Shown: positions 1 through 64,000 of the stretch, one piece after another | Position numbering within the stretch: position 1 is the stretch's first letter | Layout: every line of letters starts with the position of its first letter | IMG/VR virus record: IMGVR_UViG_3300012344_000001 | Location: 32,001 to 96,000 of that record | DNA: 64,000 nt | Strand: one strand, 5' to 3' | Source: a virus | Taxonomy: Duplodnaviria > Caudoviricetes | Position numbers and translations under genes: made by a program | Notes under the pieces: generated by a model | The model's database searches: none | Told to the model about the DNA's origin: nothing | What the model saw: only the letters and a program-made list of their open reading frames with translations

Positions 1-98
1 CGAATGGTGTTTAATTCGCAACCATCTAAATTCTTGAGCCTTGGGTCATTCTTTATCAGGTTGTTGGCTTTGTAAACTTCAAGAAAGCTTGTAGCCAT
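1..98 (-). CDS. partial head-module protein (5' end; runs off window)
   Basis: ATG at 98 with GGAGGTG SD; MATSFLEVYKANNLIKNDPRL open to window edge. Confidence 0.6.
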   Translation of the reverse strand, partial: MATSFLEVYKANNLIKNDPRLKNLDGCELNTI

Positions 99-121
99 TA
101 CACACCTCCGTTCTAAACATT

Positions 122-739
122 TTAGCCAATGACAGAAATCATCGCCTTGTACAGACGAGTCGCCATATCAATTTCCATGTTGAAATACTTTTCAATCACC
201 TTGCGGTTTTCGTATTTCATATTACCGAACGCGCCATTCATATTCATAATGACAATCTTATAGAAAAGCGCATTGACCACATCGGACTGGAACTTCTTAG
301 AAGTAGAATCGTCAAAATAGTCAAGAAGCTGCTTTTCGGTGCCATTGCAGACAATGTCAACAAGCTTTTCATCACTCATATCAACACGCGAACGAATACC
401 AAAGTTTTCATATTCGACAGGGTCAACAAAATAAATAATGTTGTTTGCAAGCAACTGCCTGTTGGTGTTGCTTTTCAGCAGAATATTCATATCTTCGGAA
501 GAAATCGAAATAACGTCGCCAAACTTGATATCAATTTCGATATCACCAGAAGCAGAAGTCAGCGTAACGCCCATACAGGCATTGCAACCTACTTCAACAT
601 TCCTACGACCATCCTTGTTAGAAGAAACCTTCCGGCGAAGACTTTCGTTCTCCGCCAGAAGGGTTTCGTTCATCTTAATCACAGCGTCAAGCTTTGCAAG
701 GATGTCGCTATCAACAGTAGACTTCACAGTATTAGCCAT
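122..739 (-). CDS. hypothetical virion-module protein downstream of capsid gene
   Basis: ORF MANTVKS..., GAGGT SD, position in head module. Confidence 0.6.
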   Translation of the reverse strand: MANTVKSTVDSDILAKLDAVIKMNETLLAENESLRRKVSSNKDGRRNVEVGCNACMGVTLTSASGDIEIDIKFGDVISISSEDMNILLKSNTNRQLLANNIIYFVDPVEYENFGIRSRVDMSDEKLVDIVCNGTEKQLLDYFDDSTSKKFQSDVVNALFYKIVIMNMNGAFGNMKYENRKVIEKYFNMEIDMATRLYKAMISVIG

Positions 740-774
740 TTCATAAAACCTCAATTCTAAAAGTGTAGTCTAAA

Positions 775-1896
775 TTAGACCTTCTGAATACCGAAGTGCG
801 CCTGAGTAGCAATAGCGGCGTCGAACGCCATGAAATACTGATACTCGCGACGATTGATGCTGTTGTTGGAAGCGGGGGTATTCATGACGCGGATGTAGTT
901 TTCGCGAACCAGCTTCACGGGCTTGTCGCCAACATCGGGCATCAGGAAAATCTTGTCGTTGGGAACCAGCATGTTGACATTACCATCAGCATCACCAAGC
1001 GGCGCGGAACCGTCGGTAGCCTGATTCAGAACAACGTGAGGAATACCATAGGCGACAGGCAGGAAGCCAAGACGAAGAACTTCGTCCTGAGAAGCGAAGC
1101 CGTAGCCGGTGGTAGCGGTAGCACCCATCTTGTTAAGGGCGGGAAGCGTACCATAAGCCTTAACACCAGCATTGTTCAGAGCCTGAAGATAGGAAATGGT
1201 CAGGGTGTAGTTGTTGGCATTGAAGGTGGAACGATACAGCGGGGTGTTGGTGATAAGGTCGGTATTGGCGACCAGACCAACGCACAGCTTGTACTGCGCA
1301 TAAAGCAAAGACATAACGACGCGGGCACTTTCCTTACCCATGTCAATGTCACCCTTCAGCATACGGATAACGTCGATGGCGGAACCGGTGCTGTAAACCT
1401 TCGGGGTAACAGTGATGGCGGTCTTCGCAACACCCTCAAGGAAGGTGACATTGCTCATGTAGCTGTTACGCTGCGCAATGGGCAGACCCTTGGTCTCAAT
1501 GTCATAGGTCAGAGAACCACCGATGTCAACAGTATCGACATTGGCGAAAACGTTCATAGCCTGCGAATCGGTCTTGACCATGATACCAAGCAGAGATTCG
1601 GTAAAGATGGCGTTATACATAGACTCAAAGGTGGGATTATCGAAAGCATTCAGGATGTGACGAGTCTCGGTAATCTCGGAAATGCCAGCCTTGGCGCCAC
1701 AGTAAGAAAGAATAGCCTTGCGGGTTTCATCATTCTTCTGATTGTAGGCAGCAGAGTCATAGGAGAACTTGGTGACAAGACCGCTGGAAGCGTAGTCACG
1801 CGACATCGCAGAAAGACCCAGTTCGGTCAGATTGTCGATGATATTCTTGGCGTCGACATCCTTAGAGATGCCAGCGAAATAACGAAGTTCGTTCAT
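775..1896 (-). CDS. major capsid protein (probable)
   Basis: 373 aa, strongly biased codons, strong SD, synteny portal-protease/scaffold-decoration-capsid as in SPbeta-like phages. Confidence 0.7.
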   Translation of the reverse strand: MNELRYFAGISKDVDAKNIIDNLTELGLSAMSRDYASSGLVTKFSYDSAAYNQKNDETRKAILSYCGAKAGISEITETRHILNAFDNPTFESMYNAIFTESLLGIMVKTDSQAMNVFANVDTVDIGGSLTYDIETKGLPIAQRNSYMSNVTFLEGVAKTAITVTPKVYSTGSAIDVIRMLKGDIDMGKESARVVMSLLYAQYKLCVGLVANTDLITNTPLYRSTFNANNYTLTISYLQALNNAGVKAYGTLPALNKMGATATTGYGFASQDEVLRLGFLPVAYGIPHVVLNQATDGSAPLGDADGNVNMLVPNDKIFLMPDVGDKPVKLVRENYIRVMNTPASNNSINRREYQYFMAFDAAIATQAHFGIQKV

Positions 1897-1918
1897 TATA
1901 GTGAATCCCCCTTTCTAA

Positions 1919-4201
1919 TTAGTCAACAACGGTCGCGACAACCGTGTCGATGAACTGGTAGCCGAACATACCGCCCATGCGGAAATGCTTCTGCGCCAGC
2001 ATCATAAGAGCAGACTTGGTGGTAGCAGTACGGGTCGCAGCAACCTTACCGGTATAAGCGCCGTCAACGGGCTCAATGTAGCTACCAGCAGCGAAAGCGC
2101 CGTCAATAACGTCAGTAGACAGTTCGAAATCAAGACCAGGAACCAGCATGATAGCAGTCACGACCTCGCCAGCCTGATAAACATACTGGGTGTAGTCGGG
2201 CCGACCCTCGGGACGACGACCGTCGGGAAGAGTCTCAAAACCGTCATTGATGATGATAGCCGCACGCAGACCAAGGTCGGCGGTAGCAGGCTGGGAACCA
2301 GTGTAGACCTGATAGTTGTCGGCGATGCTGGAATCAAGCGCCTTCAGCATGACGATATCGCCAGCGTGCAGGGTCTTGCCAGTGGGGACAGAAACCTTCT
2401 TGACAAGGTAATCAGGAACGCGAGGATTAGTCGCGCGGCAAAGATAATTCCGTTGTGTTAGTCAAACTAACTTACTGCTTCATCGAGCTCTTTTTCGCAA
2501 AAGCTACTAAAGTCTTACAGCCCTTCACAGCATAGAGGTGCAACGACACCTTTAGACTGCAATCTTTTAACTTAGATTGCATATCTACTCAGGTTGATAG
2601 CAGCATTGTAATCACGGTCGATTGTAAAGCCACACACTTCACATTCGTACACGCGGTCGCCAAGTTTCAAGCTTTGCTTTATGTTTCCACAGCAAGAACA
2701 AGTCTTACTGCTTGGATAGAAACGGTCAGCTTGAACAAATTCAATCCCGCGCCATTCGCATTTATATCGCATCTGTCTGACAAATTCATGAAAACACTGT
2801 TCCTTAATTGCCACACCCAAATGCTTATTTTTCATCATGTCGACAACATCTAAGTCTTCCATTACCACCCTTGCCGGTAGTTTAGTAACCAAAAAATGCG
2901 TCGCTTGGTGAATATAATTCATGCGAATATTTGAAACGCGTGCATACAACTTACGAAGTTTTGCTTCTTCTTTCATAATATTATTCGTCTTTACAAACTT
3001 GTTCCCAACTCTGTTCTGTTCATATTTGCGCGAAATTGAACGCTGTATACGAACTATTTCCTTCTTCAACTTGCGTATCCGACAAGATTTGTTAATATTA
3101 TGAAATACGATTTGGTCTTCGTTAAATTCTGCCACCGCTAAATCTTTCAATCCAAGGTCTATGCCCATGCTTACATCCGTTAATTTAAGTGCTTGATTTT
3201 CGCACATCATGCCAAAGGACAGCATCCACTTACCATTCTTATTTGATATTCGTGGGTTTGTGAACTTGTGTCCTTTCCCCAAAGGCAATTCAAAGTCTGT
3301 TTTATAACGAACCTTACCAATTTTTTCTATTGAAACTTTCATATCTGAAAACCAGATATTTTCACGAATTGGAAATCTTAGCCCGTTCGACTTTCGACTT
3401 TTGAACTTTGGGTAACCGGATTTTTTATTAAAGAAATTTTGGTATGCTTTATCAAGGTCAAGACATATATAGCTAAGGCTTTTATTAGAAACGTCATATA
3501 ACCAATCGTGCAGACCATCGTTCTTTAATGGTTTAAGTAAGCTTATCATTGAAAATCCAGACAGATATTTCCCGCCATTTTTATACAGTTCTTGCTGGTA
3601 TGCCAACATATAGTTCCAGACGAACCTACAAGCACCCGCATGGCTTAACATCTTCTGTTCTTGTTCTTTTGTTGGGTATAACCTTATCTTATAAGATTTA
3701 ATATACATCGTTATCACCTCCTCTTATTAGTTATAAGAGGAGACGGTGGGAACATACCCCACCATGCTTCTTCTCCTTTATCGGGTCGCTACCCCGTGAC
3801 ACTCCGTTTCGGAGTCTTTGCCTTTCGGCAAAGCGCAGACTATATCTTCATCCTTTCGGATGCCCACCACAGTCTTCGCCAATCGCTTGCGAAGCACTTA
3901 GTCGTTGAACCTTCTGCATTTTGCATTATAGCATATTTTACAACGCTTGTCAATACTTTAGTTGTAAATATTTTATGAACAAAATACAGCTTGGCTGCTG
4001 ATTGCCCATTACGGGAAGCGTTTAGGGTTTAACCTTGCGCCATCCGGTATATTTTTTCTACTTTCGTCGCCATCACGCTTAGGATTTAACCTTACGTTGT
4101 GGCTATACCGGCTTTAGGGGTTTCCAGCAATTCAATGGGTATTTTTATCGAACACATTTCTGTGAACGTGACCTATCGAACACGATGGTTCATTAAGCCA
4201 T
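1919..4201 (-). CDS. capsid-associated (decoration/stabilising-like) protein, spliced: exon1 4201-4196 (ATG GCT), exon2 2449-1919
   Basis: GAAAGGA SD before ATG GCT followed by in-frame TAA; removing 4195-2450 gives in-frame MA|NYLCRATNPRVPDYLVKK... continuous with ORF 1919..2350. Confidence 0.8.
2450..2571 (-). ncRNA. putative TnpB omegaRNA scaffold (3' part), coincident with intron 3' end
   Basis: Non-coding segment after tnpB stop ending ...GATGAAGCAGTAAG...ACAACGG; inferred from known tnpB locus architecture. Confidence 0.55.
2572..3708 (-). CDS. tnpB: RNA-guided endonuclease TnpB (intron-encoded)
   Basis: KSYKIRLYPT N-terminus, RuvC GIDLG / VMEDL / DRDYNAAIN, CSCCG..CEVCG Zn ribbon; all catalytic residues present. 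Confidence 0.95.
   Translation of the reverse strand: MYIKSYKIRLYPTKEQEQKMLSHAGACRFVWNYMLAYQQELYKNGGKYLSGFSMISLLKPLKNDGLHDWLYDVSNKSLSYICLDLDKAYQNFFNKKSGYPKFKSRKSNGLRFPIRENIWFSDMKVSIEKIGKVRYKTDFELPLGKGHKFTNPRISNKNGKWMLSFGMMCENQALKLTDVSMGIDLGLKDLAVAEFNEDQIVFHNINKSCRIRKLKKEIVRIQRSISRKYEQNRVGNKFVKTNNIMKEEAKLRKLYARVSNIRMNYIHQATHFLVTKLPARVVMEDLDVVDMMKNKHLGVAIKEQCFHEFVRQMRYKCEWRGIEFVQADRFYPSSKTCSCCGNIKQSLKLGDRVYECEVCGFTIDRDYNAAINLSRYAI
3925..3953 (-). promoter_or_regulatory. sigmaA consensus promoter inside the intron, upstream of tnpB
   Basis: TTGACA-17 nt-TATAAT with extended TG. Confidence 0.8.
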
Positions 4202-4225
4202 AATAATTCAACATCCTTTCTTTAA

Positions 4226-6061
4226 TTAGCGTACAATAGTATTGTACTTCTTAGCAATCTTAGCAAGTTCGCTATCGTTGCTTTCAGAACCGGCAAAACC
4301 GGTATTAACGCCCGGAAGACCATACGAGAACTTAAATTCGTTCTGCGCAGCCATCTCGGCGAATTCCATAGCGCATTTCGCAATGGCGTTGTCCATTTCT
4401 TCGCAAGTGCAAGTTTCCGCAAGCTTCTTCAGTTCGGCAATCTTTTCCTCGCTGAAGCACTTAGCGTACTTCTCAACGGAAGCCATGTTCTTGGCGCAAA
4501 CTTCCTTCTTTTCGTACTCGGCAAGAGCCGCGCACTTTTCTTCAAGTTCGGCACACTTGGCATCAAGCTCTGCACACTTAGCATCATAGTCAGCGCACTT
4601 CGCATCCAGTTCAGCGCACTTGCCATCAAGGTCAGCCTGAAGACCAGCGCACTTTTCTTCTGCCGCTGCACAAGCTTCCTCGGAGGCCGTCAGACTGGCA
4701 CACTTTTCGTCGAATTCAGCACACTTCGCAGTATACTGTTCCTCAAGCTCTGCATACTTCTGCTCAAAGTTTTCCATAGACAGACCAAGTTCGCGATAGT
4801 GACGTTCAAGATGCTTCTTAACGTCGCCACTTACAATTCCCATCTGAGATGCACGGGCAAAAGCAGCCTTAACGCCAGCCACATTAAGAACAAGCTTACC
4901 GTCCTTCACCTGATGGTGGGGATACTTCAGTTTTTCGCTTGGGGCATCTTTGTATCCATCTTCAACAACAAGATACGCTTCTTTCACAAGACTTTCGGCG
5001 TTACTTGCTTCAAGAAGCTTGCCGTAAAGCGCTTTGCCGGGATTATCCCAAGAAGTGCCTTCAACAGCCGCTTCCTTATCGTTGTCGATAGTAATGTTCA
5101 CTTCGCGATTTCCTCCTTCTTCAGAATTATTTATTGCTACGGCAGAACCGTTGCAAACAATAGAATTGACCCATTCACGACCAGCTTCGCCACCATACAT
5201 ATTATATAAAATGTATTTGCCGGTGGGCGGCGTGCTTTCTTTGACGGGTTCAGGGTTGGCGGCGAAGTATTCCTTCATTTCGTCAATGGAACCTTCATAC
5301 ATAGCGCCAATTTCGCAGTTGTTTCTAAGGCTGTTGTATACAACCTTGTTTCCACCACGATTAGCTTCTTGCCGCATTTCAATACCATGCTTCATAATGT
5401 CAAGAACATTTTCTGGAATTTCGTAAGCCTTCTGTGAAGCAAAACAGAAATACTTATCATTAGATTCCTTGGCATAGTCGTCATAGGAAAATCTAAGGGA
5501 CTTCAGTCTGGCGCCCTGCATGATTTCCCTAAACTTTTCACCAAGCGCGGTAATGGCGGTAATGTTGAATCTTTTAAGCTTCAACGCGCCATCTTCAAGC
5601 TGTTCCGCATCCTTAATAGCAAATTCAACAGAAACCTTAACATCGCCATCACGACGTTTCAGGATTTCAGCAACGTGCGGCAGAAGATTCTTCCACACAA
5701 CAACGTTGATTCGAAGATACTGCTTGCCGTCGCGTTCAACAAGCTTTGCGTCTTTTAAGCCACTTTCAGGGACACAGCCAAAAGGAAGAATACGGTCGCG
5801 CGTAATGCGGTCGGGATATTCTTCACGGAAATGTTCCATAAAGTCATTGTGTTCACCATCAAGCGGATTCCACTTGTTATCAATTACGCCATACAGCGGC
5901 TTATTAGCAAAGCTGGGAAGCGATTCCCAAACACAATCTTCGTCAATGATACATTCATTAGGATTCCAACCAGTATGAAGTGCATCAAGTTCAAAAACAG
6001 ACACATAAGGGTCTTCGTACAATAACTTCATATAGTCAACTTCATGGGTGAAGTTATCCAT
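4226..6061 (-). CDS. prohead protease / scaffold fusion (probable)
   Basis: N-terminal phage head protease-like region (KVSVEF...ITALG), C-terminal coiled-coil heptads; between portal and capsid genes. Confidence 0.65.
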   Translation of the reverse strand: MDNFTHEVDYMKLLYEDPYVSVFELDALHTGWNPNECIIDEDCVWESLPSFANKPLYGVIDNKWNPLDGEHNDFMEHFREEYPDRITRDRILPFGCVPESGLKDAKLVERDGKQYLRINVVVWKNLLPHVAEILKRRDGDVKVSVEFAIKDAEQLEDGALKLKRFNITAITALGEKFREIMQGARLKSLRFSYDDYAKESNDKYFCFASQKAYEIPENVLDIMKHGIEMRQEANRGGNKVVYNSLRNNCEIGAMYEGSIDEMKEYFAANPEPVKESTPPTGKYILYNMYGGEAGREWVNSIVCNGSAVAINNSEEGGNREVNITIDNDKEAAVEGTSWDNPGKALYGKLLEASNAESLVKEAYLVVEDGYKDAPSEKLKYPHHQVKDGKLVLNVAGVKAAFARASQMGIVSGDVKKHLERHYRELGLSMENFEQKYAELEEQYTAKCAEFDEKCASLTASEEACAAAEEKCAGLQADLDGKCAELDAKCADYDAKCAELDAKCAELEEKCAALAEYEKKEVCAKNMASVEKYAKCFSEEKIAELKKLAETCTCEEMDNAIAKCAMEFAEMAAQNEFKFSYGLPGVNTGFAGSESNDSELAKIAKKYNTIVR

Positions 6062-6293
6062 TTTGAACACCCCCAGTCGGTTTATTCATAGTCCAAACGT
6101 CAAGCAGCTTCTGAAGCCTGTCGGTAAGAATAAAAACCCAAACCACACGGTCTGTCTTAGACGAACGATACGAATACACGTATTCAATTCCGTTTTCAGT
6201 CAAGAACGCCTTCTGGTTCGGGCTTCCGCACCGATAAAACTTGAACTTTTCCGAAAGTTCGCCAATGTTTTCAATCCTCATAGCACCCACCAA
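6054..6293 (-). CDS. small hypothetical protein (DUF5659-like)
   Basis: 79 aa FYRCGSPNQKAFL...VWVF pattern. Confidence 0.5.
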   Translation of the reverse strand: MVGAMRIENIGELSEKFKFYRCGSPNQKAFLTENGIEYVYSYRSSKTDRVVWVFILTDRLQKLLDVWTMNKPTGGVQNG

Positions 6294-6772
6294 TCCTGCG
6301 CCTGCGCGTCCATATCGTAAAGGTGGTTGCCATACTGCTTCTTCTTATCAACAAGAAGAATGGCGTTGGCTACATATTTGGAATATTCGCGGGAAATCGG
6401 CGTCAAAAGGTCGTAGACGTTATGATTGCCCGCGTCTTTTGCGTCAAGCTTCACCTTTTGCAAGAAATCGTTCGTTTCAAGCGTCCATTCGTAAAGCTGA
6501 TTGATAAGCGAATCAACGTCTTCGTAGTCTTCGTTTGCGCCTTCAACGCCAAGATAATTGACGTCATAGTTGAAGTTTTCTTCAATATCATTCACTTGGT
6601 CTGCCAGAAGCGGATATGCGTGTGCAAGCTGGTGATGTACCAGTTCTGCAAGTTTCGGCATAGCAAACTTAACATTAAGAACAGACTTCATTCTGTCAAG
6701 CTTCTTGTTCATCCAAAAGAACTTCTGACCAAGCTGATCGAGTTCAATTTTGACTTCATTTGAAATAAGCAT
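6278..6772 (-). CDS. ferritin-like helical protein
   Basis: 164 aa helical protein with HHQLAH..LAD motif. Confidence 0.5.
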   Translation of the reverse strand: MLISNEVKIELDQLGQKFFWMNKKLDRMKSVLNVKFAMPKLAELVHHQLAHAYPLLADQVNDIEENFNYDVNYLGVEGANEDYEDVDSLINQLYEWTLETNDFLQKVKLDAKDAGNHNVYDLLTPISREYSKYVANAILLVDKKKQYGNHLYDMDAQAQDWWVL

Positions 6773-6787
6773 TATACATCACCACCT

Positions 6788-8407
6788 TTATTCACCAGCA
6801 TCAATAGATTCGTCGCGCGATTCAGAGCGCTTGCTATCAATTTCTTCCTTCGGTCTGCCGCCTTCGTTGGAACTCATTGTGCTGCCAAGCTGCAACGGCT
6901 TCATCTTATCCTTGATGTTCGTAAGGAAGTTTTCGATAATGTATTCGTTTTCGATTTCGAAAGGTTCAAAACCATAATGCGACATTACATAAGAAATGGG
7001 CGCGTTAGCACCAGAAAGCATCTTCAAAACGCGGTCTTGTTCTTCGTCTTCGTACAGCTTGTTGCCGTGGAACTTAACAACCCAGTCAAACTGCGTACCG
7101 CATTCAATACGGATAAGCCAGTTGACAAGATTCTGCGCGCCTGCATACATGCCATTGCTGGCATAGGCAAACAACGCACCAGTCGCAAGCTTCAGCGCAG
7201 CAGCAGATTTCTGATCAGAATTGAACAGCGCGTTAGGAATACCGGAATAGTCATAGAACGACTTGTTCGAAATGTTTTCCAGCCCTTCCATGACGCTTGT
7301 CTGGTCTGCATTGATGGGCGCTTCGGTATCAAACGGGCTTGCGAATGCAACGAAGTTTTCAGGAAGAACGCTTCTGATACTATCAATGATAGAAGACGCT
7401 TCTTTGTAGGTAATCTGCATCTTGCCCGTCGTGCTATCCGTAGGAATCTTAAAGGCAAGCACGCGCCAAAGGTCTACAACCGCTTTCTGTTTAATCAAAT
7501 CACGATAGCCGATTGCGTCAAGCGCAACACCGGCAGCACCAACCATAGGCGGAACCTTAATCGGGCGATTTACGTCAAACAGGAAACACCAGCCGTCATA
7601 CGGCGACACCGGCATATACTGATAGGGTGCAATCGCAGCGCGCGAATATTTGTGACTTGCCACCAGTTCTTCACGTTTTCTGCAAAACGCTTCGTATGCC
7701 GCCCACAGTTCGGGAACTTGCGTCTGCTGGAAAGCAAACCTATCAAAATAGGTCAAGTCAATAGAAAACAGGTAGCCGAATGTCCACGGCGCCGTAATAT
7801 AGCAGAATTCAGACGGAAGGTCAATCATGTCAAATGTGTCGCGCGTTCTATTGAACCACACAAATGCCACGCCGTCCTTACACGCCTTGTTATCAATCTT
7901 GCGAATCTGATATGGAATGTTCAGCTTCCGAAGGAAACTAAGAACCTTGTTGTAGCTTGCCCTGAATTCAGGCGACTTCGCCTTTTCCGCAAGGTTGGGC
8001 GTTGCACAACGCAAATCATAGTGATATGACTTGATGTCTGACAACAGGCTTGCCGCCCTGCCATACTGCAAGTTCGCGTTTTCAAGATAGTGTGAAAGCA
8101 GTCTAAGGTTTTCTGCATTCTGTTCTGGGTGCTGAAGCCAATCTTGAAGATTATCACTTGTCGCAGAACCAGACGTGAACGCAAGGTTTTGCATTAAACT
8201 TTCGCTGAAAATGGGATTATAGATACCTTTTTCAGAAAGGGAATATGCAACTGCTTCAAGGTCTTTAATATTAGTGCTGATTTTGTTCGCGAAATACATC
8301 GACCCACGGTCACTTCGCATGAAGTCACAGAACTGCTGAATTGATTCAAGCTGTTCTGGCGTTGCGTTTTTGCGCGGTCGACCACGCGAACGCTTTTCAT
8401 CTGCCAA
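6788..8407 (-). CDS. portal protein
   Basis: 539 aa directly downstream of terminase; C-terminal GGRP motif typical of SPbeta-like portals. Confidence 0.75.
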   Translation of the reverse strand: MADEKRSRGRPRKNATPEQLESIQQFCDFMRSDRGSMYFANKISTNIKDLEAVAYSLSEKGIYNPIFSESLMQNLAFTSGSATSDNLQDWLQHPEQNAENLRLLSHYLENANLQYGRAASLLSDIKSYHYDLRCATPNLAEKAKSPEFRASYNKVLSFLRKLNIPYQIRKIDNKACKDGVAFVWFNRTRDTFDMIDLPSEFCYITAPWTFGYLFSIDLTYFDRFAFQQTQVPELWAAYEAFCRKREELVASHKYSRAAIAPYQYMPVSPYDGWCFLFDVNRPIKVPPMVGAAGVALDAIGYRDLIKQKAVVDLWRVLAFKIPTDSTTGKMQITYKEASSIIDSIRSVLPENFVAFASPFDTEAPINADQTSVMEGLENISNKSFYDYSGIPNALFNSDQKSAAALKLATGALFAYASNGMYAGAQNLVNWLIRIECGTQFDWVVKFHGNKLYEDEEQDRVLKMLSGANAPISYVMSHYGFEPFEIENEYIIENFLTNIKDKMKPLQLGSTMSSNEGGRPKEEIDSKRSESRDESIDAGE

Positions 8408-8422
8408 GCAGATTCACCCCTT

Positions 8423-11400
8423 TCATCTAAAGATTCGTCCGAATTTGTTCCCGACACGCACATTAGAAGAAAGGCTTCTGTTCATGCTTGAAATGGCGGA
8501 ATACATATCGTCGTCATTTAGTCCCTTCAGCAGTTCAGTGTCAAGAAGGGACGCGTAATAGTTTAAGTAAATCAGAGAAACAATTCGGTCTTTTGTCAAA
8601 CGTTTCGGTTCAACAAGTCGGAAATTACCACCGACAACATACACGGTAAGCGAAAGTGCTTCGTTGATAAGCTGCGTAGTTTGTTCAAACGGAGCAAGCA
8701 ACCAAGGCCTTCCGCCCCAATCGCCAACTTCGTCAGTGTAGAATCTGAAACCAATGTCCTTTGCGAAATCCTTTTCAACTTCGTCTGGCTGTTCAAGAAG
8801 TTTAATCATGCCGGTCTTCAATTTATCCTTAAAGATAACAGCCATCTTACTGTTTAATTCAGCGGTACCATAAATGGGATAAATGCAAGGAATCGCATTC
8901 GGATTGATGGTCTGTTGCATATACTCTTCATACTTGTGTGCGATTGTTTCATGATATGCAACCGTAATCGGCGGGTAATCAACACCACGGATGTTATCAT
9001 GAATGACGTCTGTCATGATATTGAAAATAGCATTGCCAAGATTTCGGAAGTCCATTACAAGCGTATCCGCTTCGAAATCCGTCATAATTTGACGGATACG
9101 AAGCGCCTGCGCAGGAGCGCCAACACCATTGGAGATTTCAGAATACACAATCTGCCGTTCGTATCCTTTTCCACGCTTCGGAATAAGTCTTGCAACATTG
9201 ATTGCAGTGTTATCCGAACCACGCGCAGCAGAAGAAGCCAAGTCGACACCAACCAGTCGTATTTCGCCCGGAAGCTTTGGCATACGATACTTTTGCTTTC
9301 CAGAAGCGACTTCTTCTGGGCGCTTTGGATAGAACGCTTGCTTCAATACACGCGCTTTATCAAAGTCTTCATAAGAAAAGAAGGCGTTTTCATCAATACC
9401 GTAGGGTATATTTTGATACTCGCATTGGAAGGATATTAGGTCAGAACTTTTTCGCTCCGATGCAATTTCACGCGGTGACTTGATTCCATGTTCCAAGCTT
9501 GTCAAATAGTCAAACGCCATAAACACAGTGCTGTCCTTAGACTGAATGCCAGTTTTATCACCATAAATACTAATAACAATCTGTTGAATCGTATAAGGGA
9601 ACCACCAGTTTATTTTAAGACCGGCAGAACTAATAGAAATCATTTTTGATTCTTCGGTTAAGTGACTATATTGCGGCAACCGTCGGAACGGAGCAGGTCT
9701 AACATAACGCATGGGGGAAACAACAGAATCAAGAAGGTCTTTGCGCTTCATACTGTTGCATTCTTCACGGATAATACAAGTTGCTCGATTCATATGTTAT
9801 CCTATTGGCTTTTTATCCAATAGTTCTTATAGTTGTAGTTCCTATAAGGTCGGCGTACCTTTTCACCTGAATGTCAGGGGCGGGGACTCTTGGTTGCATT
9901 ATATTCTGAATATCAGTTTCAGCAACTACGCTCTGCGTGTGAACACACTTTTAGATGCGTCCTTCCACTCGGATTAGCATTTCAGCCTTCCCGATTTCTT
10001 CCCCACTTTAGAAAAACTAAGTGTCACCACTTAGCGAGGCAATCGTTCAAGTACATTGTATTTTCCGTAAATATCAGCAAATCTGTTTCGCTTCCTATCT
10101 AAGAATATAGTAGAATCGTCGTATAGGAAGTGCATAAACATGTCTACATTCTTCATTCCACCAATCACAAGCCGAAGCGCAGCCTGTGTTCCGTTTAATC
10201 CGCAAATATATGAGCTAATACCAAATTCATATAGCTTGGTTCGCAAAGCTTCGATGAATTTTACAGAGGCGCAGCAGAAGTCGCACCGCGGGCACTTCCT
10301 TTGTTTGTTTTCACAAACACATCCGTCCCCGTCAAAAAATCCTCTAATGAAATGTCTAACCAAATCTTCACGAAGCGTTGGGAATTCTATGCACTTGCTT
10401 TTTCGTTCAATACATCCGTTTTTTATAAGGTCTTCAACCATTTTTGTGCAATATATGCGGATAAGACAGAATTTTGCAGGATTTCCACTAATAGCACAAA
10501 TAGTGTCGCCCAAAAAGACGGGAATATTGCCATCTATGCTTTTAACGAATTTGCGTAGATGGTCGCTATCTGATTGTTGTAGTTGAATACCAAGTTCACC
10601 TTGTCTTACATTCCCAGTTTCCGTTTTTTGAACACAAACCCATCCGTCGGCATACATAAATCCAAGCCAGTACGCTTTTTCTTCCGTATCTATAGTTTCA
10701 AAAAAGTCTTTATTATAATGATACTTGCTTTTCTTCAAACCAAGGCGATTAACCTTCAAGTCGATTGCCGTCTTCGTTCTTCCAAGCTTTTCACCCATTT
10801 CACGATAAGTCATCGTCTTATAATTTTCTTTAATGAAGTCTAATTCTTCATTTGTCCATTCGCCATTACGCATAACGAGTTCCTTTCATAAATGAAATTT
10901 AATTTCGTTGGCGAAGTAAATTAAATAAAATTACCTCTTGAATTGTCTGACAATGATATAACCGTAATCTTCGAACCGTTGACAAACTCAACAATTCTAT
11001 TGTTTTCGTTCATCGTTATCTTTGTAATTTCACGCTGAACGTTCGGATAATCATCGTAAAACCCTTGAATCTTACCAAGGATAACACCTGCCTGCCCCTT
11101 GGTTGACGAAACAACAACAATTTCGCTTTTAGGATAAAGTGACGCTATGCAAATAGCACCAAGACCAACAATCCACGACTTTGCCGTTGCACGAGATGCG
11201 GAAATTGTAATTTCGTCCTTCGCACCAATTTCGTACAGCATCATCTTCTGATAGTCATGAAGCGTTTTAATCTGAAAGTAGTGTTCGGCGTATAACTGAA
11301 TGTTTCGCCGATATAGCGTAGCCCAGTCTTTAATTCGCTTCAAGCGGCTTTCGCTGATTTCCGTTTTCTTGATAATACCGCGTGGTCTTTTGCGGATGTC

Positions 11401-11454
11401 CGCAGACTTTTCGTTGCTACCAAACGGATTATAGTTAGTCGTGTTTCTCGCCAT
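8423..11454 (-). CDS. terL: terminase large subunit, spliced: exon1 11454-10933, exon2 9790-8423
   Basis: Walker A-like ASRATAKS; splice junction gives SRG|NRATCIIREE (Walker B); nuclease GVDLA...DNT and KDR motifs. Confidence 0.9.
9791..10932 (-). mobile_element. group I intron in terL with homing endonuclease in loop L1
   Basis: P1 GAGGU|AAU pairs with AUUGCCUC (U.G at splice site); P10 CGAUU pairs with 3' exon AAUCG; P7-like GAGCGUA/UACGCC; terminal G at 9791. Confidence 0.9.
10031..10873 (-). CDS. LAGLIDADG homing endonuclease with N-terminal HTH
   Basis: AYWLGFMYADG and FIRGFFDGDG motifs. Confidence 0.9.
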   Translation of the reverse strand: MRNGEWTNEELDFIKENYKTMTYREMGEKLGRTKTAIDLKVNRLGLKKSKYHYNKDFFETIDTEEKAYWLGFMYADGWVCVQKTETGNVRQGELGIQLQQSDSDHLRKFVKSIDGNIPVFLGDTICAISGNPAKFCLIRIYCTKMVEDLIKNGCIERKSKCIEFPTLREDLVRHFIRGFFDGDGCVCENKQRKCPRCDFCCASVKFIEALRTKLYEFGISSYICGLNGTQAALRLVIGGMKNVDMFMHFLYDDSTIFLDRKRNRFADIYGKYNVLERLPR

Positions 11455-12556
11455 CGTCATCACCATCAACATCAAGATAGACGCCGCTGATATCTTCAGG
11501 TTTGAAGTCTTCAGCTTCCTTGTCCATCTTGTCCATTACGACGCGGAAATCACGCGACATGCCAATATAGTTACGAACAGCGCGGTCATAAGTGCGCTTA
11601 ACGTATTCGTCAATACCTTCAACGTCTTTGAACAGCTTCTTGTTTTCAAGCCATTCGGCAGGCGACATTGTTTCAACGTCCTTAAGCCAGACGCCAAACG
11701 CAGCAGTAGACTTGCTACTGGTGCTTTCCTTCAGCTTATCAGGCGTAATTGAACACTTATCCATCAGCATGGTAAGCGTTTCGTAGTCGGACTTCTTAAG
11801 CTCGCCGCCTTCTTCGCGCGTCTTACGCATCTTTAGCTGTTGAAGACAAACTTCTTTAATGAGCATATCAACACCCTTTTCGTCGGTGTCTTTTGTCTTC
11901 GCCCATTCGTTGTATTCGTTTTCAAGGAACACATAGTCATCGTCTTCAAAACCAATGCCCCACTTCTTTTCAAGCGCGGACATCTTCTTGTTGTATGCCT
12001 GTTCAATAACTTCCGTCACGGGCTTGTCGGTCGTCTTATCTTCATAGCCTTCGGGACGGTCATTCTTGTAAACATCAAACGTTAAGTCTGCTTCTTCGTT
12101 GGTGCGATAGACACCTTGCAGGATTGTAAGATACTTACCAAACAGCGAAGTCTTCGTATTGACAGCAATCTTATCAATGTCACTTTCGGTTTCTTCTTCT
12201 TCAACACCGTTGATTGCGTTTACAGTCGCTTGCATACCATTCTTTTCAAGCGCCTTCATCAGCATACTATATGCCTTACTGTCGTAGCGGTAGTTCAAGC
12301 AGCGACACACTTCATAGATTGCAATATCAATGCGACCGTGCATCTGATAGAAGTAATTAAATAGGTATGTGCAACAGTCGATACACACGCTAAGGCGTCC
12401 CGACGTGTCTAAGAAATCGTAGCTTTTGTAAAACCGCCTAATATCCTTTTCGTTCGTGCAATAACGGCACTTTGCCTTTCGGATATCGCGGTCTTTTGTT
12501 TTTGCTTCGGCGATGGTCAGCGGTGCCGACCTGTCCATAGCCTTGGTCTTTCTCAT
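11435..12556 (-). CDS. putative terminase small subunit-like protein (Zn-finger N-terminus)
   Basis: CRYC...CIDC motifs; overlaps terL start; synteny. Confidence 0.45.
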   Translation of the reverse strand: MRKTKAMDRSAPLTIAEAKTKDRDIRKAKCRYCTNEKDIRRFYKSYDFLDTSGRLSVCIDCCTYLFNYFYQMHGRIDIAIYEVCRCLNYRYDSKAYSMLMKALEKNGMQATVNAINGVEEEETESDIDKIAVNTKTSLFGKYLTILQGVYRTNEEADLTFDVYKNDRPEGYEDKTTDKPVTEVIEQAYNKKMSALEKKWGIGFEDDDYVFLENEYNEWAKTKDTDEKGVDMLIKEVCLQQLKMRKTREEGGELKKSDYETLTMLMDKCSITPDKLKESTSSKSTAAFGVWLKDVETMSPAEWLENKKLFKDVEGIDEYVKRTYDRAVRNYIGMSRDFRVVMDKMDKEAEDFKPEDISGVYLDVDGDDDGEKHD

Positions 12557-12578
12557 GCGACCACCTTCCCAAAATAGT

Positions 12579-12602
12579 AAAAGCCACCCGAAGGTGGCTT
12601 TC
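12579..12602. terminator. intrinsic terminator-like hairpin (bidirectional)
   Basis: AAAAGCCACC-CGAA-GGTGGCTTTT. Confidence 0.65.
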
Positions 12603-12610
12603 GTCTAAAA

Positions 12611-13810
12611 TTAAGTCAAATCAATAAAGTATTCAGCCGTCTTACCATGACCGGGCGTAAGTTCAATAATCATAGCACCCGGGTTAGACCCCTTACTAAG
12701 CGACATGGCAAAATCGTCAATACCAATAATAGAAGGACATCTGGAAACAAACTTCTTTACACCAACGTCTTCGCTATAGTGGTGATGAAGGTGTGCTGCA
12801 ACAACACCGTCAACGGCAACGCCATACATATTAGAAAGGTCTTTGATAGCCTTTTCCATATCCTTCATTTCGCCATGAACACCAAGGATATTATATCCAG
12901 CGATATTATCGAAGATGTTGCCGGACGGGTTTTCAATCAGTTCAAAGTTAGGATTATACTTCATGCGCGCCTTAATATAGGCAATCACAATCTTAGACAT
13001 GTTTTCGTCTTTGAACGTGCCGCGCGGCTGATTAAACATACGAAGTTCGGAATGATTGCCAGCAACCATGTGGTAACGAACATTCACAACAGACGTAAGT
13101 TCGTTAAGCCATTCACTGATGAACTCCATATACTTAACAGTGCCGTCAACAACACCATATCGAAGCTTTGTCAACTGACCAATACGAAGGACGCCATCGG
13201 TAAAGTCGCCCATCGAAAACACGTGAAGCGTTCCAATATCGTGTTCATGACAAAACTGCTTAACATAATCAAGAAGCTTTGCCATGCGTTCTGCGAAAAT
13301 TTCGGGGCTGTAGGCATTGATGATTTCGCCCATTAACCCCTTGATTTCAAATTCCGATCCAAAATGGTCGTCCCCCGCCACAAGGATATATTCCTTGTTA
13401 CCGTTTCGTCCATCATAAGCGACTTCGGGGATGGGAAGCGGCTCAAGATTTTCAATCGCGCCAAGAAGCTTTTCGACAATCAGTTCGTCACGAGCATTTT
13501 CGCGAAGCCAACTGTTGTACTCCATCTTTTCGGTCTGAAGACGAATACGTTCCTTCTTCAGTTCATTGCTTGCGACACGAATGCTTTCAAGCTGTTCCTG
13601 TCCGTCAATAAGCTTTGCGCGGTTTGCTTCAAACAGCTTCTTAAAGGAAGTGTAGTCTTTACGATACTTACTTTCGGTATATTCATAATTAAGTTCTTTG
13701 TTCAGAAGCTTTGCGACTTCATCCCAAGAACCAATCAGGTCTTTGTTCTCGCAGATTCTAAAAATGTATTCAACCTCGCCTTCAGCGGGGTTTCTATGGA
13801 AGTTAGGCAT
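12611..13810 (-). CDS. calcineurin-like metallophosphoesterase
   Basis: GDDHFG, MGDFTDG, GNH, GVHG, AHLHH motifs. Confidence 0.85.
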   Translation of the reverse strand: MPNFHRNPAEGEVEYIFRICENKDLIGSWDEVAKLLNKELNYEYTESKYRKDYTSFKKLFEANRAKLIDGQEQLESIRVASNELKKERIRLQTEKMEYNSWLRENARDELIVEKLLGAIENLEPLPIPEVAYDGRNGNKEYILVAGDDHFGSEFEIKGLMGEIINAYSPEIFAERMAKLLDYVKQFCHEHDIGTLHVFSMGDFTDGVLRIGQLTKLRYGVVDGTVKYMEFISEWLNELTSVVNVRYHMVAGNHSELRMFNQPRGTFKDENMSKIVIAYIKARMKYNPNFELIENPSGNIFDNIAGYNILGVHGEMKDMEKAIKDLSNMYGVAVDGVVAAHLHHHYSEDVGVKKFVSRCPSIIGIDDFAMSLSKGSNPGAMIIELTPGHGKTAEYFIDLT

Positions 13811-14591
13811 TTTCGTCTTCCTCCGGTTCTAAAATTTCTTCGTCAGAATCATTTGTGGTCTTGTCATGGAACCAGTTTCCATACCCAGCTTCACGCAACT
13901 TCTTCCCAAAGAAGTGACCCATAGTCGGGTATTCTTCATTCGGATAAATTCCATCTTCAACACCCTTGCGGTATTCGTTTGCAAGGGCACCCTTCTTCAT
14001 CATGAACCGACGACGTTCAAGAATATCAGGGTGAAAGTTTTCGCGGAACCACCGCACTTTCTTAAAGCGACTACCTTCTGGATAGATGATTGTATTGTCG
14101 TCACGCACAACCATACTTTTACCAAGCTGTGCCGTTTCCTTTGCGGCGGCGTTAGAAGAATTGATAAGGTCTTCCAGTGTCTTTTCGCCATTCGACATGT
14201 ACGGCGTGACAGATTCAACAAATCCTTCCGGAACAACTGTGTCCACGCCATAGTACAGCATGTGCCAAGGCTTTTCGAAGTCAATCATTGGCTTGAAATA
14301 GCCGAACTGCCAAATTTCTTCATCTTGGACATAGCGCGGAAAGTCAAGTCGCTGCCACTTGCTACGAATGTTTACGCCATTGAAGTCAACAGTCTTTCTT
14401 TGTAAAAGCTGTGCATAGATTGCAGGCCCAACTTCTTCAAGCACTTCCTTGACGTCCCACACACGAAACTTCGTCTTTCTTGCAATCATTAGCGAAAGGT
14501 CATATATGCCAACCGACTTAGCAATCGGTTCGTTAGACGACGGTTTGGGCTTTCGCAAATAACTAAAATATTCGCGCTTAGATACGCGCAT
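13803..14591 (-). CDS. protein with N-terminal HU/IHF-like DNA-binding region
   Basis: DLSLMIARKTKFRVWDVKEVLEEV...TVDFNG resembles HU helices; SPbeta-like synteny. Confidence 0.4.
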   Translation of the reverse strand: MRVSKREYFSYLRKPKPSSNEPIAKSVGIYDLSLMIARKTKFRVWDVKEVLEEVGPAIYAQLLQRKTVDFNGVNIRSKWQRLDFPRYVQDEEIWQFGYFKPMIDFEKPWHMLYYGVDTVVPEGFVESVTPYMSNGEKTLEDLINSSNAAAKETAQLGKSMVVRDDNTIIYPEGSRFKKVRWFRENFHPDILERRRFMMKKGALANEYRKGVEDGIYPNEEYPTMGHFFGKKLREAGYGNWFHDKTTNDSDEEILEPEEDENA

Positions 14592-14612
14592 TCAATCACC
14601 CACTTCTAAAAA

Positions 14613-15224
14613 TCAACCAAAGATATCGTGATACAACTTGTCGAAATCTTCGTTCCGTTCAATAACATAATCACCCGTGTTCGAAAGTTCGTATGTGATA
14701 CGAAGATGTGCGAACCTTCCGTCGGCGGTGTTCTTTGCGTAGTCCTTGTCCTTGTCGGTCTTTTCGATGAAACCGAAACTAAGCAACTCCTTCAAATGTC
14801 GCGAATACAGATGCGAACGGTCAATACCAAGCCATTCAGCAACCATCGGAAGCCGAATTCTAAAATTGCCGTCGTGGTCTGCGTGAATCTTGGCGTAGAT
14901 TAGAAGAAACAATGCAAGCCGTCTTGACCGGATGTAGTCAGCAGCATACTTGATTCGTTCAATGTCTTCGTTGTTGATTCGAACACAGAAGTTCCGCTTC
15001 ATTTTGCCGCGTTTGTCATAAGCGTTCATAATCGTCAAGTTGTAATTAGCAAACTTGTAACCAAGTTCGTTCAACCAGTTCGCAACAAAGTCTTTCGCAT
15101 AGTGCGCCGATTTGCCTTCTTCTTTAAGGTATCGGGCAATCTTGAAGATGTATTCATCAAGACAATATTTGGTAACCTTTCGCCCAGCGATGTATTCTTG
15201 AACTTCTTCAAATTCGTTAAACAA
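14613..15224 (-). CDS. hypothetical protein with possible wHTH
   Basis: 203 aa; MVAEWLGIDRSHL...LKELLSFGFI. Confidence 0.5.
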   Translation of the reverse strand: MFNEFEEVQEYIAGRKVTKYCLDEYIFKIARYLKEEGKSAHYAKDFVANWLNELGYKFANYNLTIMNAYDKRGKMKRNFCVRINNEDIERIKYAADYIRSRRLALFLLIYAKIHADHDGNFRIRLPMVAEWLGIDRSHLYSRHLKELLSFGFIEKTDKDKDYAKNTADGRFAHLRITYELSNTGDYVIERNEDFDKLYHDIFG

Positions 15225-15328
15225 TAAAAGCCGTCCTTTCAGTGGGCGAAAAATGGCACCTTTTGGTCGTCCTACTTTTGCAGTATCTATAAAGTATTAT
15301 ATTCAATTATATCTGACGGCGGTTGGCA

Positions 15329-17860
15329 TTATTCACCAACCGCTTCGCCAGTATAACTAATCATACTATACCGCTTACCAAGGTAGGCATATTCGCCAGT
15401 CGGATTTTTTACAGGCAGTGCAATTTCCACCTGTTTGATATTTTCAAGTACGCCTTCAGAAGCACACGACCAAATGAACTTCTTGCCGCGCTTCGGATAC
15501 TTTTCGTAGCACAGCTTAACAGCAATGTTCGCAAGTTCCTTTTTGTCTGGACAAAGCTTCAAGCATTCATTCCTATACTTCGAATACACGGAATCCCAGT
15601 TCACATAGTAGTTCATCGCCGATTCCTTATCCCATGCCTTCAGTTCGTCTTTGAATTCATCGTAGCGATGAAGCTTGTTTTCGAATGTGACAAGGTACTT
15701 CATTTCCTTGTTGAAGTCCTTATACACGCCTTCGATTGCTTCGAAGTGTTCAGGCGAAACTTCTACGCTGTCATCAACCATGATTGTGTAGTCAAAAGCA
15801 TCAGCGCGTTTCCACTTGATTTCACGGTCGTGGAACTTTTCAATCATGAACGCAAGCTGATTCATGTTACTACGGGCGCGGCTAAAGCGATATGTGCTTT
15901 TAGTGCGTTCCATTGATTCAAATAGCCTATTGTAGTATTCACCAACATACCGCATGAAGTATGGATACGGTTTTGAATACTTAGCAATCTCGAACGGAAT
16001 CTGCATGATATACCCAGTCTTCGCGAAGTCGATTGCGAACGAATTAACGATTGAAAGAATGTCGACGTAGGTTTCGTATCGCTTCTGTTGTGTTTCCTTC
16101 TTCGTGATTTTGTTGTGATAGCACGTTGCCGCATTTGAATCTTCGCCAATCAGCGAAACAAGTGTCCGTTCAACGAGGCTTGCAATGTTTTCGATTGTGA
16201 TATCTTCTGCAAGCGCAGTAAGCTTTTCGTCGAGATTAAGGACGATTGCACAATCCTTGTCAGCGCCTTCAAGAAATAGTGGTTCGTCCATCAGCAGAAC
16301 CAAATCTCCGTCATAGTCAGCTCCGTTCATTCGCTGTGGACTTGGGCTTTTGCCATTAAGCATACAAGTGTTCACCAAGTGACCACAATATCGTTCAAGT
16401 TCTTCTGTGTTTTTTGCCTTCAGAATAAGATGTTCGCTTTTGCAAATGTGCGGATTTCGTTCAATCGCGTGTTCGCCTTCATAGCCCCTTGCCCAAAATT
16501 CATCGGCTTCAAGCGCGCCCTTTGGATTCTTGTCTCCACCAATCCATTCAAGCATCATGATGATGTCTGGAATCAAAAACTTGTAGCAAGCGCGAAGATA
16601 AATCTTGCCACACTTCATGCTGTCAATGTACTTCTTAACTTGACGCTTCAAGAAGTCGCGGACACTTTGTTCCTTCATCATTTCAGGATTCTTCATAATG
16701 GCGCGCGCATAATTATTAAGCGGCTTAGGATTGTCATTCGCCAAACCAAGGAAGCAATACGTGTAGAACGTGTCGCCATTAACAATCTTTTCAGCCCAGT
16801 TCATCGACTTAGACGCAAGCTTTTGGAATTCTTCGAAGGGCAAATCGAGGTCTTGCAGAATCTGATAGTTGCCGCGCGTATACACCGGTTCCTGTTCTTC
16901 TGTGAAATTCCACTTTGCAACGCCCCAGCAGTGTCCATACTTCTGGAACTTGCTCCAGTAGTTGTCCCAATCTTGGTATGTGCCAGTCTGTTTGAAATAC
17001 TTGAAACCCTTGTACATACTGACCGTCAGCACAATCATTGGTTCGTCAACGGAATGCCACTTTCCCCAGACGTCTTGAATGAATTCAATGTCGTGGTCGT
17101 GATAGTATGTCGTGTAGTCAATTTCGCAGACAAGCCCCTTGATGAACGGAGCGCGTAGCATCATCGTTGTCGGACGTTCTTCCATTCCAATGCGGTCGCG
17201 AACTTCATCAACAAGCGCGGGGTGTATGAAGCCGTGTCCGTCAAAAACATTGATTGGAACGTCTTTATACCCTTCTTCAATGCCGTGTGTCTTCCAAACG
17301 CGCTTTTCGCCAGTTTCCTTGTCGGCGTATTCGCGTTCTTCTTCCACCAACCAACGAAGTTTCTGGTGCGGCACCACCGTTTCGTAGTCGGGCACGACGA
17401 TTGTTTTGGGATACCACCCGTCAAGACAATGACACGAACTAAACATAAGACCGCGATACGCGCACCACTTCGAAAGGACTGTCTTTTTCATTTCCAAGTC
17501 CATGGTGATATGCCTGTCGACTTCTTCAGCAACAGAAGCATCAATGAAACCAAGGATTGCGTTTCTTGTCATGCTGGCGCTTCGTTCGCTCATGACAAAC
17601 TTCACGCCGTTAAGCATGAAGCCGTCAATGACCATGTGTTTGATTTCTTCCTTCTTGCTTTTAGAACCGTTACAGTCGATAAACACAATATATGGCACGA
17701 AGATACCGATTCTTCCGGTAATGTTTCGCAAAAGGCGAAACATCATGTTGTCACCCTGCGAAACGGTATAGTCGGCGTTATTTATGCGCGCGTCATAACC
17801 ACTGTTGATTATTACGCTTGCGGGCAGCTTTCTGACTTTGTAGAGCTTTGGTGCGAACAA
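15329..17860 (-). CDS. YonO-like single-subunit RNA polymerase (RdRP-like double-psi barrel)
   Basis: Catalytic GADYDGD, RNP and RAPFIKG motifs, IDFAKTG. Confidence 0.9.
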   Translation of the reverse strand: MFAPKLYKVRKLPASVIINSGYDARINNADYTVSQGDNMMFRLLRNITGRIGIFVPYIVFIDCNGSKSKKEEIKHMVIDGFMLNGVKFVMSERSASMTRNAILGFIDASVAEEVDRHITMDLEMKKTVLSKWCAYRGLMFSSCHCLDGWYPKTIVVPDYETVVPHQKLRWLVEEEREYADKETGEKRVWKTHGIEEGYKDVPINVFDGHGFIHPALVDEVRDRIGMEERPTTMMLRAPFIKGLVCEIDYTTYYHDHDIEFIQDVWGKWHSVDEPMIVLTVSMYKGFKYFKQTGTYQDWDNYWSKFQKYGHCWGVAKWNFTEEQEPVYTRGNYQILQDLDLPFEEFQKLASKSMNWAEKIVNGDTFYTYCFLGLANDNPKPLNNYARAIMKNPEMMKEQSVRDFLKRQVKKYIDSMKCGKIYLRACYKFLIPDIIMMLEWIGGDKNPKGALEADEFWARGYEGEHAIERNPHICKSEHLILKAKNTEELERYCGHLVNTCMLNGKSPSPQRMNGADYDGDLVLLMDEPLFLEGADKDCAIVLNLDEKLTALAEDITIENIASLVERTLVSLIGEDSNAATCYHNKITKKETQQKRYETYVDILSIVNSFAIDFAKTGYIMQIPFEIAKYSKPYPYFMRYVGEYYNRLFESMERTKSTYRFSRARSNMNQLAFMIEKFHDREIKWKRADAFDYTIMVDDSVEVSPEHFEAIEGVYKDFNKEMKYLVTFENKLHRYDEFKDELKAWDKESAMNYYVNWDSVYSKYRNECLKLCPDKKELANIAVKLCYEKYPKRGKKFIWSCASEGVLENIKQVEIALPVKNPTGEYAYLGKRYSMISYTGEAVGE

Positions 17861-18237
17861 TCAACCACATCCTTAACGCATCTAAGAATTTCGGTAACAG
17901 CGGGCCAAACGTCTTCGCCTTCATTTTCAACAGTGAAGTCCACATGGATTGAATCATACTTCTGCGCTTCTGTCATAATTTCAGCAAAAACGGCTTTTTC
18001 ATCCATGCCAGAATCAATGCAATGTCTGAACCGCTTATACGTTCCACGCGAAACAAAAAACGAAACGAAGTCCATATCCTTGTCCGTCTGCATCTTTCGC
18101 AAGCCATACGGGCTTGAAACAAATACCTTTAGGTCGTTCGCGTCACCATCTGCCGCTTCATAGCGAAAGTAGTCCATCAGCCGCTTTGCGATGTCGTCCA
18201 CGCCACTTCCGATTTTACCAATAAGAACAATGTTCAA
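17812..18237 (-). CDS. P-loop nucleotide (guanylate) kinase-like protein, short or degenerate
   Basis: IVLIGKIGSGVD (P-loop Lys absent), SPYGLRK. Confidence 0.5.
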   Translation of the reverse strand: MNIVLIGKIGSGVDDIAKRLMDYFRYEAADGDANDLKVFVSSPYGLRKMQTDKDMDFVSFFVSRGTYKRFRHCIDSGMDEKAVFAEIMTEAQKYDSIHVDFTVENEGEDVWPAVTEILRCVKDVVDCSHQSSTKSESCPQA

Positions 18238-18804
18238 TTAACCACGACCTTCCAAATACTTCTGAATTTCACGACCGAACGCATCAGACTTGTTATAGTG
18301 ACAGGACTTGTCACATTCGGGACAGATGCCACCGCGATAAACGCATTCACGAACGCAGCAACTTGCAAGATTATGGTCAACAGCGTCAAGCGTTCTAATC
18401 ACCTGCTTCCATACTTCGCGCGTTTCGGGATGCGCCATGTTGCAAAGCCGCTTTCGACTAACGTTAATGAGCGCCTGCGCATTAAGCACAATGTCCATGT
18501 TTACAAGTGCGCCTTGCGGCAGTTCGTCACGCGGAATATCCGACTTATGCCTATCGTCGCGCTGCGTGCTGACATACGGCGTATACCCTTCGTGGTGCCG
18601 CACAAGGTGCGTAGCTACCCAAGACTTAATTCCACGGATTTCGATAAGGAACGTCTTGGCACGAATTGGGGAATGTTCCTTGAAGTAAATGTCCTTCATA
18701 AACCTTTCGGAAGGAAGCTTTTCCGCGTCGTCTTTCCACACCGTTACCCGCGCCGTATTAAGAACAGCAGAATCATCTGTCAGCGGGAAAATCTGGATTA
18801 TCAT
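18238..18804 (-). CDS. thyX: FAD-dependent thymidylate synthase
   Basis: EHSP, HLVRHH...STQR, RLC..AHPETR motifs. Confidence 0.85.
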   Translation of the reverse strand: MIIQIFPLTDDSAVLNTARVTVWKDDAEKLPSERFMKDIYFKEHSPIRAKTFLIEIRGIKSWVATHLVRHHEGYTPYVSTQRDDRHKSDIPRDELPQGALVNMDIVLNAQALINVSRKRLCNMAHPETREVWKQVIRTLDAVDHNLASCCVRECVYRGGICPECDKSCHYNKSDAFGREIQKYLEGRG

Positions 18805-19357
18805 TAAACCACCTCAACAGTTCTTCAATTTCTTGCCACGTGTCAACTACATAAATATCTGCACCAGCAGGAATCTTCTGCCATGTATGACTGTTGCCGT
18901 TCTTGAACAGAATCTTCACAGCGGCGTTCGTGTATAGAAGCGAATCAACCCTGTCGTCGATTTGGACTGCACCAGCCATATCAAATTCGCACTTATCACG
19001 ACCGCTTTTCCTTCCGCCTTGCGTGTCAATGAATGCAATTCCATAGCCAAGCGCACTTTCGGATATAAACTGCGCCTTCCTGCGAAGATTCTCAGAACAG
19101 CCGCAACTGCACACAGTCACATCGTGTCCGCGAAGAATGTCAACGGCGTCACGAAATAGAGCCACATTGTTCCAGAAGTAGTCACCTGCATAGACATCTT
19201 CTACCATCTTGGGTGTCATGTGCCGATAGACGGAGCGGTAGCACCAGTCATGGACGTCATTCACGGTCTTGCTTAACCCGTACTTTTCGTTCAAATAGTT
19301 AACTACGGTCGCGCTCGACATGGCAAGCGTGTCGTCGAAATCAACGAAAATTTTCAA
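18773..19357 (-). CDS. 5'(3')-deoxyribonucleotidase, HAD family
   Basis: FVDFDDTL and QIDD motifs. Confidence 0.8.
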   Translation of the reverse strand: MKIFVDFDDTLAMSSATVVNYLNEKYGLSKTVNDVHDWCYRSVYRHMTPKMVEDVYAGDYFWNNVALFRDAVDILRGHDVTVCSCGCSENLRRKAQFISESALGYGIAFIDTQGGRKSGRDKCEFDMAGAVQIDDRVDSLLYTNAAVKILFKNGNSHTWQKIPAGADIYVVDTWQEIEELLRWFNDNPDFPADR

Positions 19358-19384
19358 ATCATCACTTCCTTCATTGCAATCGTG

Positions 19385-19413
19385 ATTATACCACAAAATG
19401 CAGCATTTGTCAA
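19385..19413 (-). promoter_or_regulatory. sigmaA promoter
   Basis: TTGACA-17-TATAAT. Confidence 0.8.
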
Positions 19414-19642
19414 GCCCTTTTCGCAAATGTTCACAAAATGTTTACAATTACAAATCGCGCAGAAAAGAAAGAAAAAAGAAACAAAGAAAACTGATGTTCC
19501 CCCCTATAACCCCCTTCTTAGTAAAGAAATAAATAAAAAAGAAAGAAAAGAATATAACAGGGAATATTTATATACTTCGTTATTGTTCAAGAATAATAAA
19601 TTATTCTTTCTCAATAACTTCGTATATAAATATATATTATAT

Positions 19643-19671
19643 ATTATAGCAAACAGCAAACGATTTGTCAA
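19643..19671 (-). promoter_or_regulatory. sigmaA promoter (tandem with 19385)
   Basis: TTGACA-17-TATAAT. Confidence 0.75.
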
Positions 19672-19710
19672 GTCTTTCAAAATGTTCACAAAATGTTTAC
19701 AATTTACCTA

Positions 19711-19739
19711 TTGACAAATCGAGAAAAATGTGTTATAAT
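19711..19739 (+). promoter_or_regulatory. sigmaA promoter for the rightward operon
   Basis: TTGACA-17-TATAAT with TG. Confidence 0.85.
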
Positions 19740-19754
19740 ACGCACATAAAGGTG

Positions 19755-20291
19755 GTGATAGAACTGAAAGTTATCGTGATTAGCGGAAAGGCTGGAAGCG
19801 GCAAAAACTTCGTTGCAGACGTGATGCGGCACAAACTTGAGGACGATGGGCATCATGTTCTTACTGTTGCTTTTGGCGACTATGTTAAGTTCCTTTGTAA
19901 AACCTATTTCGACTGGAACGGCGAAAAGGATGAAAAGGGAAGAACGCTTCTACAGCACATTGGGACAGGTGTTTTTCGGCAGTATGACGAGGATTACTTT
20001 GCAAATCGCGTTGTAGACTTAATCAAGGCTGTGGATATCTGGGACTACGTTATCATACCAGACTTGCGGTTTGAAAATGAACTTCATGTAATTCACAGCA
20101 ACTTCGATGCTGTTGCCGTTCGTGTAGAACGCGAAGGTTTCGAGAACGGTCTTACAGCTACACAGAAGTTGAATCAGTCAGAAACCGAACTTGATAATCA
20201 TCCGGGCTTTGACTACACTATCAACACTAATGATGCTGCTGAAAAGAAGCGGCAAGCACTTATGATTCTGGAGGAAATTGTAAATGGCTAA
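19755..20291 (+). CDS. deoxynucleoside monophosphate kinase
   Basis: ISGKAGSGKN P-loop, RTLLQHIGT, IPDLRFENE, SETELD. Confidence 0.85.
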   Translation: MIELKVIVISGKAGSGKNFVADVMRHKLEDDGHHVLTVAFGDYVKFLCKTYFDWNGEKDEKGRTLLQHIGTGVFRQYDEDYFANRVVDLIKAVDIWDYVIIPDLRFENELHVIHSNFDAVAVRVEREGFENGLTATQKLNQSETELDNHPGFDYTINTNDAAEKKRQALMILEEIVNG

Positions 20292-20550
20292 TAAGAAAAC
20301 AACTACTGCTGCTGTCGACGCGTCTCCCGAGATTGCGAACGACATTCCCACGCCGACCTATCACAAGGTAGAAGAAAAGATTCCTTCTAAGCTGTGGTAC
20401 TGCGTGGAAGACGCTACTGGTATTGGAACTATGGCGCTGAATCTTCCTTCTGGCTGTCTGATTATGGCTGTTGTTGACAAGAACCAGCCGGCACTTCAGT
20501 ACATTCCGGGAATCCACTACGATGAAACAAACAAGCGATTTTCCGTATAA
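20284..20550 (+). CDS. hypothetical protein
   Basis: 88 aa ORF with GGAGG SD. Confidence 0.6.
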   Translation: MANKKTTTAAVDASPEIANDIPTPTYHKVEEKIPSKLWYCVEDATGIGTMALNLPSGCLIMAVVDKNQPALQYIPGIHYDETNKRFSV

Positions 20551-21235
20551 CCCATACGGACGACAAAAGGCTATCATTCTTGGCACTTCTGATGATGGAC
20601 GCGTGTTACTGAAGGTAGACGACCTTTCACTTATTGACAAATGCAAATCGGTCTTCATATCACCAAACGACACGCGTCAAATCACAGCAAACCAACGAAG
20701 AATGGTATGGGCGTTAATCGGCTATATAGCGGAATGGCAGGGTGAATCTAAGGCATCTGCAATGAAGACAATGGTTAATGAAGCCATGAAGTATGACTTC
20801 CTTTCGTTGGCAGGTGAAGATATCGGAGAATCATTCTCGTTGTCGAATGCGCCAATGTCGCTTGTATGCGAGTATCAAAAGTTTTTAATTGACTTCATTA
20901 TCGAAAACGACATTCAGACGGACAGACCGCTTTACGAATACGTTGATGACAACGACCGCTACGTATACAGTTGCCTTGTGAAGCAACGCTGCTGCATCTG
21001 CGGGCTGAAGTCGGATTTACATCACTGCAACATTGACGGTTCGCGTGTAGGCATGGGACGCGATAGAAGGGCGATTATACATGAAGGGCTGTCCGTTCTT
21101 CCACTTTGCCGCGAACACCACAACGAAATACATACCATGCCAGAAAACGAATTTTTCGCAAAATACCACATCAGTCCAATAAAGTTAGACAAAAATCTAT
21201 GCAGGAGGTACGGTTTGCACACCTATGCTGAATGA
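20522..21235 (+). CDS. putative HNH-like nuclease (DUF968/HNHc_6-like)
   Basis: CCICG..SDLHH...VGMGRDR...LPLCREHHNEIH. Confidence 0.75.
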   Translation: MKQTSDFPYNPYGRQKAIILGTSDDGRVLLKVDDLSLIDKCKSVFISPNDTRQITANQRRMVWALIGYIAEWQGESKASAMKTMVNEAMKYDFLSLAGEDIGESFSLSNAPMSLVCEYQKFLIDFIIENDIQTDRPLYEYVDDNDRYVYSCLVKQRCCICGLKSDLHHCNIDGSRVGMGRDRRAIIHEGLSVLPLCREHHNEIHTMPENEFFAKYHISPIKLDKNLCRRYGLHTYAE

Positions 21236-21432
21236 TGCACACTATCAGATTTTTTGACGACGGCGGCATCTTCTTAGAAGAATTCGCCTACAACAACGTG
21301 ATTGTTCCACATCTTGGTTCCGACGTTGTTGTGAATGATATGCGATACTTCGTCACAGATGTCCTTATTACTTACGAAGGAGACCAGCAGTGCGTTGACG
21401 TTACTGTTGAACGAATCAATGAATTGGATTAA
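21232..21432 (+). CDS. hypothetical protein
   Basis: 66 aa, coupled to neighbours. Confidence 0.5.
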   Translation: MMHTIRFFDDGGIFLEEFAYNNVIVPHLGSDVVVNDMRYFVTDVLITYEGDQQCVDVTVERINELD

Positions 21433-21640
21433 AACCGAAGACCGCCTACCGAATGAAGGCGAAAAGGTCTGCGTAATGACCTATGACGCAAACGGCTTCA
21501 ATGCAACCTTTGTTGGCGGCAACTTTATTGCAGACGGCACCAACGAATCCGTCAAGCCAGACGGCGTGGCTTATTGGTGCGTTGGCGAAAACTTTAACGC
21601 GCAGATTAAGAAGAAGTGCGGAATGTGCGGGAGGATTTAA
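21419..21640 (+). CDS. DUF551-like protein
   Basis: MNWIKTEDRLP...VAYW. Confidence 0.65.
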   Translation: MNWIKTEDRLPNEGEKVCVMTYDANGFNATFVGGNFIADGTNESVKPDGVAYWCVGENFNAQIKKKCGMCGRI

Positions 21641-21642
21641 CT

Positions 21643-22266
21643 ATGCTTGACGATATTGTGATTGACCTTAGCGGAATTGAGGGGCTGTTCGATAAGCACC
21701 TACCCGACCCCGACCTGCTTGAGTTTTATCGCAACTGCAACGACCGAATCGTTATCTGGAATAACGGAATCGACGATTCGTTCTGTAGCATTGGTTATCA
21801 GATTATGCGTTACAACATGGAAGACAAGGGCAAGCCGGTCGAAGACCGCATTCCCATCAAGCTGTTCATCAACAGCAACGGTGGTGAAATTGACGCAACC
21901 TTCTACGTCATGGACATCATCGCGGCTTCTAAGACGCCGGTCTACACGATTGGCATGAGCCGCTGCTATAGCGCAGGCGGACTGATTCTTATGGGCGGGC
22001 ACAAACGCTTCATCTTCAAGAACACGAAGTTCCTGCTTCATGACGGCGCAGTTGGCGACGTAAATTCGATGGGTAAGTTCTCTGACCACGCGGACTTCGT
22101 CAAGGAAAGCGAAAAGCGCATGATGGCTTACGTCACCAGCCACACCAACATCACCGAAAAGGAATATTCCGACAACTACCGTCGCGACTGGTATATGTTC
22201 GCCGATGAAATCATTGCGCGTGGCGTCGCCGACAAAATTATCGAAAGCGTGGACGAAATCATCTAA
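21643..22266 (+). CDS. clpP: ClpP-like serine protease subunit
   Basis: PIKLFINSNGG, catalytic S (CYSAG), H (LLHDG), RDWYM. Confidence 0.85.
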   Translation: MLDDIVIDLSGIEGLFDKHLPDPDLLEFYRNCNDRIVIWNNGIDDSFCSIGYQIMRYNMEDKGKPVEDRIPIKLFINSNGGEIDATFYVMDIIAASKTPVYTIGMSRCYSAGGLILMGGHKRFIFKNTKFLLHDGAVGDVNSMGKFSDHADFVKESEKRMMAYVTSHTNITEKEYSDNYRRDWYMFADEIIARGVADKIIESVDEII

Positions 22267-22277
22267 GGAGACTGGTT

Positions 22278-22985
22278 ATGGCGGCAAGAAAGACACCTAC
22301 AATGCAAGTTCACAAAAAGGACTGCCCTGAAACTTTGAAAGACCACCCCTTCTACGGAATGGTCTTAGACGAAGAACAGGAGGCCTTTCGTGACGCGATT
22401 TGGGACAAAGACAAATTGATTGTCTTCTGTAATTCAAAGGCGGGAACCGGCAAGTCGACCGTGGCGGTTGGTACAGCCAACCTTTTGTATGAATACGGTC
22501 GCTACGATGGCATTATCGTCGTCATGTTTCCCTGTGAAGAAAATCGCCAAGGTTATCTTCCCGGGTCAATTACCGAAAAGTCTGAAGTGTACTTTGAACC
22601 AATCAATCAGGCAATTATCAAGTGCAACCTTGACCCGATGCACGTCGTGAATGACGAAAGCCTTGTGAACCTAAAGAACGGCGACGGTTACATCAAGCTT
22701 CTGACAAGCACATTCCTTCGCGGCACCAACTTTGAAAACAAGGTGGTTATCGTCGAGGAGTCGCAAAACGGGACGGTTGACGAATTAAAGAAAGTCCTTA
22801 CGCGTTGTGCAGACACCTGCAAGGTGGTCGTCATTGGACACACGGGGCAGTGCGACCTGCGCGGTAGCACCAGAAGCGGGTTCGCGCAGTACATCGACCA
22901 TTTCAAGGGCGAAGACAAGGCGGCGATTTGCGAACTGAAGACTAATCATCGCGGCTGGATTTCGACCAAAGCTGACGAAATCTGA
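22278..22985 (+). CDS. phoH: PhoH-like ATPase
   Basis: KAGTGKS, GYLPGS, FLRGTNF, IVEESQN, LTR, GHTGQCD. Confidence 0.9.
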   Translation: MAARKTPTMQVHKKDCPETLKDHPFYGMVLDEEQEAFRDAIWDKDKLIVFCNSKAGTGKSTVAVGTANLLYEYGRYDGIIVVMFPCEENRQGYLPGSITEKSEVYFEPINQAIIKCNLDPMHVVNDESLVNLKNGDGYIKLLTSTFLRGTNFENKVVIVEESQNGTVDELKKVLTRCADTCKVVVIGHTGQCDLRGSTRSGFAQYIDHFKGEDKAAICELKTNHRGWISTKADEI

Positions 22986-22991
22986 AAAGAC

Positions 22992-23020
22992 TTGACAAAA
23001 TGCAAAAAGCGTGCTATGAT
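22992..23020 (+). promoter_or_regulatory. sigmaA promoter
   Basis: TTGACA-17-TATGAT. Confidence 0.7.
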
Positions 23021-23402
23021 ATAAGCACGATAGGGAAAGGGGCTGGCAACAGCCCCGCCCAATAAAAATGAAACGAGGAAATAAAAATGATTGAACTTAT
23101 CTTCTGCCTGCTTATCAATGCTATCTTCTTCCCGAACGGCTACAACGATTCGCAGTCGCGCGCGGCAAGCTACGGCGCCTACTGCGGCGCTAAGAAGGCC
23201 ATTCGTCGCAGTTGCCGTTGAACGGGAGGTGTGAACATGGGAATGATTTTAGTTTTCATCATTGTTCCGATTCTGCTGTTCCGCGAAATCGACAAACAAC
23301 AGCAGGTTGACGAAACCATCTTGAAGGCGCGCATGGCAGACGAAGAATTCAGAAAGCGCCTTCGCACAGAAGGCAAAACTCTGCTTTAAGGAGGATTCGC
23401 GC

Positions 23403-23993
23403 ATGTGGCTTATTACAAATGGCGCGGGCTACATACTACAAGACGAACGCGGCGTTTCGACCGTGGCTAATCCCGAGTTGGCACTCAAGTTTTCGGAACG
23501 GAGCAAAGCCGAGAACTTCTACGCCAATTTGTCGAAGTCGTTCAAGAACATCGGCTACGCAGTTCAGGAGGCTACTGACCGCGAACGCTACAGCGACATC
23601 AACTTTGACGAATATCTCGACGAGGGCTGCTTGGACAACATCAAGTCGGACATCGCGGGCATTCAAACGCTACTTCGCAAGGTGCTGCGTATGCGTGAAC
23701 ATGCACAGTCGGAACTGGCAAAGGCAGACGCGGCGCTACTCGACATCGAACACGCGGCGGAGTTCTATTCGCTGAATGCGGCACAGGGCTATCGCCTTTA
23801 TCGGATGCTGCACGAAACGCGTCTGGAACGCAGACGTCGCAAAGACCAAATCGCGGTCTGCAATATCATTATCGACAGCGGCTTCGACGGGCTTCTGGAT
23901 GGGACGACGCTGAAACGAATCGCAGGCATGGACAGCCGCGAATATAAGCCGCGCATACTTCAGGAACTGTTCACGGAGGAAAGAAATGTCTGA
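23403..23993 (+). CDS. hypothetical coiled-coil phage protein
   Basis: 196 aa, AGGAGG SD, DIEHAAEF..LNAAQGY..Y...R..RR. Confidence 0.65.
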   Translation: MWLITNGAGYILQDERGVSTVANPELALKFSERSKAENFYANLSKSFKNIGYAVQEATDRERYSDINFDEYLDEGCLDNIKSDIAGIQTLLRKVLRMREHAQSELAKADAALLDIEHAAEFYSLNAAQGYRLYRMLHETRLERRRRKDQIAVCNIIIDSGFDGLLDGTTLKRIAGMDSREYKPRILQELFTEERNV

Positions 23994-25002
23994 CGCCGTA
24001 TACCAAAACCACCCCATATCAACAGAAGTCGCGGTGGTACTTCAAAATCAAACACTTGAAGAAAAAGAATTCATGTCGTTCGAAAAGATACTCGAATGGT
24101 ATCGCGCATGGGGGGGGGCGTTGCTATGTGTCTTTCAGCGGCGGCAAAGATTCGACCGTGCTCGCCTACTTGGTTGCAGACACGCTTACCGAAATCGGCG
24201 CGACCTGCCCGCTACACTTGGCGTTCTGCGACACGGGTCTTGAATATCCCGAAAACCGCGAATTCGTGCGCTACTACGCCGACTGGCTGAAAGATCGTTT
24301 CACAACAATCAGCATCGAACTGCACATCCTTAAGCCCGAAATGAATTTCAAACAGGTCGTCACGCATTACGGCTATCCAGTCATCAGCAAGGAAGTTGCG
24401 CACCTTATCAAAGACGCGCGAAGCTGTCCGGGCGGCAAGTGCTATCAACGCCTTTTCGACAATAACAATACATCAATGATAGACTGGCGCAAATATGCCT
24501 ACCTGCTTGACGCGCCGTTCAAGATTAGCCACCAGTGTTGCGACGTCATGAAGAAGCGTCCTTCAAAACGCTTCGAAAAAGAAACGGTCTACATCCCATT
24601 GTCGGAACGATGGCTTGCGAAAGCGTGATGCGCAAACAGAAGTGGAAGCGCGAAGGCTGCAACGCCTTCGAAGGGAAACGCCCAATATCTTCGCCAATGT
24701 CGTTTTGGAACGAACAGGATGTGCTAACGTTCATTCGCAAGTACAACATCCCAATCAGCGCCGCCTATGGTGACGTGGTTGAAGAAGACGGCAAGCTTCG
24801 CACCACCGGCGCGGATAGGACGGGCTGCATGTTCTGCGCATTCGGCGCTACGAAGGACGACCGCTTCTGCCGACTGGCGCACACGCACCCGACGCAGTTT
24901 GCTTGGATGATGAAGCCGGTGGAACAGGGCGGGCTTGGAATGAAAGCGGTTCTTGACTATATAGGCGCGAAATATGAAGAAAGTGACGGGGACGGACACT
25001 AA
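23986..25002 (+). pseudogene. PAPS reductase-family protein with two frameshifts
   Basis: VSFSGGKDS, DTGLEYPE, CCDVMKK, RTGCMFC distributed over three frame segments; shifts at G9 run 24110-24118 and near 24586. Confidence 0.8.
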
Positions 25003-25344
25003 AACCCGCCCCCCCTACGGCGATGAAGATTATCATTGGGAAGTTTGACGAAGCTGGCGAACCGGTCTGGTTCGAAGTGGAAACGGATGTTTGGAAGGAC
25101 AAAGAAGGACGGTGGAAGGAATTTGAAGTATTACAAGAAGTCTGAACTGGTTGTTGCGCATCGTTGCGACACGTATAATGGCGTCGATGAAAACGGTGGT
25201 CGTTGATGGATGTGTTGTGAAATATGGCGACTTTATCGTTATGAAAGAATTCGGAACAGACTTTCGTACAGGATGGTCTAAGTGGAATAATTGGAATGGC
25301 ATGTGAAAATTAGCCCAGTGTGTGAAAAAAATTACCCCTACCCT

Positions 25345-25373
25345 TCAAACGTACCAAACGTACCAAACATTCC
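25345..25373 (+). repeat. 9-bp tandem repeat CAAACRTWC x3
   Basis: caaacgtac caaacgtac caaacattc. Confidence 0.7.
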
Positions 25374-25502
25374 ATAACCGCCCCCTGCATAAAAATACAC
25401 GCGCCATGCATATACACGGCGCGTGCATAATTATTCAGCCGTCGAGCTTGTGCAAAATGCACATAACGCCATAGGCAAAGCCCGCCGAAATGATCCACAC
25501 CA

Positions 25503-25829
25503 TCATAATACCACCTCGGGAAACGTTGCGCTAAAATGCGCTTGCAAGCGTTGCCAAAGTTCCGCGCCGTCATCGTGACGGCGGATAAACAGCGCGAACA
25601 AAAGCGGAACGGCGCGATACTGTGCCATGCGATAAGCTACCACATCAAGCGGCTTGCTTCGCGCCGTGATGGTCACGCCGTCACGCGTTGCCGTCAGCGT
25701 TTGCCCCGCTTTGCCTTGCGTCATCTGGAACCAATCAAAAATAATGCGACTTGCAATTAACTGTTGTTCTTTGACGGTCAGCGCGGGCATTAAAGCCCGC
25801 GCCGCCGTTTTAACCGTGCTACAATCCAT
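25503..25829 (-). CDS. hypothetical protein
   Basis: MDCSTVKTAARAL ORF downstream of the DUF262-like gene. Confidence 0.45.
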   Translation of the reverse strand: MDCSTVKTAARALMPALTVKEQQLIASRIIFDWFQMTQGKAGQTLTATRDGVTITARSKPLDVVAYRMAQYRAVPLLFALFIRRHDDGAELWQRLQAHFSATFPEVVL

Positions 25830-25846
25830 TTTGCACCGTCCCCGCG

Positions 25847-27007
25847 TTACATACCTAACGCCGCTGCAAGTGCGCTTGTATCGCATCCTAACGCCTTTTC
25901 CGTGGCATTGTCGCTTGCCTTTGTCGCGGCATCCTTTTCAGCGTCCGCGAAAATGTCGCGGTTATAATCGCCTTCGCCGTCAAGAAAATATTTGACAGCG
26001 TCAAAGCGTCGCGCCGTATCAATCAGCGAACCGGACGAACCCGCACCAGTGGGAATTGCGACCGCCTTTTTCAAGCGTCCTTTGCCATCTTCGCGGCTCG
26101 GCTGATAGGTACCGCCTTTAGTCCAGACAAGCGCATCTGCAAATAGCGCAATAACATCCATCGCGTCATAGTCATCGGCGACCGCTTGCACAAGGCTAAT
26201 GAAATTGTTTTTCTTGCGAACCGTGCCGAGCGCACGCCGTGCCGCCTTTGCGCGTGCCTTTGCGACCTTTGCCGCCGTCTTTTCATCCGCGAAAACTTCC
26301 GCGCCATCAATGCCATGCGTGCCATCCTTTGCGATATCGTCAAGCACTAACAACGCCGCCGCGATACGGTCAAGAACGTTTAACGCCTTTGCCTTTGCTT
26401 CATCATCGACCGCTTCGGCGTTGTCCTTGAGCCATTTTTCTGTTGCCTTGGTGGATGATTCGACAAACGACCAACCCGCGCAAATCGCAAGCGCAGATGC
26501 CGCAAACGCGGCTTTTTCCGTTCTGCCGTTCTGAATGGCTGACCATGGAATAAGGTTGAGCGCGTTATGTTCCGCACACGCAAGCAACGCCCTACCCGCT
26601 ACGCCGTCAAGACTAACCGCCGTCACAAGCGCGCTACCAACGGGACATCCGATATTCAGCACGCGAAACGCATCTTCGCCCGTGCGCCCGTTGTCAACCG
26701 CCGTTATAATCGGCGTATCTTTCGGCATCGTGCCATTTGCGACCGCATCGCGGATACTACGCCCGCGCTGTTGACCGTCAATAATAACAAGCCGCTTTTC
26801 GCCCGTTTCGGGGTCAACTTCGACCGCAAACACGATAGGCGGCACATACAAGCCGCTCAGGATGTCCGCTACAAGCGCATCGCGCTTTTCCTGTGACCAT
26901 TGATCACACCCGCGGATGGATTGATAGATGGGCAAACTGTCCATTGCTTTTGCGACCATTTCCGCGCTATTGACTTCGATTGTAAAATTCTTGTTTTCAA
27001 TTTTCAT
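25847..27007 (-). CDS. DUF262/ParB-like N-terminal domain protein
   Basis: QWSQEKRDALVADILSGLYVPPIVF...IIDGQQR. Confidence 0.75.
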   Translation of the reverse strand: MKIENKNFTIEVNSAEMVAKAMDSLPIYQSIRGCDQWSQEKRDALVADILSGLYVPPIVFAVEVDPETGEKRLVIIDGQQRGRSIRDAVANGTMPKDTPIITAVDNGRTGEDAFRVLNIGCPVGSALVTAVSLDGVAGRALLACAEHNALNLIPWSAIQNGRTEKAAFAASALAICAGWSFVESSTKATEKWLKDNAEAVDDEAKAKALNVLDRIAAALLVLDDIAKDGTHGIDGAEVFADEKTAAKVAKARAKAARRALGTVRKKNNFISLVQAVADDYDAMDVIALFADALVWTKGGTYQPSREDGKGRLKKAVAIPTGAGSSGSLIDTARRFDAVKYFLDGEGDYNRDIFADAEKDAATKASDNATEKALGCDTSALAAALGM

Positions 27008-27420
27008 TTTTTTTGTTCCCCTTTTCAATTTTAATTTTTAATTGTTTCACGTGAAACATTTTTTGTTGCCCTTGCCTATTTCCTCCGATGCAAGTACTTG
27101 ACGCGCGTCATGCACATTTAACCGCGCTTGCATCGGATTCTGCGAGGATTCAGTTTTCAAGGTTCACGCGCCTGACCTACGCACGGCACTTTACTTGACT
27201 AAAGCACCCTATCATTCAGCCGTCCCCTTCCTGTTCGGCTACGCCGATTTTACCATACCAATTATGAACAAGTCATGAACAAACTGTGAACAAATTGTGA
27301 ACATTTTCAAGCGTGGAAAAACCGCGCTATATACATTATATATATAAAACGTCCCGCACGCCGCGCTTGCCATGTCCAGCGTTGCTATTAAAAAAACTAA
27401 TCGTTTTCCCTTATGCTATT

Positions 27421-27449
27421 ATTATATCGCATCCATGTAGTTTTGTCAA
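27421..27449 (-). promoter_or_regulatory. sigmaA promoter
   Basis: TTGACA-17-TATAAT. Confidence 0.75.
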
Positions 27450-27499
27450 GCATTTCAGGAATCGTTCACTTTTCCGAATATGACGGATTGCACAAATAC

Positions 27500-27562
27500 C
27501 AAACGTATGGTACATTCCGAATGTTCCGAATGTCCGGCACGTTCCAAACGTTCCAAACATTC
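27500..27562 (+). repeat. degenerate 9-bp tandem repeat (about 7 units) related to the 25345 array
   Basis: caaacgtat ggtacattc cgaatgttc cgaatgtcc ggcacgttc caaacgttc caaacattc. Confidence 0.7.
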
Positions 27563-27895
27563 CAGACAACCCCGATGCCTGGTTTTTTCCGCCGCCGTCC
27601 CTATATTCCAGCGCCAAAAAGTTGACCATCGGCGCTATATTGCGTCTGCGAAAAGTTGACAGCAGCAGAAGAAGGAACATTGTTGCCGCCGCGAAGCAAG
27701 GCAACATACATATTATATATATAATGTATAGTTACCGTTCGGGGCGAATCAGTTCAGCCCAGAAGCAAGCGAAGGCGCAGCCAAACAGGAACACCACAAG
27801 CCAAATCACAGGGTCATTCGTGGGCGCAACACGCAATACCCAGCCGCCCGCAAATGCGCTTAGAAGCGCGCCTAACGCACACAACACACGCACCA

Positions 27896-28195
27896 TTACA
27901 GGTTACCTCCAGCCAGCTCGAACGCCGTTGTGGGGCGTTCCTGCGCCTTGTAGACGCCTTCTACGACGTCTAACATATACAGATAGCGGTCACCAGCAGC
28001 AGTTTCGGCATAGCCGTGTTCAATCAGCACACGGTCGTGCGCACATTCAGCAAGGTCTTGCGGAACACACTTCCACCAGCCGACAATCTTCACATCAAGT
28101 GTGCCAGCAGCATTGGTACGAATGGTGAACCCAGCGTGAAGCAGGTTCAGGGCAAGAACGTCAATCGGGTTCTTATCAGCAGCATTGTAAATCAT
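27896..28195 (-). CDS. hypothetical protein
   Basis: MIYNAADK... with AGGAG SD. Confidence 0.55.
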   Translation of the reverse strand: MIYNAADKNPIDVLALNLLHAGFTIRTNAAGTLDVKIVGWWKCVPQDLAECAHDRVLIEHGYAETAAGDRYLYMLDVVEGVYKAQERPTTAFELAGGNL

Positions 28196-28232
28196 ATTAG
28201 CACTCCTTATATATATAATGTATATCACCGCG

Positions 28233-28442
28233 TTAACTGCGATATGTATTCGGCTTGAACTGGTAGCTACGATGATGTTCAAACACTACCTTGCCATTGG
28301 TCATGTCCAGCACTTCGCAGTAGGTTACACCCTTCTGCTTTATAATGCTGGCGGCAATACACTTTGCCATCACGTCGCCGTAGTATTCGCTTGTTGTTGT
28401 TTGTCCGTCTTGGTAGACGGTCAGCAGCCTATAACGCTTCAT
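28233..28442 (-). CDS. hypothetical protein
   Basis: 69 aa with AAGGAG SD. Confidence 0.55.
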   Translation of the reverse strand: MKRYRLLTVYQDGQTTTSEYYGDVMAKCIAASIIKQKGVTYCEVLDMTNGKVVFEHHRSYQFKPNTYRS

Positions 28443-28599
28443 ATTGCACTCCTTCTGTTGGGAAGAATCTTTGTTCCGTTAGGAATAAATGGTTCTTTCC
28501 AACCATTTTGTCAACCAACAGTTGCATTTCACCAGAAGAAGAAGTATTTCCCCTTCGTTAGTATTATAGTAGCATATTTATCATAATTTGTCAAGAAAA

Positions 28600-29092
28600 T
28601 TATAGATTTATTGTAGATTTTCTATAATTACAGGGAAAAATCATAAATATTTCATCTTTTTTTCAAGACCCATAGATTTTCCCATAGATTTTTCACCAAC
28701 ATTCCAACCTACTACGATTGTCGTAGAAAATCCCTATAGATTATTTCCCTTTATATTTCACCCATAGATTATTCTGTCAAATTCTTCTATTGTTGTCTTT
28801 CCCCGCAACGATTTTTCAATTCCCGCCAACAACGTCTGGAAGTCCGTCATAATCTACTTGCCAGCGAAAATCAATCCACCGCCAACACCCTAATTGAATC
28901 ATTCAACCCTATTAAAGTATAGCATAGAATCATTCTGTTAAGAATGATTGTATGCCAACAGTAAGTTACTACCTGAATAATTCCACACTATACAAAAGTA
29001 CATAAAAGTAGATAAAAGTATAGCCTTGAATCATTCGGGTAGGTACACCCCGAATGATTCGGGTAGCACCTACTTGAATTATTCGGGTAGGG
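28600..29092. repeat. iteron-like repeats, candidate replication origin or operator array
   Basis: (CC)ATAGATT x6 at 28601-28770; palindrome GAATnATTC at 28896, 28927, 28975, 29028, 29052, 29076 (last three 24 bp apart, each followed by GGGTAG). Confidence 0.6.
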
Positions 29093-29093
29093 A

Positions 29094-29768
29094 TTATCCA
29101 AAATCATCAAATAAATGCTTGTATTTTGCGTACTTGCCGTCCTTGTTTAAGCGGTCAAGTTCATCATACATCGCTATTGTTGTTCTTTGTCCTTTTAGGC
29201 GGTTATGTAATTCATTCATCAACAATTCGACTTCTTCATCGTTCAATTTCCTGATGATTGCTTTCTTTTCGTCTATATTTCGCGCGCCAATATATTCATC
29301 AACGGGAATCTTGGGCTTAAATGAATCAAGATATTTTTCACGTTCTTCTTTGAAGTTCGGATATAGATTCTTTGGATTTTTTAGCTTGCCGCTTTTTAAT
29401 TCCACGTCGTTTATAATATATACGCTTGGTCTGACAGTCCCCTTCTTGACATCTTTCCCGCCTTTTTGTAGGCACGTTAAATAGCCAGCGATAGAAAGCA
29501 TATCAAGACAGTTGCCGATCGTATCTTCGCCGATGCCAGTTTCGCGAGAAAGTAGGTTGTGCGTTATTGTTGATGTTTTTTGTTGGTTGTTTCTGTGCGC
29601 GACCGTCATGATATAGACTAAGGCGCACGTTGCGCTATATTCATTTGAAATACGCCTGACCGCATTAAGCGCAGGACGCGCTTCACCAGAATTAAATCCG
29701 GTGTGGTCGATTTCATCAAACTTCTTATACTTTTCGCCATACTCGTAACGAAACTTTCCTATTGCCAT
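29094..29768 (-). CDS. winged-HTH protein, replication initiator- or regulator-like
   Basis: ITHNLLSRETGIGEDTIGNCLDMLSIAGYL. Confidence 0.55.
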   Translation of the reverse strand: MAIGKFRYEYGEKYKKFDEIDHTGFNSGEARPALNAVRRISNEYSATCALVYIMTVAHRNNQQKTSTITHNLLSRETGIGEDTIGNCLDMLSIAGYLTCLQKGGKDVKKGTVRPSVYIINDVELKSGKLKNPKNLYPNFKEEREKYLDSFKPKIPVDEYIGARNIDEKKAIIRKLNDEEVELLMNELHNRLKGQRTTIAMYDELDRLNKDGKYAKYKHLFDDFG

Positions 29769-29800
29769 AATAAAAACCTCATTTCAAGAAATATATAACA

Positions 29801-29965
29801 TCAAGAACGTTTCTTCCATTCTTCCCAAACGGTTTTCGTTTCGTCGATGTTAAACACAAATCCAATCTTGTCATATCTGTCAGAATAGATAATTCTAAGA
29901 GGCCAGACGCCATTCTTCATGTAAAATTTCGCCTGTTCGACATAATAGATAATGATTGTTTTCAT
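29801..29965 (-). CDS. small hypothetical protein (54 aa; below the ORF-track cutoff)
   Basis: MKTIIIYYVEQAKFYMKNGVWP...IGFVF; AGGGG SD; promoter at 30010. Confidence 0.55.
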   Translation of the reverse strand: MKTIIIYYVEQAKFYMKNGVWPLRIIYSDRYDKIGFVFNIDETKTVWEEWKKRS

Positions 29966-30009
29966 TGTTGTACCCCTATAAAATTATTGGTGTTTTCCAC
30001 CTTGCTTAT

Positions 30010-30038
30010 ATTATAGCATATTCCCGCGCTGTTGTCAA
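30010..30038 (-). promoter_or_regulatory. sigmaA promoter with upstream direct-repeat box
   Basis: TTGACA-17-TATAAT. Confidence 0.8.
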
Positions 30039-30102
30039 CCAGTGAATTGTAAACATTTTATTAACAATAGCGGGCAAACTTTCGTCCACCCGCCATGTTT
30101 GT

Positions 30103-30522
30103 TTAGCTGAACAGCTTGCTGAAAAAGCCTTTCTTTTTACCAGCGTTCTTTGCAATGGCTACATAATTCTTTCGCCATCTTTCATAACGGCTAAAGTCGT
30201 CGCAAAGCCGTTCAATTTCTTTTTCATCCCAAGCAACATCAAAATAAAGAGTGCAATATTCGTCGCTTGTTATCGAAACAAAAAATCCAAGGTTTTCAAA
30301 GTAGTGTTTCAAGAAGTCCCAATCAATATCGTCCGCGTCGTTCGCGTCATCCGTGTACCAATATCCCCTTCCGTGTTCTGCCGCTTCTTTGATTTTGCCT
30401 TCAAAGTACGGAATCTTTTCTTCGGTACGCTTCCTGCGTTCTTCGCGCCGCGCGGCATTTTTTGCGTTTTCAGCTTTAACGCCATCTTCCTGAATACTGC
30501 GAATTTCATCAATGTTAATCAT
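30103..30522 (-). CDS. hypothetical protein ending in amphipathic KKKGFFSKLFS
   Basis: ORF with AAGGGG SD; MinD-like membrane-targeting helix at C-terminus. Confidence 0.55.
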   Translation of the reverse strand: MINIDEIRSIQEDGVKAENAKNAARREERRKRTEEKIPYFEGKIKEAAEHGRGYWYTDDANDADDIDWDFLKHYFENLGFFVSITSDEYCTLYFDVAWDEKEIERLCDDFSRYERWRKNYVAIAKNAGKKKGFFSKLFS

Positions 30523-30535
30523 GATTGTACCCCTT

Positions 30536-30748
30536 TTAGAAATATAGATAATCAAAGATAAGAACAATAAGTGGCAGTATAAGAATGGAATACAAAACAA
30601 CAATCGCGATGTTGATGTATTTCATGATTTTTGGTGTTTCCCGACCAAGCATGGCGCATACGAACTTGAAGATAAAGCTTGCAACGGCCAATGCCACTAC
30701 ACACATAACGGCTGGTGCATAATACGGGTTGCTAACAATATTGGCCAT
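30536..30748 (-). CDS. small membrane protein
   Basis: two hydrophobic segments. Confidence 0.55.
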   Translation of the reverse strand: MANIVSNPYYAPAVMCVVALAVASFIFKFVCAMLGRETPKIMKYINIAIVVLYSILILPLIVLIFDYLYF

Positions 30749-30749
30749 G

Positions 30750-30992
30750 TTACACCACCCTTGCTTTTTCCGTCATAAATTCCTTGGCGTAGTTTTCGCC
30801 ATATTCGTTCTTCATAATGTCGTCGTAGACTCTGAACGCTGGCGTAAGTTTCATGTATTTATAGTGCTTTCGTGCTTCTTTCAACAGCATGTCTGCTGGT
30901 GCTAAACTACAGCCATATTCTTCAAGCGGACAGTCCGCGCATCGCCGTCTAAGACAAGCCGCTTCAAACAGAAGGTGCTTGTTCATATTCAC
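30750..30992 (-). CDS. small Cys-rich (CxxCP) protein, C-terminal tag ARVV
   Basis: CADCPL; ends KARVV. Confidence 0.65.
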   Translation of the reverse strand: MNMNKHLLFEAACLRRRCADCPLEEYGCSLAPADMLLKEARKHYKYMKLTPAFRVYDDIMKNEYGENYAKEFMTEKARVV

Positions 30993-31240
30993 ACCACCTT
31001 CGCCTGCTTGATGATTGCCCGAACCACTTCTTCGGGAAACAGCTTTGGATTTTCGCGCACCACCCGTTCAATCGCCGCTTCTGCCGCCTTGTGTGTCGGG
31101 TCGTGATGCGATAGGCATAGAAAATTCGACGTGCCATCTTCTGCGAATTTCAGCTTGTAAAGCGGACAGCCGTAGCAGGTTGCGTCTTTAGACATTTTAC
31201 AACACGTCCACAGCGCCTTGTTAAAAATTCTATCTTTCAT
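30989..31240 (-). CDS. small Cys-rich protein, tag AKVV
   Basis: CYGCPLY; ends QAKVV. Confidence 0.65.
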   Translation of the reverse strand: MKDRIFNKALWTCCKMSKDATCYGCPLYKLKFAEDGTSNFLCLSHHDPTHKAAEAAIERVVRENPKLFPEEVVRAIIKQAKVV

Positions 31241-31242
31241 GG

Positions 31243-31536
31243 CTATACCACCGTTGCATCGGTGCGATGCCATTCCATATCGGTCGTGTAATGCGGTCTA
31301 TGAACGCGTAAAATGATTTCGCCCGTGTACGGATTGGGATATAAATATCCGGCGGTGAAATGCTGACAGGTGTGATAAATCACTTTGTAACCCCATCCAT
31401 TGCAATTCTTCATTTCTTGCAGAATCATGCGTTCGACAGTTTTCTTTGCGACGGAAGGTTTCTTGTAGGTATCACACACCCTCTGTTCTGGTGCGCGATT
31501 GTATGCAGAAATAAAATGATTTTCAAAAGTGTTCAT
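31243..31536 (-). CDS. small hypothetical protein, tag ATVV
   Basis: YKKPSVAK...FTAGY; ends DATVV. Confidence 0.65.
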   Translation of the reverse strand: MNTFENHFISAYNRAPEQRVCDTYKKPSVAKKTVERMILQEMKNCNGWGYKVIYHTCQHFTAGYLYPNPYTGEIILRVHRPHYTTDMEWHRTDATVV

Positions 31537-31784
31537 ATTATATACCTCCAGCCTTCAGCACGCGATAAATTCGACCGCGCACAGGCACTCAAAGGATTCT
31601 TTCATCTGAAGTGCGTGGCGCATAGCCGCCATATACATTTCATCTTCGGGTCTGTCATCGTGAAGTTTGATGGTCGCCGTGCGTTCGTTGCCGTTGTCCA
31701 TGTTCTGATACTTCGCTTCAAAAATATACATATTGTACTCCAACAGCAGATAGATTAAAGGCTTCCCTTCCCTGCTGTAATTAT

Positions 31785-31813
31785 AGTATAGCACGCCCAT
31801 ATAAAATTGTCAA
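31785..31813 (-). promoter_or_regulatory. sigmaA promoter
   Basis: TTGACA-17-TATACT. Confidence 0.75.
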
Positions 31814-31846
31814 GCTGGACAGAAGTGAATCCGCCCAGCTTGCATA

Positions 31847-32128
31847 TTAAATTACTTCCTTATGGACGGCGCAGTAGATAATCGCCAGCATAAACACTGG
31901 GTACCACGTCCAGCGCGGCATAACCCAATCACGATAGCCGCCGTCGGTATAATAACCGATTCCAGTCAAAGTGTCAACATCAAACACCTTGTTTCTTTTC
32001 ATCAAGCGGCAGAACGTTCGCAGACTCATGACAGTATATTCGTCCGAATTATCAATGATGCCGACAATCCACAGCGCGACACAATAGACAAGAATAACTA
32101 TCAGCATGGTGACAATAAACGTAATCAT
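31847..32128 (-). CDS. small membrane protein
   Basis: two hydrophobic segments, AAGGAG SD. Confidence 0.55.
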   Translation of the reverse strand: MITFIVTMLIVILVYCVALWIVGIIDNSDEYTVMSLRTFCRLMKRNKVFDVDTLTGIGYYTDGGYRDWVMPRWTWYPVFMLAIIYCAVHKEVI

Positions 32129-32139
32129 ATTACACTCCT

Positions 32140-32352
32140 TCACACATAGACGCGCTTTGCGCCTGCAAACTTGCCGTTGACCGTGGTGACGTGGTACAGT
32201 CCATCGCAGTAGCCCGAAGTCAGATTGTCATAGACGTGGCTCATGCGAATCGTGAACAGCGTGATAGCTTCACCTTCTTCGCTGATGCGGTGCTTCTGAT
32301 TTATGATTGTGCCTTGGCGGTAAAGCGCCGCCATGTGTTCTGCGTACCCCAT
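32140..32352 (-). CDS. hypothetical protein
   Basis: 70 aa, weak similarity to 34050..34229. Confidence 0.55.
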   Translation of the reverse strand: MGYAEHMAALYRQGTIINQKHRISEEGEAITLFTIRMSHVYDNLTSGYCDGLYHVTTVNGKFAGAKRVYV

Positions 32353-32361
32353 GATGTCACC

Positions 32362-32745
32362 TTAACCTTTCATAAAATGTTTGATTGGTGGATTGAAACG
32401 ATAGGCGCCATGGTCATTCTCCACGGTGAATTTTTCATCCGTCTTTTTGGCGGGGAACATATCGTTCAGGCGATACTTCACGATGGTGGTTGCGCCATTA
32501 AAGCCTTCGCCGTAAAGTCCACACCAGCCTTCGACATTATATTCAACGCTTGCGAAGTTGACAGTTTCCGCCTTTTCAGACGTGGGAACAATGCCAGCTT
32601 TCGGCAGAAGTTCAGACGCTAAACCAGTTTCAGATAAGACAAGGCGATTGATGCGTACAGGCGTTCCGCAGATGATTTCTACACGCGATTCAAACTTGTA
32701 GATGGTGGCATTGCCATTCCAGTTGTCAAACTTGATATAATACAT
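32362..32745 (-). CDS. hypothetical protein, paralog of 32756..33193
   Basis: MYYIKFD...TIYKFE vs YYVQLD...TIYEIE. Confidence 0.55.
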   Translation of the reverse strand: MYYIKFDNWNGNATIYKFESRVEIICGTPVRINRLVLSETGLASELLPKAGIVPTSEKAETVNFASVEYNVEGWCGLYGEGFNGATTIVKYRLNDMFPAKKTDEKFTVENDHGAYRFNPPIKHFMKG

Positions 32746-32755
32746 ATAGTACACC

Positions 32756-33193
32756 TCACTTTGTAATTTTGGCGTGTTTCTTGCCGTCTGCGCTAATATA
32801 GACATCGAACTTATAGCCACATCTTTCAAAGGATTCGCGCAATTCGGCTTCATCTTCGTCGTTGACGATTTCAAGTGCGGGTGTGAATTCATACCAAACA
32901 CCGTCCGCGTGATATTTCACATCGAACTTGAAGTCTACGCGCTTAACTTCAAAAGCCCACATGTAATCCCCGTCCAAGCGGTTTCCAAAGTTCATGAAGT
33001 TGTACGGAACCTTTTCAACACAGCAAGCCTTGGCTGGATAGAAGCCGAGGTTGGACATAATATCAAGACCGCCGCTTGCTACGGTGGTGCGAAGATGTGC
33101 ATTGCGCACACCCCATTCGTCATGGACGATGGCTTCTTCAATTTCGTAGATGGTGCAGGATTCCTTGTCCAGTTGAACATAATACTTTTTCAT
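32756..33193 (-). CDS. hypothetical protein
   Basis: 145 aa, GGAG SD, promoter at 33242-33270. Confidence 0.6.
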   Translation of the reverse strand: MKKYYVQLDKESCTIYEIEEAIVHDEWGVRNAHLRTTVASGGLDIMSNLGFYPAKACCVEKVPYNFMNFGNRLDGDYMWAFEVKRVDFKFDVKYHADGVWYEFTPALEIVNDEDEAELRESFERCGYKFDVYISADGKKHAKITK

Positions 33194-33274
33194 AATGTAC
33201 TCCGCGCGGCATAGATTGGGGACTTCCCCGCCGCTATAACTATACTATCAGATTGGTGCAATTTTGTCAAGCGC

Positions 33275-33511
33275 TTATAGGACTTTCGCACCACCAATCG
33301 TTTTCCATTCGTTTGCGACCATCTGCATATAATTCGCGCCGTCTTCCTTCTTAGATTTTCGCGTATATTCTTTGCGGGCAATCCCAATAAGGTCGGCTTC
33401 GCTGAAATTGTTCATGCGGCACTTGATATTTTCGCGGTCAAACATTAGACAATCGCCGTTACACCAATTATTAGTGCAGATAATCGACTTTGCCGCGTTG
33501 TACTTTGTCAT
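33275..33511 (-). CDS. small Cys-rich protein, tag AKVL
   Basis: ICTNNWCNGDC; ends GAKVL. Confidence 0.6.
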   Translation of the reverse strand: MTKYNAAKSIICTNNWCNGDCLMFDRENIKCRMNNFSEADLIGIARKEYTRKSKKEDGANYMQMVANEWKTIGGAKVL

Positions 33512-33828
33512 AACACCACCGCCTTCTTCGCCCGCGTTGCGTTGATAAGCGTGCCATATCTGTGATTGCAAATGCCTTCTTCAAGGTGGATGTGGTAGAA
33601 ATCCAAGCTACCTTTAACATTCCAGCCGTCAAACTTGCCAAGAAAAGTGCGAAACACAAGCTGGAATTCTGTATCGGCATCGTATTCGTTGATTTGCGAC
33701 AAAAGCACATCTTCGCATTCGGGATAAATCGCCTTGGCGACTTCACCAAACTGTGCGATATTGTCGCCGAAATAAATCAAGGTGCGCGGCTTGCGTTTCA
33801 CCTGTTCTAAAATCTGTTGCGTAGTCAT
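33508..33828 (-). CDS. small protein (YFG...DGWN family), tag AVVL
   Basis: similar to 36916..37242; ends KAVVL. Confidence 0.65.
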   Translation of the reverse strand: MTTQQILEQVKRKPRTLIYFGDNIAQFGEVAKAIYPECEDVLLSQINEYDADTEFQLVFRTFLGKFDGWNVKGSLDFYHIHLEEGICNHRYGTLINATRAKKAVVL

Positions 33829-33829
33829 G

Positions 33830-34048
33830 TTACACCACCTTCGCTTTCATAGGCGCAATGTCGTTGTTGTTAATCCACCAAAACCCGCCATAACCGTGGT
33901 TCATGTGCGTGTGGTTTGGTTCCCACGCGGAAAGATTGCCCTTGCCAGTGCTGCGGATTTCAACAACGGTTCCAATCGCAAAGCGGTGCCCACTGTGATT
34001 TTCAACGATTTTTACAAGGTCGCCCTTCTTAACTTTCATAATTACCAC
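33830..34048 (-). CDS. small SH3/KOW-like protein, tag AKVV
   Basis: KKGDLVKIV..HRFAIG; ends KAKVV. Confidence 0.65.
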   Translation of the reverse strand: MVIMKVKKGDLVKIVENHSGHRFAIGTVVEIRSTGKGNLSAWEPNHTHMNHGYGGFWWINNNDIAPMKAKVV

Positions 34049-34049
34049 C

Positions 34050-34229
34050 CTATTCTGCCGAAGCCAAGTTCACCAGCTTCACGACTTCGCCATTGACCAT
34101 TCTATGATACCATAATCCGCTGAACGGTGCGCGGATAATGCGAATTCGCGCGTTGCCAATCAAATCATCCGTGATGAATTTGCCATAGCGCAGAAGATAT
34201 TGCGAATATTCATAATCAATCGTGTTCAT
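34050..34229 (-). CDS. hypothetical protein
   Basis: MNTIDYEY... ORF after promoter 34283-34311. Confidence 0.5.
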   Translation of the reverse strand: MNTIDYEYSQYLLRYGKFITDDLIGNARIRIIRAPFSGLWYHRMVNGEVVKLVNLASAE

Positions 34230-34483
34230 ATTGCACCCCACAACAGATAGATTTAGGGTAGCCCCTTTTCTGTTGTACCTATATTGTAACAGTTTATTCA
34301 CAATTTGTCAAGCCCTGCGCGATTTGCCCGACCAGACGCGCTAAAACCGCCATAAATGCCCTTAGAATGCGCTGTGCGCGCTTTTAGACGCGCGGTGGTA
34401 AAAGTACCCACCCTATTCTAAACGCGCTTAGAACGCATTTATGCGCGATTTGTAATTGTGAACAAATTGTAAACAAGGCGGAT

Positions 34484-34512
34484 AAAAAAAGAAGGCGGGA
34501 TAGACCCGCCTT
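34484..34512 (-). terminator. intrinsic terminator
   Basis: AAGGCGGG hairpin followed by T-run on minus strand. Confidence 0.7.
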
Positions 34513-34859
34513 CACCAGACAACAATAAGCCTAACGCTTGAAGAAGATTGGTAGTAGTCTTCCCGTTCAACTTGAAAGCCGCGCCGTTTCAATCGCCTTT
34601 CAAACAGGTCGGCGTATTTGCGTCGGACGTATATCTTTGCGCATTTCATTCCCAAACTGGCTTCCGAATGGATTTCTGCGTTCAGCGCATTATAATCCTG
34701 CCATCGCCTGATAAATTCGCGTCTTCTGTCGTTTAAGTCCCCAAGGCGTCGTGCTGTTTTTGCATTAAGAAATGTAGCGCAAAAATCGGAAGCGTTAATA
34801 GCAAGCAGCAGTAATACAACAAGCGCAAAAAGAACAGTCAGAATTTTAAGAATTGTCAT
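34512..34859 (-). CDS. membrane-anchored hypothetical protein
   Basis: N-terminal hydrophobic segment. Confidence 0.5.
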   Translation of the reverse strand: MTILKILTVLFALVVLLLLAINASDFCATFLNAKTARRLGDLNDRRREFIRRWQDYNALNAEIHSEASLGMKCAKIYVRRKYADLFERRLKRRGFQVEREDYYQSSSSVRLIVVW

Positions 34860-34860
34860 G

Positions 34861-35256
34861 TTAGCACCCACCCTTCAGAAACGGCTTGGCAAACTTGTAG
34901 ATTGTGATTTCGGGGATTGTCAGCGCCTTGATAATGTCAACCGCTTGAACACAAATAACAGCAATGGCGATTGTGGCAATGATGGCGCAAATGACGGTGG
35001 CGACAACAAGCGAATAGTCATCATCGTCTGCTTCCGCCAGCGGCCTAATCTTCTTGTTGCGAATGTAAAATGCAAGAAACACGATGACAACTTGCAAAAT
35101 TATCCATGCGGCAGAAGTAGCGATTTCGTAGGCGACGATGCGATGGCAAAGGTCTTGCAAATAGGGCATGATGTTGCTTGCCGTCCAGTCGATTACGATA
35201 CCAAACTTTTCGCAGATGGCATCAAGAACGGCGATGATTTGGTTAGAAACAGTCAT
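34861..35256 (-). CDS. membrane protein
   Basis: LDAICEKFGIVIDWT, two TM segments. Confidence 0.65.
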   Translation of the reverse strand: MTVSNQIIAVLDAICEKFGIVIDWTASNIMPYLQDLCHRIVAYEIATSAAWIILQVVIVFLAFYIRNKKIRPLAEADDDDYSLVVATVICAIIATIAIAVICVQAVDIIKALTIPEITIYKFAKPFLKGGC

Positions 35257-35271
35257 TTAATTTGTCCTCCA

Positions 35272-35493
35272 TTAAATTATTTTAGCGCCGACCGGTCTTA
35301 GGTCACAGGTGTAAATTTCCTGTGAAGTTTTACGGTTGCCGCTATTTATTGTTTTGCACCGCACAGAACAAGTATCTTTCCCAACGCGGGTAATTTCGCC
35401 GATTTGTGGGATGATTGCGTAGTGGATTTTATTCGTGTTTCCCACGATTTTCACCTTTTGCCCAACGTGGAATTTATACAATCTTGGCACCAC
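35272..35493 (-). CDS. small SH3/KOW-like protein, tag AKII
   Basis: KFHVGQKVKIVG; ends GAKII. Confidence 0.65.
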   Translation of the reverse strand: MVPRLYKFHVGQKVKIVGNTNKIHYAIIPQIGEITRVGKDTCSVRCKTINSGNRKTSQEIYTCDLRPVGAKII

Positions 35494-35725
35494 CTTTTGG
35501 ATATTTTCTCGCGATTGCCGCCCATCGGTTCAGTAGTTTCTTATCGGCAGACGTTGCTCGTGGATATCTGTATTTGTACGCAAGCCGCGCAGCAGTTCGC
35601 AGGTCTTTCGTGCTTACATAGGACGATGCGCACCAGTGAACTGGACAGCGATTACAGAACGAAACGCCATATATCGGGCTGCACATTATATTTATTAGGG
35701 TGTTGCGAAATTCAAGTTCGTTCAT
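35474..35725 (-). CDS. small Cys-rich protein, tag AKIV
   Basis: CNRCPV; ends GAKIV. Confidence 0.6.
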   Translation of the reverse strand: MNELEFRNTLINIMCSPIYGVSFCNRCPVHWCASSYVSTKDLRTAARLAYKYRYPRATSADKKLLNRWAAIARKYPKGGAKIV

Positions 35726-35991
35726 ACTACCGTCGCCCTTCTTATCACAAATCGCCCATATTCTGATGGCAAATCCTTAAACATTTGCGCGTTCCCGTGT
35801 TTAATACAGGCTTTTAGAAGTTTTACACGCTTTTCGTCATATTGCGAACAACAGTCTGTGCAAATTGCCATGTCGAAATCTGTACTAATTGACATTAGCG
35901 GACAATCTTCACAGCCGCCTGAGTGGTATAGCCTGCAAAAACAGTCGGTGATTGCACTCATTGCATTTTTGCTTGGGATATCCATATTCAC
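35722..35991 (-). CDS. small Cys-rich protein, tag ATVV
   Basis: CEDCPL; ends RATVV. Confidence 0.65.
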   Translation of the reverse strand: MNMDIPSKNAMSAITDCFCRLYHSGGCEDCPLMSISTDFDMAICTDCCSQYDEKRVKLLKACIKHGNAQMFKDLPSEYGRFVIRRATVV

Positions 35992-36260
35992 ACCACCCTT
36001 GCACCATTCTTATAGTAGTACCAATTACCTTTTGGCGGCTCTTGATAGTTCTGGAAACCAATCACGGACGTTCCAGTGCAATCGCCATGCTCGTAGCGTA
36101 TCTGCGTAGAGCCGCCCCCATAAACTTCATATTCATAATGCAGTATTGGACGATGGATGGAAACGAAGTCTATATACTGTCTTGCGGTATCGCTGTTTGG
36201 GAATACGAAAATACAGGATTCACCACTGTTGGCGATTTCAAACATCTTTTTGAACGTCAT
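35988..36260 (-). CDS. small hypothetical protein, tag ARVV
   Basis: ends GARVV. Confidence 0.6.
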   Translation of the reverse strand: MTFKKMFEIANSGESCIFVFPNSDTARQYIDFVSIHRPILHYEYEVYGGGSTQIRYEHGDCTGTSVIGFQNYQEPPKGNWYYYKNGARVV

Positions 36261-36261
36261 G

Positions 36262-36367
36262 TCATACTACCTCCGCACCTGCTGCGCGCAGGTCGTGTTC
36301 GATGATAATCTGCGGTGGTGTTGTCAACAATGCGAACGCGCTGTCCAACACGATATAGATAGTTCAT
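36262..36367 (-). pseudogene. internally deleted SH3/KOW-like tagged gene
   Basis: N-terminus MNYLYRVGQRVRIVDN and, in another frame, C-terminus IIEHDLRAAGAEVV*. Confidence 0.55.
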
Positions 36368-36603
36368 CAGAACACCTTCTTCACCAGTCGCGCGGTCACG
36401 ATTTTGTCACCATCCGCAGCGATGTACGCCTGAACTTCACCCGTGTCATTGAACTTACGCTTGTAGCCGTGCGCTTCGCAAATGTCATCAATCACATCGC
36501 CAGCGCAGATATTTGCAGAGTTCTGTGACTGGTGCATTGTGTCAACGTGGAACTTGCCATCTTCGTACTTGTATACGAACCAGCGAAAAATTTTGGGAAC
36601 CAT
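36367..36603 (-). CDS. hypothetical protein
   Basis: ORF after promoter 36634-36662. Confidence 0.55.
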   Translation of the reverse strand: MVPKIFRWFVYKYEDGKFHVDTMHQSQNSANICAGDVIDDICEAHGYKRKFNDTGEVQAYIAADGDKIVTARLVKKVF

Positions 36604-36669
36604 TTTGCACACCGCCTTTCCTGTTGTAATAATATTGTAACATTTTGTTCACAATTTGTCAAGCGAAAT

Positions 36670-36694
36670 AAAAAAGACGCCCGCGAAGGCGTCT
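36670..36694 (-). terminator. intrinsic terminator
   Basis: GACGCC-TTCGCG-GGCGTC followed by T-run. Confidence 0.7.
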
Positions 36695-36914
36695 AAATGA
36701 TTTGTGCGGTGGTGGGCGCTGGCTTCAATTCGTTGAATTTGAAGTGGCACTCGACGGGCGCAATGTGGCTGTCCACCCTTATTTTAATAGGGAATCGCCT
36801 GTCTGGGTTAATGTCAATGATAACGCCAATCATGCCGTTGTCAACGGCGCGGTCTTCAAGGTATTCCGTATCGTCACAGTCGATGATAACCTTTTGTCCG
36901 ACGTAAAAATTCAC
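36693..36914 (-). CDS. small SH3-like protein, tag AQII
   Basis: FYVGQKVII; ends TAQII. Confidence 0.65.
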   Translation of the reverse strand: MNFYVGQKVIIDCDDTEYLEDRAVDNGMIGVIIDINPDRRFPIKIRVDSHIAPVECHFKFNELKPAPTTAQII

Positions 36915-36915
36915 A

Positions 36916-37242
36916 CTACACCACCTTTGCCCTTCTGTCGTGCGACAAATCTACCAGTAACCATTCGTCGTCTTTTTCGCGTCCTGCGGCAGTCCAGCGG
37001 GCGTAGTGCGCTTTCTTCGTATCGAAATCCATTTTGAAGAACTCGATGCTATCTTCACGGTTGAATCCGTCGTATTTGCCGTTGGCGTACAGAATACAAA
37101 GTTCGGTGCAGTTGTCTGTTCGATGTGGCACGAATCCGCCCGTGGCTTTGTTGACGGTAACAAATGATTCCCAATCGACGCCAAAATACAGCAGAACGCG
37201 CGGGTTTTCTTTGATAACATTTTTGATTGCAGTAATATTCAT
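36916..37242 (-). CDS. small protein (YFG...DGFN family), tag AKVV
   Basis: ends RAKVV. Confidence 0.65.
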   Translation of the reverse strand: MNITAIKNVIKENPRVLLYFGVDWESFVTVNKATGGFVPHRTDNCTELCILYANGKYDGFNREDSIEFFKMDFDTKKAHYARWTAAGREKDDEWLLVDLSHDRRAKVV

Positions 37243-37294
37243 ATTGCACCTCGCAAAAAAGGTTTACGGCGGCATCCGAACTGGATTTATTAAA

Positions 37295-37579
37295 TTAGAC
37301 GATTTTACAGCCGCAGACATACGGGCGGAAATCAGGGTCTTCTTTGATTTCAGTTTTTATGCTTTCATGATACTTCTTGTCTGTGAAATATAGGAACTTG
37401 CCAACGTTAATGGTTCCGTCGTGGTTGTCATACGAACAACACCGTCCAAGCTTTTTGCGGATAGGGCAGGTGTTACATCCGTTTCCAAATCCAGGGATTC
37501 TGCAACCAGCGCGTTTGAAATGGTATGCAGCAGTTTCTTTGTCTATCATATTTATCACCCCACCGCAATACCGCCGCAA
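37295..37579 (-). CDS. small Cys-rich protein, tag CKIV
   Basis: CNTCPI; ends GCKIV. Confidence 0.6.
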   Translation of the reverse strand: MRRYCGGVINMIDKETAAYHFKRAGCRIPGFGNGCNTCPIRKKLGRCCSYDNHDGTINVGKFLYFTDKKYHESIKTEIKEDPDFRPYVCGCKIV

Positions 37580-37890
37580 TAGCGAACAGAAATGATTCTA
37601 TCACCAGCAATTTCGGGCGTGCCGCGGTCGTCGATAATCATGGCGGCGATGTCCCCAATCATCCAATCTTCGGCGCCGTAGAACATCCAGATTTCGCCGT
37701 TGTAGTCGGACAAATAGACCGAATCGTTGTTTTCATCCACTTCGACAACCACGGCGGCGTGCGGATAAAGATTGTCAACTGCTGGTTGCGCGTCATTTTT
37801 TACGCAGGACGTAGACGCGATGGCGACAATGATAAGCAATGCGATGCCAAAGAATAGGATGATAGAATTTCGTGTGCGAAAATGTTTCAT
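37555..37890 (-). CDS. membrane-anchored or lipoprotein-like protein
   Basis: hydrophobic leader then TSC; GEIWMFYGAEDW..GD. Confidence 0.6.
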   Translation of the reverse strand: MKHFRTRNSIILFFGIALLIIVAIASTSCVKNDAQPAVDNLYPHAAVVVEVDENNDSVYLSDYNGEIWMFYGAEDWMIGDIAAMIIDDRGTPEIAGDRIISVRYCGGIAVG

Positions 37891-37949
37891 GGTAGTACCC
37901 CTTTCCTTATCATGCTTATATTGTAACGCCAAAAGGTTGACTTGTCAAG

Positions 37950-38171
37950 CTAAACTACCGTCGCACCCGCAGGTTCTATGTCTGCTTCGCGGACGATATA
38001 ATGGCTTCCGTGTCCAGTCGATGCGTAAAACGGATGCCCATAACGGTTGACTTCGCGCCACGATTGTTCACCAAGGGCTACAATTTGCCCAATCTTAAAG
38101 CCATGGCTGTTGTGGTTGCCAATTATTCTGACACGCATACCTTGACGTGCGGTTCCAGTTTTCATGGTCAC
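37950..38171 (-). CDS. small SH3/KOW-like protein, tag ATVV
   Basis: RVRIIGNHNSHGFKIGQIV; ends GATVV. Confidence 0.65.
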   Translation of the reverse strand: MTMKTGTARQGMRVRIIGNHNSHGFKIGQIVALGEQSWREVNRYGHPFYASTGHGSHYIVREADIEPAGATVV

Positions 38172-38692
38172 ACCACCTTTGCAGACGACGGTTTGATTTT
38201 CTTTATATATTGCAGGGGAACATTAACATTGGTGTTATATATGTTTGCATAGACAATGGCTTCGCCGTGTAATATTGATTTGACGCGCCCCGTGAAAACA
38301 CCTGTGCCTACAAGGTCGCCAGCTTTGATGCTTTGGACGTCGTTCCACATCTTGACCAGTTTTGGGATATCTTCGTCGGTAAATCCGACTGGACAGACGG
38401 TACAACCGATGTGGTAAAATTCGCCAAAGCGGTGTTCAATATAGGCTTGACCGCCACAGTGACACGGGACAGCTTTTTGTTCGCTGGATTTGATAAGCTT
38501 TTTAATGCGATTATTCTTGATTGATTTCTTGATGCGGTCAATGCAAAAATCATGAATCGCACTAACAAAAAGGATGGTGGCGGAGATGGCTAACGCCACA
38601 AAAAGAATCCACATAAAAACACACGCAATCTTTTCTATCACAACACCACCGCCTTCATATATTTCGCCATGATTTCGTTGACGCGGGTACAT
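38168..38692 (-). CDS. TM + Lar-like Zn ribbon + SH3-like protein, tag AKVV
   Basis: PCHCGG...CTVC...WN; ends SAKVV. Confidence 0.55.
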   Translation of the reverse strand: MYPRQRNHGEIYEGGGVVIEKIACVFMWILFVALAISATILFVSAIHDFCIDRIKKSIKNNRIKKLIKSSEQKAVPCHCGGQAYIEHRFGEFYHIGCTVCPVGFTDEDIPKLVKMWNDVQSIKAGDLVGTGVFTGRVKSILHGEAIVYANIYNTNVNVPLQYIKKIKPSSAKVV

Positions 38693-38874
38693 TGCTTGCG
38701 CTGCGTTGGCGTCTTTGTGTTCATATATTCGCCAACAGCCCTTAGAAGTTCGTGCGTTACAGGCGTGTCTTTGCGACAGCGGTAGTAACAGTCGTCGCTA
38801 TCGGTTAGCGGACAAAGGTCGCACATATAATTAACACAAACGAACCTTCGCAAATATTCGCCGTCATACTTCAT
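38638..38874 (-). CDS. small Cys-rich protein, tag AVVL
   Basis: CDLCPL; ends KAVVL. Confidence 0.6.
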   Translation of the reverse strand: MKYDGEYLRRFVCVNYMCDLCPLTDSDDCYYRCRKDTPVTHELLRAVGEYMNTKTPTQRKQCTRVNEIMAKYMKAVVL

Positions 38875-39146
38875 AATATAGTTCCTTTCATCGCCACGCC
38901 AATTTCGCGCATATCTTCGGCGGTAAAACATTCGCGATATTCTGGATTTTTAATCAAGTCTTGAAAGGCGCGGTTCGCTGCAACTTGTCCAGCCGTCGTA
39001 AATATTTCATCACACCAGAATGTGGGGTCTGCGCCTTCTTCGCCTGTTGGATATTTATATGGATAAAGCGGGCAATCTTCACAATTCGCAGCCGTTTCAC
39101 AGATTCTTCCTGTCAGGTGTTCTATATTGACGTTAGTTACCGGCAC
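38871..39146 (-). CDS. small Cys-rich protein, tag GTIL
   Basis: CEDCPLY; ends KGTIL. Confidence 0.6.
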   Translation of the reverse strand: MPVTNVNIEHLTGRICETAANCEDCPLYPYKYPTGEEGADPTFWCDEIFTTAGQVAANRAFQDLIKNPEYRECFTAEDMREIGVAMKGTIL

Positions 39147-39543
39147 AGTCTATCACCTCTTCCCACGCTTCATACGTTTCGTTCCACCAGCACTTCGGCG
39201 AATCGTTCCACACTTCTTCGTCAAATTCGGCATAGTTATTTGCGAAATCTGCCACGTCGCTTGCCTTGGCGTCGCCGAGTCGCACAAGACCGCTTTCGTC
39301 ACAGATTGCGACGGGCTTACCATCAACAAGCATCACCTGCATTAACACACTGTCGATTGCAACAGCAACATCAATCCAGTCGCCCATGTCGGTGGACATG
39401 ATAATTGTGCCAAGGCGACCATTCACAGAAATAGGTCGGGCGAACGCACATTCAAGACAGTTGCAGTCTTGATAGGACGTGCAGAGGTCGCAAAGCGCGT
39501 CGTTCATAGCTTCGACGTATTGATTTTTTTCTTCGCGGGTCAT
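39133..39543 (-). CDS. Cys-containing hypothetical protein (untagged)
   Basis: 136 aa. Confidence 0.55.
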   Translation of the reverse strand: MTREEKNQYVEAMNDALCDLCTSYQDCNCLECAFARPISVNGRLGTIIMSTDMGDWIDVAVAIDSVLMQVMLVDGKPVAICDESGLVRLGDAKASDVADFANNYAEFDEEVWNDSPKCWWNETYEAWEEVIDCAGN

Positions 39544-39755
39544 AACACAACCGCCTTTCTGATTGGTTTAACGTCAACAAATGAAACCCACTGGTCGTAG
39601 ATTCTGCCATCGTGTCCACAGCCAAAAACTTTGAAGCTGGTGGAATCCATGTCTACGACTTCGGCAGTAGATGGTATGGCAAGGCAATGATTGATTCGCG
39701 ATTTGCCAATAATTCGCACTTTGTCACCGATTTTGATTCTATTCATTTTCATCAC
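39540..39755 (-). CDS. small SH3/KOW-like protein, tag AVVL
   Basis: IKIGDKVRIIG; ends KAVVL. Confidence 0.65.
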   Translation of the reverse strand: MMKMNRIKIGDKVRIIGKSRINHCLAIPSTAEVVDMDSTSFKVFGCGHDGRIYDQWVSFVDVKPIRKAVVL

Positions 39756-39788
39756 CCTATATTATCCTACCATAAAGTTAAGGTTTTG

Positions 39789-40118
39789 TCAAACCACTAC
39801 GGCGGCGCGGCGAATGTATTTCTGCGCCAGTTTCCACATTTTGTCGCGACTAAGAATCCGTGTGTCGTCATTTTCATCAACAAGGCGAAGCCTTCCCCAA
39901 TACGCGCGGCTATGCACGGCTTCATCCCAAATCTTTTCGTTGATTTCAAAATGCTTAACAAGCGTGAAATTTTTGATGGCGCAATAGGCGGTGAAACCAT
40001 CCTGATAGTTGACGTAGGAACACGCATCGGACGTCGTTAGGACAATTCCGTATTGACCGAAACGGTTAGATTTCGGATTATTGTTGCGCACAATGTCGCA
40101 AGAACAAGCAAATTTCAT
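39789..40118 (-). CDS. small SH3-like protein, tag AVVV
   Basis: ends RAAVVV. Confidence 0.6.
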   Translation of the reverse strand: MKFACSCDIVRNNNPKSNRFGQYGIVLTTSDACSYVNYQDGFTAYCAIKNFTLVKHFEINEKIWDEAVHSRAYWGRLRLVDENDDTRILSRDKMWKLAQKYIRRAAVVV

Positions 40119-40766
40119 TTAACCACCTGCTTTATACGGTAAAAATTTGGTAATCTTGCCGCCATACTCTTTGTTGCCGTGGTCGCAGACCCAAACCGCC
40201 TGACCTTCATCAATCATGTAAACGGGCTTGTTGTACTTGGTCGCATAGTTGCGGAAAAGTTCCTTGTGTTGAATCCAGCCGCCCGCATGGGGCTTCACCA
40301 GAAAATCGGTAAGGCTAAGGCTGTTCAGTTCATCACCAGCAAGACAGAGATAATTGTCGTCGGCAACGGATGCAAGTTCGATGGTCGGACTGATAATGTG
40401 GGAACCGGCAGAAACGCCCATCAAGATACCGCGCTGTGCAAACTTGCGAAGGTCGTCATCAAGACCACGGAAATGAATCATAGTCCATTCTTCAAAAGTA
40501 TTCCCGCCGCTTACCAAAATCGCATCGCTTTCAAGCGCGTAGTCCCAACGCTTCTTGTCGAAGTTTTCACCAACAGGGCAAATAATGTATTCTTCAAAAC
40601 CCATCTTAGCAGCGAAGTAAGGCGGATAGTCGCGGGTGGTCGCCTGCCAATAGGACGGAATGACGGCGATACGACGATTCTTGCCGTGCTTATTCAGCCA
40701 GTCATTCACGCGGTTGTTTAGACGCTTATCACCACAGGTGGTAGAAAATAGAATTACGTTTTTCAC
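40119..40766 (-). CDS. peptidase E (S51) / class I glutamine amidotransferase-like
   Basis: VSGGNT, GVSAGS nucleophile, VKPH. Confidence 0.85.
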   Translation of the reverse strand: MKNVILFSTTCGDKRLNNRVNDWLNKHGKNRRIAVIPSYWQATTRDYPPYFAAKMGFEEYIICPVGENFDKKRWDYALESDAILVSGGNTFEEWTMIHFRGLDDDLRKFAQRGILMGVSAGSHIISPTIELASVADDNYLCLAGDELNSLSLTDFLVKPHAGGWIQHKELFRNYATKYNKPVYMIDEGQAVWVCDHGNKEYGGKITKFLPYKAGG

Positions 40767-41833
40767 TTCTTCTTGTCCTCCTTCACGCACTTGTTTTTGC
40801 AAGACAGCCAATTCTTATAGCTGTGCAAATCGGTAAATTTTTTACCGCAGCAAACACAATGCAGCTCTTCTGTTCCCATGTTACGAACTTTCGGTTCCGA
40901 TACGCCGAACCAAGAATAATTGTAAACATCATAATAATAGGAGCCCTGTTGGTTGTTCCTTTTTGCGCCGTTGTGCATTTTCCAGTTTTCGCCACCCATG
41001 ACTTCGTGAAGCATTTCGCCCCAAACGTCACGGATTGCGTCGCTGGGCGTACCGTTATAATGCCCGTAGACCACGTTGGTCAAATCGTTCTTGTCGATGG
41101 TCAGCAACTGACGGAAAATCATATCCGTCCATTCAAACGAACCGTAGTCATTTGCGAACACGGCTGTCTTGTTGTGGTCAAGATATGCCACGGTGGTGCA
41201 ATCGTCGCGCATCAAAGAAAATCCGCCGACCTTATTGAAGCCGCCACGATTCTGCGTGCGGTCGTTGCGGTCATAGAGAATGGACATACAACTACCCCAT
41301 TTATGCGTGTTGGTAGACAGCATAACCATATCCACGGGGTCGATACTAACGATTGCGCGACCCTTGACCATATTGTTCTGCAAAATCTTCGACAGTTCCA
41401 CGTCGAAGTCATAGTCGTTCAGAATCTTCGACAGAACTTTAGACGTCTTTGCGCCCTTACGATAGACACGGGGGAACAGCCACGCCAGCGTCTTGCTGGT
41501 CGTCTTGTTGATAACGCCTTCACAGAAATCTTCCGTGCGCAGTTCGCTGATGGTCGCGGCATACGCGGGATACTTGCGGCAAAGTTCTTGAATATTCGAC
41601 CGCATCGTCTCGTTGTCGGCGGGAATTTCGACTTCGCGAATTAGGCGCGTCTTGTGTCCAAACAGTTCAAACATCCACGCCTTAGCGGCAACCCACTGAC
41701 GCAGATATTCGTTCACCTGCTTGCGCGAAATCGTTTTCGGGTCAATTTCAGCAGTGATTTTGACGGCTTCCATAAACGCCTTTTTGTCGACCGCCGCCAA
41801 CATTTCCTTTTTAAGTTCAGCAGAAACAGTCAT
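40763..41833 (-). CDS. hypothetical SIDPxD...W.SC family protein (paralog 1)
   Basis: VSIDPVDMVMLSTNTHKWGSC; C-terminal CVCCG. Confidence 0.7.
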   Translation of the reverse strand: MTVSAELKKEMLAAVDKKAFMEAVKITAEIDPKTISRKQVNEYLRQWVAAKAWMFELFGHKTRLIREVEIPADNETMRSNIQELCRKYPAYAATISELRTEDFCEGVINKTTSKTLAWLFPRVYRKGAKTSKVLSKILNDYDFDVELSKILQNNMVKGRAIVSIDPVDMVMLSTNTHKWGSCMSILYDRNDRTQNRGGFNKVGGFSLMRDDCTTVAYLDHNKTAVFANDYGSFEWTDMIFRQLLTIDKNDLTNVVYGHYNGTPSDAIRDVWGEMLHEVMGGENWKMHNGAKRNNQQGSYYYDVYNYSWFGVSEPKVRNMGTEELHCVCCGKKFTDLHSYKNWLSCKNKCVKEDKKK

Positions 41834-41944
41834 GTCGGTGTACTCCTTTATCCTTTTTATACTTATATTATAGCGTCAAAAAGCTGTTTTGTCAATAGAA
41901 GAAAAGGGCGGGCGTTTCCACCCACCCCAATCTTCGAACGGAGG

Positions 41945-43492
41945 TTACTGACAGTTATCGAACACGGCGTTGTTTTTGATTTCGCGACCGCAACACAGGC
42001 AATACAGCTTGCCACCCGCAGTCACCTGCACCTTGGACATATCCGTGTTGGCGGGCGAAATCAGCGCCTTCTTGATTTCGGGATAGGAACGCTTCAAGGA
42101 TTCCCACTCGTGGATGTCGCTATAGTGATGGTTCGTCACGTCGGCATACACGGGCTTGTTCCCGAAATACTTTTCGCCGTGAATCCGCTTCAAGTCACCA
42201 TAGTTATCCCAATCGGTCACGCCGATATAAGAACCGATGGTGTTTTCCAGCAGTTCACGCGCTTTTTCAGACACGACTTCGATGTCCTTGTGCTGGGGAT
42301 ATTCGCGACCAAACAGGAACGTGCAGTTCATACGGTCGCCGTTGATAATCTGGCGCCAAGACTTGGAATTGCCCTCAAAGGCGTTCTTGCCGAAGTTATA
42401 TTCGTCGCGTTCGCCATCCTGTCGCGCCACGATGCGGTCGTACAGATACGTCTTGCCGTTGTCGCGATACGCAATCAGCGCGTTCGGGTCCCAAATCCAC
42501 TGGACAGTTCCATAGTTCATAGAACCGTACAATTTCTGACAGGTGCTCCACCCATGCATATTCGTGCCGGAGGTCATGAAGTCGTACGGGTCGATGCTAA
42601 CGCATACAAACCCCTTAATCATGCGATTCTGCATGACCTTGCTGAAGTCGATGTCAAATTCCTTGTTCTGGAAAAGCTGGCTAAAGAACTTGGAAATCTT
42701 CATGCCCTTCTTGTAGACGTCGGGCGCATAGGTCTTGTAGAAATCGCACTTCGGCATTTCGTTCTTCGTGAAGTAGTCGATGCCGTCGCGACCACCCGCT
42801 TCGACAACCTTGTCGATAGACGCGGCATACTGGGGCCACTTCTTGTACATATCATACACCATGGGGCGCATTTCGTTCGCGTCCATCGTATATTCGATGG
42901 GCGTGCGGATGATAAGCTGATGACCAAATGCGACATAGTAGTCGTACTTCGCTTCTGCCCACTTACGAAGAAGAATGTCGATTGCTTCGTCGGTCGGCTT
43001 CTTGCCGTTACCAACAGCGACGGAACAAAGCTTGCGGAAGCGGTCGCGGTCGACCTTATCCATCATTTCCTTGATAATATCTTCGTCCTGCACGTCGTGG
43101 TGGATGCTATAATTCTTCATTGCGGGCTTCGCGCTTTCGACTTCGGGTTCCTTGTCGCGGAAAGAAAGCACAGAAAATGGAACGGCAACGTCGAAACCAG
43201 TCTTGAAGTCGCCGGTGAAACCGTTCGCGCGAACCTGTTCCTGACGTTCGGCGGGAATTTCGTCGTTGATTGTCACGTCAACGCTTTCGCCAGAATCCAT
43301 CTGCCAACGCATATAATCGTCGGCAAGAAGGCAAAGCCCCTTAGCCCAAAGAAGTTCCTTGGGATATTCCTTGTCCGCGTCGAAACGATTGATGATAAGA
43401 ACATCGCCGTCATGAATGCCGCGAAGATGGGGATATTTCGAAAAATTCCAAGCATCTTCCTTGCATTCAACCTTTTTGACAATCTCTGCCAT
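41945..43492 (-). CDS. hypothetical SIDPxD...W.TC family protein (paralog 2)
   Basis: VSIDPYDFMTSGTNMHGWSTC; C-terminal CLCCG; own promoter 43539-43567. Confidence 0.75.
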   Translation of the reverse strand: MAEIVKKVECKEDAWNFSKYPHLRGIHDGDVLIINRFDADKEYPKELLWAKGLCLLADDYMRWQMDSGESVDVTINDEIPAERQEQVRANGFTGDFKTGFDVAVPFSVLSFRDKEPEVESAKPAMKNYSIHHDVQDEDIIKEMMDKVDRDRFRKLCSVAVGNGKKPTDEAIDILLRKWAEAKYDYYVAFGHQLIIRTPIEYTMDANEMRPMVYDMYKKWPQYAASIDKVVEAGGRDGIDYFTKNEMPKCDFYKTYAPDVYKKGMKISKFFSQLFQNKEFDIDFSKVMQNRMIKGFVCVSIDPYDFMTSGTNMHGWSTCQKLYGSMNYGTVQWIWDPNALIAYRDNGKTYLYDRIVARQDGERDEYNFGKNAFEGNSKSWRQIINGDRMNCTFLFGREYPQHKDIEVVSEKARELLENTIGSYIGVTDWDNYGDLKRIHGEKYFGNKPVYADVTNHHYSDIHEWESLKRSYPEIKKALISPANTDMSKVQVTAGGKLYCLCCGREIKNNAVFDNCQ

Positions 43493-43598
43493 GTTAAGAC
43501 CTCCGTTATATATTTTTTGTTTGCTTGCCTATGCTATTATAATAGCACTATTTTTCGTTTTTGTCAACACTTATAGAAAAAGGCGTATTTCTACGCCT

Positions 43599-43674
43599 TG
43601 GTGACGCACAGAAGGAATTGCAACTTCTATCTCCGCCGTGAGAAGGCGGCATCCTTACTTTAGACGAGTGCGCC
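43599..43674 (-). tRNA. tRNA-Glu (CTC), CCA encoded, atypical T-loop
   Basis: GGCGCAC/GTGCGTC acceptor, CCGCC-TTCTCAC-GGCGG anticodon arm, AGAAG-TTGCAATTC-CTTCT T-arm, ACCA end. Confidence 0.8.
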
Positions 43675-43722
43675 ATGTGTAGGGAAGGGACTTTCGTCCC
43701 TTCCCGCTGGGGATTGCGATGA

Positions 43723-44115
43723 TTACTGATACATCGCGATGGTGGCACGGGCGGCGGCAGCAGCGGCTTCAGCATCCGCAAGTGCCTTCTTAGCCGCAGT
43801 CACGCGGGGGTCTTCAGCGGTGTAGATGGTGACAAGCGTGGCACAGGCAGGTCTGCCGGTATAGACCATCTTGATACCCTCCGAAATCGCATTAAGGACG
43901 GGGGTGGCATCGAAGATTGCGATGCTCTGAATGGGGTCGTGATTCTTGCCAATCGTAAGGTCGTCGTCGTTGACGCGCAGATACGTCCCCTTGGACGTGT
44001 AAACCGCACGATTGCCCTCGGAATCGGACAAAAGAACATAAGTGTTACCACGCTTGCTCTTCACGATAGCACCAGGCAGAACATCCTTCCAGCTCTTCAC
44101 AACATAATCAGTCAT
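43723..44115 (-). CDS. hypothetical protein (strongly biased codons)
   Basis: AAGGAG SD, promoter about 44196-44225, hairpin at 43682-43706. Confidence 0.7.
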   Translation of the reverse strand: MTDYVVKSWKDVLPGAIVKSKRGNTYVLLSDSEGNRAVYTSKGTYLRVNDDDLTIGKNHDPIQSIAIFDATPVLNAISEGIKMVYTGRPACATLVTIYTAEDPRVTAAKKALADAEAAAAAARATIAMYQ

Positions 44116-44263
44116 TTTTCATTTCTCCTTTAATATTAAAGATTTTTATGTTCACAGGCGACCAACCTGTTCACACCGTTTCCTGTTATGCTATTATATT
44201 AGCACACATTTTGGTTTTTTGTCAAGGTCGTGCGGCGGTTAAACCGCACGACCTGTAATTTCC

Positions 44264-44336
44264 TCGCCCATATCGTAGTCGAAACGATGTCTCCAGATTG
44301 AAGGTCTGGCGGCTTAGACCGCTTGCCTAATGGGCG
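44264..44336 (-). tRNA. tRNA-Glu (TTC)-like, atypical (C33, T-A closing T-stem, no CCA)
   Basis: CGCCCAT/ATGGGCG acceptor, GGC/GCC D-stem, CCAGA-CCTTCAA-TCTGG, ATCGT-TTCGACT-ACGAT; own promoter 44355-44383 and hairpin 44226-44253. Confidence 0.7.
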
Positions 44337-44389
44337 ATTTCCAACTGTGCTATTATAATAACACACGCTTTAGATTTTGTCAAGTGCTT

Positions 44390-44813
44390 ACCGCTATCCC
44401 ACTTTCACGGTTTGCAACAGCTAATCCTTGCCGCCTTGAAATGACGGTTTCGCCGGTAGCCCTAACGCATAGCCAATCCACGTTGTTGTGGCGGCGTTGC
44501 AGATAGGCGATTCTACCATGTTAATAATATTCGCACGGATTTCAATGGGCGCTGAACCCTACCTTGGCGGACTGTTTTACAGCACGCTACTTGTCGGGTT
44601 GGTGGCGAGGTTATTTTAGGTGTCACCCGCCATTCCACCATGCGGCTGATGTGCTACTACGCCAAATTATCCACGGCAATCATAGGCGGTCAAGAAATAT
44701 CATTCTGCATGATTGCAACAGCAAATATTTCCCACGGCACAAAGACCGTCATGACTCGCCCCGCGACAAATTCCTTAGACGATGGCTGCTTCTAAGCCTA
44801 CGTTTCAACCGTT
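44390..44813 (-). ncRNA. candidate about 410-nt structured ncRNA
   Basis: Own promoter 44820-44848, no credible ORF, 5' ACGGTT complementary to 3' AACCGT, shares covarying motif with 49690-49950. Confidence 0.55.
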
Positions 44814-44844
44814 GTGATTATAATATCACACCGTTTTGCTTTTG

Positions 44845-45822
44845 TCAATAGTTGTCGCCGTAATCCGGCTGGAAGTTCCAAGAAGTCGACCAAACCTTTT
44901 CGCCGTTATATTCAATCTGGATGAAATCATCTTTGACGTCCAGCACAACAAACGAACGATAAGCGGGCAAATATACGCCTGAAATTGGACTATTGTAATT
45001 CGGCTTCTTGTAGATGGCGCTGGAACCGTACTTCGTGAATACTTCATCGCCCTTGATGTAGAACTTCGACCAAAAGTGCGAACCCTTATTGCCATAGTAA
45101 TTCTGCGTGGGCTTTGGCTTCGCTTCACAGTACGGATAGATAATGTCATCCTTCGTGTCGGCGATAATCTTCACCACCTTGTCGATGGTGCCCTGCAATT
45201 CGGCATAGCGAACATATTCTTCGGGATGGTGTTCGTTATAATAGCCGCAGGACAGATTGACGCTTGCAAGGTCAAACACGGGCGACAGATTGCAGATATC
45301 CGTGAACGAACCCTGCGCCTCGACAAAGCCGTGTTCATCAATGAACTTCTTGAACTGCTTGTTGTCGCACTTATAATAGACCGAATCCTGCTTGCCGCGA
45401 CGGTCAATCTGAATCATGTAGCCTACACCAGCAACGCGACCCTTGATTTCCTGCGCCGCCCGCTTCGTGGATGCACCGCCGACTTCTTCGTCCGTGCTGA
45501 AAAACAGATAAGGACGCTTCCCGCTTTCTTCTGTTGCCTTCAACACCGCCAGAACGGCATAGACGCCACAGCGGTCGTCACCGCCAATGCCCATGGGCGA
45601 ACTTACCTTTTCGCCATCATCGACAATCTTGGTCGGCTGACGCTTATGCACCGTATCAAGATGCGCACAAAGCATCGTCGGGCAGTTGCCGCTGAAAAAC
45701 AGATAGTCGCCACCATTGACCGTGTTTGCCAGACCATAATATTCGCTTAACTGCTGATAAAGCCACGCAAGCAAATCTTCCTTGACGGGCAGGCAAAGTT
45801 TCTTGAAGCCTTCTTTGTTCAT
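44845..45822 (-). CDS. M28/M20-like zinc peptidase with C-terminal SH3-like domain
   Basis: CAHLDTVH, GGDDRCG, DEEVG, IDRRG, FTDI, NLSCGYYNEH. Confidence 0.85.
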   Translation of the reverse strand: MNKEGFKKLCLPVKEDLLAWLYQQLSEYYGLANTVNGGDYLFFSGNCPTMLCAHLDTVHKRQPTKIVDDGEKVSSPMGIGGDDRCGVYAVLAVLKATEESGKRPYLFFSTDEEVGGASTKRAAQEIKGRVAGVGYMIQIDRRGKQDSVYYKCDNKQFKKFIDEHGFVEAQGSFTDICNLSPVFDLASVNLSCGYYNEHHPEEYVRYAELQGTIDKVVKIIADTKDDIIYPYCEAKPKPTQNYYGNKGSHFWSKFYIKGDEVFTKYGSSAIYKKPNYNSPISGVYLPAYRSFVVLDVKDDFIQIEYNGEKVWSTSWNFQPDYGDNY

Positions 45823-46001
45823 TTAATGCACCCCTTCTTGTAGCCGCCAATAATGCCTTCGATTGACGACGCTTCAAAAATGTAGATTTTCCTTGTGATA
45901 TCTTTCAGGTCGCGCTTGGTTTTCAGCAGTTTGCCGCCGTTCGCCAGCAGGTATTCACACATTCGCGGACTGTGGACAATTTTTTCATTCTTAAAAGCCA
46001 A
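45819..46001 (-). CDS. small DUF5659-like protein
   Basis: IVHSPRMCEYLL...KIYIF. Confidence 0.5.
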   Translation of the reverse strand: MAFKNEKIVHSPRMCEYLLANGGKLLKTKRDLKDITRKIYIFEASSIEGIIGGYKKGCIK

Positions 46002-46017
46002 TACACGTCACAACCCT

Positions 46018-46593
46018 TCACACAACGTCGCGCCAGCCAATACGGTCGGTCAACAGCGGCGTCATCACATAGCTTCCACGTTCGCGGGCGTTGTAGCCGT
46101 CCTTGTAAGACCAATCCTTGATGCGTTCGTCGATATAGTCCTTTGCCGCGTCCAGTTCTTCCTTCTTGAACTCCGGCATCACCATGATGCGAACATCTTC
46201 AAAGGTCAGGTCGCCAACAACAATGTCTGCCGACATATTGCCGCCCAGCGTGAAATTCATACAAACGTAATCTTCCACGCCAAGGAAGGACTTGTCGAAC
46301 AGTTCGATGTCATCCTTGGAAAAATCAAGCTTCGTGCCATAACCCGTGCGACAAAGACCGCCGTATTCCGCGCCCAGCTTGCGAAGTTCTGCGTCCGCAA
46401 TAATACAGTGCATTGTGTTGCAGTTCTGTTCGGGAATATAGATTTCCTTTACGCGATATGTGCTACCGTCCTTGTTGGTTTTAAGGAAAATAGCCGCCAT
46501 TCGCGCCGAACTGGCAACCGCATACTTACGCAGTTCGTTATATACCGCCTGTGACATCTTAATGTCGGGTTCTGTTCCGCGATAACTAATCAT
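46018..46593 (-). CDS. JAB/MPN-like protein, apparently catalytically degenerate
   Basis: YRVKEIYIPEQ...FSKDD pattern but no HxH. Confidence 0.4.
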   Translation of the reverse strand: MISYRGTEPDIKMSQAVYNELRKYAVASSARMAAIFLKTNKDGSTYRVKEIYIPEQNCNTMHCIIADAELRKLGAEYGGLCRTGYGTKLDFSKDDIELFDKSFLGVEDYVCMNFTLGGNMSADIVVGDLTFEDVRIMVMPEFKKEELDAAKDYIDERIKDWSYKDGYNARERGSYVMTPLLTDRIGWRDVV

Positions 46594-46817
46594 GCCAGCA
46601 CCTCCCTGTTAATCGGAACAACGGTCATGATTTGCACGTCGTCGCGCACCACAATCGTTCTTCGCAAGCCCTTGGCTTCAAGCCTTGCGTCTGCATCCGC
46701 CCTTGCCGCATCAACCTGTTCGCGGGTAGCGTAAAAGCTACAAGTGTCACAGTTGATGTCGCCAGAAAGAACGGAACATCCGCCCATGCCGTTGCAACCA
46801 AAGCAATCACGTTTCAT
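46590..46817 (-). CDS. small Cys-rich hypothetical protein
   Basis: DCFG...CSVL...CDTCSFYAT; GGAGGA SD; promoter 46859-46887. Confidence 0.6.
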   Translation of the reverse strand: MKRDCFGCNGMGGCSVLSGDINCDTCSFYATREQVDAARADADARLEAKGLRRTIVVRDDVQIMTVVPINREVLA

Positions 46818-46931
46818 TTTTCGTCCTCCTATTCATGCGGTTTAACCGCTATGATACTATAATAGCACACCGTTTAGATTTTGTCAAGCGTTTTTGTATC
46901 CGCCAAAGAATGTCTTTAACTAAAATGGTAA

Positions 46932-48171
46932 TGACATAATCCACCGCCTCTTGGTGTTTGTATTTCTACAATTTCCACATCATTGATTTTGCTTGCACTT
47001 GCGAAGTCTTACAAATCTCCGTGGACATTCAGGACGTACCCCGCCCCAAGATATTGCTTTACGCTAACATCTGTAATCCTTCTTGCAGGATGTTTAACGC
47101 GGCATTTAAGTCGCGCACATGATGCACGCCGCAACAAGGACAATCCCATTCGCGAACAGACAAATCCTTTGTTTTCGGATTCTTCCAACCGCAGAAAGAA
47201 CACAACTGACTTGATGGGAAATATCTATCAACAATATGAAGATTCTTTCCATACCACGCACACTTATATTCTAATTGCCTGCGGATTTCATAGAATGAAA
47301 CTTCCTGTGCCGCCTTTGCGCCAAAATGATTCTTTTTCATTTCAGATACCTTCAAATCTTCTATGCAGATGTCATCATATTTGCGCACAATGTCCGTCGT
47401 CAGCTTGTTGATGTAGTCTTTTCGCTGGTTGGCGACGTGTTCCATAGCCCTTGCAAGTTTAATTCGCGCCTTTTTCCAGTTTTCGCTACCGTTTGTTTTT
47501 CGCGATAGTTCTTTCTGTAGACGTGTAATCTTCTTTTGTGATTGCTTTAGGAACTTAGGATTAGGAACAACTGTTCCATCTGAAAACGTCATTAGATTAT
47601 CTGCTGAATTTAAGTCGATACCGATAGATTTTCCGGTTTTAGGTAGATGTTTTTCGGGGACATCAGTACAACAAACAGATATATAATATTTGTCTGCTGG
47701 TGTTTTAATGACCGTGACAGACAGGATTCTGCCTTCTACTTTTTTGCTGACGCAACATTTCACCATACCTATTTTAAGCAGCTGAACACAGTCATCAAAC
47801 AGGTGAACGCCAGTTCCAAGGACTCGATACGACTGCATTGTCTTTTTTGATTTGAAACGCGGATAGCCAACGCTTTGACCTTTTTTGATTCCACGAAAGA
47901 AATTAGAATAAGCACAATCTAAATCGCGCAATGATTGTTGCAAACCGACGGCGCTAACTTCGCGCAAATATGCAAATTCTTCCGTCTTTTTAAGACTTGT
48001 CAAATCTTTCATGCAGTCAAATCCGCCTATTCGTTTCTTTTCGGTTTCCCATGCAGTTTTGCGCATTTCAAGATAATGGTTATAAACTTTACGACAACAG
48101 CCGAAAGTTCTTTTCATGTGTTCTTTTTGTGCATCATTCGGATAAATGCGGAACTTATATGATTTTTCCGT
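46932..48171 (-). mobile_element. IS200/IS605-type tnpB + omegaRNA, no tnpA and no evident left end
   Basis: tnpB begins 6 nt after the hydrolase stop; non-coding tail ends GGTGGATTATGTCA (IS605-like right end). Confidence 0.7.
47059..48171 (-). CDS. tnpB: TnpB; conserved N-terminus begins at an ACG codon
   Basis: ACG GAA AAA TCA TAT AAG TTC CGC ATT TAT CCG (xEKSYKFRIYP); GIDL, IEDL, RDLNAALNI all intact. Confidence 0.9.
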   Translation of the reverse strand, partial: TEKSYKFRIYPNDAQKEHMKRTFGCCRKVYNHYLEMRKTAWETEKKRIGGFDCMKDLTSLKKTEEFAYLREVSAVGLQQSLRDLDCAYSNFFRGIKKGQSVGYPRFKSKKTMQSYRVLGTGVHLFDDCVQLLKIGMVKCCVSKKVEGRILSVTVIKTPADKYYISVCCTDVPEKHLPKTGKSIGIDLNSADNLMTFSDGTVVPNPKFLKQSQKKITRLQKELSRKTNGSENWKKARIKLARAMEHVANQRKDYINKLTTDIVRKYDDICIEDLKVSEMKKNHFGAKAAQEVSFYEIRRQLEYKCAWYGKNLHIVDRYFPSSQLCSFCGWKNPKTKDLSVREWDCPCCGVHHVRDLNAALNILQEGLQMLA

Positions 48172-48177
48172 TATCTA

Positions 48178-48726
48178 TCATCCCTTCATAATTCCACCGA
48201 AAAATGTATTATCTATTATGGCATACTGGGTATAATTATAAAAATTATGATGCCTTTGAGAACGAAAATAACAAACCCAGTCTGGAATTGTGCATCCATT
48301 GTAAATAATATAGTCCACGGCCTCATATTGCATTTCATTGGGGGTCACGTTCCCCAGCTTATTGCCCAAATCAAACTGCGGGACACCGCCGCTATTCTGT
48401 TTAATTACTTCTTCAATGCTGTTAGGAAATTCGTCAGACTTCACGCGATTCATCACAACGCTTACGACAGCGCGCTGACATTCCATAGATTCGCCACGCG
48501 CTTCCGTCCATAATAGACGCGCCAGCATTTCACGTTCGGTTGACGTTACGAAGAAATATGGCGTCGGTTCCACATAGACTTCCACATAGTCGGTGTGGTG
48601 AAACAGTTCTGTCCGCACGATAATTTCGACTGGAACTTCTTCTTCTGGTGCCAAAAGCGGCATAATTGTAGAAATAAACGTCCAGCAAACACAAATCCAA
48701 AGGAACAGCTTTTTGATGTCTTTCAT
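48178..48726 (-). CDS. cell wall hydrolase (SleB/Hydrolase_2 family)
   Basis: LARLLWTEARGE...VVMNRVKSDEFPNSIEEVI.Q...QF; N-terminal TM. Confidence 0.85.
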   Translation of the reverse strand: MKDIKKLFLWICVCWTFISTIMPLLAPEEEVPVEIIVRTELFHHTDYVEVYVEPTPYFFVTSTEREMLARLLWTEARGESMECQRAVVSVVMNRVKSDEFPNSIEEVIKQNSGGVPQFDLGNKLGNVTPNEMQYEAVDYIIYNGCTIPDWVCYFRSQRHHNFYNYTQYAIIDNTFFGGIMKG

Positions 48727-48742
48727 ATTGTACCCCTTTTGC

Positions 48743-48952
48743 TTAGATGATTTTTGCGCGGGTTTGCACCGGTTCAAAGAAGACGGTTTCAACGTCCCAT
48801 TCGTTCCCAGCATATCGCCCTTCGATGATGCGCACTTCAATATAGCCCTGTTTTAGTCTTGAAGTGCTTGTCACCATGCACTTCACATGATAATCTGTTT
48901 GGGTATACTGTTCGCTCGTATTACACCAAACAATTTGACCGACTTTGAACAC
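48743..48952 (-). CDS. small SH3-like protein (MFKVGQIVW family), tag AKII
   Basis: paralog of 51219 and 62394; ends RAKII. Confidence 0.65.
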   Translation of the reverse strand: MFKVGQIVWCNTSEQYTQTDYHVKCMVTSTSRLKQGYIEVRIIEGRYAGNEWDVETVFFEPVQTRAKII

Positions 48953-48955
48953 CGA

Positions 48956-49173
48956 CTACACCACCTTTGCCTTTAGATAAATCTGCCTTTCAAAACACGA
49001 CACGCGAATATCGGTCAGAACATCGCTGCCGCTTTTTGCGACAAGCTTTTTGTCGACAATCGCATAGTCGCGACGGACGTCGGCATATTTTTCGTCTTTA
49101 CAGCAACGACGCGATAAACGTTCGTGTCGTATACCAGCAAATCACCAATGCGCGGCTTATATCCGTTAGTCAT
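48956..49173 (-). pseudogene. frameshifted small SH3-like tagged gene (or sequencing error)
   Basis: MTNGYKPRIGDLLVYD... shifts frame near 49098 to ...QIYLKAKVV*; span is 218 nt. Confidence 0.6.
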
Positions 49174-49460
49174 GCGACCACCCTTCCCAAAATTTGGTCG
49201 TGGACAATGCGACCCTTCTTTTCGCCATTCTTGCCGATGGAATACCAGCGTCCATCAATCGCCAGAATGTCATAGATTCCCCACGCGCCAGTCTTCGTGA
49301 ACACCTTGTCGCCAACATGGAACTGCGTGGTGTTCTTGACGGGTGCGACGTTGTATCGCTGACCACCGACCTTGATTACGCCATATTCGCCAAGACGTAA
49401 CTTGGCGGCGGCGAAATCGTTTGGAACAGATTCAAAAGATGCAAAAAATTTTTTACCCAT
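49170..49460 (-). CDS. small hypothetical protein (FHVGDKV), ends GRVVA
   Basis: 96 aa. Confidence 0.55.
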   Translation of the reverse strand: MGKKFFASFESVPNDFAAAKLRLGEYGVIKVGGQRYNVAPVKNTTQFHVGDKVFTKTGAWGIYDILAIDGRWYSIGKNGEKKGRIVHDQILGRVVA

Positions 49461-49462
49461 AT

Positions 49463-49672
49463 TTATTCTCCATCATATTCAAAGAAAAAGACTGGTTCGC
49501 CACCCATTGACACAACCCAATCAGGGTTTTCGTTCTGTATTCTGTGGCAGAATTTTTCCGCCTGCTTGCGAAACAAAAAATAGACGTGTGAAAATGTGCC
49601 ATTTTCTGCCGACAATTCGATGTCCCATATTAGAATGTGTAAATCTGCAATAAACGCTTTGATTCTTTTCAT
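49463..49672 (-). CDS. hypothetical protein
   Basis: MKRIKAF ORF with GGTGGT SD. Confidence 0.5.
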   Translation of the reverse strand: MKRIKAFIADLHILIWDIELSAENGTFSHVYFLFRKQAEKFCHRIQNENPDWVVSMGGEPVFFFEYDGE

Positions 49673-49689
49673 ACCGACCACCACAAAAA

Positions 49690-49952
49690 ATTAGAATCGG
49701 CAGGGGTTTAATCGCTATACGGCTTGACGCCCCATCAAACATCCGTATCCGCTATTGCCGTTCGCAACAATGCCCGTCCATGTAGTAATTCGACGGGATG
49801 ATTTCGACACTTTGTATACCGAACGAAACCTTTGCCTGTTGCCGCGAAATATCGGTTTTGGCTTAACGCGCCCCGTGGAACACGCCAGTGTCACGCCCTT
49901 TCGGGCTGGTAGTCGGGTTATTTTAGGTGTCACCGACTATTCCACCGAACAT
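49690..49952 (-). ncRNA. candidate about 260-nt structured ncRNA
   Basis: Own promoter 49959-49987, several hairpins, T-run at about 49685, shares motif GGTGACACCTAAAATAACC with 44390-44813. Confidence 0.55.
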
Positions 49953-49964
49953 GATATTATAATA

Positions 49965-50192
49965 TCACACAACTTGCGCTTTGTCAAGTCCCTTTGCAAG
50001 TTCAAAGAAGCAGGTGTGGCTACCATAATCAAACCAATAATGGTCTGAAAATTCGCACCAGCGGACATAGAACGACTGAAAGTCGTGTTCTTTGCACCAG
50101 TCGCCAATCATATCAAGGGCTTCGTTTACGTTGTCAGCGTTTCCAACGAACGTGCGGTCGCCTTTTCTGTCAAGCCATTCAAGACGCATCAA
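49965..50192 (-). CDS. small hypothetical protein, tag AQVV
   Basis: FYVRW...WFDYGSH; ends KAQVV. Confidence 0.6.
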   Translation of the reverse strand: MMRLEWLDRKGDRTFVGNADNVNEALDMIGDWCKEHDFQSFYVRWCEFSDHYWFDYGSHTCFFELAKGLDKAQVV

Positions 50193-50440
50193 TCGTCACC
50201 TTCCATCCGCGTCAGTTCGTAGATACTGTTGCGTGTCACGATGCGAATATCGCCTTCGCACAGATAGTCTACTTCCTGAATTGTGGACGTGTGGACACCA
50301 CCACCATCGACAGGGCGAATATAGCCACGTTCGCCAACGTTGATATTTTCAAGGTCGGTTACAACCTTGCCGTTGACCAATTCGTGGACATAGGTTAATT
50401 CGCGACCTTCGCGGGGATAGACATTGCAATAATACTTCAC
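50189..50440 (-). CDS. hypothetical protein
   Basis: HTSTIQEV...IVTRNSIYEL. Confidence 0.55.
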   Translation of the reverse strand: MKYYCNVYPREGRELTYVHELVNGKVVTDLENINVGERGYIRPVDGGGVHTSTIQEVDYLCEGDIRIVTRNSIYELTRMEGDD

Positions 50441-50751
50441 AGAATCTTCGCCACCTTTCTTTCGGGGATGTAAAATGTTCCGATTGTACGCCAATTTTCA
50501 TGTTCGGATGGATACCAGTCAAGGTCACTATCCCAGCCGTTATATTCACCGTCTTGGTTAAACCAAAGGTAGTTGCCGTGCCAATACGCTTTGCCGATTT
50601 TTCTAAGAAAAGATACGGCGTCATTGTTTGATTCGACAAACACAACAACTTCTGAAAAATCTATAAACGGAATCGTTTTTATGTCGGCTATGCTATCAAG
50701 TTTTTGCCAGTTCAACTTAACGCCACCAATTTCTTTGCGAAGATTCATCAT
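50437..50751 (-). CDS. small hypothetical protein, tag AKIL
   Basis: YNGWD; ends VAKIL. Confidence 0.6.
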   Translation of the reverse strand: MMNLRKEIGGVKLNWQKLDSIADIKTIPFIDFSEVVVFVESNNDAVSFLRKIGKAYWHGNYLWFNQDGEYNGWDSDLDWYPSEHENWRTIGTFYIPERKVAKIL

Positions 50752-50987
50752 GTTTTCACCCACTTCTTGCGATAGAAATTGGTTTTGTCCTGCTTCTTGA
50801 ACCACTTGTTCACGGCTTCCACCAACGACTTATTGCAATCCGCACACATCTTAATGCGCGGTTCAAAGTCAAGGTGCCAGTCGGCAGTTCCAGCGATTTG
50901 GTTCATGTTTGCCACATATTCCACCTGCATATTGTTGCCACAAATGGGGCAGGCGGGAATCAGTTTTTCGGCTTTTGGTCTTGCCAT
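50748..50987 (-). CDS. small Zn-ribbon protein
   Basis: CPICG...CADC. Confidence 0.6.
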   Translation of the reverse strand: MARPKAEKLIPACPICGNNMQVEYVANMNQIAGTADWHLDFEPRIKMCADCNKSLVEAVNKWFKKQDKTNFYRKKWVKT

Positions 50988-50988
50988 A

Positions 50989-51222
50989 TCACACCACCCT
51001 TGCTTTCACGCGAACAATGTGAAGGATGTTCGGATTGCCGGTAAACCAGTGTGGTTCACAGGTGCTATATTTGCCCAGCTTTTCGCCAACCCTATCGCCG
51101 TCGCGAAAGTGTGTACAAATAAGTCTTACTCCAACAGCAGATGTTTCCAGCACAGTCCAGACACGACCTTTATTGCCATCAGAAAACACAAGGTCGCCCT
51201 TGCGAAAGTCCGAAAATTTCAT
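50989..51222 (-). CDS. small SH3-like protein, tag ARVV
   Basis: FRKGDLVFS; ends KARVV. Confidence 0.65.
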   Translation of the reverse strand: MKFSDFRKGDLVFSDGNKGRVWTVLETSAVGVRLICTHFRDGDRVGEKLGKYSTCEPHWFTGNPNILHIVRVKARVV

Positions 51223-51425
51223 AAGACCACCGCCTTATTTTGCACCAGCTCGAAACAATTTCCGTCCACAGGATATGTGTAGCCAGAATAGCGTCCTTCT
51301 AAAACCTTAACACGGATAGCACAATTCATTTTGTGCGCTTCGGTCACTTCGCACTTGACGTGATAATTTGTAATGTCATAGATGCCATTTCTTTTGCACC
51401 AGACGATTTGTCCGACCTTGAACAT
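51219..51425 (-). CDS. small SH3-like protein (MFKVGQIVW family), tag AVVL
   Basis: ends KAVVL. Confidence 0.65.
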   Translation of the reverse strand: MFKVGQIVWCKRNGIYDITNYHVKCEVTEAHKMNCAIRVKVLEGRYSGYTYPVDGNCFELVQNKAVVL

Positions 51426-51427
51426 GA

Positions 51428-51715
51428 TTACACCACCTTCGCCGACCGCGGTCTGTCGAATGACAGAACGGAATATTCGCGTCCTTCAAAATATCCCTTG
51501 CCATTTTTAATGTCATAACAATTATTCGGGCACACCGTATACCCCGCGTATTTGTTGAAAATGAACCGGTACGCAATAACGTCTGAATAGTCATTTATTG
51601 CGCCGCTGTATTTCTGTCGAATACGCTTGTATAGTTCTTTTGTATTCTTGTTGAAAACAACGATTGCGAAGTCGTGGTTTTGGATGAAATTAACAGCCTT
51701 ATCAAAATCATTCAT
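51428..51715 (-). CDS. small hypothetical protein, tag AKVV
   Basis: ends SAKVV; promoter 51742-51770. Confidence 0.6.
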   Translation of the reverse strand: MNDFDKAVNFIQNHDFAIVVFNKNTKELYKRIRQKYSGAINDYSDVIAYRFIFNKYAGYTVCPNNCYDIKNGKGYFEGREYSVLSFDRPRSAKVV

Positions 51716-51766
51716 TTTTTGTTCACCGTCCTTATGGTATTATATTACCACAAAATAAAGTTGTTG

Positions 51767-52312
51767 TCAAGCCCATCCGCAGAAGTCGCTGATTTCGTTC
51801 AGTGTTCGTGGCGTATAATCCATCAACGGATTCATACACCCCACGTTAAACGAACGCATCTGCTTTTCGTAATGCTTTTCCCAAGCGCGGCGATATGCGT
51901 CAAACAATCCATCTTCAAATGAATTGTGGACGTGTCCGTACAGGTGGTAATATCCGTGCGTCATATTTTTATAAGACGCGATAGGAAAATGCGACAGAAT
52001 GACGTGGCGATTATTATCAACAATTTCAGCAAACGGCAGAATTTCCTTCCAATCGGCGGTCGGCTTATAATCGTGGTTACCGCGAATCAGAATCTTTTCG
52101 CCATTCAACTGTTGAAGAATTGCGCTTTCTTCTGCGGGCTTTAGCCATGAAAAATCGCCAAGGTGGTAAACCGTATCAGTCGGCTTCACCGCTTCATTCC
52201 AGCGCTTGATAAGGTCGGCGTCCATTTCAGCAACAGTGAAGTATGGGCGATTGTCATATTTCAGTATGTTCTTGTGTCCGAAGTGCGTGTCGGAGATATA
52301 AAAGTTAGCCAT
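51767..52312 (-). CDS. calcineurin-like phosphoesterase
   Basis: SDTHFGH, LGDF, GNHD, SHFP, GHVH. Confidence 0.9.
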   Translation of the reverse strand: MANFYISDTHFGHKNILKYDNRPYFTVAEMDADLIKRWNEAVKPTDTVYHLGDFSWLKPAEESAILQQLNGEKILIRGNHDYKPTADWKEILPFAEIVDNNRHVILSHFPIASYKNMTHGYYHLYGHVHNSFEDGLFDAYRRAWEKHYEKQMRSFNVGCMNPLMDYTPRTLNEISDFCGWA

Positions 52313-52536
52313 CAGAAGTGCTCCTTAATGTATTCTTCTGCTTTTGCAAGTTTTGCCTGCGTAGCTTGCAATTCTTCAAGAACTGCGCTCGCTTCTGCCC
52401 TTGCGTCCCTATAAAGTTCAACGCGATAATCAAGGTCGTGCGCTAAATTTTCAATGGCGTCGGCAGCCTGTCGACATAGCTTCTTATTGAAATGCGCGTG
52501 TCGCAGCTTGTATACGGTGTACCAAATATCAACCAT
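52312..52536 (-). CDS. small coiled-coil protein
   Basis: QAADAIENL. Confidence 0.55.
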   Translation of the reverse strand: MVDIWYTVYKLRHAHFNKKLCRQAADAIENLAHDLDYRVELYRDARAEASAVLEELQATQAKLAKAEEYIKEHF

Positions 52537-53050
52537 GGTGTTCGCCCCTTTCTAAATCCTCATATTGGTAATAAAAACCGTCAACGCGGCAGGAATCTTC
52601 AAATTTGCCCTTGCATAGTTCACACATGACCGTCAGGCTGATATAATTCGCTTTTGCCGCCTTTGTCGCAGACGGGTAGATTTCAACAATCGTGCGGTCG
52701 TACAACATTTTAAGCACGGGCTTGCGCCTGTTGCTGGCAGACATTTGCGCAGTTTCTTCTTTTGTAGCGAACCGTAGATTTGACAGTCGATTGTCGTACT
52801 TCATGCCGTTCTTATGGACAATATTGTAGCCTTCGATACGCCCACCCATAAAGGCATCTGCCATCAGATTTACCACGGGCACAGAAATTTTCACGCCGTC
52901 TGCGCGGGTCATTGTGACGCGCGTCCGCTTCTGCCCGCAGGTATACTGGCGCAGGTCATGTGCGAAACCGTATGCGTCTATCCAACGCACCTGTCCATCT
53001 TCGTTGATTTGATAGACGTATTTATAACCGTCAATGTTTACCCAGTCCAT
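52529..53050 (-). CDS. NUMOD4/HNH-like endonuclease
   Basis: WVNIDGY..YQINEDG; HKNG.KYDNRLSNL. Confidence 0.75.
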   Translation of the reverse strand: MDWVNIDGYKYVYQINEDGQVRWIDAYGFAHDLRQYTCGQKRTRVTMTRADGVKISVPVVNLMADAFMGGRIEGYNIVHKNGMKYDNRLSNLRFATKEETAQMSASNRRKPVLKMLYDRTIVEIYPSATKAAKANYISLTVMCELCKGKFEDSCRVDGFYYQYEDLERGEHHG

Positions 53051-53090
53051 TGCACACCTCTAAAATCGGCTAAAAGAAGCCTGTCTCATG

Positions 53091-54340
53091 GTGAACTACA
53101 CACGATGATAAAGCACCGGTGCTTCCTAATCAATATCTCTAACGAGACAAGTTTACTTAGGCTATCCCCGTAGTTCCTACGGTTCTTATTCTCAATCCTT
53201 CATTAAGAATATTTATTGCAGCGTTAATGCCTCTATCGTGAACAGTTCCACATTGCGGACACACCCATTCTCTAACAGACAAATCCTTTATTTCTGTATT
53301 TTTGTATCCGCATTTACTACACAACTGCGAACTTGGATACCACGAATCAATTTTCACAATTTCTCTTCCGTACCAGTTTGCTTTGTATTCCAGTTGTCGT
53401 ACAAATTCTGACCATGATACATCAGCAATAGACTTAGCGAGTTTATGATTTTTCATCATATTCTTAACTTTCAATGTTTCCAGACATATGACTTGGTTTT
53501 CATCAATCAGTCTTTTTGAAAGTTTGTTTAGAAAGTCCTTGCGTTGATTCGTTATTTTCTCGTGACAACGTGCAACTTTAATTCTACATTTCTCTCGATT
53601 TTTACTTCCTTTTTTACAACGAGACAAGTCTTTCTGCAACTTCCGCAGTTTCTTTTCTGATTTTTTCAAGTATTTCGGATTTTCAATCACTTTGCCATCA
53701 GAAGTGGTTGCGAACCCCTTGATTCCCAAATCTATTCCAAGTTCAGAATCACATGGAATTTTCTTTGGAATATCTTCTTGTTCAACAAGAACCGAAACAT
53801 AATATTTTCCCGATGGCGTTCTTGTAATGGTAGCGTGTTTGATTGTTCCAAAAAAATTCCTGTGTTTCTTAATCCTGACAAGTCCAATTTTCGGAAGGTT
53901 AATGTGTCGTTCTGTCACGCGGATATTGGCTTGATTTGTAGTATAAGAATCATATCGCGTTTTCTTACTTTTGAATTTTGGGAACCCAACTTCTGGTCGC
54001 TTGAAGAAGTTGTTGTACGCTGTCCGTAAATTCATCTGAGCATTTGACAACGCTTGCGCATCGACTTCTCGAAGCCATGGAAATTCGTCTTTATATTGGG
54101 CTGGCGTATTTTTCAGGTTTTGTTTTGTCTTATTGTAAAACTCGATTTTATCAGCAAGCATACGATTGTAGATAAATCTGACGCAACCGAAGCATTTTGA
54201 AAAATAAGTTTTCTGTTCTTCATTTGGATACATTCTATATTTGTAGGCAATCAACATATCTACAATCACTTCCTTTCCGATATAGTTCTCTTTCTTTTGC
54301 CGACTATGCTAAAGCATAGCGGATATCTTTGATTTCATGT
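53091..54340 (-). mobile_element. IS200/IS605-type non-autonomous tnpB element
   Basis: right end ...GTGTAGTTCAC at 53091; left-end-like hairpin CTATGCT-TT-AGCATAG at about 54304-54319; left boundary approximate. Confidence 0.7.
53157..54257 (-). CDS. tnpB: TnpB with RuvC-III Asp-to-Gly substitution
   Basis: [18 protein letters not shown], but HDRGINAA instead of HDRDINAA. Confidence 0.9.
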
Positions 54341-54349
54341 TATACTGAT

Positions 54350-54378
54350 AGTATAGCACAAAAACAGGCTTCTGTCAA
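54350..54378 (-). promoter_or_regulatory. sigmaA promoter upstream of tnpB
   Basis: TTGACA-17-TATACT. Confidence 0.75.
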
Positions 54379-54540
54379 GCTTATTTCAGAAGTGCGCCTT
54401 CGGGTCTGTGGCAATCGTTCCACGTTCTAATAGGAAAGGCGTCAAACGCACAGCGGCGGATTACCTTGCGATGCTTTACGCCGCCAACGGTTTCTTCTGA
54501 AATTATGGTTTCGGTTGTAGGGAAATAGATGCAATTCGGA

Positions 54541-54744
54541 TTACATTCCATTGTCATCATCCTTCGACATGATATATCGTGCCCATGTATACGAGCTGTA
54601 TGTGATAACGCAAAAGGTGTACAGCAGGAATACAGTAAGCCATGTCGGCTGTCCGCCATGCGTAGCGTCATAGATTCCGCTTGCGATACCAGCGACAATG
54701 CAAATCCATGTCAGACGATTAAAAATCTTTTCAACTTTTGTCAT
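54541..54744 (-). CDS. small membrane protein
   Basis: two TM segments. Confidence 0.5.
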   Translation of the reverse strand: MTKVEKIFNRLTWICIVAGIASGIYDATHGGQPTWLTVFLLYTFCVITYSSYTWARYIMSKDDDNGM

Positions 54745-54748
54745 AAAA

Positions 54749-55270
54749 TCAACCCCTTCTTATTTCTTCAAAAACGATTTGTTCCGGAAGCACATGATGA
54801 CACACATAGACGCTGCTGAATGGCGGGTTGAAGCTGGGCTTCTGGTCGGCGTAATCCTTGAAAAACGAAATGCGCTTATTGAAATACATCAGTTCAAATT
54901 CGTTGTCGCGAAACATTTCAAAGCGTGCCTGCGATTCAAACAGTCCAACAACGCCGACAAGCATAGCAAACGGCGTCCCGATTTTAAAAAGACATTGGAA
55001 CACTTGTTGTTTAAGGCTAAACGGCGGATTGCTGATGATATAGTCGCACTTTGGCGGTTTGATAGTGAAGAAATCGCCACCAAAATCAATGTGTGTTGCA
55101 ATCACGTCGTGTCCAGCTTCGCGCAACAGTTTGACGTAGTTACTTTCTTCCGTGTCGAACGGACACCAAATCGTGCTATTCGGCTTCAAATATTTGACTA
55201 TCGGCTTAATCGCATAGGGGGGGGTGTAGTATTCATTGTTGCCACTACCCGCCACAACGTCCATTTTCAT
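54749..55270 (-). CDS. phage N6-adenine methyltransferase-like protein
   Basis: EYYTP, IWCPFD, DFF, ISNPPFS. Confidence 0.8.
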   Translation of the reverse strand: MKMDVVAGSGNNEYYTPPYAIKPIVKYLKPNSTIWCPFDTEESNYVKLLREAGHDVIATHIDFGGDFFTIKPPKCDYIISNPPFSLKQQVFQCLFKIGTPFAMLVGVVGLFESQARFEMFRDNEFELMYFNKRISFFKDYADQKPSFNPPFSSVYVCHHVLPEQIVFEEIRRG

Positions 55271-55271
55271 G

Positions 55272-56237
55272 TCACGCCTCCGCAATCAGCTTTGCCCGCG
55301 TTGCAGGGCCAACAGAACCATCGACCGCAAGACCGCGCGACTTCTGATACGCCTTAACCGCCGCATAACAACCACCGCCAAAACTGCCGTCGATGCCCTT
55401 GGGGTCAAAGCCGCAATAGACCAACTGCCACTGTAGCCAGCGGACATCATCGCCCGTGCAACCACGAACAAGGGTTCGCTTCGGAACGGGATAGGGATTT
55501 TTTCCGTCTACCTTATTGGTGATGATAAGTGCGGTGGAAATCCTGCGATTTTCCAGCGTAGCGTGCTTAATAGAACCGTCAACACGCATGATTTCGCTTC
55601 CACCGCCGTCAAATTTCAGCACGTCTGTGAAGCCAAGGGCGTGGAACTTCTTGAAAGCTTCCTTGGACGTAATCATATTGCCAGTGCTGGTATGCCAATC
55701 CATGACATAGATGGTGTCAGAACCACGCTTCAAGCCGACAAAAATGTGGTAGGTGTTATAGACCTCGCCGCCCTTCCAGCCGCAACCGATTACGTCGTTC
55801 TGATAGTTAGACGCAACGCCGTTCTTCATGATGGAAATTCCAGTCGCGCAGTAGTCATATTCCGGCTTCGGATGGTCGATGCGTTCGATGACTGGCTTAC
55901 CGTTGGCGATAGCGAAAACATCAACAGCCTTGTGATAAAAGCTGTTCCATTGCGCGCCCCACAAGTCGTAGAAGTCGCAGGTGTATTTGCCGTCGGCGAA
56001 CTTGCCATTCTGCCCGCAGATTTCGCGCGTCTTTGCACCAATGGTGGCGACATTGCAAACGGTCGCGCCAACGGGATATGTGTATTTCTGACCGTTCTGT
56101 GTTCCAGCGGAGAAGAAGCCAAGGTTCACATAGGTGGAATCGGTGATGTTCTTCTTGGTTTTGTCAACCATGACGATTGATGCTTCAGCGGGTTGACATT
56201 CGATAATTTTGATGCCATTTGAAACGTAATATTTCAA
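55272..56237 (-). CDS. phosphodiester glycosidase (NAGPA-like) + peptidoglycan-binding domain
   Basis: LKFDGGGS; C-terminal GDDVRWLQWQL...DGSFG...AVKAYQ..GL.VDG.VGPAT. Confidence 0.8.
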   Translation of the reverse strand: MKYYVSNGIKIIECQPAEASIVMVDKTKKNITDSTYVNLGFFSAGTQNGQKYTYPVGATVCNVATIGAKTREICGQNGKFADGKYTCDFYDLWGAQWNSFYHKAVDVFAIANGKPVIERIDHPKPEYDYCATGISIMKNGVASNYQNDVIGCGWKGGEVYNTYHIFVGLKRGSDTIYVMDWHTSTGNMITSKEAFKKFHALGFTDVLKFDGGGSEIMRVDGSIKHATLENRRISTALIITNKVDGKNPYPVPKRTLVRGCTGDDVRWLQWQLVYCGFDPKGIDGSFGGGCYAAVKAYQKSRGLAVDGSVGPATRAKLIAEA

Positions 56238-56243
56238 ATCAAA

Positions 56244-56939
56244 TCACCCCTTATATTGAAATAATTTTTCGACACGCATAAACGTGTTTCCACCTTGATT
56301 ATCAAGCTGGCGGCGAAGCGGCTTTTCCCACACACAAACGAAATCTTCTGGCGCAGATTCTTCGCTGATAAACACGTTGGCGCGCTTTGAAATTTCGCGC
56401 ATATATTCCCAAAAACCTTCTGTGTCGAATGCACCAGTAGCATAGCCCGTCACGTTTTTATACGGCGGGTCGCTATAAACAACGGCGCCGTCTGGAATTT
56501 CAACTTCGCGATAATCGCCACATAAAAAAGTTGCGGTCTTAACACCTTCAAAATCTTTCATTAACGACACCTTTGGCGTCTTGCAGAAGTCGTCGCCGCG
56601 ATGTTCGCGGGCGAGTCCACCCCACCATTTGCCACCATAAGAACAACCAAAGCCAACAAAGCCAGCAAGCCCCATATCGTCGTTTTGGCGCGCCTTTATT
56701 TTAAGATAGTCGCCAGTGGTTATAATATCAGGGAAGTTGCGTTCGTTCTGGAGGTCACGCCACATAGCTATAAGGTGTGGGTGCAAATCGTTCAAGATTT
56801 TTACATCGAAATCCAAGAGCGATTCTACGGCACAAGAGCCACAAAAAAGCGATATGAGCGGTTGATTGTGGTCGGCGTTTGCGTTAATATATTCGGCAAT
56901 GTCGCGCTTAATCCGCGATTTCCCGCCTAAATATCGCAT
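56244..56939 (-). CDS. D12-class DNA adenine methylase
   Basis: MRYLGGKS, LFCGS, LND, YSDPPY. Confidence 0.85.
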   Translation of the reverse strand: MRYLGGKSRIKRDIAEYINANADHNQPLISLFCGSCAVESLLDFDVKILNDLHPHLIAMWRDLQNERNFPDIITTGDYLKIKARQNDDMGLAGFVGFGCSYGGKWWGGLAREHRGDDFCKTPKVSLMKDFEGVKTATFLCGDYREVEIPDGAVVYSDPPYKNVTGYATGAFDTEGFWEYMREISKRANVFISEESAPEDFVCVWEKPLRRQLDNQGGNTFMRVEKLFQYKG

Positions 56940-56941
56940 AA

Positions 56942-57274
56942 TCACACCACCTTTGCTTTTTGTTCTGGTACATTCCACGGATAAAACGCCACTTCCCAAA
57001 GCGCGCCGTTATATTTTGCGCGATATTTGTCATGCGAATATTGGATTCGCGTGATAACATATTCGATTCCGAACGCGGTATCACGAAACCGATAACCGTC
57101 TGGAAAGCGCGGCGAAACGAACTTAACGGACGACATCTTCATGCGAAGTTTCACACCGCTGTCAACAATAAAACGGGCGCGGTCGTTTTCGTCTGGCATG
57201 TCAATAATCCAAACGTGGCGACCATAGAATTTTGAATTTTTATTTGTGATGATATATTTGTCCAGATAGTTCAT
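56942..57274 (-). CDS. small hypothetical protein, tag AKVV
   Basis: ends KAKVV. Confidence 0.6.
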   Translation of the reverse strand: MNYLDKYIITNKNSKFYGRHVWIIDMPDENDRARFIVDSGVKLRMKMSSVKFVSPRFPDGYRFRDTAFGIEYVITRIQYSHDKYRAKYNGALWEVAFYPWNVPEQKAKVV

Positions 57275-57501
57275 ACTACTTTCGCCACCTTTCTTCTGTG
57301 TAAGCGTAGATTGTACGCATCTGCGCTACGCCAATACGGTTCAGAACCTGAGTCGGGATAGATTTTGTCACCAGCGCGCTTATAGTTCGGAACAAGCCTA
57401 ACGCGATTGTCATAGCGGTCAATTTCGACGACCGTGTAAGCATAATGGACGTTTTCCGTAGAAAACAAGATGTCGCCAACGTGATAGTCCCCAATCGTCA
57501 T
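57271..57501 (-). CDS. small SH3-like protein, tag AKVV
   Basis: YHVGDILFS; paralog of 50989; ends VAKVV. Confidence 0.65.
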   Translation of the reverse strand: MTIGDYHVGDILFSTENVHYAYTVVEIDRYDNRVRLVPNYKRAGDKIYPDSGSEPYWRSADAYNLRLHRRKVAKVV

Positions 57502-57734
57502 AATACCACCGCCTTCTTTTGGACTTTTCGACAGAAATTTTCGGGGAATACGGTATACGCGCCGCCAATGTGTGAGAAATGGCGTTGCAGATTATGGTCA
57601 TATTTTTCAACGGTTTGCACTGTGACTGTGCGCGACGCGTCGTTCTTATGCGTAACCTTATAACGATACGTTTTATCTTCGGAATCGGCAATCAAAATAT
57701 CGCCTATGTTGATTTCGTTGTAAGTCACAGTCAC
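57498..57734 (-). CDS. small SH3-like protein, tag AVVL
   Basis: INIGDILIA; ends KAVVL. Confidence 0.65.
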   Translation of the reverse strand: MTVTYNEINIGDILIADSEDKTYRYKVTHKNDASRTVTVQTVEKYDHNLQRHFSHIGGAYTVFPENFCRKVQKKAVVL

Positions 57735-57976
57735 ACCACCTTTGCACCGAAATATACGCCGATTTTGTTCGCTTCTGCCATCGTGCGTTCGCCATGGTCA
57801 ATTCGCCACTTCATAACGCGAAGCAACTGTGCGCGTTTCTTAGGATTGCAATTCCACGCTTCCGTGATAGAATAGCACCTGCCCAATACTTGCTGCATAC
57901 AACAAGTGTTGTTACAGGCCGAACCACCGCAGATAAAGCTACAAACGTTGCTACCCTCAACATTGTCAAAACGCAT
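57731..57976 (-). CDS. small Cys-rich protein, tag AKVV
   Basis: FICGGSACNNTCC; ends GAKVV; promoter 58002-58030. Confidence 0.6.
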   Translation of the reverse strand: MRFDNVEGSNVCSFICGGSACNNTCCMQQVLGRCYSITEAWNCNPKKRAQLLRVMKWRIDHGERTMAEANKIGVYFGAKVV

Positions 57977-58026
57977 GATACTTTCACCACCTTATGATGG
58001 TATTATATCATGCGTTTTAACTTTTG

Positions 58027-61000
58027 TCAAGTGAACTTGGAAGTGACGATATCGTATTCTACAAGGCAATCGCAGTACGTTCCGGTTTGTTCAAAGCCGC
58101 TTTCAGTTTTTCGCCAGTTCGGTCGCTTTTGAAACTTCTTGCAATACAAGATGTCATCTGCCTTAAACTTGTGTTTGCCATAGAATTTTTTGTCCGCTTT
58201 GCACTCTATGGATTTTCCGGTCGCGATACAATACAGCGTAACGCGCGGCGTAAATTTGGTATCTGCCGCCAACACATAGCAGAAGTTTTTCGGAAGTTCG
58301 GGCTGTGTGAACGACACATAGCCAAGATATTCGCGGTCGGCTTGTATGCGTTCTGCCAGCGGCAAATATTCGTCGGGCAAAGACGCTTCAAACGCTTTCA
58401 GTTCAGCGATTCGCGCTTCTTTCGTCTTGGCAACATACGTTTTCTTGTAGCGGTCGAAGAATTTGTCAACGATTGCCAACAGCTTCTTGTTTTTGCCAAA
58501 TTCGCTAAAGAAGCCGATGGTGGTCAGCACCTTGATTTGGCGGGCGTCAACCGTGGTATTTTCGCGAAGATAGACAAGAAGGTCGGCGAACGTGGGAAAA
58601 TCCATGAAGCGGATAGAATAAAGCTGGTCGGCGCAATCGGCAGAAATATATTTGATGGAACCAATTCCTTTGTATATAGTTCTTGTGGATTCATCAAATG
58701 AATATTCCAGCTTCGCGGAACGAAATCTTCCCGGCTTTAGATTTATGCCAAAATATTTCAGTTCCTTCGTTAGCCTTGATGTCTTTTCTTGGTTTCCGTC
58801 GTAAATATTAAATACGACAGTGTAGTAATGAAGCGGATAGTTTTTCTTCAAATACGCTCCATACAGACAATCAAGCGCCGTCGCGGCACCGTGGGGACTG
58901 TTAAACCCATAGTTCATTTGTGCCTGCATATCTGACCACATTTTATCAAATCCGTCGTCTGAACCAGTGTTTTTCTTCCAGTTTTCGCGTAGTCCTTGTT
59001 CGAGTTTTTTGAAATCTTCCGGCTTGATTTTTTTCTTTGAAATCTTCTTTATTAGACCAATAGATTCTGCCGGCGTTACGCCAAGAAACTCGAACATTGA
59101 CATCAGGGATTCTTGGAAGATTACTCTGTGTCCAGTTGGTTCAAGAACTTTGTCTAACGCTTCTGAACCGGTGGTATGTGGCTTTCTCGCAATAAAATCA
59201 TCTCGTTGTGGCGCAAAATTTGGTCGAATTGCACCAACAAACATCGCCAGTTCTTCCATGGAACGCGGCTTATATTTTCGCAACAATGCTGTCGCCCAAT
59301 CTTCGCCAACTTGGTTCAAGGTGCAGGTAATTCCATCGTCAAAAAGTTTCCATGTATCTTCGTCGATATTTTCTAAAAGACGTTTTACGGGCATAATTGG
59401 CTTGCCGATTGATTTGAAAACTTTTGAAATAATGTCCCAAACGCTAACGATAAGATAATCATTTTTAAGATATTTCCACGAATCGGCTTCAGAAGATGTT
59501 ATCATTGCGCACAAGAAATCACCAAGTTTTACAACACCAACCTCTTCTTCGATATCGCAATTCATCAAAAGATGGGCGCATGGATGCACAGACGCGCTTA
59601 CAATCGTACCGACATACTTTTGCGATTCACTAATATAAGCGCCCCATTTTTTGTCGTCGCGATATGCATCAATATCCTTAGACACTTCATTTACTTCGCC
59701 ATATGGTTCACCAGCAGAACGACACACATTCCTAAACGCTTCACTTTCTCCCATAGTACCATACGCCAACATTGGGAAACATCCGTCTTCGCCAAGAAGT
59801 TCGCGACTTGCCTTCACAAAAGGTTCTTGACCGACAACGTTAGCATCGAAATCTGGAAGCGCGTGGTTTTCCAGCAGTCGTGCGGTCGACATAAACCTTT
59901 CGCCGTACATCGGAAGCGTTGTTCTAAGACGATCAATTTGTGTCAAGCCAAGGATTTTATTCAGAATGAACGCACCACACGAATTATGAACAACAATATT
60001 ATTTATTGTGTAACTATGACAACCATCTACTTCCATGTCGTATACCGTGGTCGTCATGTTCTTGTGGATTTCGACAGATGTAACCGGCAAATACCAATAT
60101 TCATCATCTTCTACTAATTTATTTATATTTCGATGATAACCGCCATTTAAGGTTCTTAACTTATAAGATTCGGCGTTTTTATACCCACGAACATCGTCGT
60201 ATGCAAGCCGCACATCTAAAGATACAGGAGAAGAACCGTCTACAATATCATGAAGCGTTTTGTAGGTTCCACAAAGCGATAGCGACGTAGTATCGTAGCA
60301 GACCTTATTATATTCTTTCCCACTGCTACCATCGGCTTTCATCATTCCAATATAAATCCATTTAAGAAGTTCTTTCTTTTGATTCAACAAGTCCTTATTA
60401 AATGTTTTTTGTTTCCCTTTTTTCGACTTGAAGAATTCGGTTGAAAACCACGCGTTCAATATTCCGCTAAACATTGTCATTTGAATAAGGTTTTTGTTTT
60501 TAGCATAATTGTAATATATTGGAATTCCTATTCTTTGCGAAATCTTCTCAAACACATACCTATTGAATCCATTTTTTGTTGTGTTATTTATGGCAAGTCC
60601 TATACCGTTGCTTCTTTGTGTCCATCCGTCTGCATACATAAGTCCGACAAAGGCATTCCACATATAGTCCATAGAAATATACCTTGGTATACGTCTTCTT
60701 ATAAATCCATGTTTCTTACAGTATTTAGAATAGTCTTCCATTGTCTTAAATGGAATATTGTCAAACATATCAGCCAATGATTTTTTCGTTTTGCCGTTCG
60801 TTCCGATTTTTCCATTCACAACACTTAATGCAAATGCCTTGCTTGTAATACCAGCACGACCCAACTCGCTTGGGCTATATGGATATTTCGCTGGGGTTGG
60901 AACAACTTCGTAAATATAATTTTCATCGAATTCATATCCGAAAACATTATATTTATTTAGGTCATATACGATTTCTTCATCGTATTCGTGTTTTAATTTT

Positions 61001-62388
61001 GGACAACAAAGCAAGCTTCCAACAGACAGTTCGTCTGCACAAACGTATTTTCTACACCCATCTTTATAGACAAGTATTTTGTGGTCGGTGGTACAAATAT
61101 TTTTATATTTTTTGTAACTACTTCCTTGGCACCTATATGTAAATTCAATCATGTCTTCGCATATATCATACGACATGGTTTTATTTACCCTGTGCCACAT
61201 TCTATCTTCCGAAAGAACTTCGTCCCCAACAACCACAGAGTCTATTGTCTTCATTGCGTTTGGTGTTCTTATAAGCGCATCTTTTGTAAAACACCCGCGG
61301 CCCGTGCGAGTCAAGACGCCACCATATTTGTTTATAGCCAAGTCGAACAGCTTGTCGTTGAGAAGAAAATAATCAGACGTGTGGACTTCGCTTGTTTCTT
61401 CAATAACCTGCATTTCCTTTCGACATTCGGCGGCATACTTTTTTCTTTCTTCTGGCGTCACTTCATCTTCTTCCATGACCTTGTTAAATTTTTTATTTAC
61501 AATATCCTTCAGAATAACGATTTTTTCTTCTTCCGTCTTGCCTGCGTATATGGTTGGCATCTTGATTGTTCTGTCAATGTTGATGTTTTCGCAGGCGTCG
61601 AACGCAAGCGTGTTATTTATTGCAGAAACAATCTGCGGTCTTGTCAACACGCCCTGTTTTTCAAATCGCGAATACATAACATCAATAGTGGGATAATCAA
61701 GAATAAACGAATCTTCTTCGCCGTAATTTATGCCTTTGCCTTTTAGAAATTCAAGCCGTTCCTTGGCTTGTTCTGGATAAATATAATGACTGTCATTTGC
61801 TGCAATTATATCCAACCCATGTTCTTTTGCGAAGGAAATCGCCTTCTTGTTTATTTCAATCTGATGTTCTTCGTTATGGTTTTGGACTTCAAGGAAAATA
61901 TTTTTGCCAAACTTTTCCACCAATGGAAGAAGAATTTGATTGGTGGCGTCTTCGTCGCGAAGCAACCCCGCCATACATGCCGAAGTAATAAACAGTTCGT
62001 CATCATCAAAATTATCCGTTAAATCAGATAAAAACAGGCGCGGCTTATAATAATACCCGTCCCTGTTTGCGTGGCTACTTGCTTTATTAAGTTTCTTTCG
62101 TGCCACATTTGTCTTGGGAATTAAGATGATATGATAATTTCTATTGTCTTTTTCAAGCGGGTTTGGTACTATATAGCCTTCCATACCGAATTTACAGTCA
62201 AGCCCATACTTGTCACAGACTTCACGCGCTTCGAAGATATCACCACCGCTTCCATGCTCGGTGCTAAATATATTTTTTTCACCAAGTTCAATGGCGCGCT
62301 TGGCATAATCTTCGATTTTAACATTAACATCTGGTGTAAAAATATTTGAAACGTGTGTATGTTTGTGATAATTGTTATACCTATCCAA
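58027..62388 (-). CDS. dnaE: DNA polymerase III alpha subunit with intein
   Basis: PHP HKHTH...TEHG...NDSHY; GRG|intein|S; PDFD; HPCA; KNDYL; YGFNSPH. Confidence 0.95.
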   Translation of the reverse strand: MDRYNNYHKHTHVSNIFTPDVNVKIEDYAKRAIELGEKNIFSTEHGSGGDIFEAREVCDKYGLDCKFGMEGYIVPNPLEKDNRNYHIILIPKTNVARKKLNKASSHANRDGYYYKPRLFLSDLTDNFDDDELFITSACMAGLLRDEDATNQILLPLVEKFGKNIFLEVQNHNEEHQIEINKKAISFAKEHGLDIIAANDSHYIYPEQAKERLEFLKGKGINYGEEDSFILDYPTIDVMYSRFEKQGVLTRPQIVSAINNTLAFDACENINIDRTIKMPTIYAGKTEEEKIVILKDIVNKKFNKVMEEDEVTPEERKKYAAECRKEMQVIEETSEVHTSDYFLLNDKLFDLAINKYGGVLTRTGRGCFTKDALIRTPNAMKTIDSVVVGDEVLSEDRMWHRVNKTMSYDICEDMIEFTYRCQGSSYKKYKNICTTDHKILVYKDGCRKYVCADELSVGSLLCCPKLKHEYDEEIVYDLNKYNVFGYEFDENYIYEVVPTPAKYPYSPSELGRAGITSKAFALSVVNGKIGTNGKTKKSLADMFDNIPFKTMEDYSKYCKKHGFIRRRIPRYISMDYMWNAFVGLMYADGWTQRSNGIGLAINNTTKNGFNRYVFEKISQRIGIPIYYNYAKNKNLIQMTMFSGILNAWFSTEFFKSKKGKQKTFNKDLLNQKKELLKWIYIGMMKADGSSGKEYNKVCYDTTSLSLCGTYKTLHDIVDGSSPVSLDVRLAYDDVRGYKNAESYKLRTLNGGYHRNINKLVEDDEYWYLPVTSVEIHKNMTTTVYDMEVDGCHSYTINNIVVHNSCGAFILNKILGLTQIDRLRTTLPMYGERFMSTARLLENHALPDFDANVVGQEPFVKASRELLGEDGCFPMLAYGTMGESEAFRNVCRSAGEPYGEVNEVSKDIDAYRDDKKWGAYISESQKYVGTIVSASVHPCAHLLMNCDIEEEVGVVKLGDFLCAMITSSEADSWKYLKNDYLIVSVWDIISKVFKSIGKPIMPVKRLLENIDEDTWKLFDDGITCTLNQVGEDWATALLRKYKPRSMEELAMFVGAIRPNFAPQRDDFIARKPHTTGSEALDKVLEPTGHRVIFQESLMSMFEFLGVTPAESIGLIKKISKKKIKPEDFKKLEQGLRENWKKNTGSDDGFDKMWSDMQAQMNYGFNSPHGAATALDCLYGAYLKKNYPLHYYTVVFNIYDGNQEKTSRLTKELKYFGINLKPGRFRSAKLEYSFDESTRTIYKGIGSIKYISADCADQLYSIRFMDFPTFADLLVYLRENTTVDARQIKVLTTIGFFSEFGKNKKLLAIVDKFFDRYKKTYVAKTKEARIAELKAFEASLPDEYLPLAERIQADREYLGYVSFTQPELPKNFCYVLAADTKFTPRVTLYCIATGKSIECKADKKFYGKHKFKADDILYCKKFQKRPNWRKTESGFEQTGTYCDCLVEYDIVTSKFT
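59983..61293 (-). mobile_element. intein (437 aa) with LAGLIDADG-type endonuclease remnants
   Basis: starts CFTKDALI, has TTDHKIL block B, GLMYADG, ends VYDMEV...VVHN followed by Ser. Confidence 0.9.
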
Positions 62389-62393
62389 TCATA

Positions 62394-62600
62394 TCACACC
62401 ACCTTCGCCTGTTTTGGAATAAGTTCAAATTGACCGACATCCATACCGTATATCCATTCAAGTCTTGTGTCATCCTTGCTAATAGACGCAACATTTATTC
62501 GTCCACTTTCTTGTTCCGTTATATCGCACACAAAGAATTTGACGTGGTAACTTGGCTTGGATTTGTCTTTTCCCCACACAATTTGTCCAAGCTTAAACAT
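62394..62600 (-). CDS. small SH3-like protein (MFKLGQIVW family), tag AKVV
   Basis: ends QAKVV. Confidence 0.65.
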   Translation of the reverse strand: MFKLGQIVWGKDKSKPSYHVKFFVCDITEQESGRINVASISKDDTRLEWIYGMDVGQFELIPKQAKVV

Positions 62601-62602
62601 GG

Positions 62603-62779
62603 CTACACCACCTTCGCGGTTTTCTTCTTCACAGGATAAGCCCATATTTTCGTCGCGTTAGCCCACCAGTCTTGTTCGCTGTAAATTTGATACGCCGACG
62701 GAATCCAGTTGGCGGTCGTATTGTTATATTCCGTTCGTGCATAGTCGGTTGCTATAATATAATAATCAATTTTCGCCAT
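62603..62779 (-). CDS. small hypothetical protein, tag AKVV
   Basis: MAKIDYY...; ends TAKVV. Confidence 0.55.
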   Translation of the reverse strand: MAKIDYYIIATDYARTEYNNTTANWIPSAYQIYSEQDWWANATKIWAYPVKKKTAKVV

Positions 62780-63227
62780 CTTTGACCGCCGTTTCTTCGT
62801 CCATAAAATCTTCCGCCACACCATCGCGCGGTTCGACTTCACCCTTAATTCGCGCAAGAAGATATTCCAAATCTTCGATAGATGCTTCATAGAAACTGAT
62901 GTCCCAAATCCAATAATCAGAAAATTGTGGAGCCTTAAATTTTAGCGCATACTTATCGCACCACAGCCTATCCCAAAGTGCCTGTCTGCCTTCGCCAGGT
63001 TTCGCCAGCATATCCATGATTTCATGCACCAGTTTTCCGCGTACCTTGCCCTTATTGTCGTCGTCCCGCGACACATAATCACGCGCATTCTGCGACGTGC
63101 GTACAAACATCGGCTTGCCGCGATAATACAGCATATCACCAACAAGGTCAAGCGACTTTCCATAAGGAATGTTTACATCGCCAGAAATAGACTTAATTCG
63201 CATCCTACGATTTGTAATATATCTCAT
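62766..63227 (-). CDS. hypothetical phage protein
   Basis: MRYITNRR...VNIPYG...SQNARDY..RDDDNKG..RG.L. Confidence 0.65.
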   Translation of the reverse strand: MRYITNRRMRIKSISGDVNIPYGKSLDLVGDMLYYRGKPMFVRTSQNARDYVSRDDDNKGKVRGKLVHEIMDMLAKPGEGRQALWDRLWCDKYALKFKAPQFSDYWIWDISFYEASIEDLEYLLARIKGEVEPRDGVAEDFMDEETAVKDGEN

Positions 63228-63400
63228 TATTTCCCCAGCCTTTCCCCGCAGAACGGGCAATAATTTATATAGATTCTGTCATAGACGAAGTCGTCTTCGT
63301 AGATGTCCCATTCGCCAGTTTCGTGGTCAAGATACCATTCACCGACCGCATCTTGAAAAATCGTGCAATCGTTTGAACCATAGTCGCAGTATTTACACAT
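63223..63400 (-). CDS. small Zn-ribbon protein
   Basis: MCKYC...INYCPFCG; coordinates approximate. Confidence 0.55.
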
Positions 63401-63639
63401 TATATAACCGCCGCCTTTCGATAACGCGCAATAATTTCACGCGCCGTTTCTTCGTCTTTGTCTGTAAGCATAAGTTCATCGCTATTTGGTAAATCAATTA
63501 TTCTTTTTGCGACTTCCACGACTTCTTGGCTTGTTGGTTCGACATCGCAATCGCCATATTTATTCAGCGGACATTCGTCGCACGAATCATAGCGCGAACA
63601 AATAAATTCGTTCAGCAGAAAATATTCTTTGTCATTCAA
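63400..63639 (-). CDS. small Cys-rich protein, tag AAVI
   Basis: FICSRYDSCDECPL; ends KAAVI. Confidence 0.65.
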   Translation of the reverse strand: MNDKEYFLLNEFICSRYDSCDECPLNKYGDCDVEPTSQEVVEVAKRIIDLPNSDELMLTDKDEETAREIIARYRKAAVI

Positions 63640-63851
63640 ACAACCACCGCCTTCATATAGCGCGACAAAATTTCCATTGTCTGCAATCCCGCAACGCCAG
63701 ATTTGCGGTATACAATCAGTGCATACTTCACAAGTTCCTTATCTGGCGTTTCCGTGTTACAGGGGACCCAAGCATCAATAGGGCAAGTGCCGCACGCACC
63801 AAAATTTCCGCAAATATACCTGTGTAAGATTTCGCGTTCATTTGCCGTCAT
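63636..63851 (-). CDS. small Cys-rich protein, tag AVVV
   Basis: YICGNFGACGTCPI; ends KAVVV; promoter 63870-63898. Confidence 0.65.
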   Translation of the reverse strand: MTANEREILHRYICGNFGACGTCPIDAWVPCNTETPDKELVKYALIVYRKSGVAGLQTMEILSRYMKAVVV

Positions 63852-64000
63852 AATATCACCCCTGAAATTATCATAACAAATCAGACGCAATTTGTCAAGT
63901 AATAGTGGCAGAACGGCGCCGCCTTGCAATAGTTCATACACTTACGACTTTCACCCTTGCGCTCTTCGATATAGCAACCTTTCGCGTCATTCAGTTCCAT

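Follow-up and report, generated by a model that had tools for sequence, protein, structure and literature searches.

A capsid-accessory gene in the 108-kb genome of an uncultured gut phage is interrupted exactly after codon 2 by an IStron, which raises the question of how the gene is still expressed and how the element came to occupy this position. The locus was analyzed within a 64,000-nt stretch of the genome (positions 32,001 to 96,000 of the IMG/VR record IMGVR_UViG_3300012344_000001; hereafter the window), in which all features of the IStron locus lie on the minus strand (Table 1). The reading that we prefer, and regard as reasonably probable, is that the IStron splices out of the capsid gene, while its TnpB and guide RNA home into the corresponding alleles of intron-less relatives.

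Table 1. Features of the IStron locus, with positions in the window and the evidence on which each is based.
Feature	Position	Strand	Basis
5´ exon, ATG GCT (Met-Ala)	4196..4201	-	sequence, empty-site alleles, homologue starts
TGGCT, candidate TAM and exon strand of P1	4200-4196	-	YGGCT flank at six sites
Whole IStron, 1,746 nt, TAATG start, ACAACGG end, G2450 last base	2450..4195	-	empty sites, 11 identical contigs
Group I ribozyme core, P1 to P9	3816..4195	-	Rfam RF00028
Internal guide sequence UAGGUCA, 3´ strand of P1	4169..4175	-	cmscan; same in relatives at other YGGCT sites
Perfect sigma-70-type promoter sequence in P6 loop insertion	3925..3953	-	12/12 match (promoter scan)
Post-P9 peripheral hairpins	3709..3815	-	inverted-repeat scan, relatives
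tnpB, 378 aa, IS607 type, intact	2572..3708	-	Pfam, PHROG 506, 8IAZ
Guide-RNA (omegaRNA/reRNA) scaffold, also 3´ splice site	2450..2590	-	Rfam RF03064, fold
Putative 16-nt guide AATTATCTTTGCCGCG, first bases of exon 2	2434..2449	-	directly after scaffold
Exon 2 of host gene, 176 codons and stop	1919..2449	-	178-aa homologues

Sequence comparison confirmed that the boundaries of the IStron are exact and not merely plausible, because intron-less relatives (L003, L114 and others; 11 contigs) carry the precise empty site ATGGCT/AATTATCTTTGCCGCG (ATGGCT/AATTATC) and because the 178-aa homologues of the host protein begin MANYLCRATNPRVPDYL (MANYLC), which is the predicted exon join MA-NYLC. The element at 2450–4195 and the two-codon 5´ exon, both proposed in an earlier note on this DNA, agree with these empty sites and homologues, and an in-frame TAA directly follows ATG GCT (4201–4196). 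Removal of the element restores the host gene exactly, and the ends of the element coincide with the splice sites. Its G+C content is 39%, compared with 45–48% in the flanks. The spliced product of 178 aa is probably a capsid cement or decoration protein. Its gene is placed between YonD-like and YonB-like genes, and the AlphaFold model of the protein (pLDDT 81) weakly resembles the capsid-stabilising proteins of TW1, T1, Pam3 and HFTV1. In a Foldseek search against the PDB, the matches were weak throughout (best E 3e-3) and without exception to capsid cement or triplex proteins, which we take as a hint only.

The complete group I core described previously was recovered by cmscan as a match to the whole RF00028 model (model positions 1–253; window positions 4205–3816; 85 bits, E 3e-20). 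In the cmscan alignment, exon UGGCU is paired with intron GGUCA in P1, and U4196 lies opposite G4173, which forms the U.G pair that had been noted. The P10 that had been proposed alongside it (GAUAG with UUAUC) re-uses G4173, already paired to the splice-site U, begins 2 nt into exon 2, and was ruled out as out of register and not conserved. In the canonical register, P10 amounts to about 3 pairs only, and the relative L025 has none. Beyond P9, the Shine-Dalgarno sequence of tnpB, AGGAGG, is base-paired with CUCCUC in a hairpin at 3718–3742 (inverted repeat I13, 10 nt, 100% complementary), and this hairpin is retained with altered letters in L019, L022 and L025. We infer that the IStron is spliced; the single RNA run analyzed (X1), in which related intron cores occur but no sequence spans the exon junction, has no bearing on splicing either way.

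The promoter-like sequence in the P6 loop consists of TTGACA and TATAAT separated by 17 nt, and the scan tool set its flag for a TG before the -10 hexamer. A perfect sigma-70 promoter at this place could give a transcript of tnpB and the guide RNA that lacks the ribozyme, from a predicted start near 3918 that would leave out P1–P6. The 72–74-nt P6 insert is absent from related intron cores in public runs, and promoter-like sites are found in 25 of the 54 related IStron loci, against an expectation of 0.12 per locus. The site may be considered a candidate promoter. Introns of T4 likewise contain an internal promoter for the nuclease gene.

TnpB is encoded within the 3´ part of the intron. The gene starts 108 nt after P9 and its product contains three Pfam domains (HTH_OrfB_IS605, OrfB_IS605 and Cas12f1-like_TNB), in agreement with the view that an intact tnpB lies in the P9 region. 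The closest solved structure is 8IAZ (ISFba1 TnpB; E 1e-70), in which the catalytic residues are aligned: the RuvC triad D184, E284 and D364 corresponds to ISFba1 D194, E290 and D371. The zinc finger is also present (C337, C340, C356 and C359). The ISFba1 residues that read the AGGAG TAM are altered, with K83 replaced by S79, N121 by E116, and N61/N62 deleted (PMC11061315). RNA-guided DNA cleavage by TnpB is predicted, as is its dependence on a TAM, a short motif required next to the target. The absence of tnpA was also upheld: the 108 nt between P9 and tnpB leave no room for it in the element, and a domain search of the whole 108-kb genome found no resolvase or Y1 transposase (Y1_Tnp) domain.

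The scaffold comprises stem-loops over the 3´ end of tnpB, a RAGATH-18 core (2531–2472), a terminal hairpin (2471–2457) and then ACAACGG. RAGATH-18 is the guide-RNA family of IS607 TnpB (PMC11061315); the match here (RF03064) scores 46.3 bits against a cut-off of 44.9, and homologous loci score 54–61 bits. The scaffold ends at the intron terminal G2450, so that the coincidence of this base with the end of the omegaRNA-like ACAACGG stands, and the scaffold end ...AACACAACGG is conserved in about 30 related loci. The sequence beyond the scaffold is exon 2, as had been suggested, and it matches the intron-less alleles perfectly over at least 30 nt. By analogy with the IS607 TnpB literature (PMC11061315; bioRxiv 10.1101/2023.11.20.567912), AATTATCTTTGCCGCG would be used as the guide. 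This sequence is unique in the window and is perfectly matched in 10 intron-less alleles.

Related elements have reached many sites, always behind GGNT-like flanks. Four of them (L034, L036, L039 and L041) are 91–94% identical across the whole element and are located at no fewer than three different sites. YGGCT flanks six independent insertion sites of related IStrons, two of which are confirmed by empty alleles; the second insertion site, TTGGCT/ACGACCCTG, is validated by six such alleles. L060, at one of the six sites, has a different internal guide sequence (GGCC for AGGUC). These flanks support the earlier proposal of TGGCT as the putative TAM, and a TAM and a P1 requirement are inseparable by comparison because the YGGCT bases are constrained by both. 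The 5´ splice sites were located by P1 pairing together with an open frame across the join, a procedure that is clear for the YGGCT group and ambiguous in the distant elements L040, L044, L045, L047, L058 and L059, which were not relied on. An exact search of IMG/VR with the right end of the element gave 0 matches, a search with the 5´ junction gave one chance match (L118, not an intron), and a search with the empty site of the L036-type insertion gave 0 matches.

The population pattern was then compared between occupied and empty alleles. The tnpB product occurs in at least 24 contigs, always at the capsid-accessory site, and its 90% cluster is a single sequence, with no variant within 90% identity anywhere in the collection. 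The 1,746-nt element shows 0 differences among 11 contigs, which were chosen by exact TnpB protein identity, a choice that biases the coding part and not the 609 non-coding bases or the synonymous sites. The flanks of the same contigs differ on average by 1.07% upstream and 2.84% downstream. The search for sister alleles that the earlier note had recommended was successful for intron-less alleles (11 contigs) and returned no TnpB-less allele in the searches made. L114 is intron-less though it is 99.73% identical over 10.5 kb, and across 2.7 kb it differs from the IStron-bearing L010 only at -42, -28, 0 and +9 and at the last base of the contig. Two of these differences are synonymous T>C substitutions, of which the one at 0 alters the TAM/splice-site U and the one at +9 the guide target. 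A second intron-less haplotype (runs X2, X3 and X5) likewise has C at position 0. In the only near-identical intron-less siblings, the final base of the 5´ exon shows a synonymous T>C change, and in one of them guide position 9 does as well. The intron-less GCC allele of these three runs is found as contigs and does not represent splicing.

Ten further intron-less contigs (L003, L115–L117 and L119–L124) are empty despite ATGGCT and a perfect target, and the six of them that were checked by BLAST are 84–89% identical to the window across the region. That ten perfect targets stay empty indicates either that homing is not sweeping across lineages or that these phages never meet. The comparison of sister phages suggests homing-intron-like spread of the element from phage to phage. 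It is also conceivable that the C-at-0 alleles are ancestral and not escape variants, and a single recent insertion with subsequent ordinary recombination could account for the monomorphic element and its mosaic flanks.

In the mechanism that we propose, the late capsid operon would be transcribed, and in P1 the guide sequence of the intron would pair with UGGCU at the end of the exon, a stretch that takes in part of the start codon. Excision of the intron, from the base after U4196 through G2450, would join ATG GCT to AAT TAT and yield the 178-aa capsid-accessory protein. Unspliced RNA would supply the TnpB mRNA and the guide RNA, most plausibly as a separate transcript from the P6-loop promoter, which could not splice because it lacks P1–P6. 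The guide RNA would consist of the scaffold ending ACAACGG and a guide formed by the first ~16 nt of exon 2. During co-infection with an intron-less relative, the TnpB-RNA complex would recognise YGGCT followed by AATTATCTTTGCCGCG, an arrangement present only in the empty allele. With the IStron-bearing genome as the template, repair of the resulting cut would insert a copy of the element, which constitutes homing with short co-conversion tracts. The occupied allele would be safe from TnpB, because ACAACGG replaces the TAM. Homing, an idea already raised in the earlier note, is supported by the monomorphic element on diverged flanks and by the clustering at the junction of the differences from the empty sibling.

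The most serious competitor, which we judge to be clearly the less probable account, holds that the IStron is a passive passenger: the intron is tolerated because it splices, TnpB no longer drives the spread, and after a single recent origin the flanks were exchanged by homologous recombination in co-infections. Monomorphy and mosaic flanks would need only a young insertion and recombination; perfect-looking targets in distant intron-less lineages (84–89% identical where measured) stay empty; and the activity of TnpB is a prediction. However, tnpB is intact, retains all catalytic and zinc residues and has no near variant in the collection. Relative to the closest empty sibling, the differences fall within 52 nt around the site and affect both the TAM end and the guide target, which neutral recombination does not predict, and the related elements are found at many sites, always after GGNT-like flanks. 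It is improbable that TnpB serves instead as a weapon of competition, cutting the capsid-accessory gene of intron-less competitors in mixed infections and lowering their yield, with transfer of the element as a by-product. The target does lie in a structural gene of close relatives, the host-type promoter could allow early expression, and the intron endonuclease of phage PhiPA3 provides a precedent (PMC11620839). The present data do not separate killing from conversion, but the presence of the element on several flank haplotypes indicates that transfer or recombination does occur.

Two other explanations concern the construction of the locus. The earlier note had offered, as an alternative, that a TnpB-only IS607 element inserted at a GG (3776–3775) in an older ORF-less intron, with a guide that targets TnpB-less copies. 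AAAGG/AG at 3779–3773 indeed contains AGGAG, the TAM of ISFba1-type TnpBs (PMC11061315), and the element ends in CGG as IS607 elements do. Nevertheless, the scaffold is followed by exon 2 and not by intron; the full architecture (core, P9 hairpins, Shine-Dalgarno hairpin, tnpB, scaffold and CGG) is common to relatives that are only 64–67% identical; and a TnpB-less intron at the capsid-accessory site was absent from the searches made. Since the 91–94% identical IStrons at different sites have moved as whole elements, with intron ends as element ends, any fusion would be old, and we regard such a nested insertion as highly unlikely. It is just as hard to believe that the insertion remains unspliced and splits the gene, leaving a shorter protein from Met 2350. 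Gene callers give a 143-aa ORF from 2350, but every full-length homologue strongly conserves the 35 N-terminal residues lost by this start, the core of the ribozyme is complete, and at least 24 contigs carry the element exactly where its removal restores the frame. The same conservation makes the suggested dependence of virion assembly on splicing plausible.

The preferred reading, splicing combined with RNA-guided homing, can be extended to a broader proposal, which we put forward tentatively as possible rather than probable. A third, phage-adapted type of IStron, in which a nuclease and guide RNA of IS607 type are joined to a canonical U.G splice site after a GGCT TAM and a transposase is lacking, would sweep unchanged across diverged phages by RNA-guided homing. 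The only surviving empty siblings would then be synonymous escapes at the TAM end and guide seed, and the promoter in the ribozyme loop would settle the known conflict between splicing and guide-RNA production by means of an unspliceable transcript.

By its sequence, the element is an IStron, a known kind of element, and it fits neither published group, which renders the published A/B division of IStrons incomplete. Group B (IS607) includes BcISt1, CboIStron, and CbISt3/CbISt4 of the C. botulinum phages c-st and D-1873 (PMC4227781; bioRxiv 10.1101/2023.11.20.567912). As in group B, the group I intron is at the 5´ end and tnpB with the guide-RNA scaffold at the 3´ end, the TnpB is of IS607 type with a RAGATH-18 RNA and a CGG end, and the intron ends are the element ends, without duplication of the target. 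A weak DNA match to the element was obtained with phage c-st. In contrast, the sites that precede group B elements end in GG (AGGG, TGGG, GAGG) and their last exon base is G, whereas the flank here is YGGCT with the canonical U.G. The serine-recombinase tnpA of group B, or its remnant, is missing from the phage element, and the long (15–34 bp) AU-rich stem that encloses the ORF in group B is not found among the 20 inverted repeats here. The TAM of CboTnpB is TGGG, compared with the candidate (Y)GGCT.

With group A (IS200/IS605), represented by CdISt1 and the CdiIStrons of Clostridioides difficile, the element shares the canonical U as last exon base inside a paired P1 and a 5´ flank that doubles as TAM and P1 strand; most group A copies are also without a working tnpA. 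Group A has a T-rich flank (TTGAT, ATTAT, TTTAT) and a TCAG 3´ end, whereas the phage element has a TGGCT flank and an ACGG end. The IS605-type TnpB and guide RNA of group A are not present here, and its tnpA(Y1) fragments have no counterpart, with no Y1_Tnp match in the phage genome. ISFba1 and other RAGATH-18-guided IS607 TnpBs (PMC11061315; PDB 8IAZ) agree with the phage system in domain order, in the RuvC triad and zinc finger, and in guide-RNA family. These systems are plain insertion sequences without an intron, with AGGAG or GAGGG as the TAM; compared with ISFba1, two of the residues that read TAM bases are changed in the phage TnpB, and N61/N62 are missing. The present TnpB clade may have a new, GGCT-like TAM, which is of interest for compact genome editors.

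A 2026 review proposed that TnpA-less IStrons might spread by intron homing (PMC13565253), of which no natural case is known to have been documented. At this locus the donor and the empty alleles are defined, and two natural alleles with one or two synonymous differences are candidates for resistance. Its internal promoter would be an unreported way to part guide-RNA production from splicing. Phage group I introns with protein homing endonucleases (T4 td/I-TevI; PhiPA3 gp210, PMC11620839) are likewise located in an essential phage gene, with the nuclease ORF in a peripheral part and an in-frame stop just past the 5´ splice site; their target likewise exists only in the intron-less allele, and they show short co-conversion-like tracts. 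Whereas these endonucleases use protein-DNA contacts, the nuclease here would be RNA-guided, with a specificity set by the intron's 3´ end and exon 2.

The element occupies 4195..2450 of the window, 1,746 nt, and separates a two-codon 5´ exon, ATG GCT, from exon 2. Translation of exon 2 retrieved 66 homologues, the closest of which are all 178 aa (2 + 176) and start with MANYLCRATNPRVPDYL. The sister contig L003 (106 kb) reads ...ATGGCT|AATTATCTTTGCCGCGCG... with nothing inserted at the junction, and ten further intron-less alleles were found in IMG/VR and a metagenome collection. The insert's two terminal bases do not match the adjoining exon bases, so its ends cannot be shifted. The boundaries proposed in the earlier note are thus confirmed.

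The intron begins with an in-frame TAA, and Rfam searches recognise in it a group I intron over its full length and, further on, a RAGATH-18 RNA; IS607-family TnpB nucleases are guided by RAGATH-18-derived RNAs (PMC11061315). In the cmscan alignment, exon UGGCU pairs with intron GGUCA to form P1, in which U4196 faces G4173. The TnpB contains three TnpB Pfam domains, has ISFba1 TnpB (8IAZ, E 1e-70) as its best solved relative, and retains RuvC residues D184, E284 and D364 together with all four zinc-finger cysteines. The element contains no transposase and has no room for one, and the whole phage genome showed neither a resolvase nor a Y1 transposase domain. The earlier description of intron, omegaRNA-like end, tnpB and absent tnpA is borne out, except for P10: the proposed GAUAG strand includes G4173, which is already paired with the splice-site U, and its pairing begins two bases into exon 2. 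The canonical register gives only about three pairs, and none in L025, a related IStron locus.

Two further RNA structures were observed. A hairpin pairs the tnpB Shine-Dalgarno AGGAGG with CUCCUC and is kept, with changed letters (CTCCCTTA...GAAGGGAG), in the related loci L019, L022 and L025, which suggests that TnpB is under translational control. Within the guide-RNA region, stem-loop GGUGUCGUUGCACC shows complementarity at 11 of 12 bases to GGUUCAACGAC, a conserved ribozyme strand, which could reflect an alternative guide RNA-ribozyme pairing or chance.

Coordinates of the features in the window
Feature	Position	Strand	Remarks
Portal gene	8407-6788	-	PHROG 2739; first in gene order
YonD-like protein	6070-4226	-	614 aa; after portal, before interrupted gene
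Interrupted host gene		-	between YonD-like and YonB-like genes
Group I intron (Rfam)	4205-3816	-	85 bits, E 3e-20
Promoter match	3953-3925	-	TTGACA, 17 nt, TATAAT
P7-region strand	3901-3912	-	conserved in ribozyme
Shine-Dalgarno hairpin	3718-3742	-	upstream of tnpB
IStron tnpB ORF	3708-2572	-	378 aa
Guide-RNA stem-loop	2536-2547	-
RAGATH-18 RNA (Rfam)	2531-2472	-	46.3 bits, barely above cut-off
YonB-like protein	1896-775	-	373 aa; after interrupted gene
tRNA gene (Rfam)	44264-44336	-	57 bits
Further tnpB, intact	47059-48117	-	352 aa
Further tnpB, intact	53157-54269	-	370 aa

The source record (107,954 bp, direct terminal repeats) is rated complete in IMG/VR; the window covers its positions 32001-96000, and all features treated here lie on the minus strand of the window. 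The Yon/Yom (SPbeta-type) names derive from precomputed Pfam matches on sister contigs. The two further tnpB products contain the three Pfam domains as well and are 30–32% identical to the IStron TnpB; neither a group I intron nor a RAGATH-18 RNA is detectable beside their genes. Among cultured phages, the host gene has its nearest relatives in Thomasclavelia phages TR-TP1 and TR-TP2 (46% identity). Foldseek searches with an AlphaFold model of the host protein (mean pLDDT 81) gave weak matches (best E 3e-3, TM 0.45–0.58), the targets being consistently cement or capsid-stabilising proteins (TW1, FCWL1, T1, Pam3, HFTV1) and herpesvirus triplex proteins; these matches and the position between the YonD-like and YonB-like genes support a predicted head gene. 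Since the N-terminal 35 residues are conserved among homologues, a product starting at internal Met 2350 would probably be non-working. The UG of the start codon is part of P1, which may set ribosome binding in competition with formation of the helix.

A 12/12 promoter match, in which the flag for a TG before the -10 hexamer is also set, sits on the tnpB strand in a 72–74-nt insertion of the P6 loop; related intron cores in public runs are without this insertion. The promoter is inferred to be in use. A transcript from near 3918 would lack P1–P6, and hence be unable to splice, and would carry tnpB, scaffold and guide together on a single molecule. Of 54 related IStron loci, 25 have promoter-like sites (at least 10/12) on the sense strand between the intron start and tnpB, where 0.12 per locus is expected; these sites lie in different loops in different lineages. 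The loci scanned fall within L034–L149, and the sites are sigma-70-like. Such a site lies about 190 nt upstream of tnpB in the L025 type and 57–59 nt upstream in L068–L072, L083 and L103, some of them 12/12. A word search over part of the experimental IStron literature returned no mention of an internal promoter.

TnpB relatives at 60–72% identity reside in other phage genes, each with a group I intron upstream and a RAGATH-18 RNA. A clade profile retrieved 80 TnpB loci from IMG/VR: the intron lies upstream of tnpB in 47 of them, and in about 30 the right end equals or nearly equals AACACAACGG. Within bacterial genome assemblies, Clostridia and Oscillospiraceae MAG contigs hold the nearest relatives (59–63% identical). 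Four loci (L034, L036, L039, L041) share 91–94% identity across the whole element except its first 10–30 bases (P1), and occupy three or more different sites; the mobile unit is therefore the whole IStron. This rules out the alternative raised earlier, a recent IS607-style insertion of tnpB at a GG (3776-3775) in an older resident intron. L034 agrees with L041 in 5´ exon and splice site (…CCTTGGCT|) and differs from it past the right end (TCCAGTC… against ACGACCC…); a deletion, or a rearrangement involving two IStron copies, may account for this. Two contigs carry two TnpB loci of the clade each: IMGVR_UViG_3300037249_000367 (L042 and L052, both IStrons, at different sites) and IMGVR_UViG_3300045988_149468 (L081 and L111).

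When 5´ splice sites were located by a U paired to G within the P1 helix and an open frame over the exon join, YGGCT was found at six independent insertion sites: ATGGCT in this window and in L060, TTGGCT in L025/L041, GTGGCT in L036, GCGGCT in L039 and ACGGCT in L056. The L041 site is validated by six empty alleles, ACCTTGGCT|ACGACCCTG, three of them in phages with an IStron elsewhere. Contigs L209, L212 and L213, which also hold L039, L036 and L046, have an IStron at one site and another, TAM-bearing IStron site empty; the guide of each copy seems to bind that copy to a site of its own. YGGCT is a good candidate for the TAM, the short motif that TnpB needs beside its target. P1 also requires this flank, so comparison does not separate the two requirements; L060 retains GGCT though its internal guide sequence is GGCC, not AGGUC. 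More distant members have, with lower certainty, GGAT, GGTT, GGAAT and GGAGT flanks. Of the base-reading TAM residues of ISFba1 (PMC11061315), K83 aligns with S79 and N121 with E116, and N61/N62 are deleted, which fits a TAM other than AGGAG.

The exact TnpB protein is present on at least 24 contigs, at the same site every time, and its 90% cluster contains no second sequence anywhere in the collection. Eleven IStron-bearing contigs from different samples show zero differences in the 1,746-nt element in any pair; they were chosen as exact TnpB matches, a selection that biases the coding part and leaves 609 non-coding bases and synonymous sites free to vary. Their flanks differ by a mean of 1.07% upstream and 2.84% downstream (maximum about 4.6%). 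L114, the same phage without the element, is 99.73% identical to the window minus the IStron over 10,480 bases without gaps, and 7 of the 28 differences fall in the stretch from -240 to +9 around the junction (position 0, last 5´-exon base). Against the IStron-bearing L010 (2,742 bases), L114 differs only at -42, -28, 0, +9 and the contig's last base. The differences at 0 (GCT to GCC) and +9 (CTT to CTC) are synonymous T>C changes; position 0 is the candidate TAM end and the splice-site U, and +9 is guide position 9. The L114 bases at -69, -42 or -28 occur in other IStron-bearing contigs, whereas those at 0 or +9 never do. C at position 0 is also seen in a second intron-less haplotype, present on contigs from three runs of another study.

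Homing in which co-conversion tracts are short and variable, together with resistant empty alleles, would give this pattern; a single recent insertion and subsequent ordinary recombination, C then being the ancestral base, could give the same. In more distant lineages, ten intron-less contigs (L003, L115–L117, L119–L124) are empty despite TGGCT and a perfect target of at least 17 nt (at least 30 nt in nine), which argues against efficient spread; six of them, checked by BLAST, are 84–89% identical to the window across the region. The main reading of the earlier note, that TnpB guided by exon 2 could act as a homing endonuclease, fits all the evidence, with indirect support from the population.

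The element is an IStron, yet it matches neither published group. Group A (IS605) IStrons have TTGAT-like flanks before them and a TCAG end, and group B (IS607) IStrons have GG-ending flanks, G as the last exon base and a CGG end (Tourasse et al. PMC4227781; 2026 review PMC13565253). No tnpA remnant was found in the window IStron, nor, by inverted-repeat search, a long AU-rich stem around its ORF. Its nuclease, guide-RNA family and CGG end resemble group B, whereas its flank is ATGGCT with a canonical U.G.

Follow-up and report, generated by a model that had tools for sequence, protein, structure and literature searches.

In an uncultured phage with a 108-kb genome, roughly half of the small early proteins bear a common four-residue C-terminal tail, small-x-Val/Ile-Val/Ile/Leu, and several unrelated folds share it. 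Codon, register and homologue comparisons indicate that the tail peptide is under purifying selection of its own, and because the peptide itself appears to be selected, beyond its frequent doubling as a ribosome-binding site, we suggest that the tail probably serves as an address tag or a degradation tag. The window analyzed here is a 64,000-nucleotide stretch of this genome. The original prediction listed 35 C-termini of this kind; a check of the minus strand finds the expected four residues before each listed stop (35/35). As gene ends the list holds for 33 of the 35, which lie in called genes (our caller combines a periodic Markov model, a Shine-Dalgarno [SD] score and tiling), while the other two, at 36262 and 48956, are what is left of broken genes (Table 1).

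We define the strict motif as A-x-[VI]-[VIL] and treat CKIV (37295) and GTIL (38871) as loose forms. The strict motif, with a background rate of 0.0018 per internal 4-mer, closes 31 of the 166 called genes; these lie without exception between 30.7 and 63.9 kb, and each encodes at most 160 aa. Among small genes it ends 31 of the 59 in the region from 30.5 to 64 kb, which is rich in sigma-A promoters (13 near consensus, each on the gene strand), versus 0 of 40 elsewhere (Fisher p = 1.3e-9). Genes that are not translationally coupled to a following gene have it in 7 of 68 cases, against 0.12 expected. That structural, replication and enzyme genes do without the tail agrees with our finding it on no protein longer than 160 aa. 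When the window and its relatives are pooled, the 109 distinct tagged ends have Ala at -4 (written with all four Ala codons), Lys or Arg at -3 in 60%, and Val, Ile or Leu at -2 and -1; Lys or Arg occupies -6 and -5 in about 40-50%, residues that are also SD-encoded.

Table 1. Tagged genes and remnants of the window, with the ClpP-like gene. "= SD" marks tail codons that form the downstream SD.
Feature	Position	Strand	Product and tail
4-Cys	30750..30986	-	78 aa, ARVV = SD
4-Cys	30989..31240	-	83 aa, AKVV = SD; orthologues AKVV/ARVV/ARLV/ARMV; tail disordered in AF2 model
Singleton	31243..31536	-	97 aa, ATVV; weak SD CGGTGGTA
4-Cys	33275..33511	-	78 aa, AKVL, non-SD codons; promoter next, 81 nt to next gene
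YFG..DGxN	33508..33828	-	106 aa, AVVL; SD = K-A-V, ATGA overlap
SH3-like	33830..34039	-	69 aa, AKVV = SD
SH3-like	35272..35481	-	69 aa, AKII (GCT AAA ATA ATT); downstream gene's own GGAGG SD 15 nt on
4-Cys	35474..35725	-	83 aa, AKIV; SD upstream in K-G-G; downstream TTG start inside tail
4-Cys	35722..35985	-	87 aa, ATVV
Tagged gene	35988..36260	-	90 aa, ARVV = SD
SH3-like remnant	36262..36367	-	Out-of-frame 3' end, internal deletion of about 105 nt; AEVV frame no longer translated; GGAGGT still SD of 35988-36260; intact orthologue in L001 (3772-3987, 71 aa)
SH3-like	36693..36914	-	73 aa, AQII, non-SD codons; intrinsic terminator next
YFG..DGxN	36916..37242	-	108 aa, AKVV = SD
4-Cys	37295..37549	-	84 aa, CKIV (loose), uncoupled; orthologue CKIV with synonymous change
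SH3-like	37950..38165	-	71 aa, ATVV; promoter next
SH3-like by eye	38168..38641	-	157 aa, AKVV = SD; Cys-rich stretch; hydrophobic N-terminal stretch, judged a membrane helix by eye
4-Cys	38638..38874	-	78 aa, AVVL; orthologues AVIL
4-Cys	38871..39146	-	91 aa, GTIL (loose); SD upstream in K-G
SH3-like	39540..39746	-	68 aa, AVVL; orthologue AVIL
Singleton	39789..40118	-	109 aa, AVVV; orthologue AIVV; uncoupled, -35 box overlaps stop
SH3-like	48743..48952	-	69 aa, AKII, non-SD codons; downstream gene's own SD 16 nt on; orthologues AKII/AKLV; tail outside barrel in AF2 model (pLDDT 85.6)
ORF remnant	48956..49003	-	Ends AKVV, without usable start; SD of 48743-48952
Tagged gene	49965..50189	-	74 aa, AQVV in spacer of TTGACA-17-TATTAT promoter; orthologues AQIV/AKVL
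Tagged gene	50437..50751	-	104 aa, AKIL; SD upstream (R-K-V), tail = SD-start spacer; orthologues AKII/AKIL, five codon versions
SH3-like	50989..51222	-	77 aa, ARVV = SD
SH3-like	51219..51425	-	68 aa, AVVL; orthologues AVIV; paralogue of 48743 and 62394
Tagged gene	51428..51715	-	95 aa, AKVV = SD
Tagged gene	56942..57274	-	110 aa, AKVV; orthologues GTVV and ATII
SH3-like	57271..57501	-	76 aa, AKVV (GCG AAA GTA GTA); SD upstream, tail = spacer
SH3-like	57498..57728	-	76 aa, AVVL
Cys-rich family	57731..57976	-	81 aa, AKVV; orthologues AKVV/AEVV/VEVV
SH3-like	62394..62600	-	68 aa, AKVV = SD of DNA polymerase gene
Singleton	62603..62779	-	58 aa, AKVV = SD
4-Cys	63400..63639	-	79 aa, AAVI
4-Cys	63636..63851	-	71 aa, AVVV
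Divergent ClpP-family serine protease	21643..22266	+	May be the head maturation protease

The tagged proteins are not some 35 unrelated ones, as had been thought; apart from the two gene remnants they fall into about three families plus singletons. An SH3/KOW-like family (A1/A4) has about 12 tagged members and a four-cysteine "CxxCP" helical family (A2/A5) about 11, and the others are a small YFG..DGxN family and about six singletons. Both large families consist of diverged paralogues, and because their bodies have drifted so far apart (mean identity 22-27%), few columns are as well conserved as the tail Ala. Since most tagged genes come from so few paralogue families, the tail was perhaps acquired independently 8-10 times rather than 35. 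In AF2 models of both families the last strand or helix stops 7-8 residues before the C-terminus, the tail is coil, and confidence (pLDDT) drops across it; the tail is predicted to project beyond the folded domain, its carboxylate free.

The tail is closely bound up with translation of the following gene. About three-quarters of the tails overlap or abut a downstream SD, and the start lies -4 to +2 nt from the stop, much as at ordinary coupled SD-stop-start junctions, and most have anti-SD complementarity 3-10 nt before the downstream start. The proposal that many tails double as the next gene's SD is borne out by 39 of the 109 distinct tagged ends, which read GCR-ARG-GTG-GTN. Tail-associated SDs, found at 26 tagged ends in the genome and at 84 when relatives are added, have a mean duplex energy of about -12 kcal/mol. 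The variant embedded in the tail is AAGG-T/C-GGTG, and the tail frame therefore reads Val or Ala, where the canonical GGAGG would give Glu; GGAGG-type SDs occur in 0 of 26 tagged tails versus 18 of 54 and 23 of 59 in other contexts. Eight tails in the window have no such complementarity and are uncoupled, being followed by a promoter, a terminator or a separate SD. We could locate the promoters (33270, 37948, 39792 and 49987) and the terminator (36694) that some tails had been said to precede.

An SD requirement, considered as a sufficient cause of the conserved residues, can be rejected. Measured against the stop, the 3′ end of the SD falls between 1 nt within it and 10 nt before it, a variation of 11 nt, the motif being fixed to the C-terminus; the Ala at -4 lies outside the SD; and tails lacking an SD-like core keep the motif through 14 of 14 codon changes. 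The genome contains 56 coupled gene ends without the tail, 34 outside the region and 22 inside it, and the strict tail is found on 0 of the 34 outside. These ordinary junctions encode varied polar ends (e.g., GG, E, K, W), unlike the tagged ones, at which reading frame, Ala -4 and the aliphatic pair are fixed and the SD register moves.

These comparisons favor selection on the peptide in addition to any on the overlapping SD. We base this on three sets of observations: (i) the SD register varies while the C-terminal register stays fixed; (ii) tails with non-SD codons exist, and uncoupled orthologues (67-72% identity) retain the motif through conservative replacements; and (iii) other coupled gene ends and distant homologues are without the tail. 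The tag is thus neither confined to stops that overlap an SD nor lost where that overlap is missing. Within orthogroups, codon changes at -4, -2 and -1 kept the motif in 36 of 36 cases (neutral expectation 0.57, P = 1e-9, for allowed residue sets fixed post hoc, with the data already seen), including 7 of 7 in uncoupled tails. Among homologues of the SH3-like family in databases, 106 of 120 end in the strict motif, and most of the remainder in AKLV. The motif is confined to one phage clade, and distant homologues do not have it: the two-domain 4-Cys proteins P0158 and P0165 are without the tail, and the homologue of the 49965 product in the Twort-like Staphylococcus phage Romulus ends EGGTNG. 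In Geobacillus virus E3 the tail is on 0 of 74 coding sequences in the 50 kb examined.

It is unlikely, in our estimation, that the peptide is functionless, a by-product of one SD-stop-start junction (GCR AAG GTG GTG TRA n ATG) spread by gene duplication and short-homology cassette exchange, with the non-SD versions as relics or chance. Such an origin would readily account for a single 12-mer, itself a good SD, at more than a third of the distinct tagged ends, and it draws support from the predominance of paralogues, from a whole tagged gene that is present in L004, L007 and L010, is missing from the window and sits between junctions repeating TGATGAA, from the remnants at 36262 and 48956, which retain the motif purely as an SD, and from AAGGTGGTG, which serves as an intergenic SD as well. 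It leaves unexplained, however, an Ala external to the SD, for which four different codons occur and which is fixed to the stop at a variable distance from the SD; tails written AAA ATC ATC, CAA ATC ATT, AAA GTC CTA and CGC GTG GTA; the tail that lies in a promoter spacer on the 49965 protein, whose distant homologue has none; the conservative replacements in uncoupled orthologues; and the 56 coupled ends of the same genome that have no tail. A cis effect, in which terminal Ala-x-Val-Val tunes termination or re-initiation at coupled junctions, or the tail is a self-association strand, strikes us as very improbable. The last two residues of a protein do affect termination efficiency, and the motif sits exactly at junctions of termination and re-initiation, at the spacings given above. 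Yet late and replication genes are coupled alike and have no tail, the eight uncoupled tagged genes of the window have no coupled gene after them, and AF2 models of two dissimilar architectures have the tail lying clear of the fold.

In sum, [A/G]-x-[V/I]-[V/I/L]-COOH, usually with one or two Lys or Arg before it, is a clade-specific short linear motif carried by several unrelated small-protein families and placed at the junctions of tightly packed, translationally coupled genes, where in most copies identical or neighboring nucleotides also hold the downstream SD. We speculate that one common partner reads it. Our leading candidate, put forward tentatively, is a ClpX-type AAA+ protease or unfoldase of the host, a machine that recognizes basic-then-aliphatic C-termini; the tail would then give the early proteins a limited lifetime, and bound cargo may go to the protease with them. 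MuA RRKKAI is a C-terminal degron of ClpX, and the XB tail of SspB docks on the ClpX zinc-binding domain (PMC8138137). The phage tail matches no experimentally defined degron, and its likeness to MuA RRKKAI and to SspB LRVVK is one of resemblance alone. With C-degrons of the MuA and ssrA types it shares a short element at the very end of the chain, in every copy fixed to the stop and predicted to be accessible, with a free carboxylate and portability between unrelated proteins. Its order of basic, small and aliphatic residues is like that of the MuA type but not identical to it. It differs from the MuA-type degron in sequence, in its presence on about 30 proteins at once and in being interwoven with the downstream SD. 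The SspB XB tail (…LRVVK-COOH) is likewise a C-terminal R/K-V-V element, a constant handle on a substrate-binding body, but SspB has a long flexible linker and a Lys end, whereas the phage tail has a linker of about 7 residues and ends in an aliphatic pair. SspB itself belongs to proteobacteria, and Firmicutes such as B. subtilis lack it (PMC8138137). We reject an SspB-type architecture for the phage proteins, given the short linker and bodies that are SH3/KOW-like or 4-Cys helical and not of the SspB fold. Basic residues before the tail are also to be expected from a purine-rich SD in the tail frame, and recombination could keep identical type-1 junctions alike.

The original prediction also pointed to a phage-encoded ClpP. 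The domain is present (Pfam CLP_protease, 86 bits against a cut-off of 20), but the ClpP models of NCBIfam give 53-75 bits where their cut-offs are 228-308 (75 against 249 for ClpP) and the NCBIfam ClpP-related head protease model 51 against 120. The best PHROG matches are head maturation proteases, and the gene may encode one. Among about 35 window proteins scanned against family libraries we saw no unfoldase gene, and among about 20 scanned against Pfam we found no PDZ domain; PDZ ligands combine a hydrophobic last residue with a defined one two places earlier, and the tail ends in an aliphatic residue but has the variable x at that earlier position (-3).

The chief alternative, a handle for docking without proteolysis, which would plug varied small binding domains into one hub of phage or host origin, seems to us somewhat unlikely, although all the evidence of peptide-level selection and exposure would fit it. 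The hub might be a replication, transcription or remodeling complex or a phage peptidase, and would localize or activate the proteins as a group. ClpX is universal, and a motif confined to one clade is at least as well explained by a clade-specific reader; the absence of the tail from distant homologues in other Firmicute phages suits such a reader too. Fast-diverging paralogue bodies with a constant tail form the pattern of variable binders on a constant handle, and a 126-aa protein just beyond the window, a putative SSB by its ending alone, ends in …DLPF, an SSB-like docking tail. Four residues are a very small interface, however; we did not see the tail shift in concert from lineage to lineage, which would have signaled co-evolution with a reader, and the conserved genes 40763-41833 and 41945-43492, searched as hub candidates, gave no family, solved-structure or Atlas lead. 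It is improbable that the tail makes the SH3/KOW-like and 4-Cys proteins two fast-evolving libraries of interchangeable adaptors, each body gripping a different host or defense protein and the tail delivering the complex to one machine, be it a AAA+ protease of the host or a hub that the phage encodes. This would amount to targeted degradation or recruitment run by the phage and written in the very nucleotides that couple translation of its gene array.

Were the tail a mere by-product of the junction, it would still usefully caution those who search for motifs at gene ends. If it works as a tag, it offers a single experimental handle, one peptide and one reader, on about 30 orphan proteins. 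The tail would then clearly exemplify dual coding, with ribosome-binding site and protein signal each limiting the other: where the SD forms part of a tail, the phage writes GGTGG or GGCGG in place of GGAGG. In a larger context, an address or degradation tag of this kind would mean that one phage clade controls about half of its early proteome through four residues.

All 35 of the C-terminal endings listed in the original prediction are present in the sequence, and 33 of them fall inside genes called by our home-made gene caller (gene calls and Shine-Dalgarno [SD] energies both come from our own scripts). Tagged genes are named here by their low coordinate, on the minus strand. Two are remnants that each still supply the SD of the next gene: 36262, what is left, out of frame, of the 3′ end of an SH3-like gene after an internal loss of about 105 nt (a relative has an intact 71-aa orthologue), and 48956, which is without a start. 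Among internal 4-mers the strict motif, A-x-[VI]-[VIL], occurs at a frequency of 0.0018; as a C-terminal tail it closes 31 of the 59 small genes within 30.5-64 kb vs 0 of 40 elsewhere (p = 1.3e-9) and was found on no protein longer than 160 aa. The minus strand carries the genes across 25.5-64 kb, and since the 30-50 kb stretch holds 13 promoters matching TTGACA-17-TATAAT at 11-12 of 12 positions, every one on that strand, it is reasonable to infer that the small genes are early. One 96-aa protein ends in GRVVA, and its orthologues in RVVV or KVVL; these endings are related to the tail but shifted in register, and they lie outside the motif definitions counted.

The tagged proteins had been described as unrelated, and several families and singletons are indeed represented; by eye and by alignment, however, most fall in a few paralogue families. 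Approximately 12 are SH3-like ("FKVGQxV"), approximately 11 belong to a 4-Cys "CxxCP" family, two or three to a YFG..DGxN family, and about six are singletons. Within each large family the mean identity of the protein bodies is 22-27%, and the tail Ala is among just three nearly invariant columns of the SH3-like alignment and is kept in at least 70% of the 4-Cys members. The AlphaFold2 (AF2) model of the 48743 product (pLDDT 85.6) is a five-strand barrel; its top structural hits, weak ones, are to NusG-KOW, to ribosomal KOW proteins, and to SH3 and Tudor domains. For the 4-Cys model, which is helical, Foldseek returned no PDB fold match. The last strand of the SH3-like model (69 residues) stops at 61, with a mean pLDDT of 66 in the final block, and the last helix of the 4-Cys model (83 residues) stops at 76, with pLDDT below 50 at residues 81-83. 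The same unstructured, protruding end is therefore predicted on two different folds, which we regard as supportive and not decisive, because termini often score low confidence in models of this type. The idea that the tail is a structural last strand was rejected, since AF2 puts it outside the fold.

At first sight the DNA favors the SD as the origin of the tail, a rival that the original prediction had itself brought up: 39 of the 109 distinct tagged gene ends in the window and its relatives share GCR-ARG-GTG-GTN, then a stop, then an ATG 1-2 nt on. AAGGTGGTG serves as an intergenic SD too in this genome. Where tail and SD occupy the same nucleotides, the arrangement would be dual coding. The SD alone is nevertheless insufficient for the tail, because there are coupled gene ends (stop and next start translationally coupled) without it, a moving SD register, no GGAGG, uncoupled tails, codon changes, and tail-less homologues. 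No tail occurs at the 34 coupled ends outside the region, and 22 coupled ends inside it lack one; in both sets the ends encode varied polar residues. The tail is absent from all 74 CDS examined across 50 kb of Geobacillus virus E3. The 3′ limit of the predicted SD duplex ranges between a position within the stop and one 10 nt further upstream, while the register of the peptide motif to the C-terminus is constant across all junction designs. We distinguish about five: the tail itself is the SD; the SD is K-A-V and the spacer V-L, with an ATGA overlap; the SD is R-K-V and the spacer A-K-[VI]-[VIL]; the SD is K-G-G and the next start lies within the tail; or there is no SD at all. GGAGG-type SDs are found in 0 of 26 tagged tails, vs 18/54 and 23/59 in other contexts; the tail-embedded SDs are GGTGG or GGCGG, and this frame then reads Val or Ala, not Glu. 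Eight tagged genes in the window have no coupled gene after them, and their tails are written in non-SD codons. Strict tails among uncoupled genes number 7 of 68, vs 0.12 expected (p = 5e-11), cases that paralogy makes not fully independent. Some of these tails precede a terminator or promoters, as had been proposed. Two other candidates were discarded: a Chi-like DNA site, as the motif is tied to stops and not to strand-wide spacing, and an alternative genetic code, as all three stops are in use and long ORFs are intact.

Features discussed in the text (window scale unless a relative's locus is named)
Position	Strand	Feature	Remark
33275, 37950, 39789	-	uncoupled tails	before promoters
49965	-	uncoupled tail	inside promoter spacer
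36693	-	uncoupled tail	before terminator
35272, 48743	-	uncoupled tails	before separate downstream SD
37295	-	uncoupled tail	before 52-nt gap, no signal called
49170-49460	-	96-aa protein	ends GRVVA
50748-50751		overlap of two genes	site of extra tagged gene in relatives
21643-22266		ClpP-like gene	86 bits
40119-40766	-	Peptidase_S51 (PepE/cyanophycinase family)	Pfam 1.6e-20
39789-40118	-	tagged gene	directly downstream of S51 gene in transcription
44845-45822	-	M20/M42/PepT-like, 325 aa	~23-27 bits
40763-41833		candidate hub
44263-44337	-	tRNA-Glu (anticodon TTC), single	in gene-poor, promoter-rich 43.5-44.9 kb
2572-3708, 47059-48117, 53157-54257	-	TnpB/OrfB_IS605-like paralogues
69048-69428		126-aa protein ending ...SSDLPF	genome 101048-101428, past window end
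L001 3772-3987		intact orthologue of 36262	71 aa
L004 16711-16929		extra SH3-like tagged gene	72 aa
L004 6022-9949		PolIII-alpha	two ORFs

The relatives used for orthogroups share 72-88% nucleotide identity and represent one clade only. Among them, every one of the 36 codon changes found at tail residues -4, -2 and -1, counted from the C-terminus, stays small/aliphatic/aliphatic, where neutral evolution would be expected to do so at 0.57 per change, with residue classes picked after the data were seen; the motif is likewise kept in 14 of 14 changes in tails without an SD-like core and in 7 of 7 in uncoupled tails. Conservative variants include AKII/AKLV, AQVV/AQIV/AKVL and AVVV/AIVV, and the tail Ala uses GCA, GCG, GCT and GCC. 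Two-domain 4-Cys homologues from elsewhere (P0158 and P0165) have polar C-termini and no tail. In Staphylococcus Twort-like phages, the alignment of a 49965 homologue runs to a few residues before the end, after which comes EGGTNG, an ordinary SD-encoded end; a word-based homologue search with 49965 gave close orthologues only. No concerted shift of the tail between lineages was seen, except more Gly at -4 in the relative L004, where the SD moves upstream. SD-independent tails, motif-keeping codon changes and the fixed C-terminal register uphold the earlier proposal that selection acts on the peptide and not through SD overlap alone; nor is the tag confined to such overlaps and lost otherwise, the pattern named beforehand as one that would count against the proposal.

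The window spans positions 32001-96000 of one virus record 107,954 bp long. Its PolIII-alpha shares 36-43% identity with the counterparts in Lactococcus phage 949, in Geobacillus virus E3 and in large Bacillus siphophages. No close relative was found among deposited phages (megablast, "phages" collection) or in viral_contigs (searched with the polymerase), and tblastn of one SH3-like and one 4-Cys member found no match in known phages. Metagenome assemblies hold many 104-112 kb relatives; a search with an SH3-like alignment (A3) recovered related loci from metagenomes and had no match in bacterial genomes. A TnpB query aimed at the host had no match either. One coded study aside, a sequencing-run search returned small shares only, in pig and bovine gut metagenomes. 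The three TnpB paralogues were grouped by BLAST, with Pfam names taken from relatives' genes, and the copies in relatives sit at partly different positions. In L004, gene calling divides PolIII-alpha between two ORFs (1001 aa and 306 aa) vs one of 1453 aa in the window; the lineage of L004 may have a split or interrupted gene.

Three peptidase-like genes lie outside the head module. The ClpP attributed to this phage does contain a Clp protease domain, but it scores far below curated thresholds, both those of ClpP and those of head proteases related to ClpP, and the PHROGs it matches best are head maturation proteases. No other protease was found between the portal and putative capsid genes, and the gene adjoins HNH and PhoH genes on the other strand. 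At present it is not tied to the tails. The early-region Peptidase_S51 is unusual for a phage, and the M20/M42/PepT-like matches are weak and borderline; we note both genes and draw no connection to the tails. A 126-aa protein carries what is, by its ending alone, a classical acidic SSB-type C-terminal docking tail, so that the same genome would also use a known C-terminal handle.

Our searches of the literature found no account of phage-wide C-terminal tails, nor of SD-imposed tails of this kind. The tail could be nothing more than a by-product of the junctions, which gene duplication and the exchange of cassettes at short homologies would have carried around. Remnants retain the motif purely as an SD, and there is one case of gain or loss of a whole tagged gene between repeats of TGATGAA: L004, L007 and L010 carry an extra gene precisely where two genes overlap in the window, and TGATGAA stands at the junctions on either side, which suggests that whole-gene cassettes move by recombination at conserved junctions. 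We consider a pure by-product unlikely. The main functional rival, favored by the restriction of the tail to one clade, is that the tail docks its proteins on a clade-specific hub with no proteolysis involved; we regard this as rather unlikely. The candidate hub had no match among solved structures or in the Atlas.

By a classical rule, to which the tail would conform, nonpolar C-termini destabilize bacterial proteins. Our leading, if tentative, reading is that an AAA+ protease or unfoldase would recognize the tail, since its C-terminal residues are exposed, run from basic to aliphatic and end in a free carboxylate, and since it is limited to early proteins, for which a limited lifetime makes sense. 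In its general pattern the tail resembles ClpX signals of the MuA and ssrA types (PMC8138137). Whatever reads it, the tail is probably a peptide-level signal, acquired by several unrelated early-protein families in this clade and co-evolved with the coupling junction.

Follow-up and report, generated by a model that had tools for sequence, protein, structure and literature searches.

Phage non-coding RNAs have been charted far less than phage proteins. The put RNAs of HK022 and the nut/boxB sites of lambda are cis-acting antitermination RNAs. The bacterial and phage Y RNAs YrlA and YrlB, which go with Ro60, join a conserved protein-binding handle to a domain that imitates tRNA (PMC4201824), and GOLLD and ROOL are large, ornate phage-associated RNAs found near tRNA genes (bioRxiv 10.1101/2024.12.08.627333). 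Here, we describe two units of a phage genome in which a hairpin, H1, together with a short second hairpin, H2, makes up a module at the 5' end of two non-coding phage RNAs, D2a and D2b, that differ from each other and are both highly structured. Like GOLLD and ROOL these are long, ORF-free phage RNAs with extensive structure, a kind often found near tRNA genes, but they are far smaller and show no Rfam match to either. The window referred to below is the whole 64,000-nt stretch of DNA that was analysed.

A covarying hairpin common to two transcription units

A sequence-only reading of the window had proposed two minus-strand units, each behind a consensus promoter and lacking credible ORFs. 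Both promoters are near-consensus in sequence (Table 1); that of unit 1 is kept in the related phages L001, L165 and L168, that of unit 2 in L001, L163-L165 and L167-L169, and to judge by these elements both D2 RNAs are made from strong early-type promoters. Stop-free stretches occur in both units, but their frame and length differ among relatives, and hence no ORF is conserved. H1, D2a and D2b match no family in Rfam 15, either in a window scan at gathering thresholds or in E-value scans of 6 kb and of the single units, in line with the earlier reading by eye. The E-value scans returned LSU rRNA models on 44758-44803 and otherwise noise (IMES-2, 12.7 bits, E 0.77; Yar_3; ceN93).

Table 1 Features of the two units and their surroundings (window coordinates)
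Feature	Position	Strand	Description
tRNA-Glu(UUC) gene	44263..44337	-	Own promoter at 44352-44383; directly 3' of D2a; found by ARAGORN and Rfam
D2a RNA, 3' part of unit 1	44386..44642	-	About 255 nt, opened by H1; tRNA-Glu promoter directly 3'
tRNA-Glu(UUC) anticodon-arm look-alike in D2a	44428..44447	-	5-bp stem, 7-nt loop with UUC, start of variable loop
H2 of unit 1	44556..44599	-	Length and stem sequence vary among phages
H1 of unit 1	44600..44637	-	16-nt loop at 44610-44625
Unit-1 5' domain, look-alike of the GTPase-associated centre (GAC) in 23S rRNA	44643..44811	-	About 170 nt: H43, H44, ~109-nt insertion, own closing helix
Unit-1 promoter	44817..44848	-	Near-consensus -35 and extended -10
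Unit 2, D2b RNA	49690..49950	-	About 265 nt; alignment A5
Fold B strand (unit 2 only)	49866..49894 (approximate)	-	Can pair with H1 5' strand and loop start
H2 of unit 2	49895..49906	-	4 bp, GAAA loop, directly after H1
H1 of unit 2	49907..49944	-	3-bp base, AA bulge, 7-position stem; 16-nt loop at 49917-49932
Unit-2 promoter	49956..49987	-	-35 hexamer, 17-nt spacer, extended -10; pattern and consensus scans

A 19-nt core lies at 44609-44627(-) and 49916-49934(-), its only two sites in the window with up to three mismatches tolerated (0 of 100 shuffles gave two such matches), and a 16-nt part of it has no further close match within the complete 108-kb genome. The core is in part palindromic, though imperfectly so. 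The flanks of the core form the stem of H1, a bulged 7+3 bp hairpin with a 16-nt loop. Among 10 distinct copies from 8 related phage genomes or contigs, 96.7% of stem cells are paired and two neighbouring stem pairs vary in a compensatory way (UA/CG and CG/GC/UA), with two compensatory pair changes in the L001 copy of unit-2 H1. The covariation score of 0.296 compares with 0.129±0.028 for shuffled alignments, none of which scored as high (0/500), and with 0.151 at most when the pairing was slid, so that the covariation suspected from the two window copies is borne out. Stem position 2 from the base is no conserved pair, and where a bulge was earlier drawn in the unit-1 stem, a G-U pair is the better reading; the G-U pairs of H1 are workable in the minus-strand RNA sense only. 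H1 is a real covarying minus-strand RNA hairpin, with its covariation limited to two stem positions in closely related sequences.

The core had also been called invariant. It is identical in the two window copies, but unit-1 H1 has two loop transitions in L165 and L168, one of which recurs in a strain contig (strain variants came from four contigs belonging to one study). The loop is still near letter-for-letter the same in both RNAs although their bodies do not align; gene conversion between the copies, instead of selection, could be the source of this near-identity. The best duplexes of the loop with trans targets in the phage genome reached about -13 kcal/mol, none of them prominent.

Both complete genomes hold exactly two H1 copies, and by sequence search the module is restricted to one small clade of gut-type SPbeta-like phages. 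L001 has both units, 4.0 kb apart, and was the sole match in IMG/VR to words conserved in the bodies of D2a and D2b; a 14-mer scan of IMG/VR for distant homologues gave chance matches only. No homologue was found among cultured phages by blastn or in the Thomasclavelia phages TR-TP1 and TR-TP2 by covariance model, and a search with the flanking peptidase led only to the L001 contig and to one distant phage, which lacks the RNA. Candidates that were set aside are L112, with 17/19 core positions matching on a gene end, and the chance-level 19-mer matches of L162 (a different inverted repeat), L166, L170 and L171. The searched literature held no description of D2 RNAs.

Composition of the two RNAs

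By sequence likeness, the first ~170 nt of unit 1 are a member of a widespread phage family of RNAs mimicking the GTPase-associated centre (GAC) of 23S rRNA (H42-H44, E. coli 1051-1108), found neither in Rfam 15 nor in the searched literature, and have its closing helix, H43 copy, H44 loop and variable insertion. The H43 copy is identical to E. coli 23S 1059-1089 at 27 of 31 positions (blastn, E 4e-5), two Rfam LSU models match here with 24.1 and 20.5 bits (bacterial LSU, 24.1 bits, E 9e-7), and the 23S likeness was attained by 0/200 shuffles. An H44-like word follows 109 nt past H43; in 24 other GAC-mimic loci this insertion spans 51-269 nt. Reading the insertion revealed no copy of the sarcin-ricin loop, and beyond the GAC part the rRNA likeness of unit 1 is at chance level only. 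Outside rRNA genes, 46 IMG/VR contigs have this architecture, and the window domain, flanked by the promoter and D2a, is likewise outside any rRNA gene. The closing helix varies in sequence from locus to locus and covaries over 24 loci, with a mean of 5.6 bp versus 2.85 in swapped controls and 6 bp in the window. None of 36 other loci of the family has the H1 module.

These results change the picture of the long unit, which had been taken for one RNA with complementary, paired ends. The end sequences (ACGGTT/AACCGT) are not kept in relatives, and the 5' end closes the rRNA-like domain instead. Unit 1 is, as far as sequence comparison goes, a composite of the GAC-mimic 5' domain and a separate RNA, D2a, which in L165 and L168 follows the same promoter on its own. 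As some phages have the domain fused to D2a and others lack it, the build is modular.

In an alignment of four phages (A4, mean identity 83%) the helices proposed for D2a pair in 96.9% of cells, compared with at most 44.5% when slid; the predicted structure of its body rests on these four similar sequences. L001 and L165 build the H2 stem from another complementary strand pair, and L168 has the shortest one. D2a also has a near-copy of the anticodon stem-loop and first variable-loop bases of tRNA-Glu (RF00005), identical at 18 of 20 positions to nt 27-47 of the L001 phage tRNA-Glu (0/500 shuffles attain the score) and alignable with E. coli gltT and phage tRNAs. Its loop is invariant in the four phages, and the stem has one one-sided change. 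In contrast to tRNA-Glu, D2a has no cloverleaf, acceptor stem or T-arm, and both ARAGORN and the Rfam tRNA model pass over it and detect the true tRNA-Glu gene only. The long unit does adjoin a tRNA gene, but a single one was detected in the window and not the several previously supposed. All tRNAs found in related contigs are tRNA-Glu, each downstream of D2a.

The D2b fold, computed from seven sequences with H1 enforced (A5), has 65 pairs in 9 helices, with 97.6% of cells paired and compensatory change at 13 pairs; its score was attained by 0/500 shuffles. The closing pair of H2 covaries, as GC in three sequences, AU in three and GU in one. An alternative helix, fold B, is chosen by unconstrained RNAalifold; in every sequence except L001, its predicted stability exceeds that of the hairpin fold by 6-12 kcal/mol. 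Its long helix has one-sided changes only, and it can be regarded as a candidate, not a proven structure. The 3' end of D2b passes, without a terminator in a simple consensus scan, into the RBS of the next small ORF. No imitation of rRNA or tRNA is recognisable in D2b, for which 32/200 shuffles attain the E. coli 23S score; the corresponding count for D2a is 142/200. By-eye 23S matches of H1, D2a and D2b (near 896-918, 2045-2061, 2555-2625 and 2857-2877) were no better than shuffled controls.

The clear common part of D2a and D2b is the 5' ~65 nt only, and the similarity of their bodies is not significant (attained by 4 to 258 of 300 shuffles, depending on the pair). The idea that the common motif makes them one RNA family stands for the covarying hairpin but extends to this short 5' part alone, in one small phage clade.

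A decoy reading and its alternatives

Since look-alikes of a ribosomal site and of the tRNA-Glu arm occur on one RNA, the D2 RNAs are probably of decoy type and form a new, narrowly distributed family, with a function that we infer from these likenesses. Of the roles first suggested (sponge, anti-defence RNA or ribozyme), that of a sponge or decoy gains from the parts that resemble rRNA and tRNA, whereas the evidence is neutral on a ribozyme. The H1 loop would serve as a sequence-specific handle recognised by the same partner in both RNAs, which would most likely be a phage or host protein, and the bodies would present imitations of translation-machinery RNAs. Such particles would act off the ribosome, as decoys or sponges of host factors that recognise the imitated RNAs, for example a nuclease or modifying enzyme directed at tRNA-Glu. 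That H1 is a common recognition handle on modular decoy RNAs is the likeliest of the readings considered, and one that we propose tentatively. A bolder version would make D2 a new kind of modular phage decoy, a hairpin handle recruiting one partner, with interchangeable arms copying host translation RNAs (in D2a the 23S rRNA GAC and the tRNA-Glu anticodon arm), that neutralises host defences against tRNA-Glu or the ribosomal factor-binding site while the phage's own unusual tRNA-Glu genes replace damaged host tRNA; this is speculative and, taken whole, unlikely. We count against the decoy reading that D2b lacks a recognisable imitation and that no handle partner was found among the neighbouring small proteins, for which Pfam and PHROG scans gave no informative family. 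The Ro60 (TROVE) gene is absent from the complete genome, although control genomes match, and RtcB is absent as well.

Alternatively, the H1 module might work in cis, as part of a leader to which the transcription or translation machinery responds: a put/nut-like antitermination signal after two early promoters or, in unit 2, a switch between hairpin and fold B by which the downstream genes are tuned. Both copies stand a few to ~30 nt past the predicted start in those cases that have no fused extra domain, and the module consists of two adjacent stem-loops. Unit 2 runs without a terminator up to an RBS, which also fits a leader, and its hairpin fold has a competitor, fold B, that excludes it and is predicted to be about as stable or more stable. 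The L001 loop shows complementarity to the RBS region of the gene that follows, but the window, L165 and L168 do not share this. The alternative helix lacks compensatory change and is weak in L001. Moreover, unit 1 has no ORF behind it but a promoter and then a tRNA gene, the simple consensus scan predicted no terminator-like site on the minus strand of 43600-50000 that would need suppression, and the 12 other consensus promoters of the window lack the module. Given also that a leader leaves ~200 nt of covarying D2b body unexplained, we consider this explanation improbable, if worth keeping in view.

Another possibility is that D2a and D2b are paralogues that have diverged within a single RNA class, perhaps of ribozymes or ligand binders. 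The H1 loop would then make a tertiary contact inside a common folded core, around which the outer arms vary. Both bodies hold a few short words in the same order, one half of the loop is A-rich, as helix-docking sequences can be, and the outlying hairpins differ in length, a trait of other large structured RNAs too. The non-significant body similarity argues against it; no covarying loop partner was found, and no compensating change could be placed for the loop transitions of L165 and L168, which leaves it distinctly unlikely. Processing offers a further reading: H1 as a hairpin resembling a tRNA acceptor and ending in ACCA, cut by host tRNA-processing enzymes so that fused domains are separated and RNA ends set. 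A-CCA indeed comes next after the 3' strand of the seven-position stem in every copy, the RNAs are located in a tRNA region, and in this phage the upstream domain either stays fused or is cut off exactly here. However, the CCA is internal, with its predicted pairing partner at the 5' base of H1, the 16-nt loop bears no resemblance to a T-arm, H1 is invisible to ARAGORN and the Rfam tRNA model, and L165 and L168 have nothing upstream to remove; we give this reading little credence. Largely refuted, and hardly credible any longer, is a role of the repeat as DNA (a dimeric-repressor operator, or an end hairpin of IS200/IS605 type including tnpB) or as a source of small peptides. The partly palindromic core and the tnpB gene between the two copies had pointed to the former, but L165, L168 and one strain do not keep the palindrome intact, the G-U pairs suit RNA only, and the H1 copies do not bound the tnpB unit. 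That element (46821-48275) is missing in strain contigs that still have both hairpin units, and relatives without tnpB between the copies retain both too. As for peptides, 72-codon and 42-codon frames begin in or near the core, but the frames are not conserved and all three are closed in the unit-2 copy.

Comparison with known systems

A small clade maintains two strongly promoted, well-folded RNAs with a common recognition hairpin, and D2a in this phage brings ribosomal-site and tRNA-arm imitations together on a single transcript. If the RNAs are decoys, they would connect the widespread phage GAC look-alikes with phages having only tRNA-Glu genes and would indicate a host defence aimed at tRNA-Glu or the ribosomal factor-binding site. 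Sister phages with and without the rRNA-like domain on the same RNA amount to a natural experiment on each part.

In layout, the H1 module resembles put, nut and boxB in its two copies per phage, in stem-loops that come soon after early promoters, and in conserved loops on varying stems. Here, however, no terminators are predicted by the simple consensus scan, there is no boxA-like element, and H1 stands at the head of long structured RNAs, with no more than a tRNA gene behind one of them. As in other GAC-mimic phage RNAs, the unit-1 domain adjoins a tRNA gene, but it is fused where those are free-standing, and H1 and the D2 RNAs lie outside that family. The D2 RNAs differ from YrlA and YrlB with Ro60 in that their genome has no Ro60/TROVE gene and they have no Rfam Y-RNA match; the D2 handle is a 5' hairpin and not a stem formed from two RNA ends, and D2a imitates the anticodon arm only, with no tRNA body. 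What they have in common with these Y RNAs is the modular plan, a handle combined with a tRNA imitation.

A hairpin module on the 5' side of two structured RNAs

The two units are structured RNAs, driven by promoters and devoid of ORFs, that share a hairpin module on the 5' side; one of them, D2a, bears a copy of a tRNA-Glu arm and in this phage also a domain that looks like rRNA. The 19-nt core pointed out in the sequence-only reading, around which the hairpin is built, occurs exactly twice in the window, both times on the minus strand, which carries all genes in this part of it. A third copy is not found in the window even at up to three mismatches, and a 16-nt part of the core has no further close match in the whole 108-kb genome. 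Each copy is preceded by a consensus promoter, as claimed in that reading (a consensus scan gives 14 near-perfect -35/extended -10 promoters in the window), and its judgement that credible ORFs are absent was borne out: the stop-free stretches of both units vary in frame and length among relatives, and the units therefore encode no conserved peptides.

Coordinates of the RNA units and other features in the window
Feature	Position (nt)	Strand	Remark
RAGATH-18 RNA	2472-2531	-	46.3 bits
Group I intron	3816-4205	-	85 bits
Promoter-like site	3925-3953		consensus type, within the inserted loop of the intron
RNA polymerase	15329-17860	-	843 aa; Pfam RdRP family match
TTTAA-loop hairpins	~44000-44010; 44229-44256; 46838-46852		short, GC-rich, no T-run
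tRNA-Glu(UUC)	44263-44337	-	CCA not encoded
Unit 1	44386-44811	-
D2a RNA	44386-44642	-
tRNA-Glu arm copy	44428-44447		5-bp stem, 7-nt loop holding UUC
A-CCA, unit 1	44600-44603	-	end of hairpin 3' strand
Core, unit 1	44609-44627	-
rRNA-like domain	44643-44811	-
LSU model match	44758-44803		Rfam bacterial and archaeal models
tnpB (IS605 OrfB) element	46821-48275		between units 1 and 2
Unit 2 (D2b RNA)	49690-49950	-
A-CCA, unit 2	49907-49910	-	end of hairpin 3' strand
Core, unit 2	49916-49934	-
DNA polymerase III alpha-type gene	58027-62388	-	PHP, finger and NTPase domains; split by an intein splicing domain

Ten distinct hairpin copies align without gaps and fold into a 3-bp base, a two-A bulge, a seven-position stem and a 16-nt loop, with 96.7% of cells paired. 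Two adjacent stem pairs vary in a compensatory manner (UA/CG and CG/GC/UA), and the covariation score of 0.296 is reached by 0 of 500 shuffles (0.129 ± 0.028), with all slid controls far below it. The covarying stem proposed from the sequence holds for these two pairs, but stem position two is not conserved as a pair, and the supposed bulge in the unit 1 stem is instead a G-U pair. The core had been called invariant; its loop is nearly but not strictly so, with A-to-G and C-to-U changes in the unit 1 homologues of two related metagenome contigs (L165 and L168) and C-to-U alone in one strain contig. Both changes are transitions, and wobble would preserve pairing to a fixed partner; no pairing partner for the loop was located within the RNAs or the phage genome. 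A short second hairpin follows immediately, its closing pair covarying in unit 2 and its length and stem sequence variable in unit 1.

All copies of the shared hairpin close their 3' strand with A-CCA, which pairs with a 5' UGG and, across the AA bulge, with a U. A T-box-type UGGN bulge holding a tRNA acceptor end looks similar, possibly by coincidence. In the related phage L001, nine loop bases form a perfect complement to the U-run and Shine-Dalgarno region just ahead in the gene directly after unit 2 (L001:2610-2632, plus strand); the window, L165 and L168 lack this complementarity.

Bodies of the two RNAs

The 5' domain of unit 1 aligns by blastn with E. coli 23S rRNA positions 1059-1089 (27 of 31 bases, E 4e-5), at a score reached by no shuffle. 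This GTPase-associated-centre (GAC)-like segment pattern occurs outside rRNA genes in 46 IMG/VR contigs, often adjoining tRNAs, with a common architecture in which a closing helix precedes H43, and an insertion varying from 51 to 269 nt separates H43 from the H44 loop; the closing helix varies in sequence between loci but keeps its complementarity. In the window the shared hairpin begins two bases beyond the end of this domain. The domain is absent from L165 and L168, where the same promoter leads directly into the hairpin, with the same RNA on its 3' side. Hence, unit 1 is a fusion of two parts, one belonging to the GAC-mimic family and the other a separate RNA, D2a. The complementary ends earlier noted for the long unit are not conserved in relatives.

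For D2a, 96.9% of cells in the proposed helices pair across four phages (at most 44.5% when slid); covariation says little here, given that the body is very similar in all four. Its short arm is identical at 18 of 20 positions to the tRNA-Glu anticodon arm of L001, a score reached by 0 of 500 shuffles, and E. coli tRNA-Glu aligns equally well; D2a has no rRNA likeness beyond chance. tRNA-Glu is the sole tRNA type found by ARAGORN in the whole genome and related contigs, and each phage tRNA-Glu follows D2a with its own promoter. In the tRNA-Glu of this phage, anticodon-loop position 33 is C where U is almost universal, and the anticodon stem is unlike the bacterial type.

D2b, modelled from seven sequences with the hairpin enforced, has nine helices and 65 pairs, with 97.6% of cells paired and compensatory change at 13 pairs, which no shuffle matches and slid controls fall far below; on this model D2b is a well-folded RNA of approximately 265 nt. 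Unconstrained, RNAalifold chooses another fold for the first 100 nt, in which a conserved strand further downstream pairs with the hairpin's 5' strand and with the first part of the loop. In most sequences (L001 is the exception) this alternative has a predicted stability advantage of 6-12 kcal/mol, but it shows one-sided changes only. Covariation backs the hairpin fold in unit 2, and the alternative may serve as a switch.

Distribution and genome setting

The homologue search suggested by the sequence-only reading recovered relatives from IMG/VR, metagenome contigs and sequencing runs: an exact-word scan of IMG/VR gave one phage with both units (L001, 105 kb), a scan of metagenome contigs gave six further contigs (L163-L165 and L167-L169) that belong to the same clade, and close strains are present in four sequencing runs, all from one study. 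No further homologues came from searches with shorter words, with words conserved in the bodies, with a neighbouring protein or with a covariance model of the module, nor from blastn against cultured phages. Both complete genomes hold exactly two module copies, and as far as these searches reach the module is restricted to one small phage clade.

The phage genome is complete (108 kb, with terminal repeats). Among cultured phages, those of Thomasclavelia ramosa stand closest (39% amino-acid identity) and Bacillus SPbeta-like phages come next, so the host is probably a gut Firmicute; Thomasclavelia and Enterocloster are the hosts of the closest cultured relatives. The RNA polymerase that the phage encodes is a single-subunit enzyme of the YonO type, identified by its relatedness to yonO of Bacillus SPbeta and to the 'RNA-dependent RNA polymerase' genes that Thomasclavelia phages carry. 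The tnpB element is polymorphic, its 1453 nt being replaced by 155 other letters in strain contigs of two runs. The recurrent TTTAA-loop hairpins sit between transcription units, immediately upstream of promoters, and could serve as a phage-specific terminator or as a processing site.

Possible roles and likeness to known RNAs

Hardly a letter of the loop differs between two RNAs whose bodies are otherwise unrelated, and the simplest reading is that one partner, common to both, would recognise it. The imitated pieces of translation RNAs suggest decoys or sponges acting off the ribosome. Neighbouring proteins were uninformative as to the partner, and Ro60 and RtcB genes are absent. The module could alternatively be a cis-acting leader or antitermination element; unit 2 is without a terminator and continues into the ribosome-binding site of a small ORF. 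It could also be a processing signal, or an internal tertiary element of a core common to both RNAs. Clear sharing between D2a and D2b is limited to the first ~65 nt, body similarity by local alignment is not significant, and a few short words recur in the same order across both bodies. Action at the DNA level is largely excluded by the strain data and by the G-U pairs, which in the hairpin and the remainder of unit 2 are compatible with minus-strand RNA only.

At gathering thresholds, and in permissive scans of each unit by itself, neither unit fits an Rfam 15 family, in agreement with the failure to match them by eye, and the hairpin module and D2 RNAs have no counterpart in Rfam 15 or in the literature searched. 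Together they are a new, narrowly distributed family. In kind, they belong to a general type already known, that of structured phage RNAs incorporating look-alikes of cellular ones.

Follow-up and report, generated by a model that had tools for sequence, protein, structure and literature searches.

The DNA analysed here, called the window throughout, is a stretch of 64,000 nucleotides corresponding to bases 32001-96000 of a complete 107,954-bp (~108-kb) virus record with terminal repeats from a gut phage. The genes around the hydrolase and tnpB locus are carried on the minus strand, and the phage harbours two other tnpB genes besides the focal one. The features of the locus, followed by those of the other sites discussed below, are listed here by window position.

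48178 to 48726, minus strand: complete Hydrolase_2 gene (SleB/CwlJ-like cell-wall hydrolase; PF07486, E=6e-14, profile matched to its end)
48300 to 48328, minus strand: resident copy of the putative target, consisting of the motif ATAT (48328-48325) and then 25 nt (48324-48300)
48178 to 48262, minus strand: cassette-borne hydrolase tail (last 22-28 codons plus stop), forming the left end of the mobile unit
48155 to 48181, minus strand: ATG (48181-48179) overlapping the hydrolase stop and opening an 8-codon frame to TAA; tnpB is read in the +1 frame with respect to it
47059 to 48174, minus strand: tnpB open frame of 371 codons with HTH, RuvC and zinc finger (PF12323, PF01385 and PF07282, above cut-offs)
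46951 to 47130, minus strand: putative omega-RNA scaffold overlapping the tnpB 3' end, with its non-coding part at 47058-46951
46926 to 46950, minus strand: putative guide template, 25 nt of native hydrolase allele directly past the right end
46884 to 46925, minus strand: decayed rest of the old hydrolase 3' end, comprising an 8-nt relic (46925-46918) and the last 11 codons plus stop (46917-46884)
46859 to 46887, minus strand: promoter-like site of the next gene, whose -35 contains the old stop, with a 17-nt spacer and the -10 at 46864-46859
46806 to 49680, no strand assigned: donor-type (co-converted) tract that surrounds the cassette, as seen against near-isogenic phages without tnpB
44264 to 44336, minus strand: tRNA gene (Rfam, 57 bits); the cassette lies ~2.5 kb upstream of it
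53187 to 54248, minus strand: second tnpB, 46% identical to the focal one, with a promoter-like site and an upstream leader of ~120 nt
3816 to 4205, minus strand: Rfam group I intron (85 bits), part of an IStron-like unit
2584 to 3699, minus strand: third tnpB, 34% identical to the focal one, in the same IStron-like unit
2472 to 2531, minus strand: RAGATH-18 match, directly after the third tnpB

The nearest solved structures to the focal TnpB were those of ISDra2 TnpB (E=9e-86). The three RuvC motifs align with them and the zinc finger is in place, and the Asp-Glu-Asp residues of the RuvC motifs were intact in the alignment with the top solved-structure match. The dN/dS values of tnpB were 0.066-0.083 in all three pairs formed by the window and the related copies L007 and L029. 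The frame opens at 48174, directly after TGA TAG and in the same frame as the hydrolase, and none of its first 19 codons is ATG, GTG or TTG. The preliminary description had tnpB starting 6 nt past the hydrolase; the frame does open there after TGA TAG, but a canonical in-frame start is missing at that position. The ATG that overlaps the hydrolase stop is out of frame, and a run of five A is found at 48167-48163 within this out-of-frame start region. All ten window-type assemblies share this arrangement, as does the L029 copy at 85% identity, so it is no assembly error. The N-terminal tnpB codons of the two copies with an out-of-frame start differed by 6 synonymous and 2 non-synonymous changes. 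As no in-frame canonical start is available, production of full-length TnpB requires a +1 shift or an unusual start, and we conjecture that slipping by +1 on the A run (48167-48163) would yield a normal TnpB N-terminus. The tnpB gene of L007 has an in-frame GTG start.

Four lineages of the TnpB clade (window 48155-48181, L029:1085-1112, L012 and L028) had their only canonical upstream start out of frame, and in three of the four an A-rich run was placed where a +1 shift restores the frame. Such out-of-frame tnpB starts may represent programmed low-level expression.

The hydrolase open frame (48726-48178) ends in IMKG and TGA right before tnpB, as it had been read earlier, and the remark that there is no space for an IS left end was borne out, since the gap between the two genes is too short for a separate non-coding left end. 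The exact window hydrolase protein was present on at least 23 contigs from several studies. The native layout was seen in the syntenic tnpB-less phage L006 (104.8 kb), where the hydrolase ends in FGGY plus three residues and its stop lies inside the same promoter. Comparison of the gene ends of relatives, which had been proposed as a check, gave a clear result among ~40 homologues: all tnpB-less relatives ended in FGGY plus 1-3 residues, and IMKG was confined to the two tnpB-linked alleles. The hydrolase tail departs from every native allele from ~48265. The L029 element, which lies at another locus, was homologous to window 48242-46951, including a frameshifted, decayed relic of the hydrolase tail. 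Since this homology spans the relic, the last 22-28 hydrolase codons of the window belong to the mobile unit, and the alignments indicate that the focal cassette supplies the last codons of the hydrolase gene that tnpB adjoins.

An identity breakpoint had been expected near 48330; strong divergence was instead found from ~48265, with a weaker diverged tract reaching to ~49680. The proposal that a recoded 3' end had replaced the original therefore holds for the replacement end itself, limited to the last 22-28 codons, and not for purpose-made recoding, because the mismatches of the resident target belong to a natural allele class that also occurs in tnpB-less phages, such as L037.

The 108-nt non-coding scaffold was 90-95% identical among three elements, compared with 67-69% at third codon positions, and its consensus fold contained 36 pairs, 9 of them with compensatory changes. 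These values indicate that the non-coding scaffold is under purifying selection. The conserved RNA region ended in the identical four bases, CCAA, in ten homologous elements (46954-46951 in the window). This common terminus sets the right end at 46951 and the guide template at 46950-46926. The right end had previously been placed at 46932 and the guide at 46931-46912; neither position survived the comparison, the template lying 19 nt upstream of the one proposed. The 20-mer at 46931-46912 was ruled out as a guide, as it spans two deletion junctions of the remnant.

The guide template matched hydrolase alleles at 25/25 positions in L009 and 21/21 in L006, both tnpB-less, and at 20/21 in the resident copy of L007. 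Each match was directly preceded by TAT or TAC, and the match falls within the invariant EAVDY codons of the hydrolase. The search that had been suggested, for a guide match inside tnpB-less hydrolases with a motif 5' of it, was thus positive for 46950-46926. The resident copy of the window keeps the 5' motif despite 4 mismatches to the guide in the first 20 positions (6, 12, 16 and 18), two of which are in the likely seed. The allele of L031, a co-occurring tnpB-less phage, was mismatched to the guide at positions 6 and 18. Among the six sites with an uninterrupted orthologue, T-A-Y stood immediately 5' of the target in five (hydrolase, phosphoesterase, L026, where it is just downstream of a promoter -10 box, L028 and L035) and TGT in the sixth, the motif having been derived post hoc. 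Across these sites the recurrence of T-A-Y appears far more regular than chance.

In the hydrolase-site cassette of L007 the remnant is missing its first 27 nt, and the new right-end flank is without T-A-Y in native alleles. The loss looks like a deletion, since direct near-repeats border the missing 27 nt, and the flank without T-A-Y implies that guides are not always maintained. The L007 right-end flank was considered as a second functional guide and rejected, its native context being without T-A-Y.

In the hydrolase cluster at 90% identity, the first 135 residues were nearly invariant, and the residues just past the target codons formed a mosaic of many variants. Either escape from cutting directed by the guide or simple recombination could account for this mosaic, which follows EAVDY at window 48309-48262 and in homologues.

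The remnant beyond the guide template is the native hydrolase end with two internal deletions between its pieces. The second, differently spelled hydrolase terminus noticed at first reading is real, being located at 46917-46884 and ending in a stop, and the attention drawn to a stretch reading HFS was justified, as it is a genuine relic of the native HHF(S)W codons. The idea that a fragment of the original gene was kept as guide stood in so far as a native fragment occupies the guide position, and fell in so far as this fragment was thought to derive from this phage's own gene. The remnant instead arrived as one block together with the cassette, from a donor that had diverged. The layout of the promoter with the hydrolase stop was alike in tnpB-less relatives, and the promoter is repeated at 44348-44384. 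For both the hydrolase gene, taken in its native form (46882-46887), and the metallophosphoesterase gene (51740-51760), the -35 hexamer of the following promoter encloses the stop codon.

A right-end variant of the omega-RNA was observed in L008:5190-5242, L009:3920-3963, L010, L011 and L012, in which a ribosome-binding site and an ATG precede the last bases. This variant gives a new start to a downstream phage gene whose own start has been displaced, a mirror-image counterpart to the spare gene tail.

Close TnpB relatives (82-88% identical) sit in related ~100-kb phages of pig and other gut metagenomes, and the TnpB clade occupies at least 12 different sites. A search for Y1 and serine transposases (PF01797, PF00239) gave no match across the complete 108-kb phage record, in agreement with the earlier suggestion of spread without transposase. 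A conserved left end was absent across sites; the stretch from the motif to tnpB was locus-specific and homologous to the local target. With neither transposase nor conserved left end, the focal element lacks the hallmarks of an IS mobilised by TnpA. Rfam gave no match to a group I intron or an omega-RNA family in 46000-49500, even at E up to 1, and an IStron was ruled out for the focal cassette because no group I ribozyme encloses tnpB in that interval. The search of the GenBank phage collection returned a sole match, 85 nt of an Aeromonas phage transposase gene, and IMG/VR scans with TnpB peptide patterns and with the hydrolase-tnpB junction recovered only the window's own record.

An IStron-like unit is found inside a structural gene at 2430-4205 on the minus strand. 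The second tnpB (53187-54248) is maybe nuclease-dead, as its third RuvC motif has Gly for the expected Asp. Decaying copies of the focal-type element were seen in two pairs of contigs, L024/L025 and L026/L027; one pair has a truncated tnpB fused to the end of a neighbouring gene, and in the other an in-frame TAG breaks tnpB and the scaffold is still intact.

In L029, no tnpB was found at the hydrolase, and the 85%-identical copy lies after the metallophosphoesterase gene; beyond 46806, on the downstream side, L029 and window DNA are ~100% identical. At the L029 site, a complete, diverged phosphoesterase end is located left of the cassette and the native end immediately past its right end. Naive genomes have T-A-T before this native end, from which the left copy differs at 6/21 positions. 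L026 has a shorter version of this layout of gene end, cassette and native end. In a local-alignment test for flank duplications, L029 was significant and the window borderline, while L026, L012, L028 and L035 were not significant when taken alone.

At the hydrolase site, the cassette was absent from L006, L029, L030, L031 and L037 and present in the window phage and L007, these genomes being otherwise syntenic. The window phage (cassette at the hydrolase), L029 (at the phosphoesterase) and L031 (at neither) form a near-isogenic trio, and L031 (tnpB-) and the L014 contig (tnpB+) came from the same sample at similar coverage. The window was ~100% identical to L031 and L029 outside ~49680-46806, 87-96% identical upstream of the cassette, and 79% identical to L031 in the 150 nt after the remnant. 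The L029 cassette is also within a locally diverged tract. In ten independent tnpB+ assemblies, the upstream end of the tract was at ~49000 (1), ~49110 (1), ~49560 (4) or beyond 49680 (4), and in the window itself the donor-type tract extends beyond 49680. The downstream end was at 46806 in all eight assemblies long enough to show it. Such tracts are the pattern left when homologous recombination brings in an insert from a diverged donor and co-converts its flanks to a varying extent. The variable donor tracts are compatible with homing but not exclusive to it, as break-independent recombination would leave similar traces.

Taken together, the stretch ~48262-46951 is probably a transposase-less TnpB/omega-RNA cassette that serves RNA-guided homing of the intronless type, or the cutting of rivals. 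The left end of the cassette would encode substitute last codons of the hydrolase, keeping the gene whole, and tnpB would be read from the same transcript as the hydrolase. The omega-RNA would continue past the right end into 20-25 nt of the native hydrolase allele, which would act as the guide. In cells infected by both kinds of phage, TnpB would cleave any hydrolase gene bearing the guide sequence beside T-A-Y, and the carrier would be spared by the seed mismatches of its own target copy. The break would be repaired from the tnpB+ genome and the cassette copied with variable lengths of flank; alternatively, the rival genome would simply be damaged. Within this homing scheme, we infer the expression of the system, cleavage and the driving of recombination by breaks. 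The preliminary description had already proposed an RNA-guided homing cassette with a gene end as guide; its anatomy and target match were upheld, and its guide position, tail extent and remnant origin were revised. As for the first joining of the right end to its target, microhomology between the right end and naive sites was sought and none was seen, which makes end-joining an unlikely origin of the right-end junctions; one-ended motif-specific joining, or capture of the 5' flank by a trans-acting TnpA, is possible.

A wider proposal is speculative and should be taken as doubtful. Under it, the TnpB lineage as a whole would be a transposase-free, RNA-guided phage gene drive, which keeps invaded genes working by means of spare parts (the tail at the left end, the ribosome-binding site and ATG at the right end), retargets by rejoining its right end beside T-A-Y, controls the dose of its nuclease by a +1 shift at a short run of A, and drives diversification of the targeted codons.

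The locus might also be an inert scar, in which the right end became attached to the hydrolase of another phage through one-ended transposition or through recombination of an unequal or illegitimate kind, with the gene end duplicated in the process, tnpB left as a decaying passenger and the guide match as a leftover of recency. The out-of-frame start codon of tnpB, the two deletions in the remnant, the loss of the guide-proximal 27 nt in L007, and the truncated or stop-broken copies in L024/25 and L026/27 fit such an origin, and the 25 nt are kept in one lineage only, a retention that is not statistically remarkable. However, tnpB is under strong purifying selection, including the N-terminal codons of the copies with an out-of-frame start, and so is the non-coding scaffold; the 5' motif recurs at independent sites, and equal architecture is found at other genes. 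We consider an inert scar unlikely. The element could otherwise be an ordinary non-autonomous member of IS200/IS605, moved by the TnpA of the host or of another element, with TnpB performing restorative homing after excision, the gene tail being a captured 5' flank, and transfer between phages occurring by ordinary recombination. Right-end junctions just 3' of T-A-Y in naive DNA are a signature of TnpA-type target choice, and both the spread of the clade over many sites and the closeness of ISDra2 TnpB among solved relatives agree with it. The left end, however, is not conserved across sites, with a locus-specific stretch between motif and tnpB that resembles the local target; the phage is without transposase; and nothing useful would be regained by excision, given the differences between the guide and the resident copy of the gene. 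An element of this ordinary type is judged improbable here.

Domestication of the protein as a guide-RNA-directed DNA binder, a TldR-like regulator acting on phage or host genes and not as a nuclease, was weighed as well. The Gly in place of the third RuvC Asp in the tnpB at 53187-54248 suggests that such exaptation may occur in this genome, but the focal TnpB retains all three RuvC motifs and the zinc finger, and its guide matches coding sequence of rival alleles and no promoter, so a regulator of this kind is very hard to credit at the focal locus.

The homing reading matters because TnpB is known for maintaining transposons by cutting the vacated site, and stand-alone homing or competition between viruses has so far been mostly theory. 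As a natural case open to experiment, the locus combines a defined guide and a candidate motif with alleles of both kinds, sensitive and resistant. Near-isogenic phages carry the cassette at one site, at another or at neither, and the population holds traces of co-conversion. It would also illustrate a route by which a nuclease element can enter coding sequence without an intron, by bringing a replacement gene end, and it has implications for the spread of RNA-guided nucleases before CRISPR arrays and for the logic by which 'cut and rescue' drives are designed. A literature search found no paper on intronless homing by a phage TnpB.

Compared with ISDra2 TnpB and its omega-RNA or reRNA (IS200/IS605; PDB 8EXA, 8BF8 and 8H1J), for which transposon 'restorative homing' has been described (bioRxiv 10.1101/2023.03.14.532601), the focal system shares the protein family, a scaffold over the tnpB 3' end, a guide in the right-end flank and a motif 5' of the target. 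It differs in being without TnpA and without a conserved left end, and in its inferred motif (T-A-Y, against TTGAT for ISDra2). Its target would be the homologous allele in other phages and not the excised donor joint, and it carries part of the host gene. [quoted passage not shown] Unlike that for the proposal, the evidence here was drawn from phages in a natural population, where substitutions, in addition to the missing insert, set the 'empty' allele apart. IStrons combine a group I intron with TnpB (PMC10690162), and like them the focal TnpB element avoids harm to the invaded gene, with the difference that the gene would be kept whole by a spare tail at the DNA level and with no splicing.

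In fungal mitochondria, mobile endonuclease ORFs bring a foreign gene 3' end and leave the native end behind, as in Allomyces atp6. The enzymes in those cases are protein-guided GIY-YIG or LAGLIDADG endonucleases of organelle genomes. The focal locus has the same order of parts, with the endonuclease gene after a substituted gene end and the displaced native end downstream.

The free-standing homing endonuclease genes SegF, SegG and SegB of T4-like phages cause intronless homing and localized marker exclusion, and intronless homing in T-even phages gives variable co-conversion around the insert (PMC13565253). As with these genes, the focal nuclease gene lies between conserved phage genes, its target would be in a nearby conserved gene of a nuclease-less phage, self would be spared by substitutions, and flanks would be co-converted over variable lengths. 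Unlike in SegF, SegG and SegB, recognition would be by a guide RNA and not by protein; a specificity written in adjacent DNA can change by deletion or rejoining. On balance, the comparison of sequence and layout favours a cassette that works most like a free-standing phage homing endonuclease, with its specificity held in RNA and a spare gene tail in the place of an intron.
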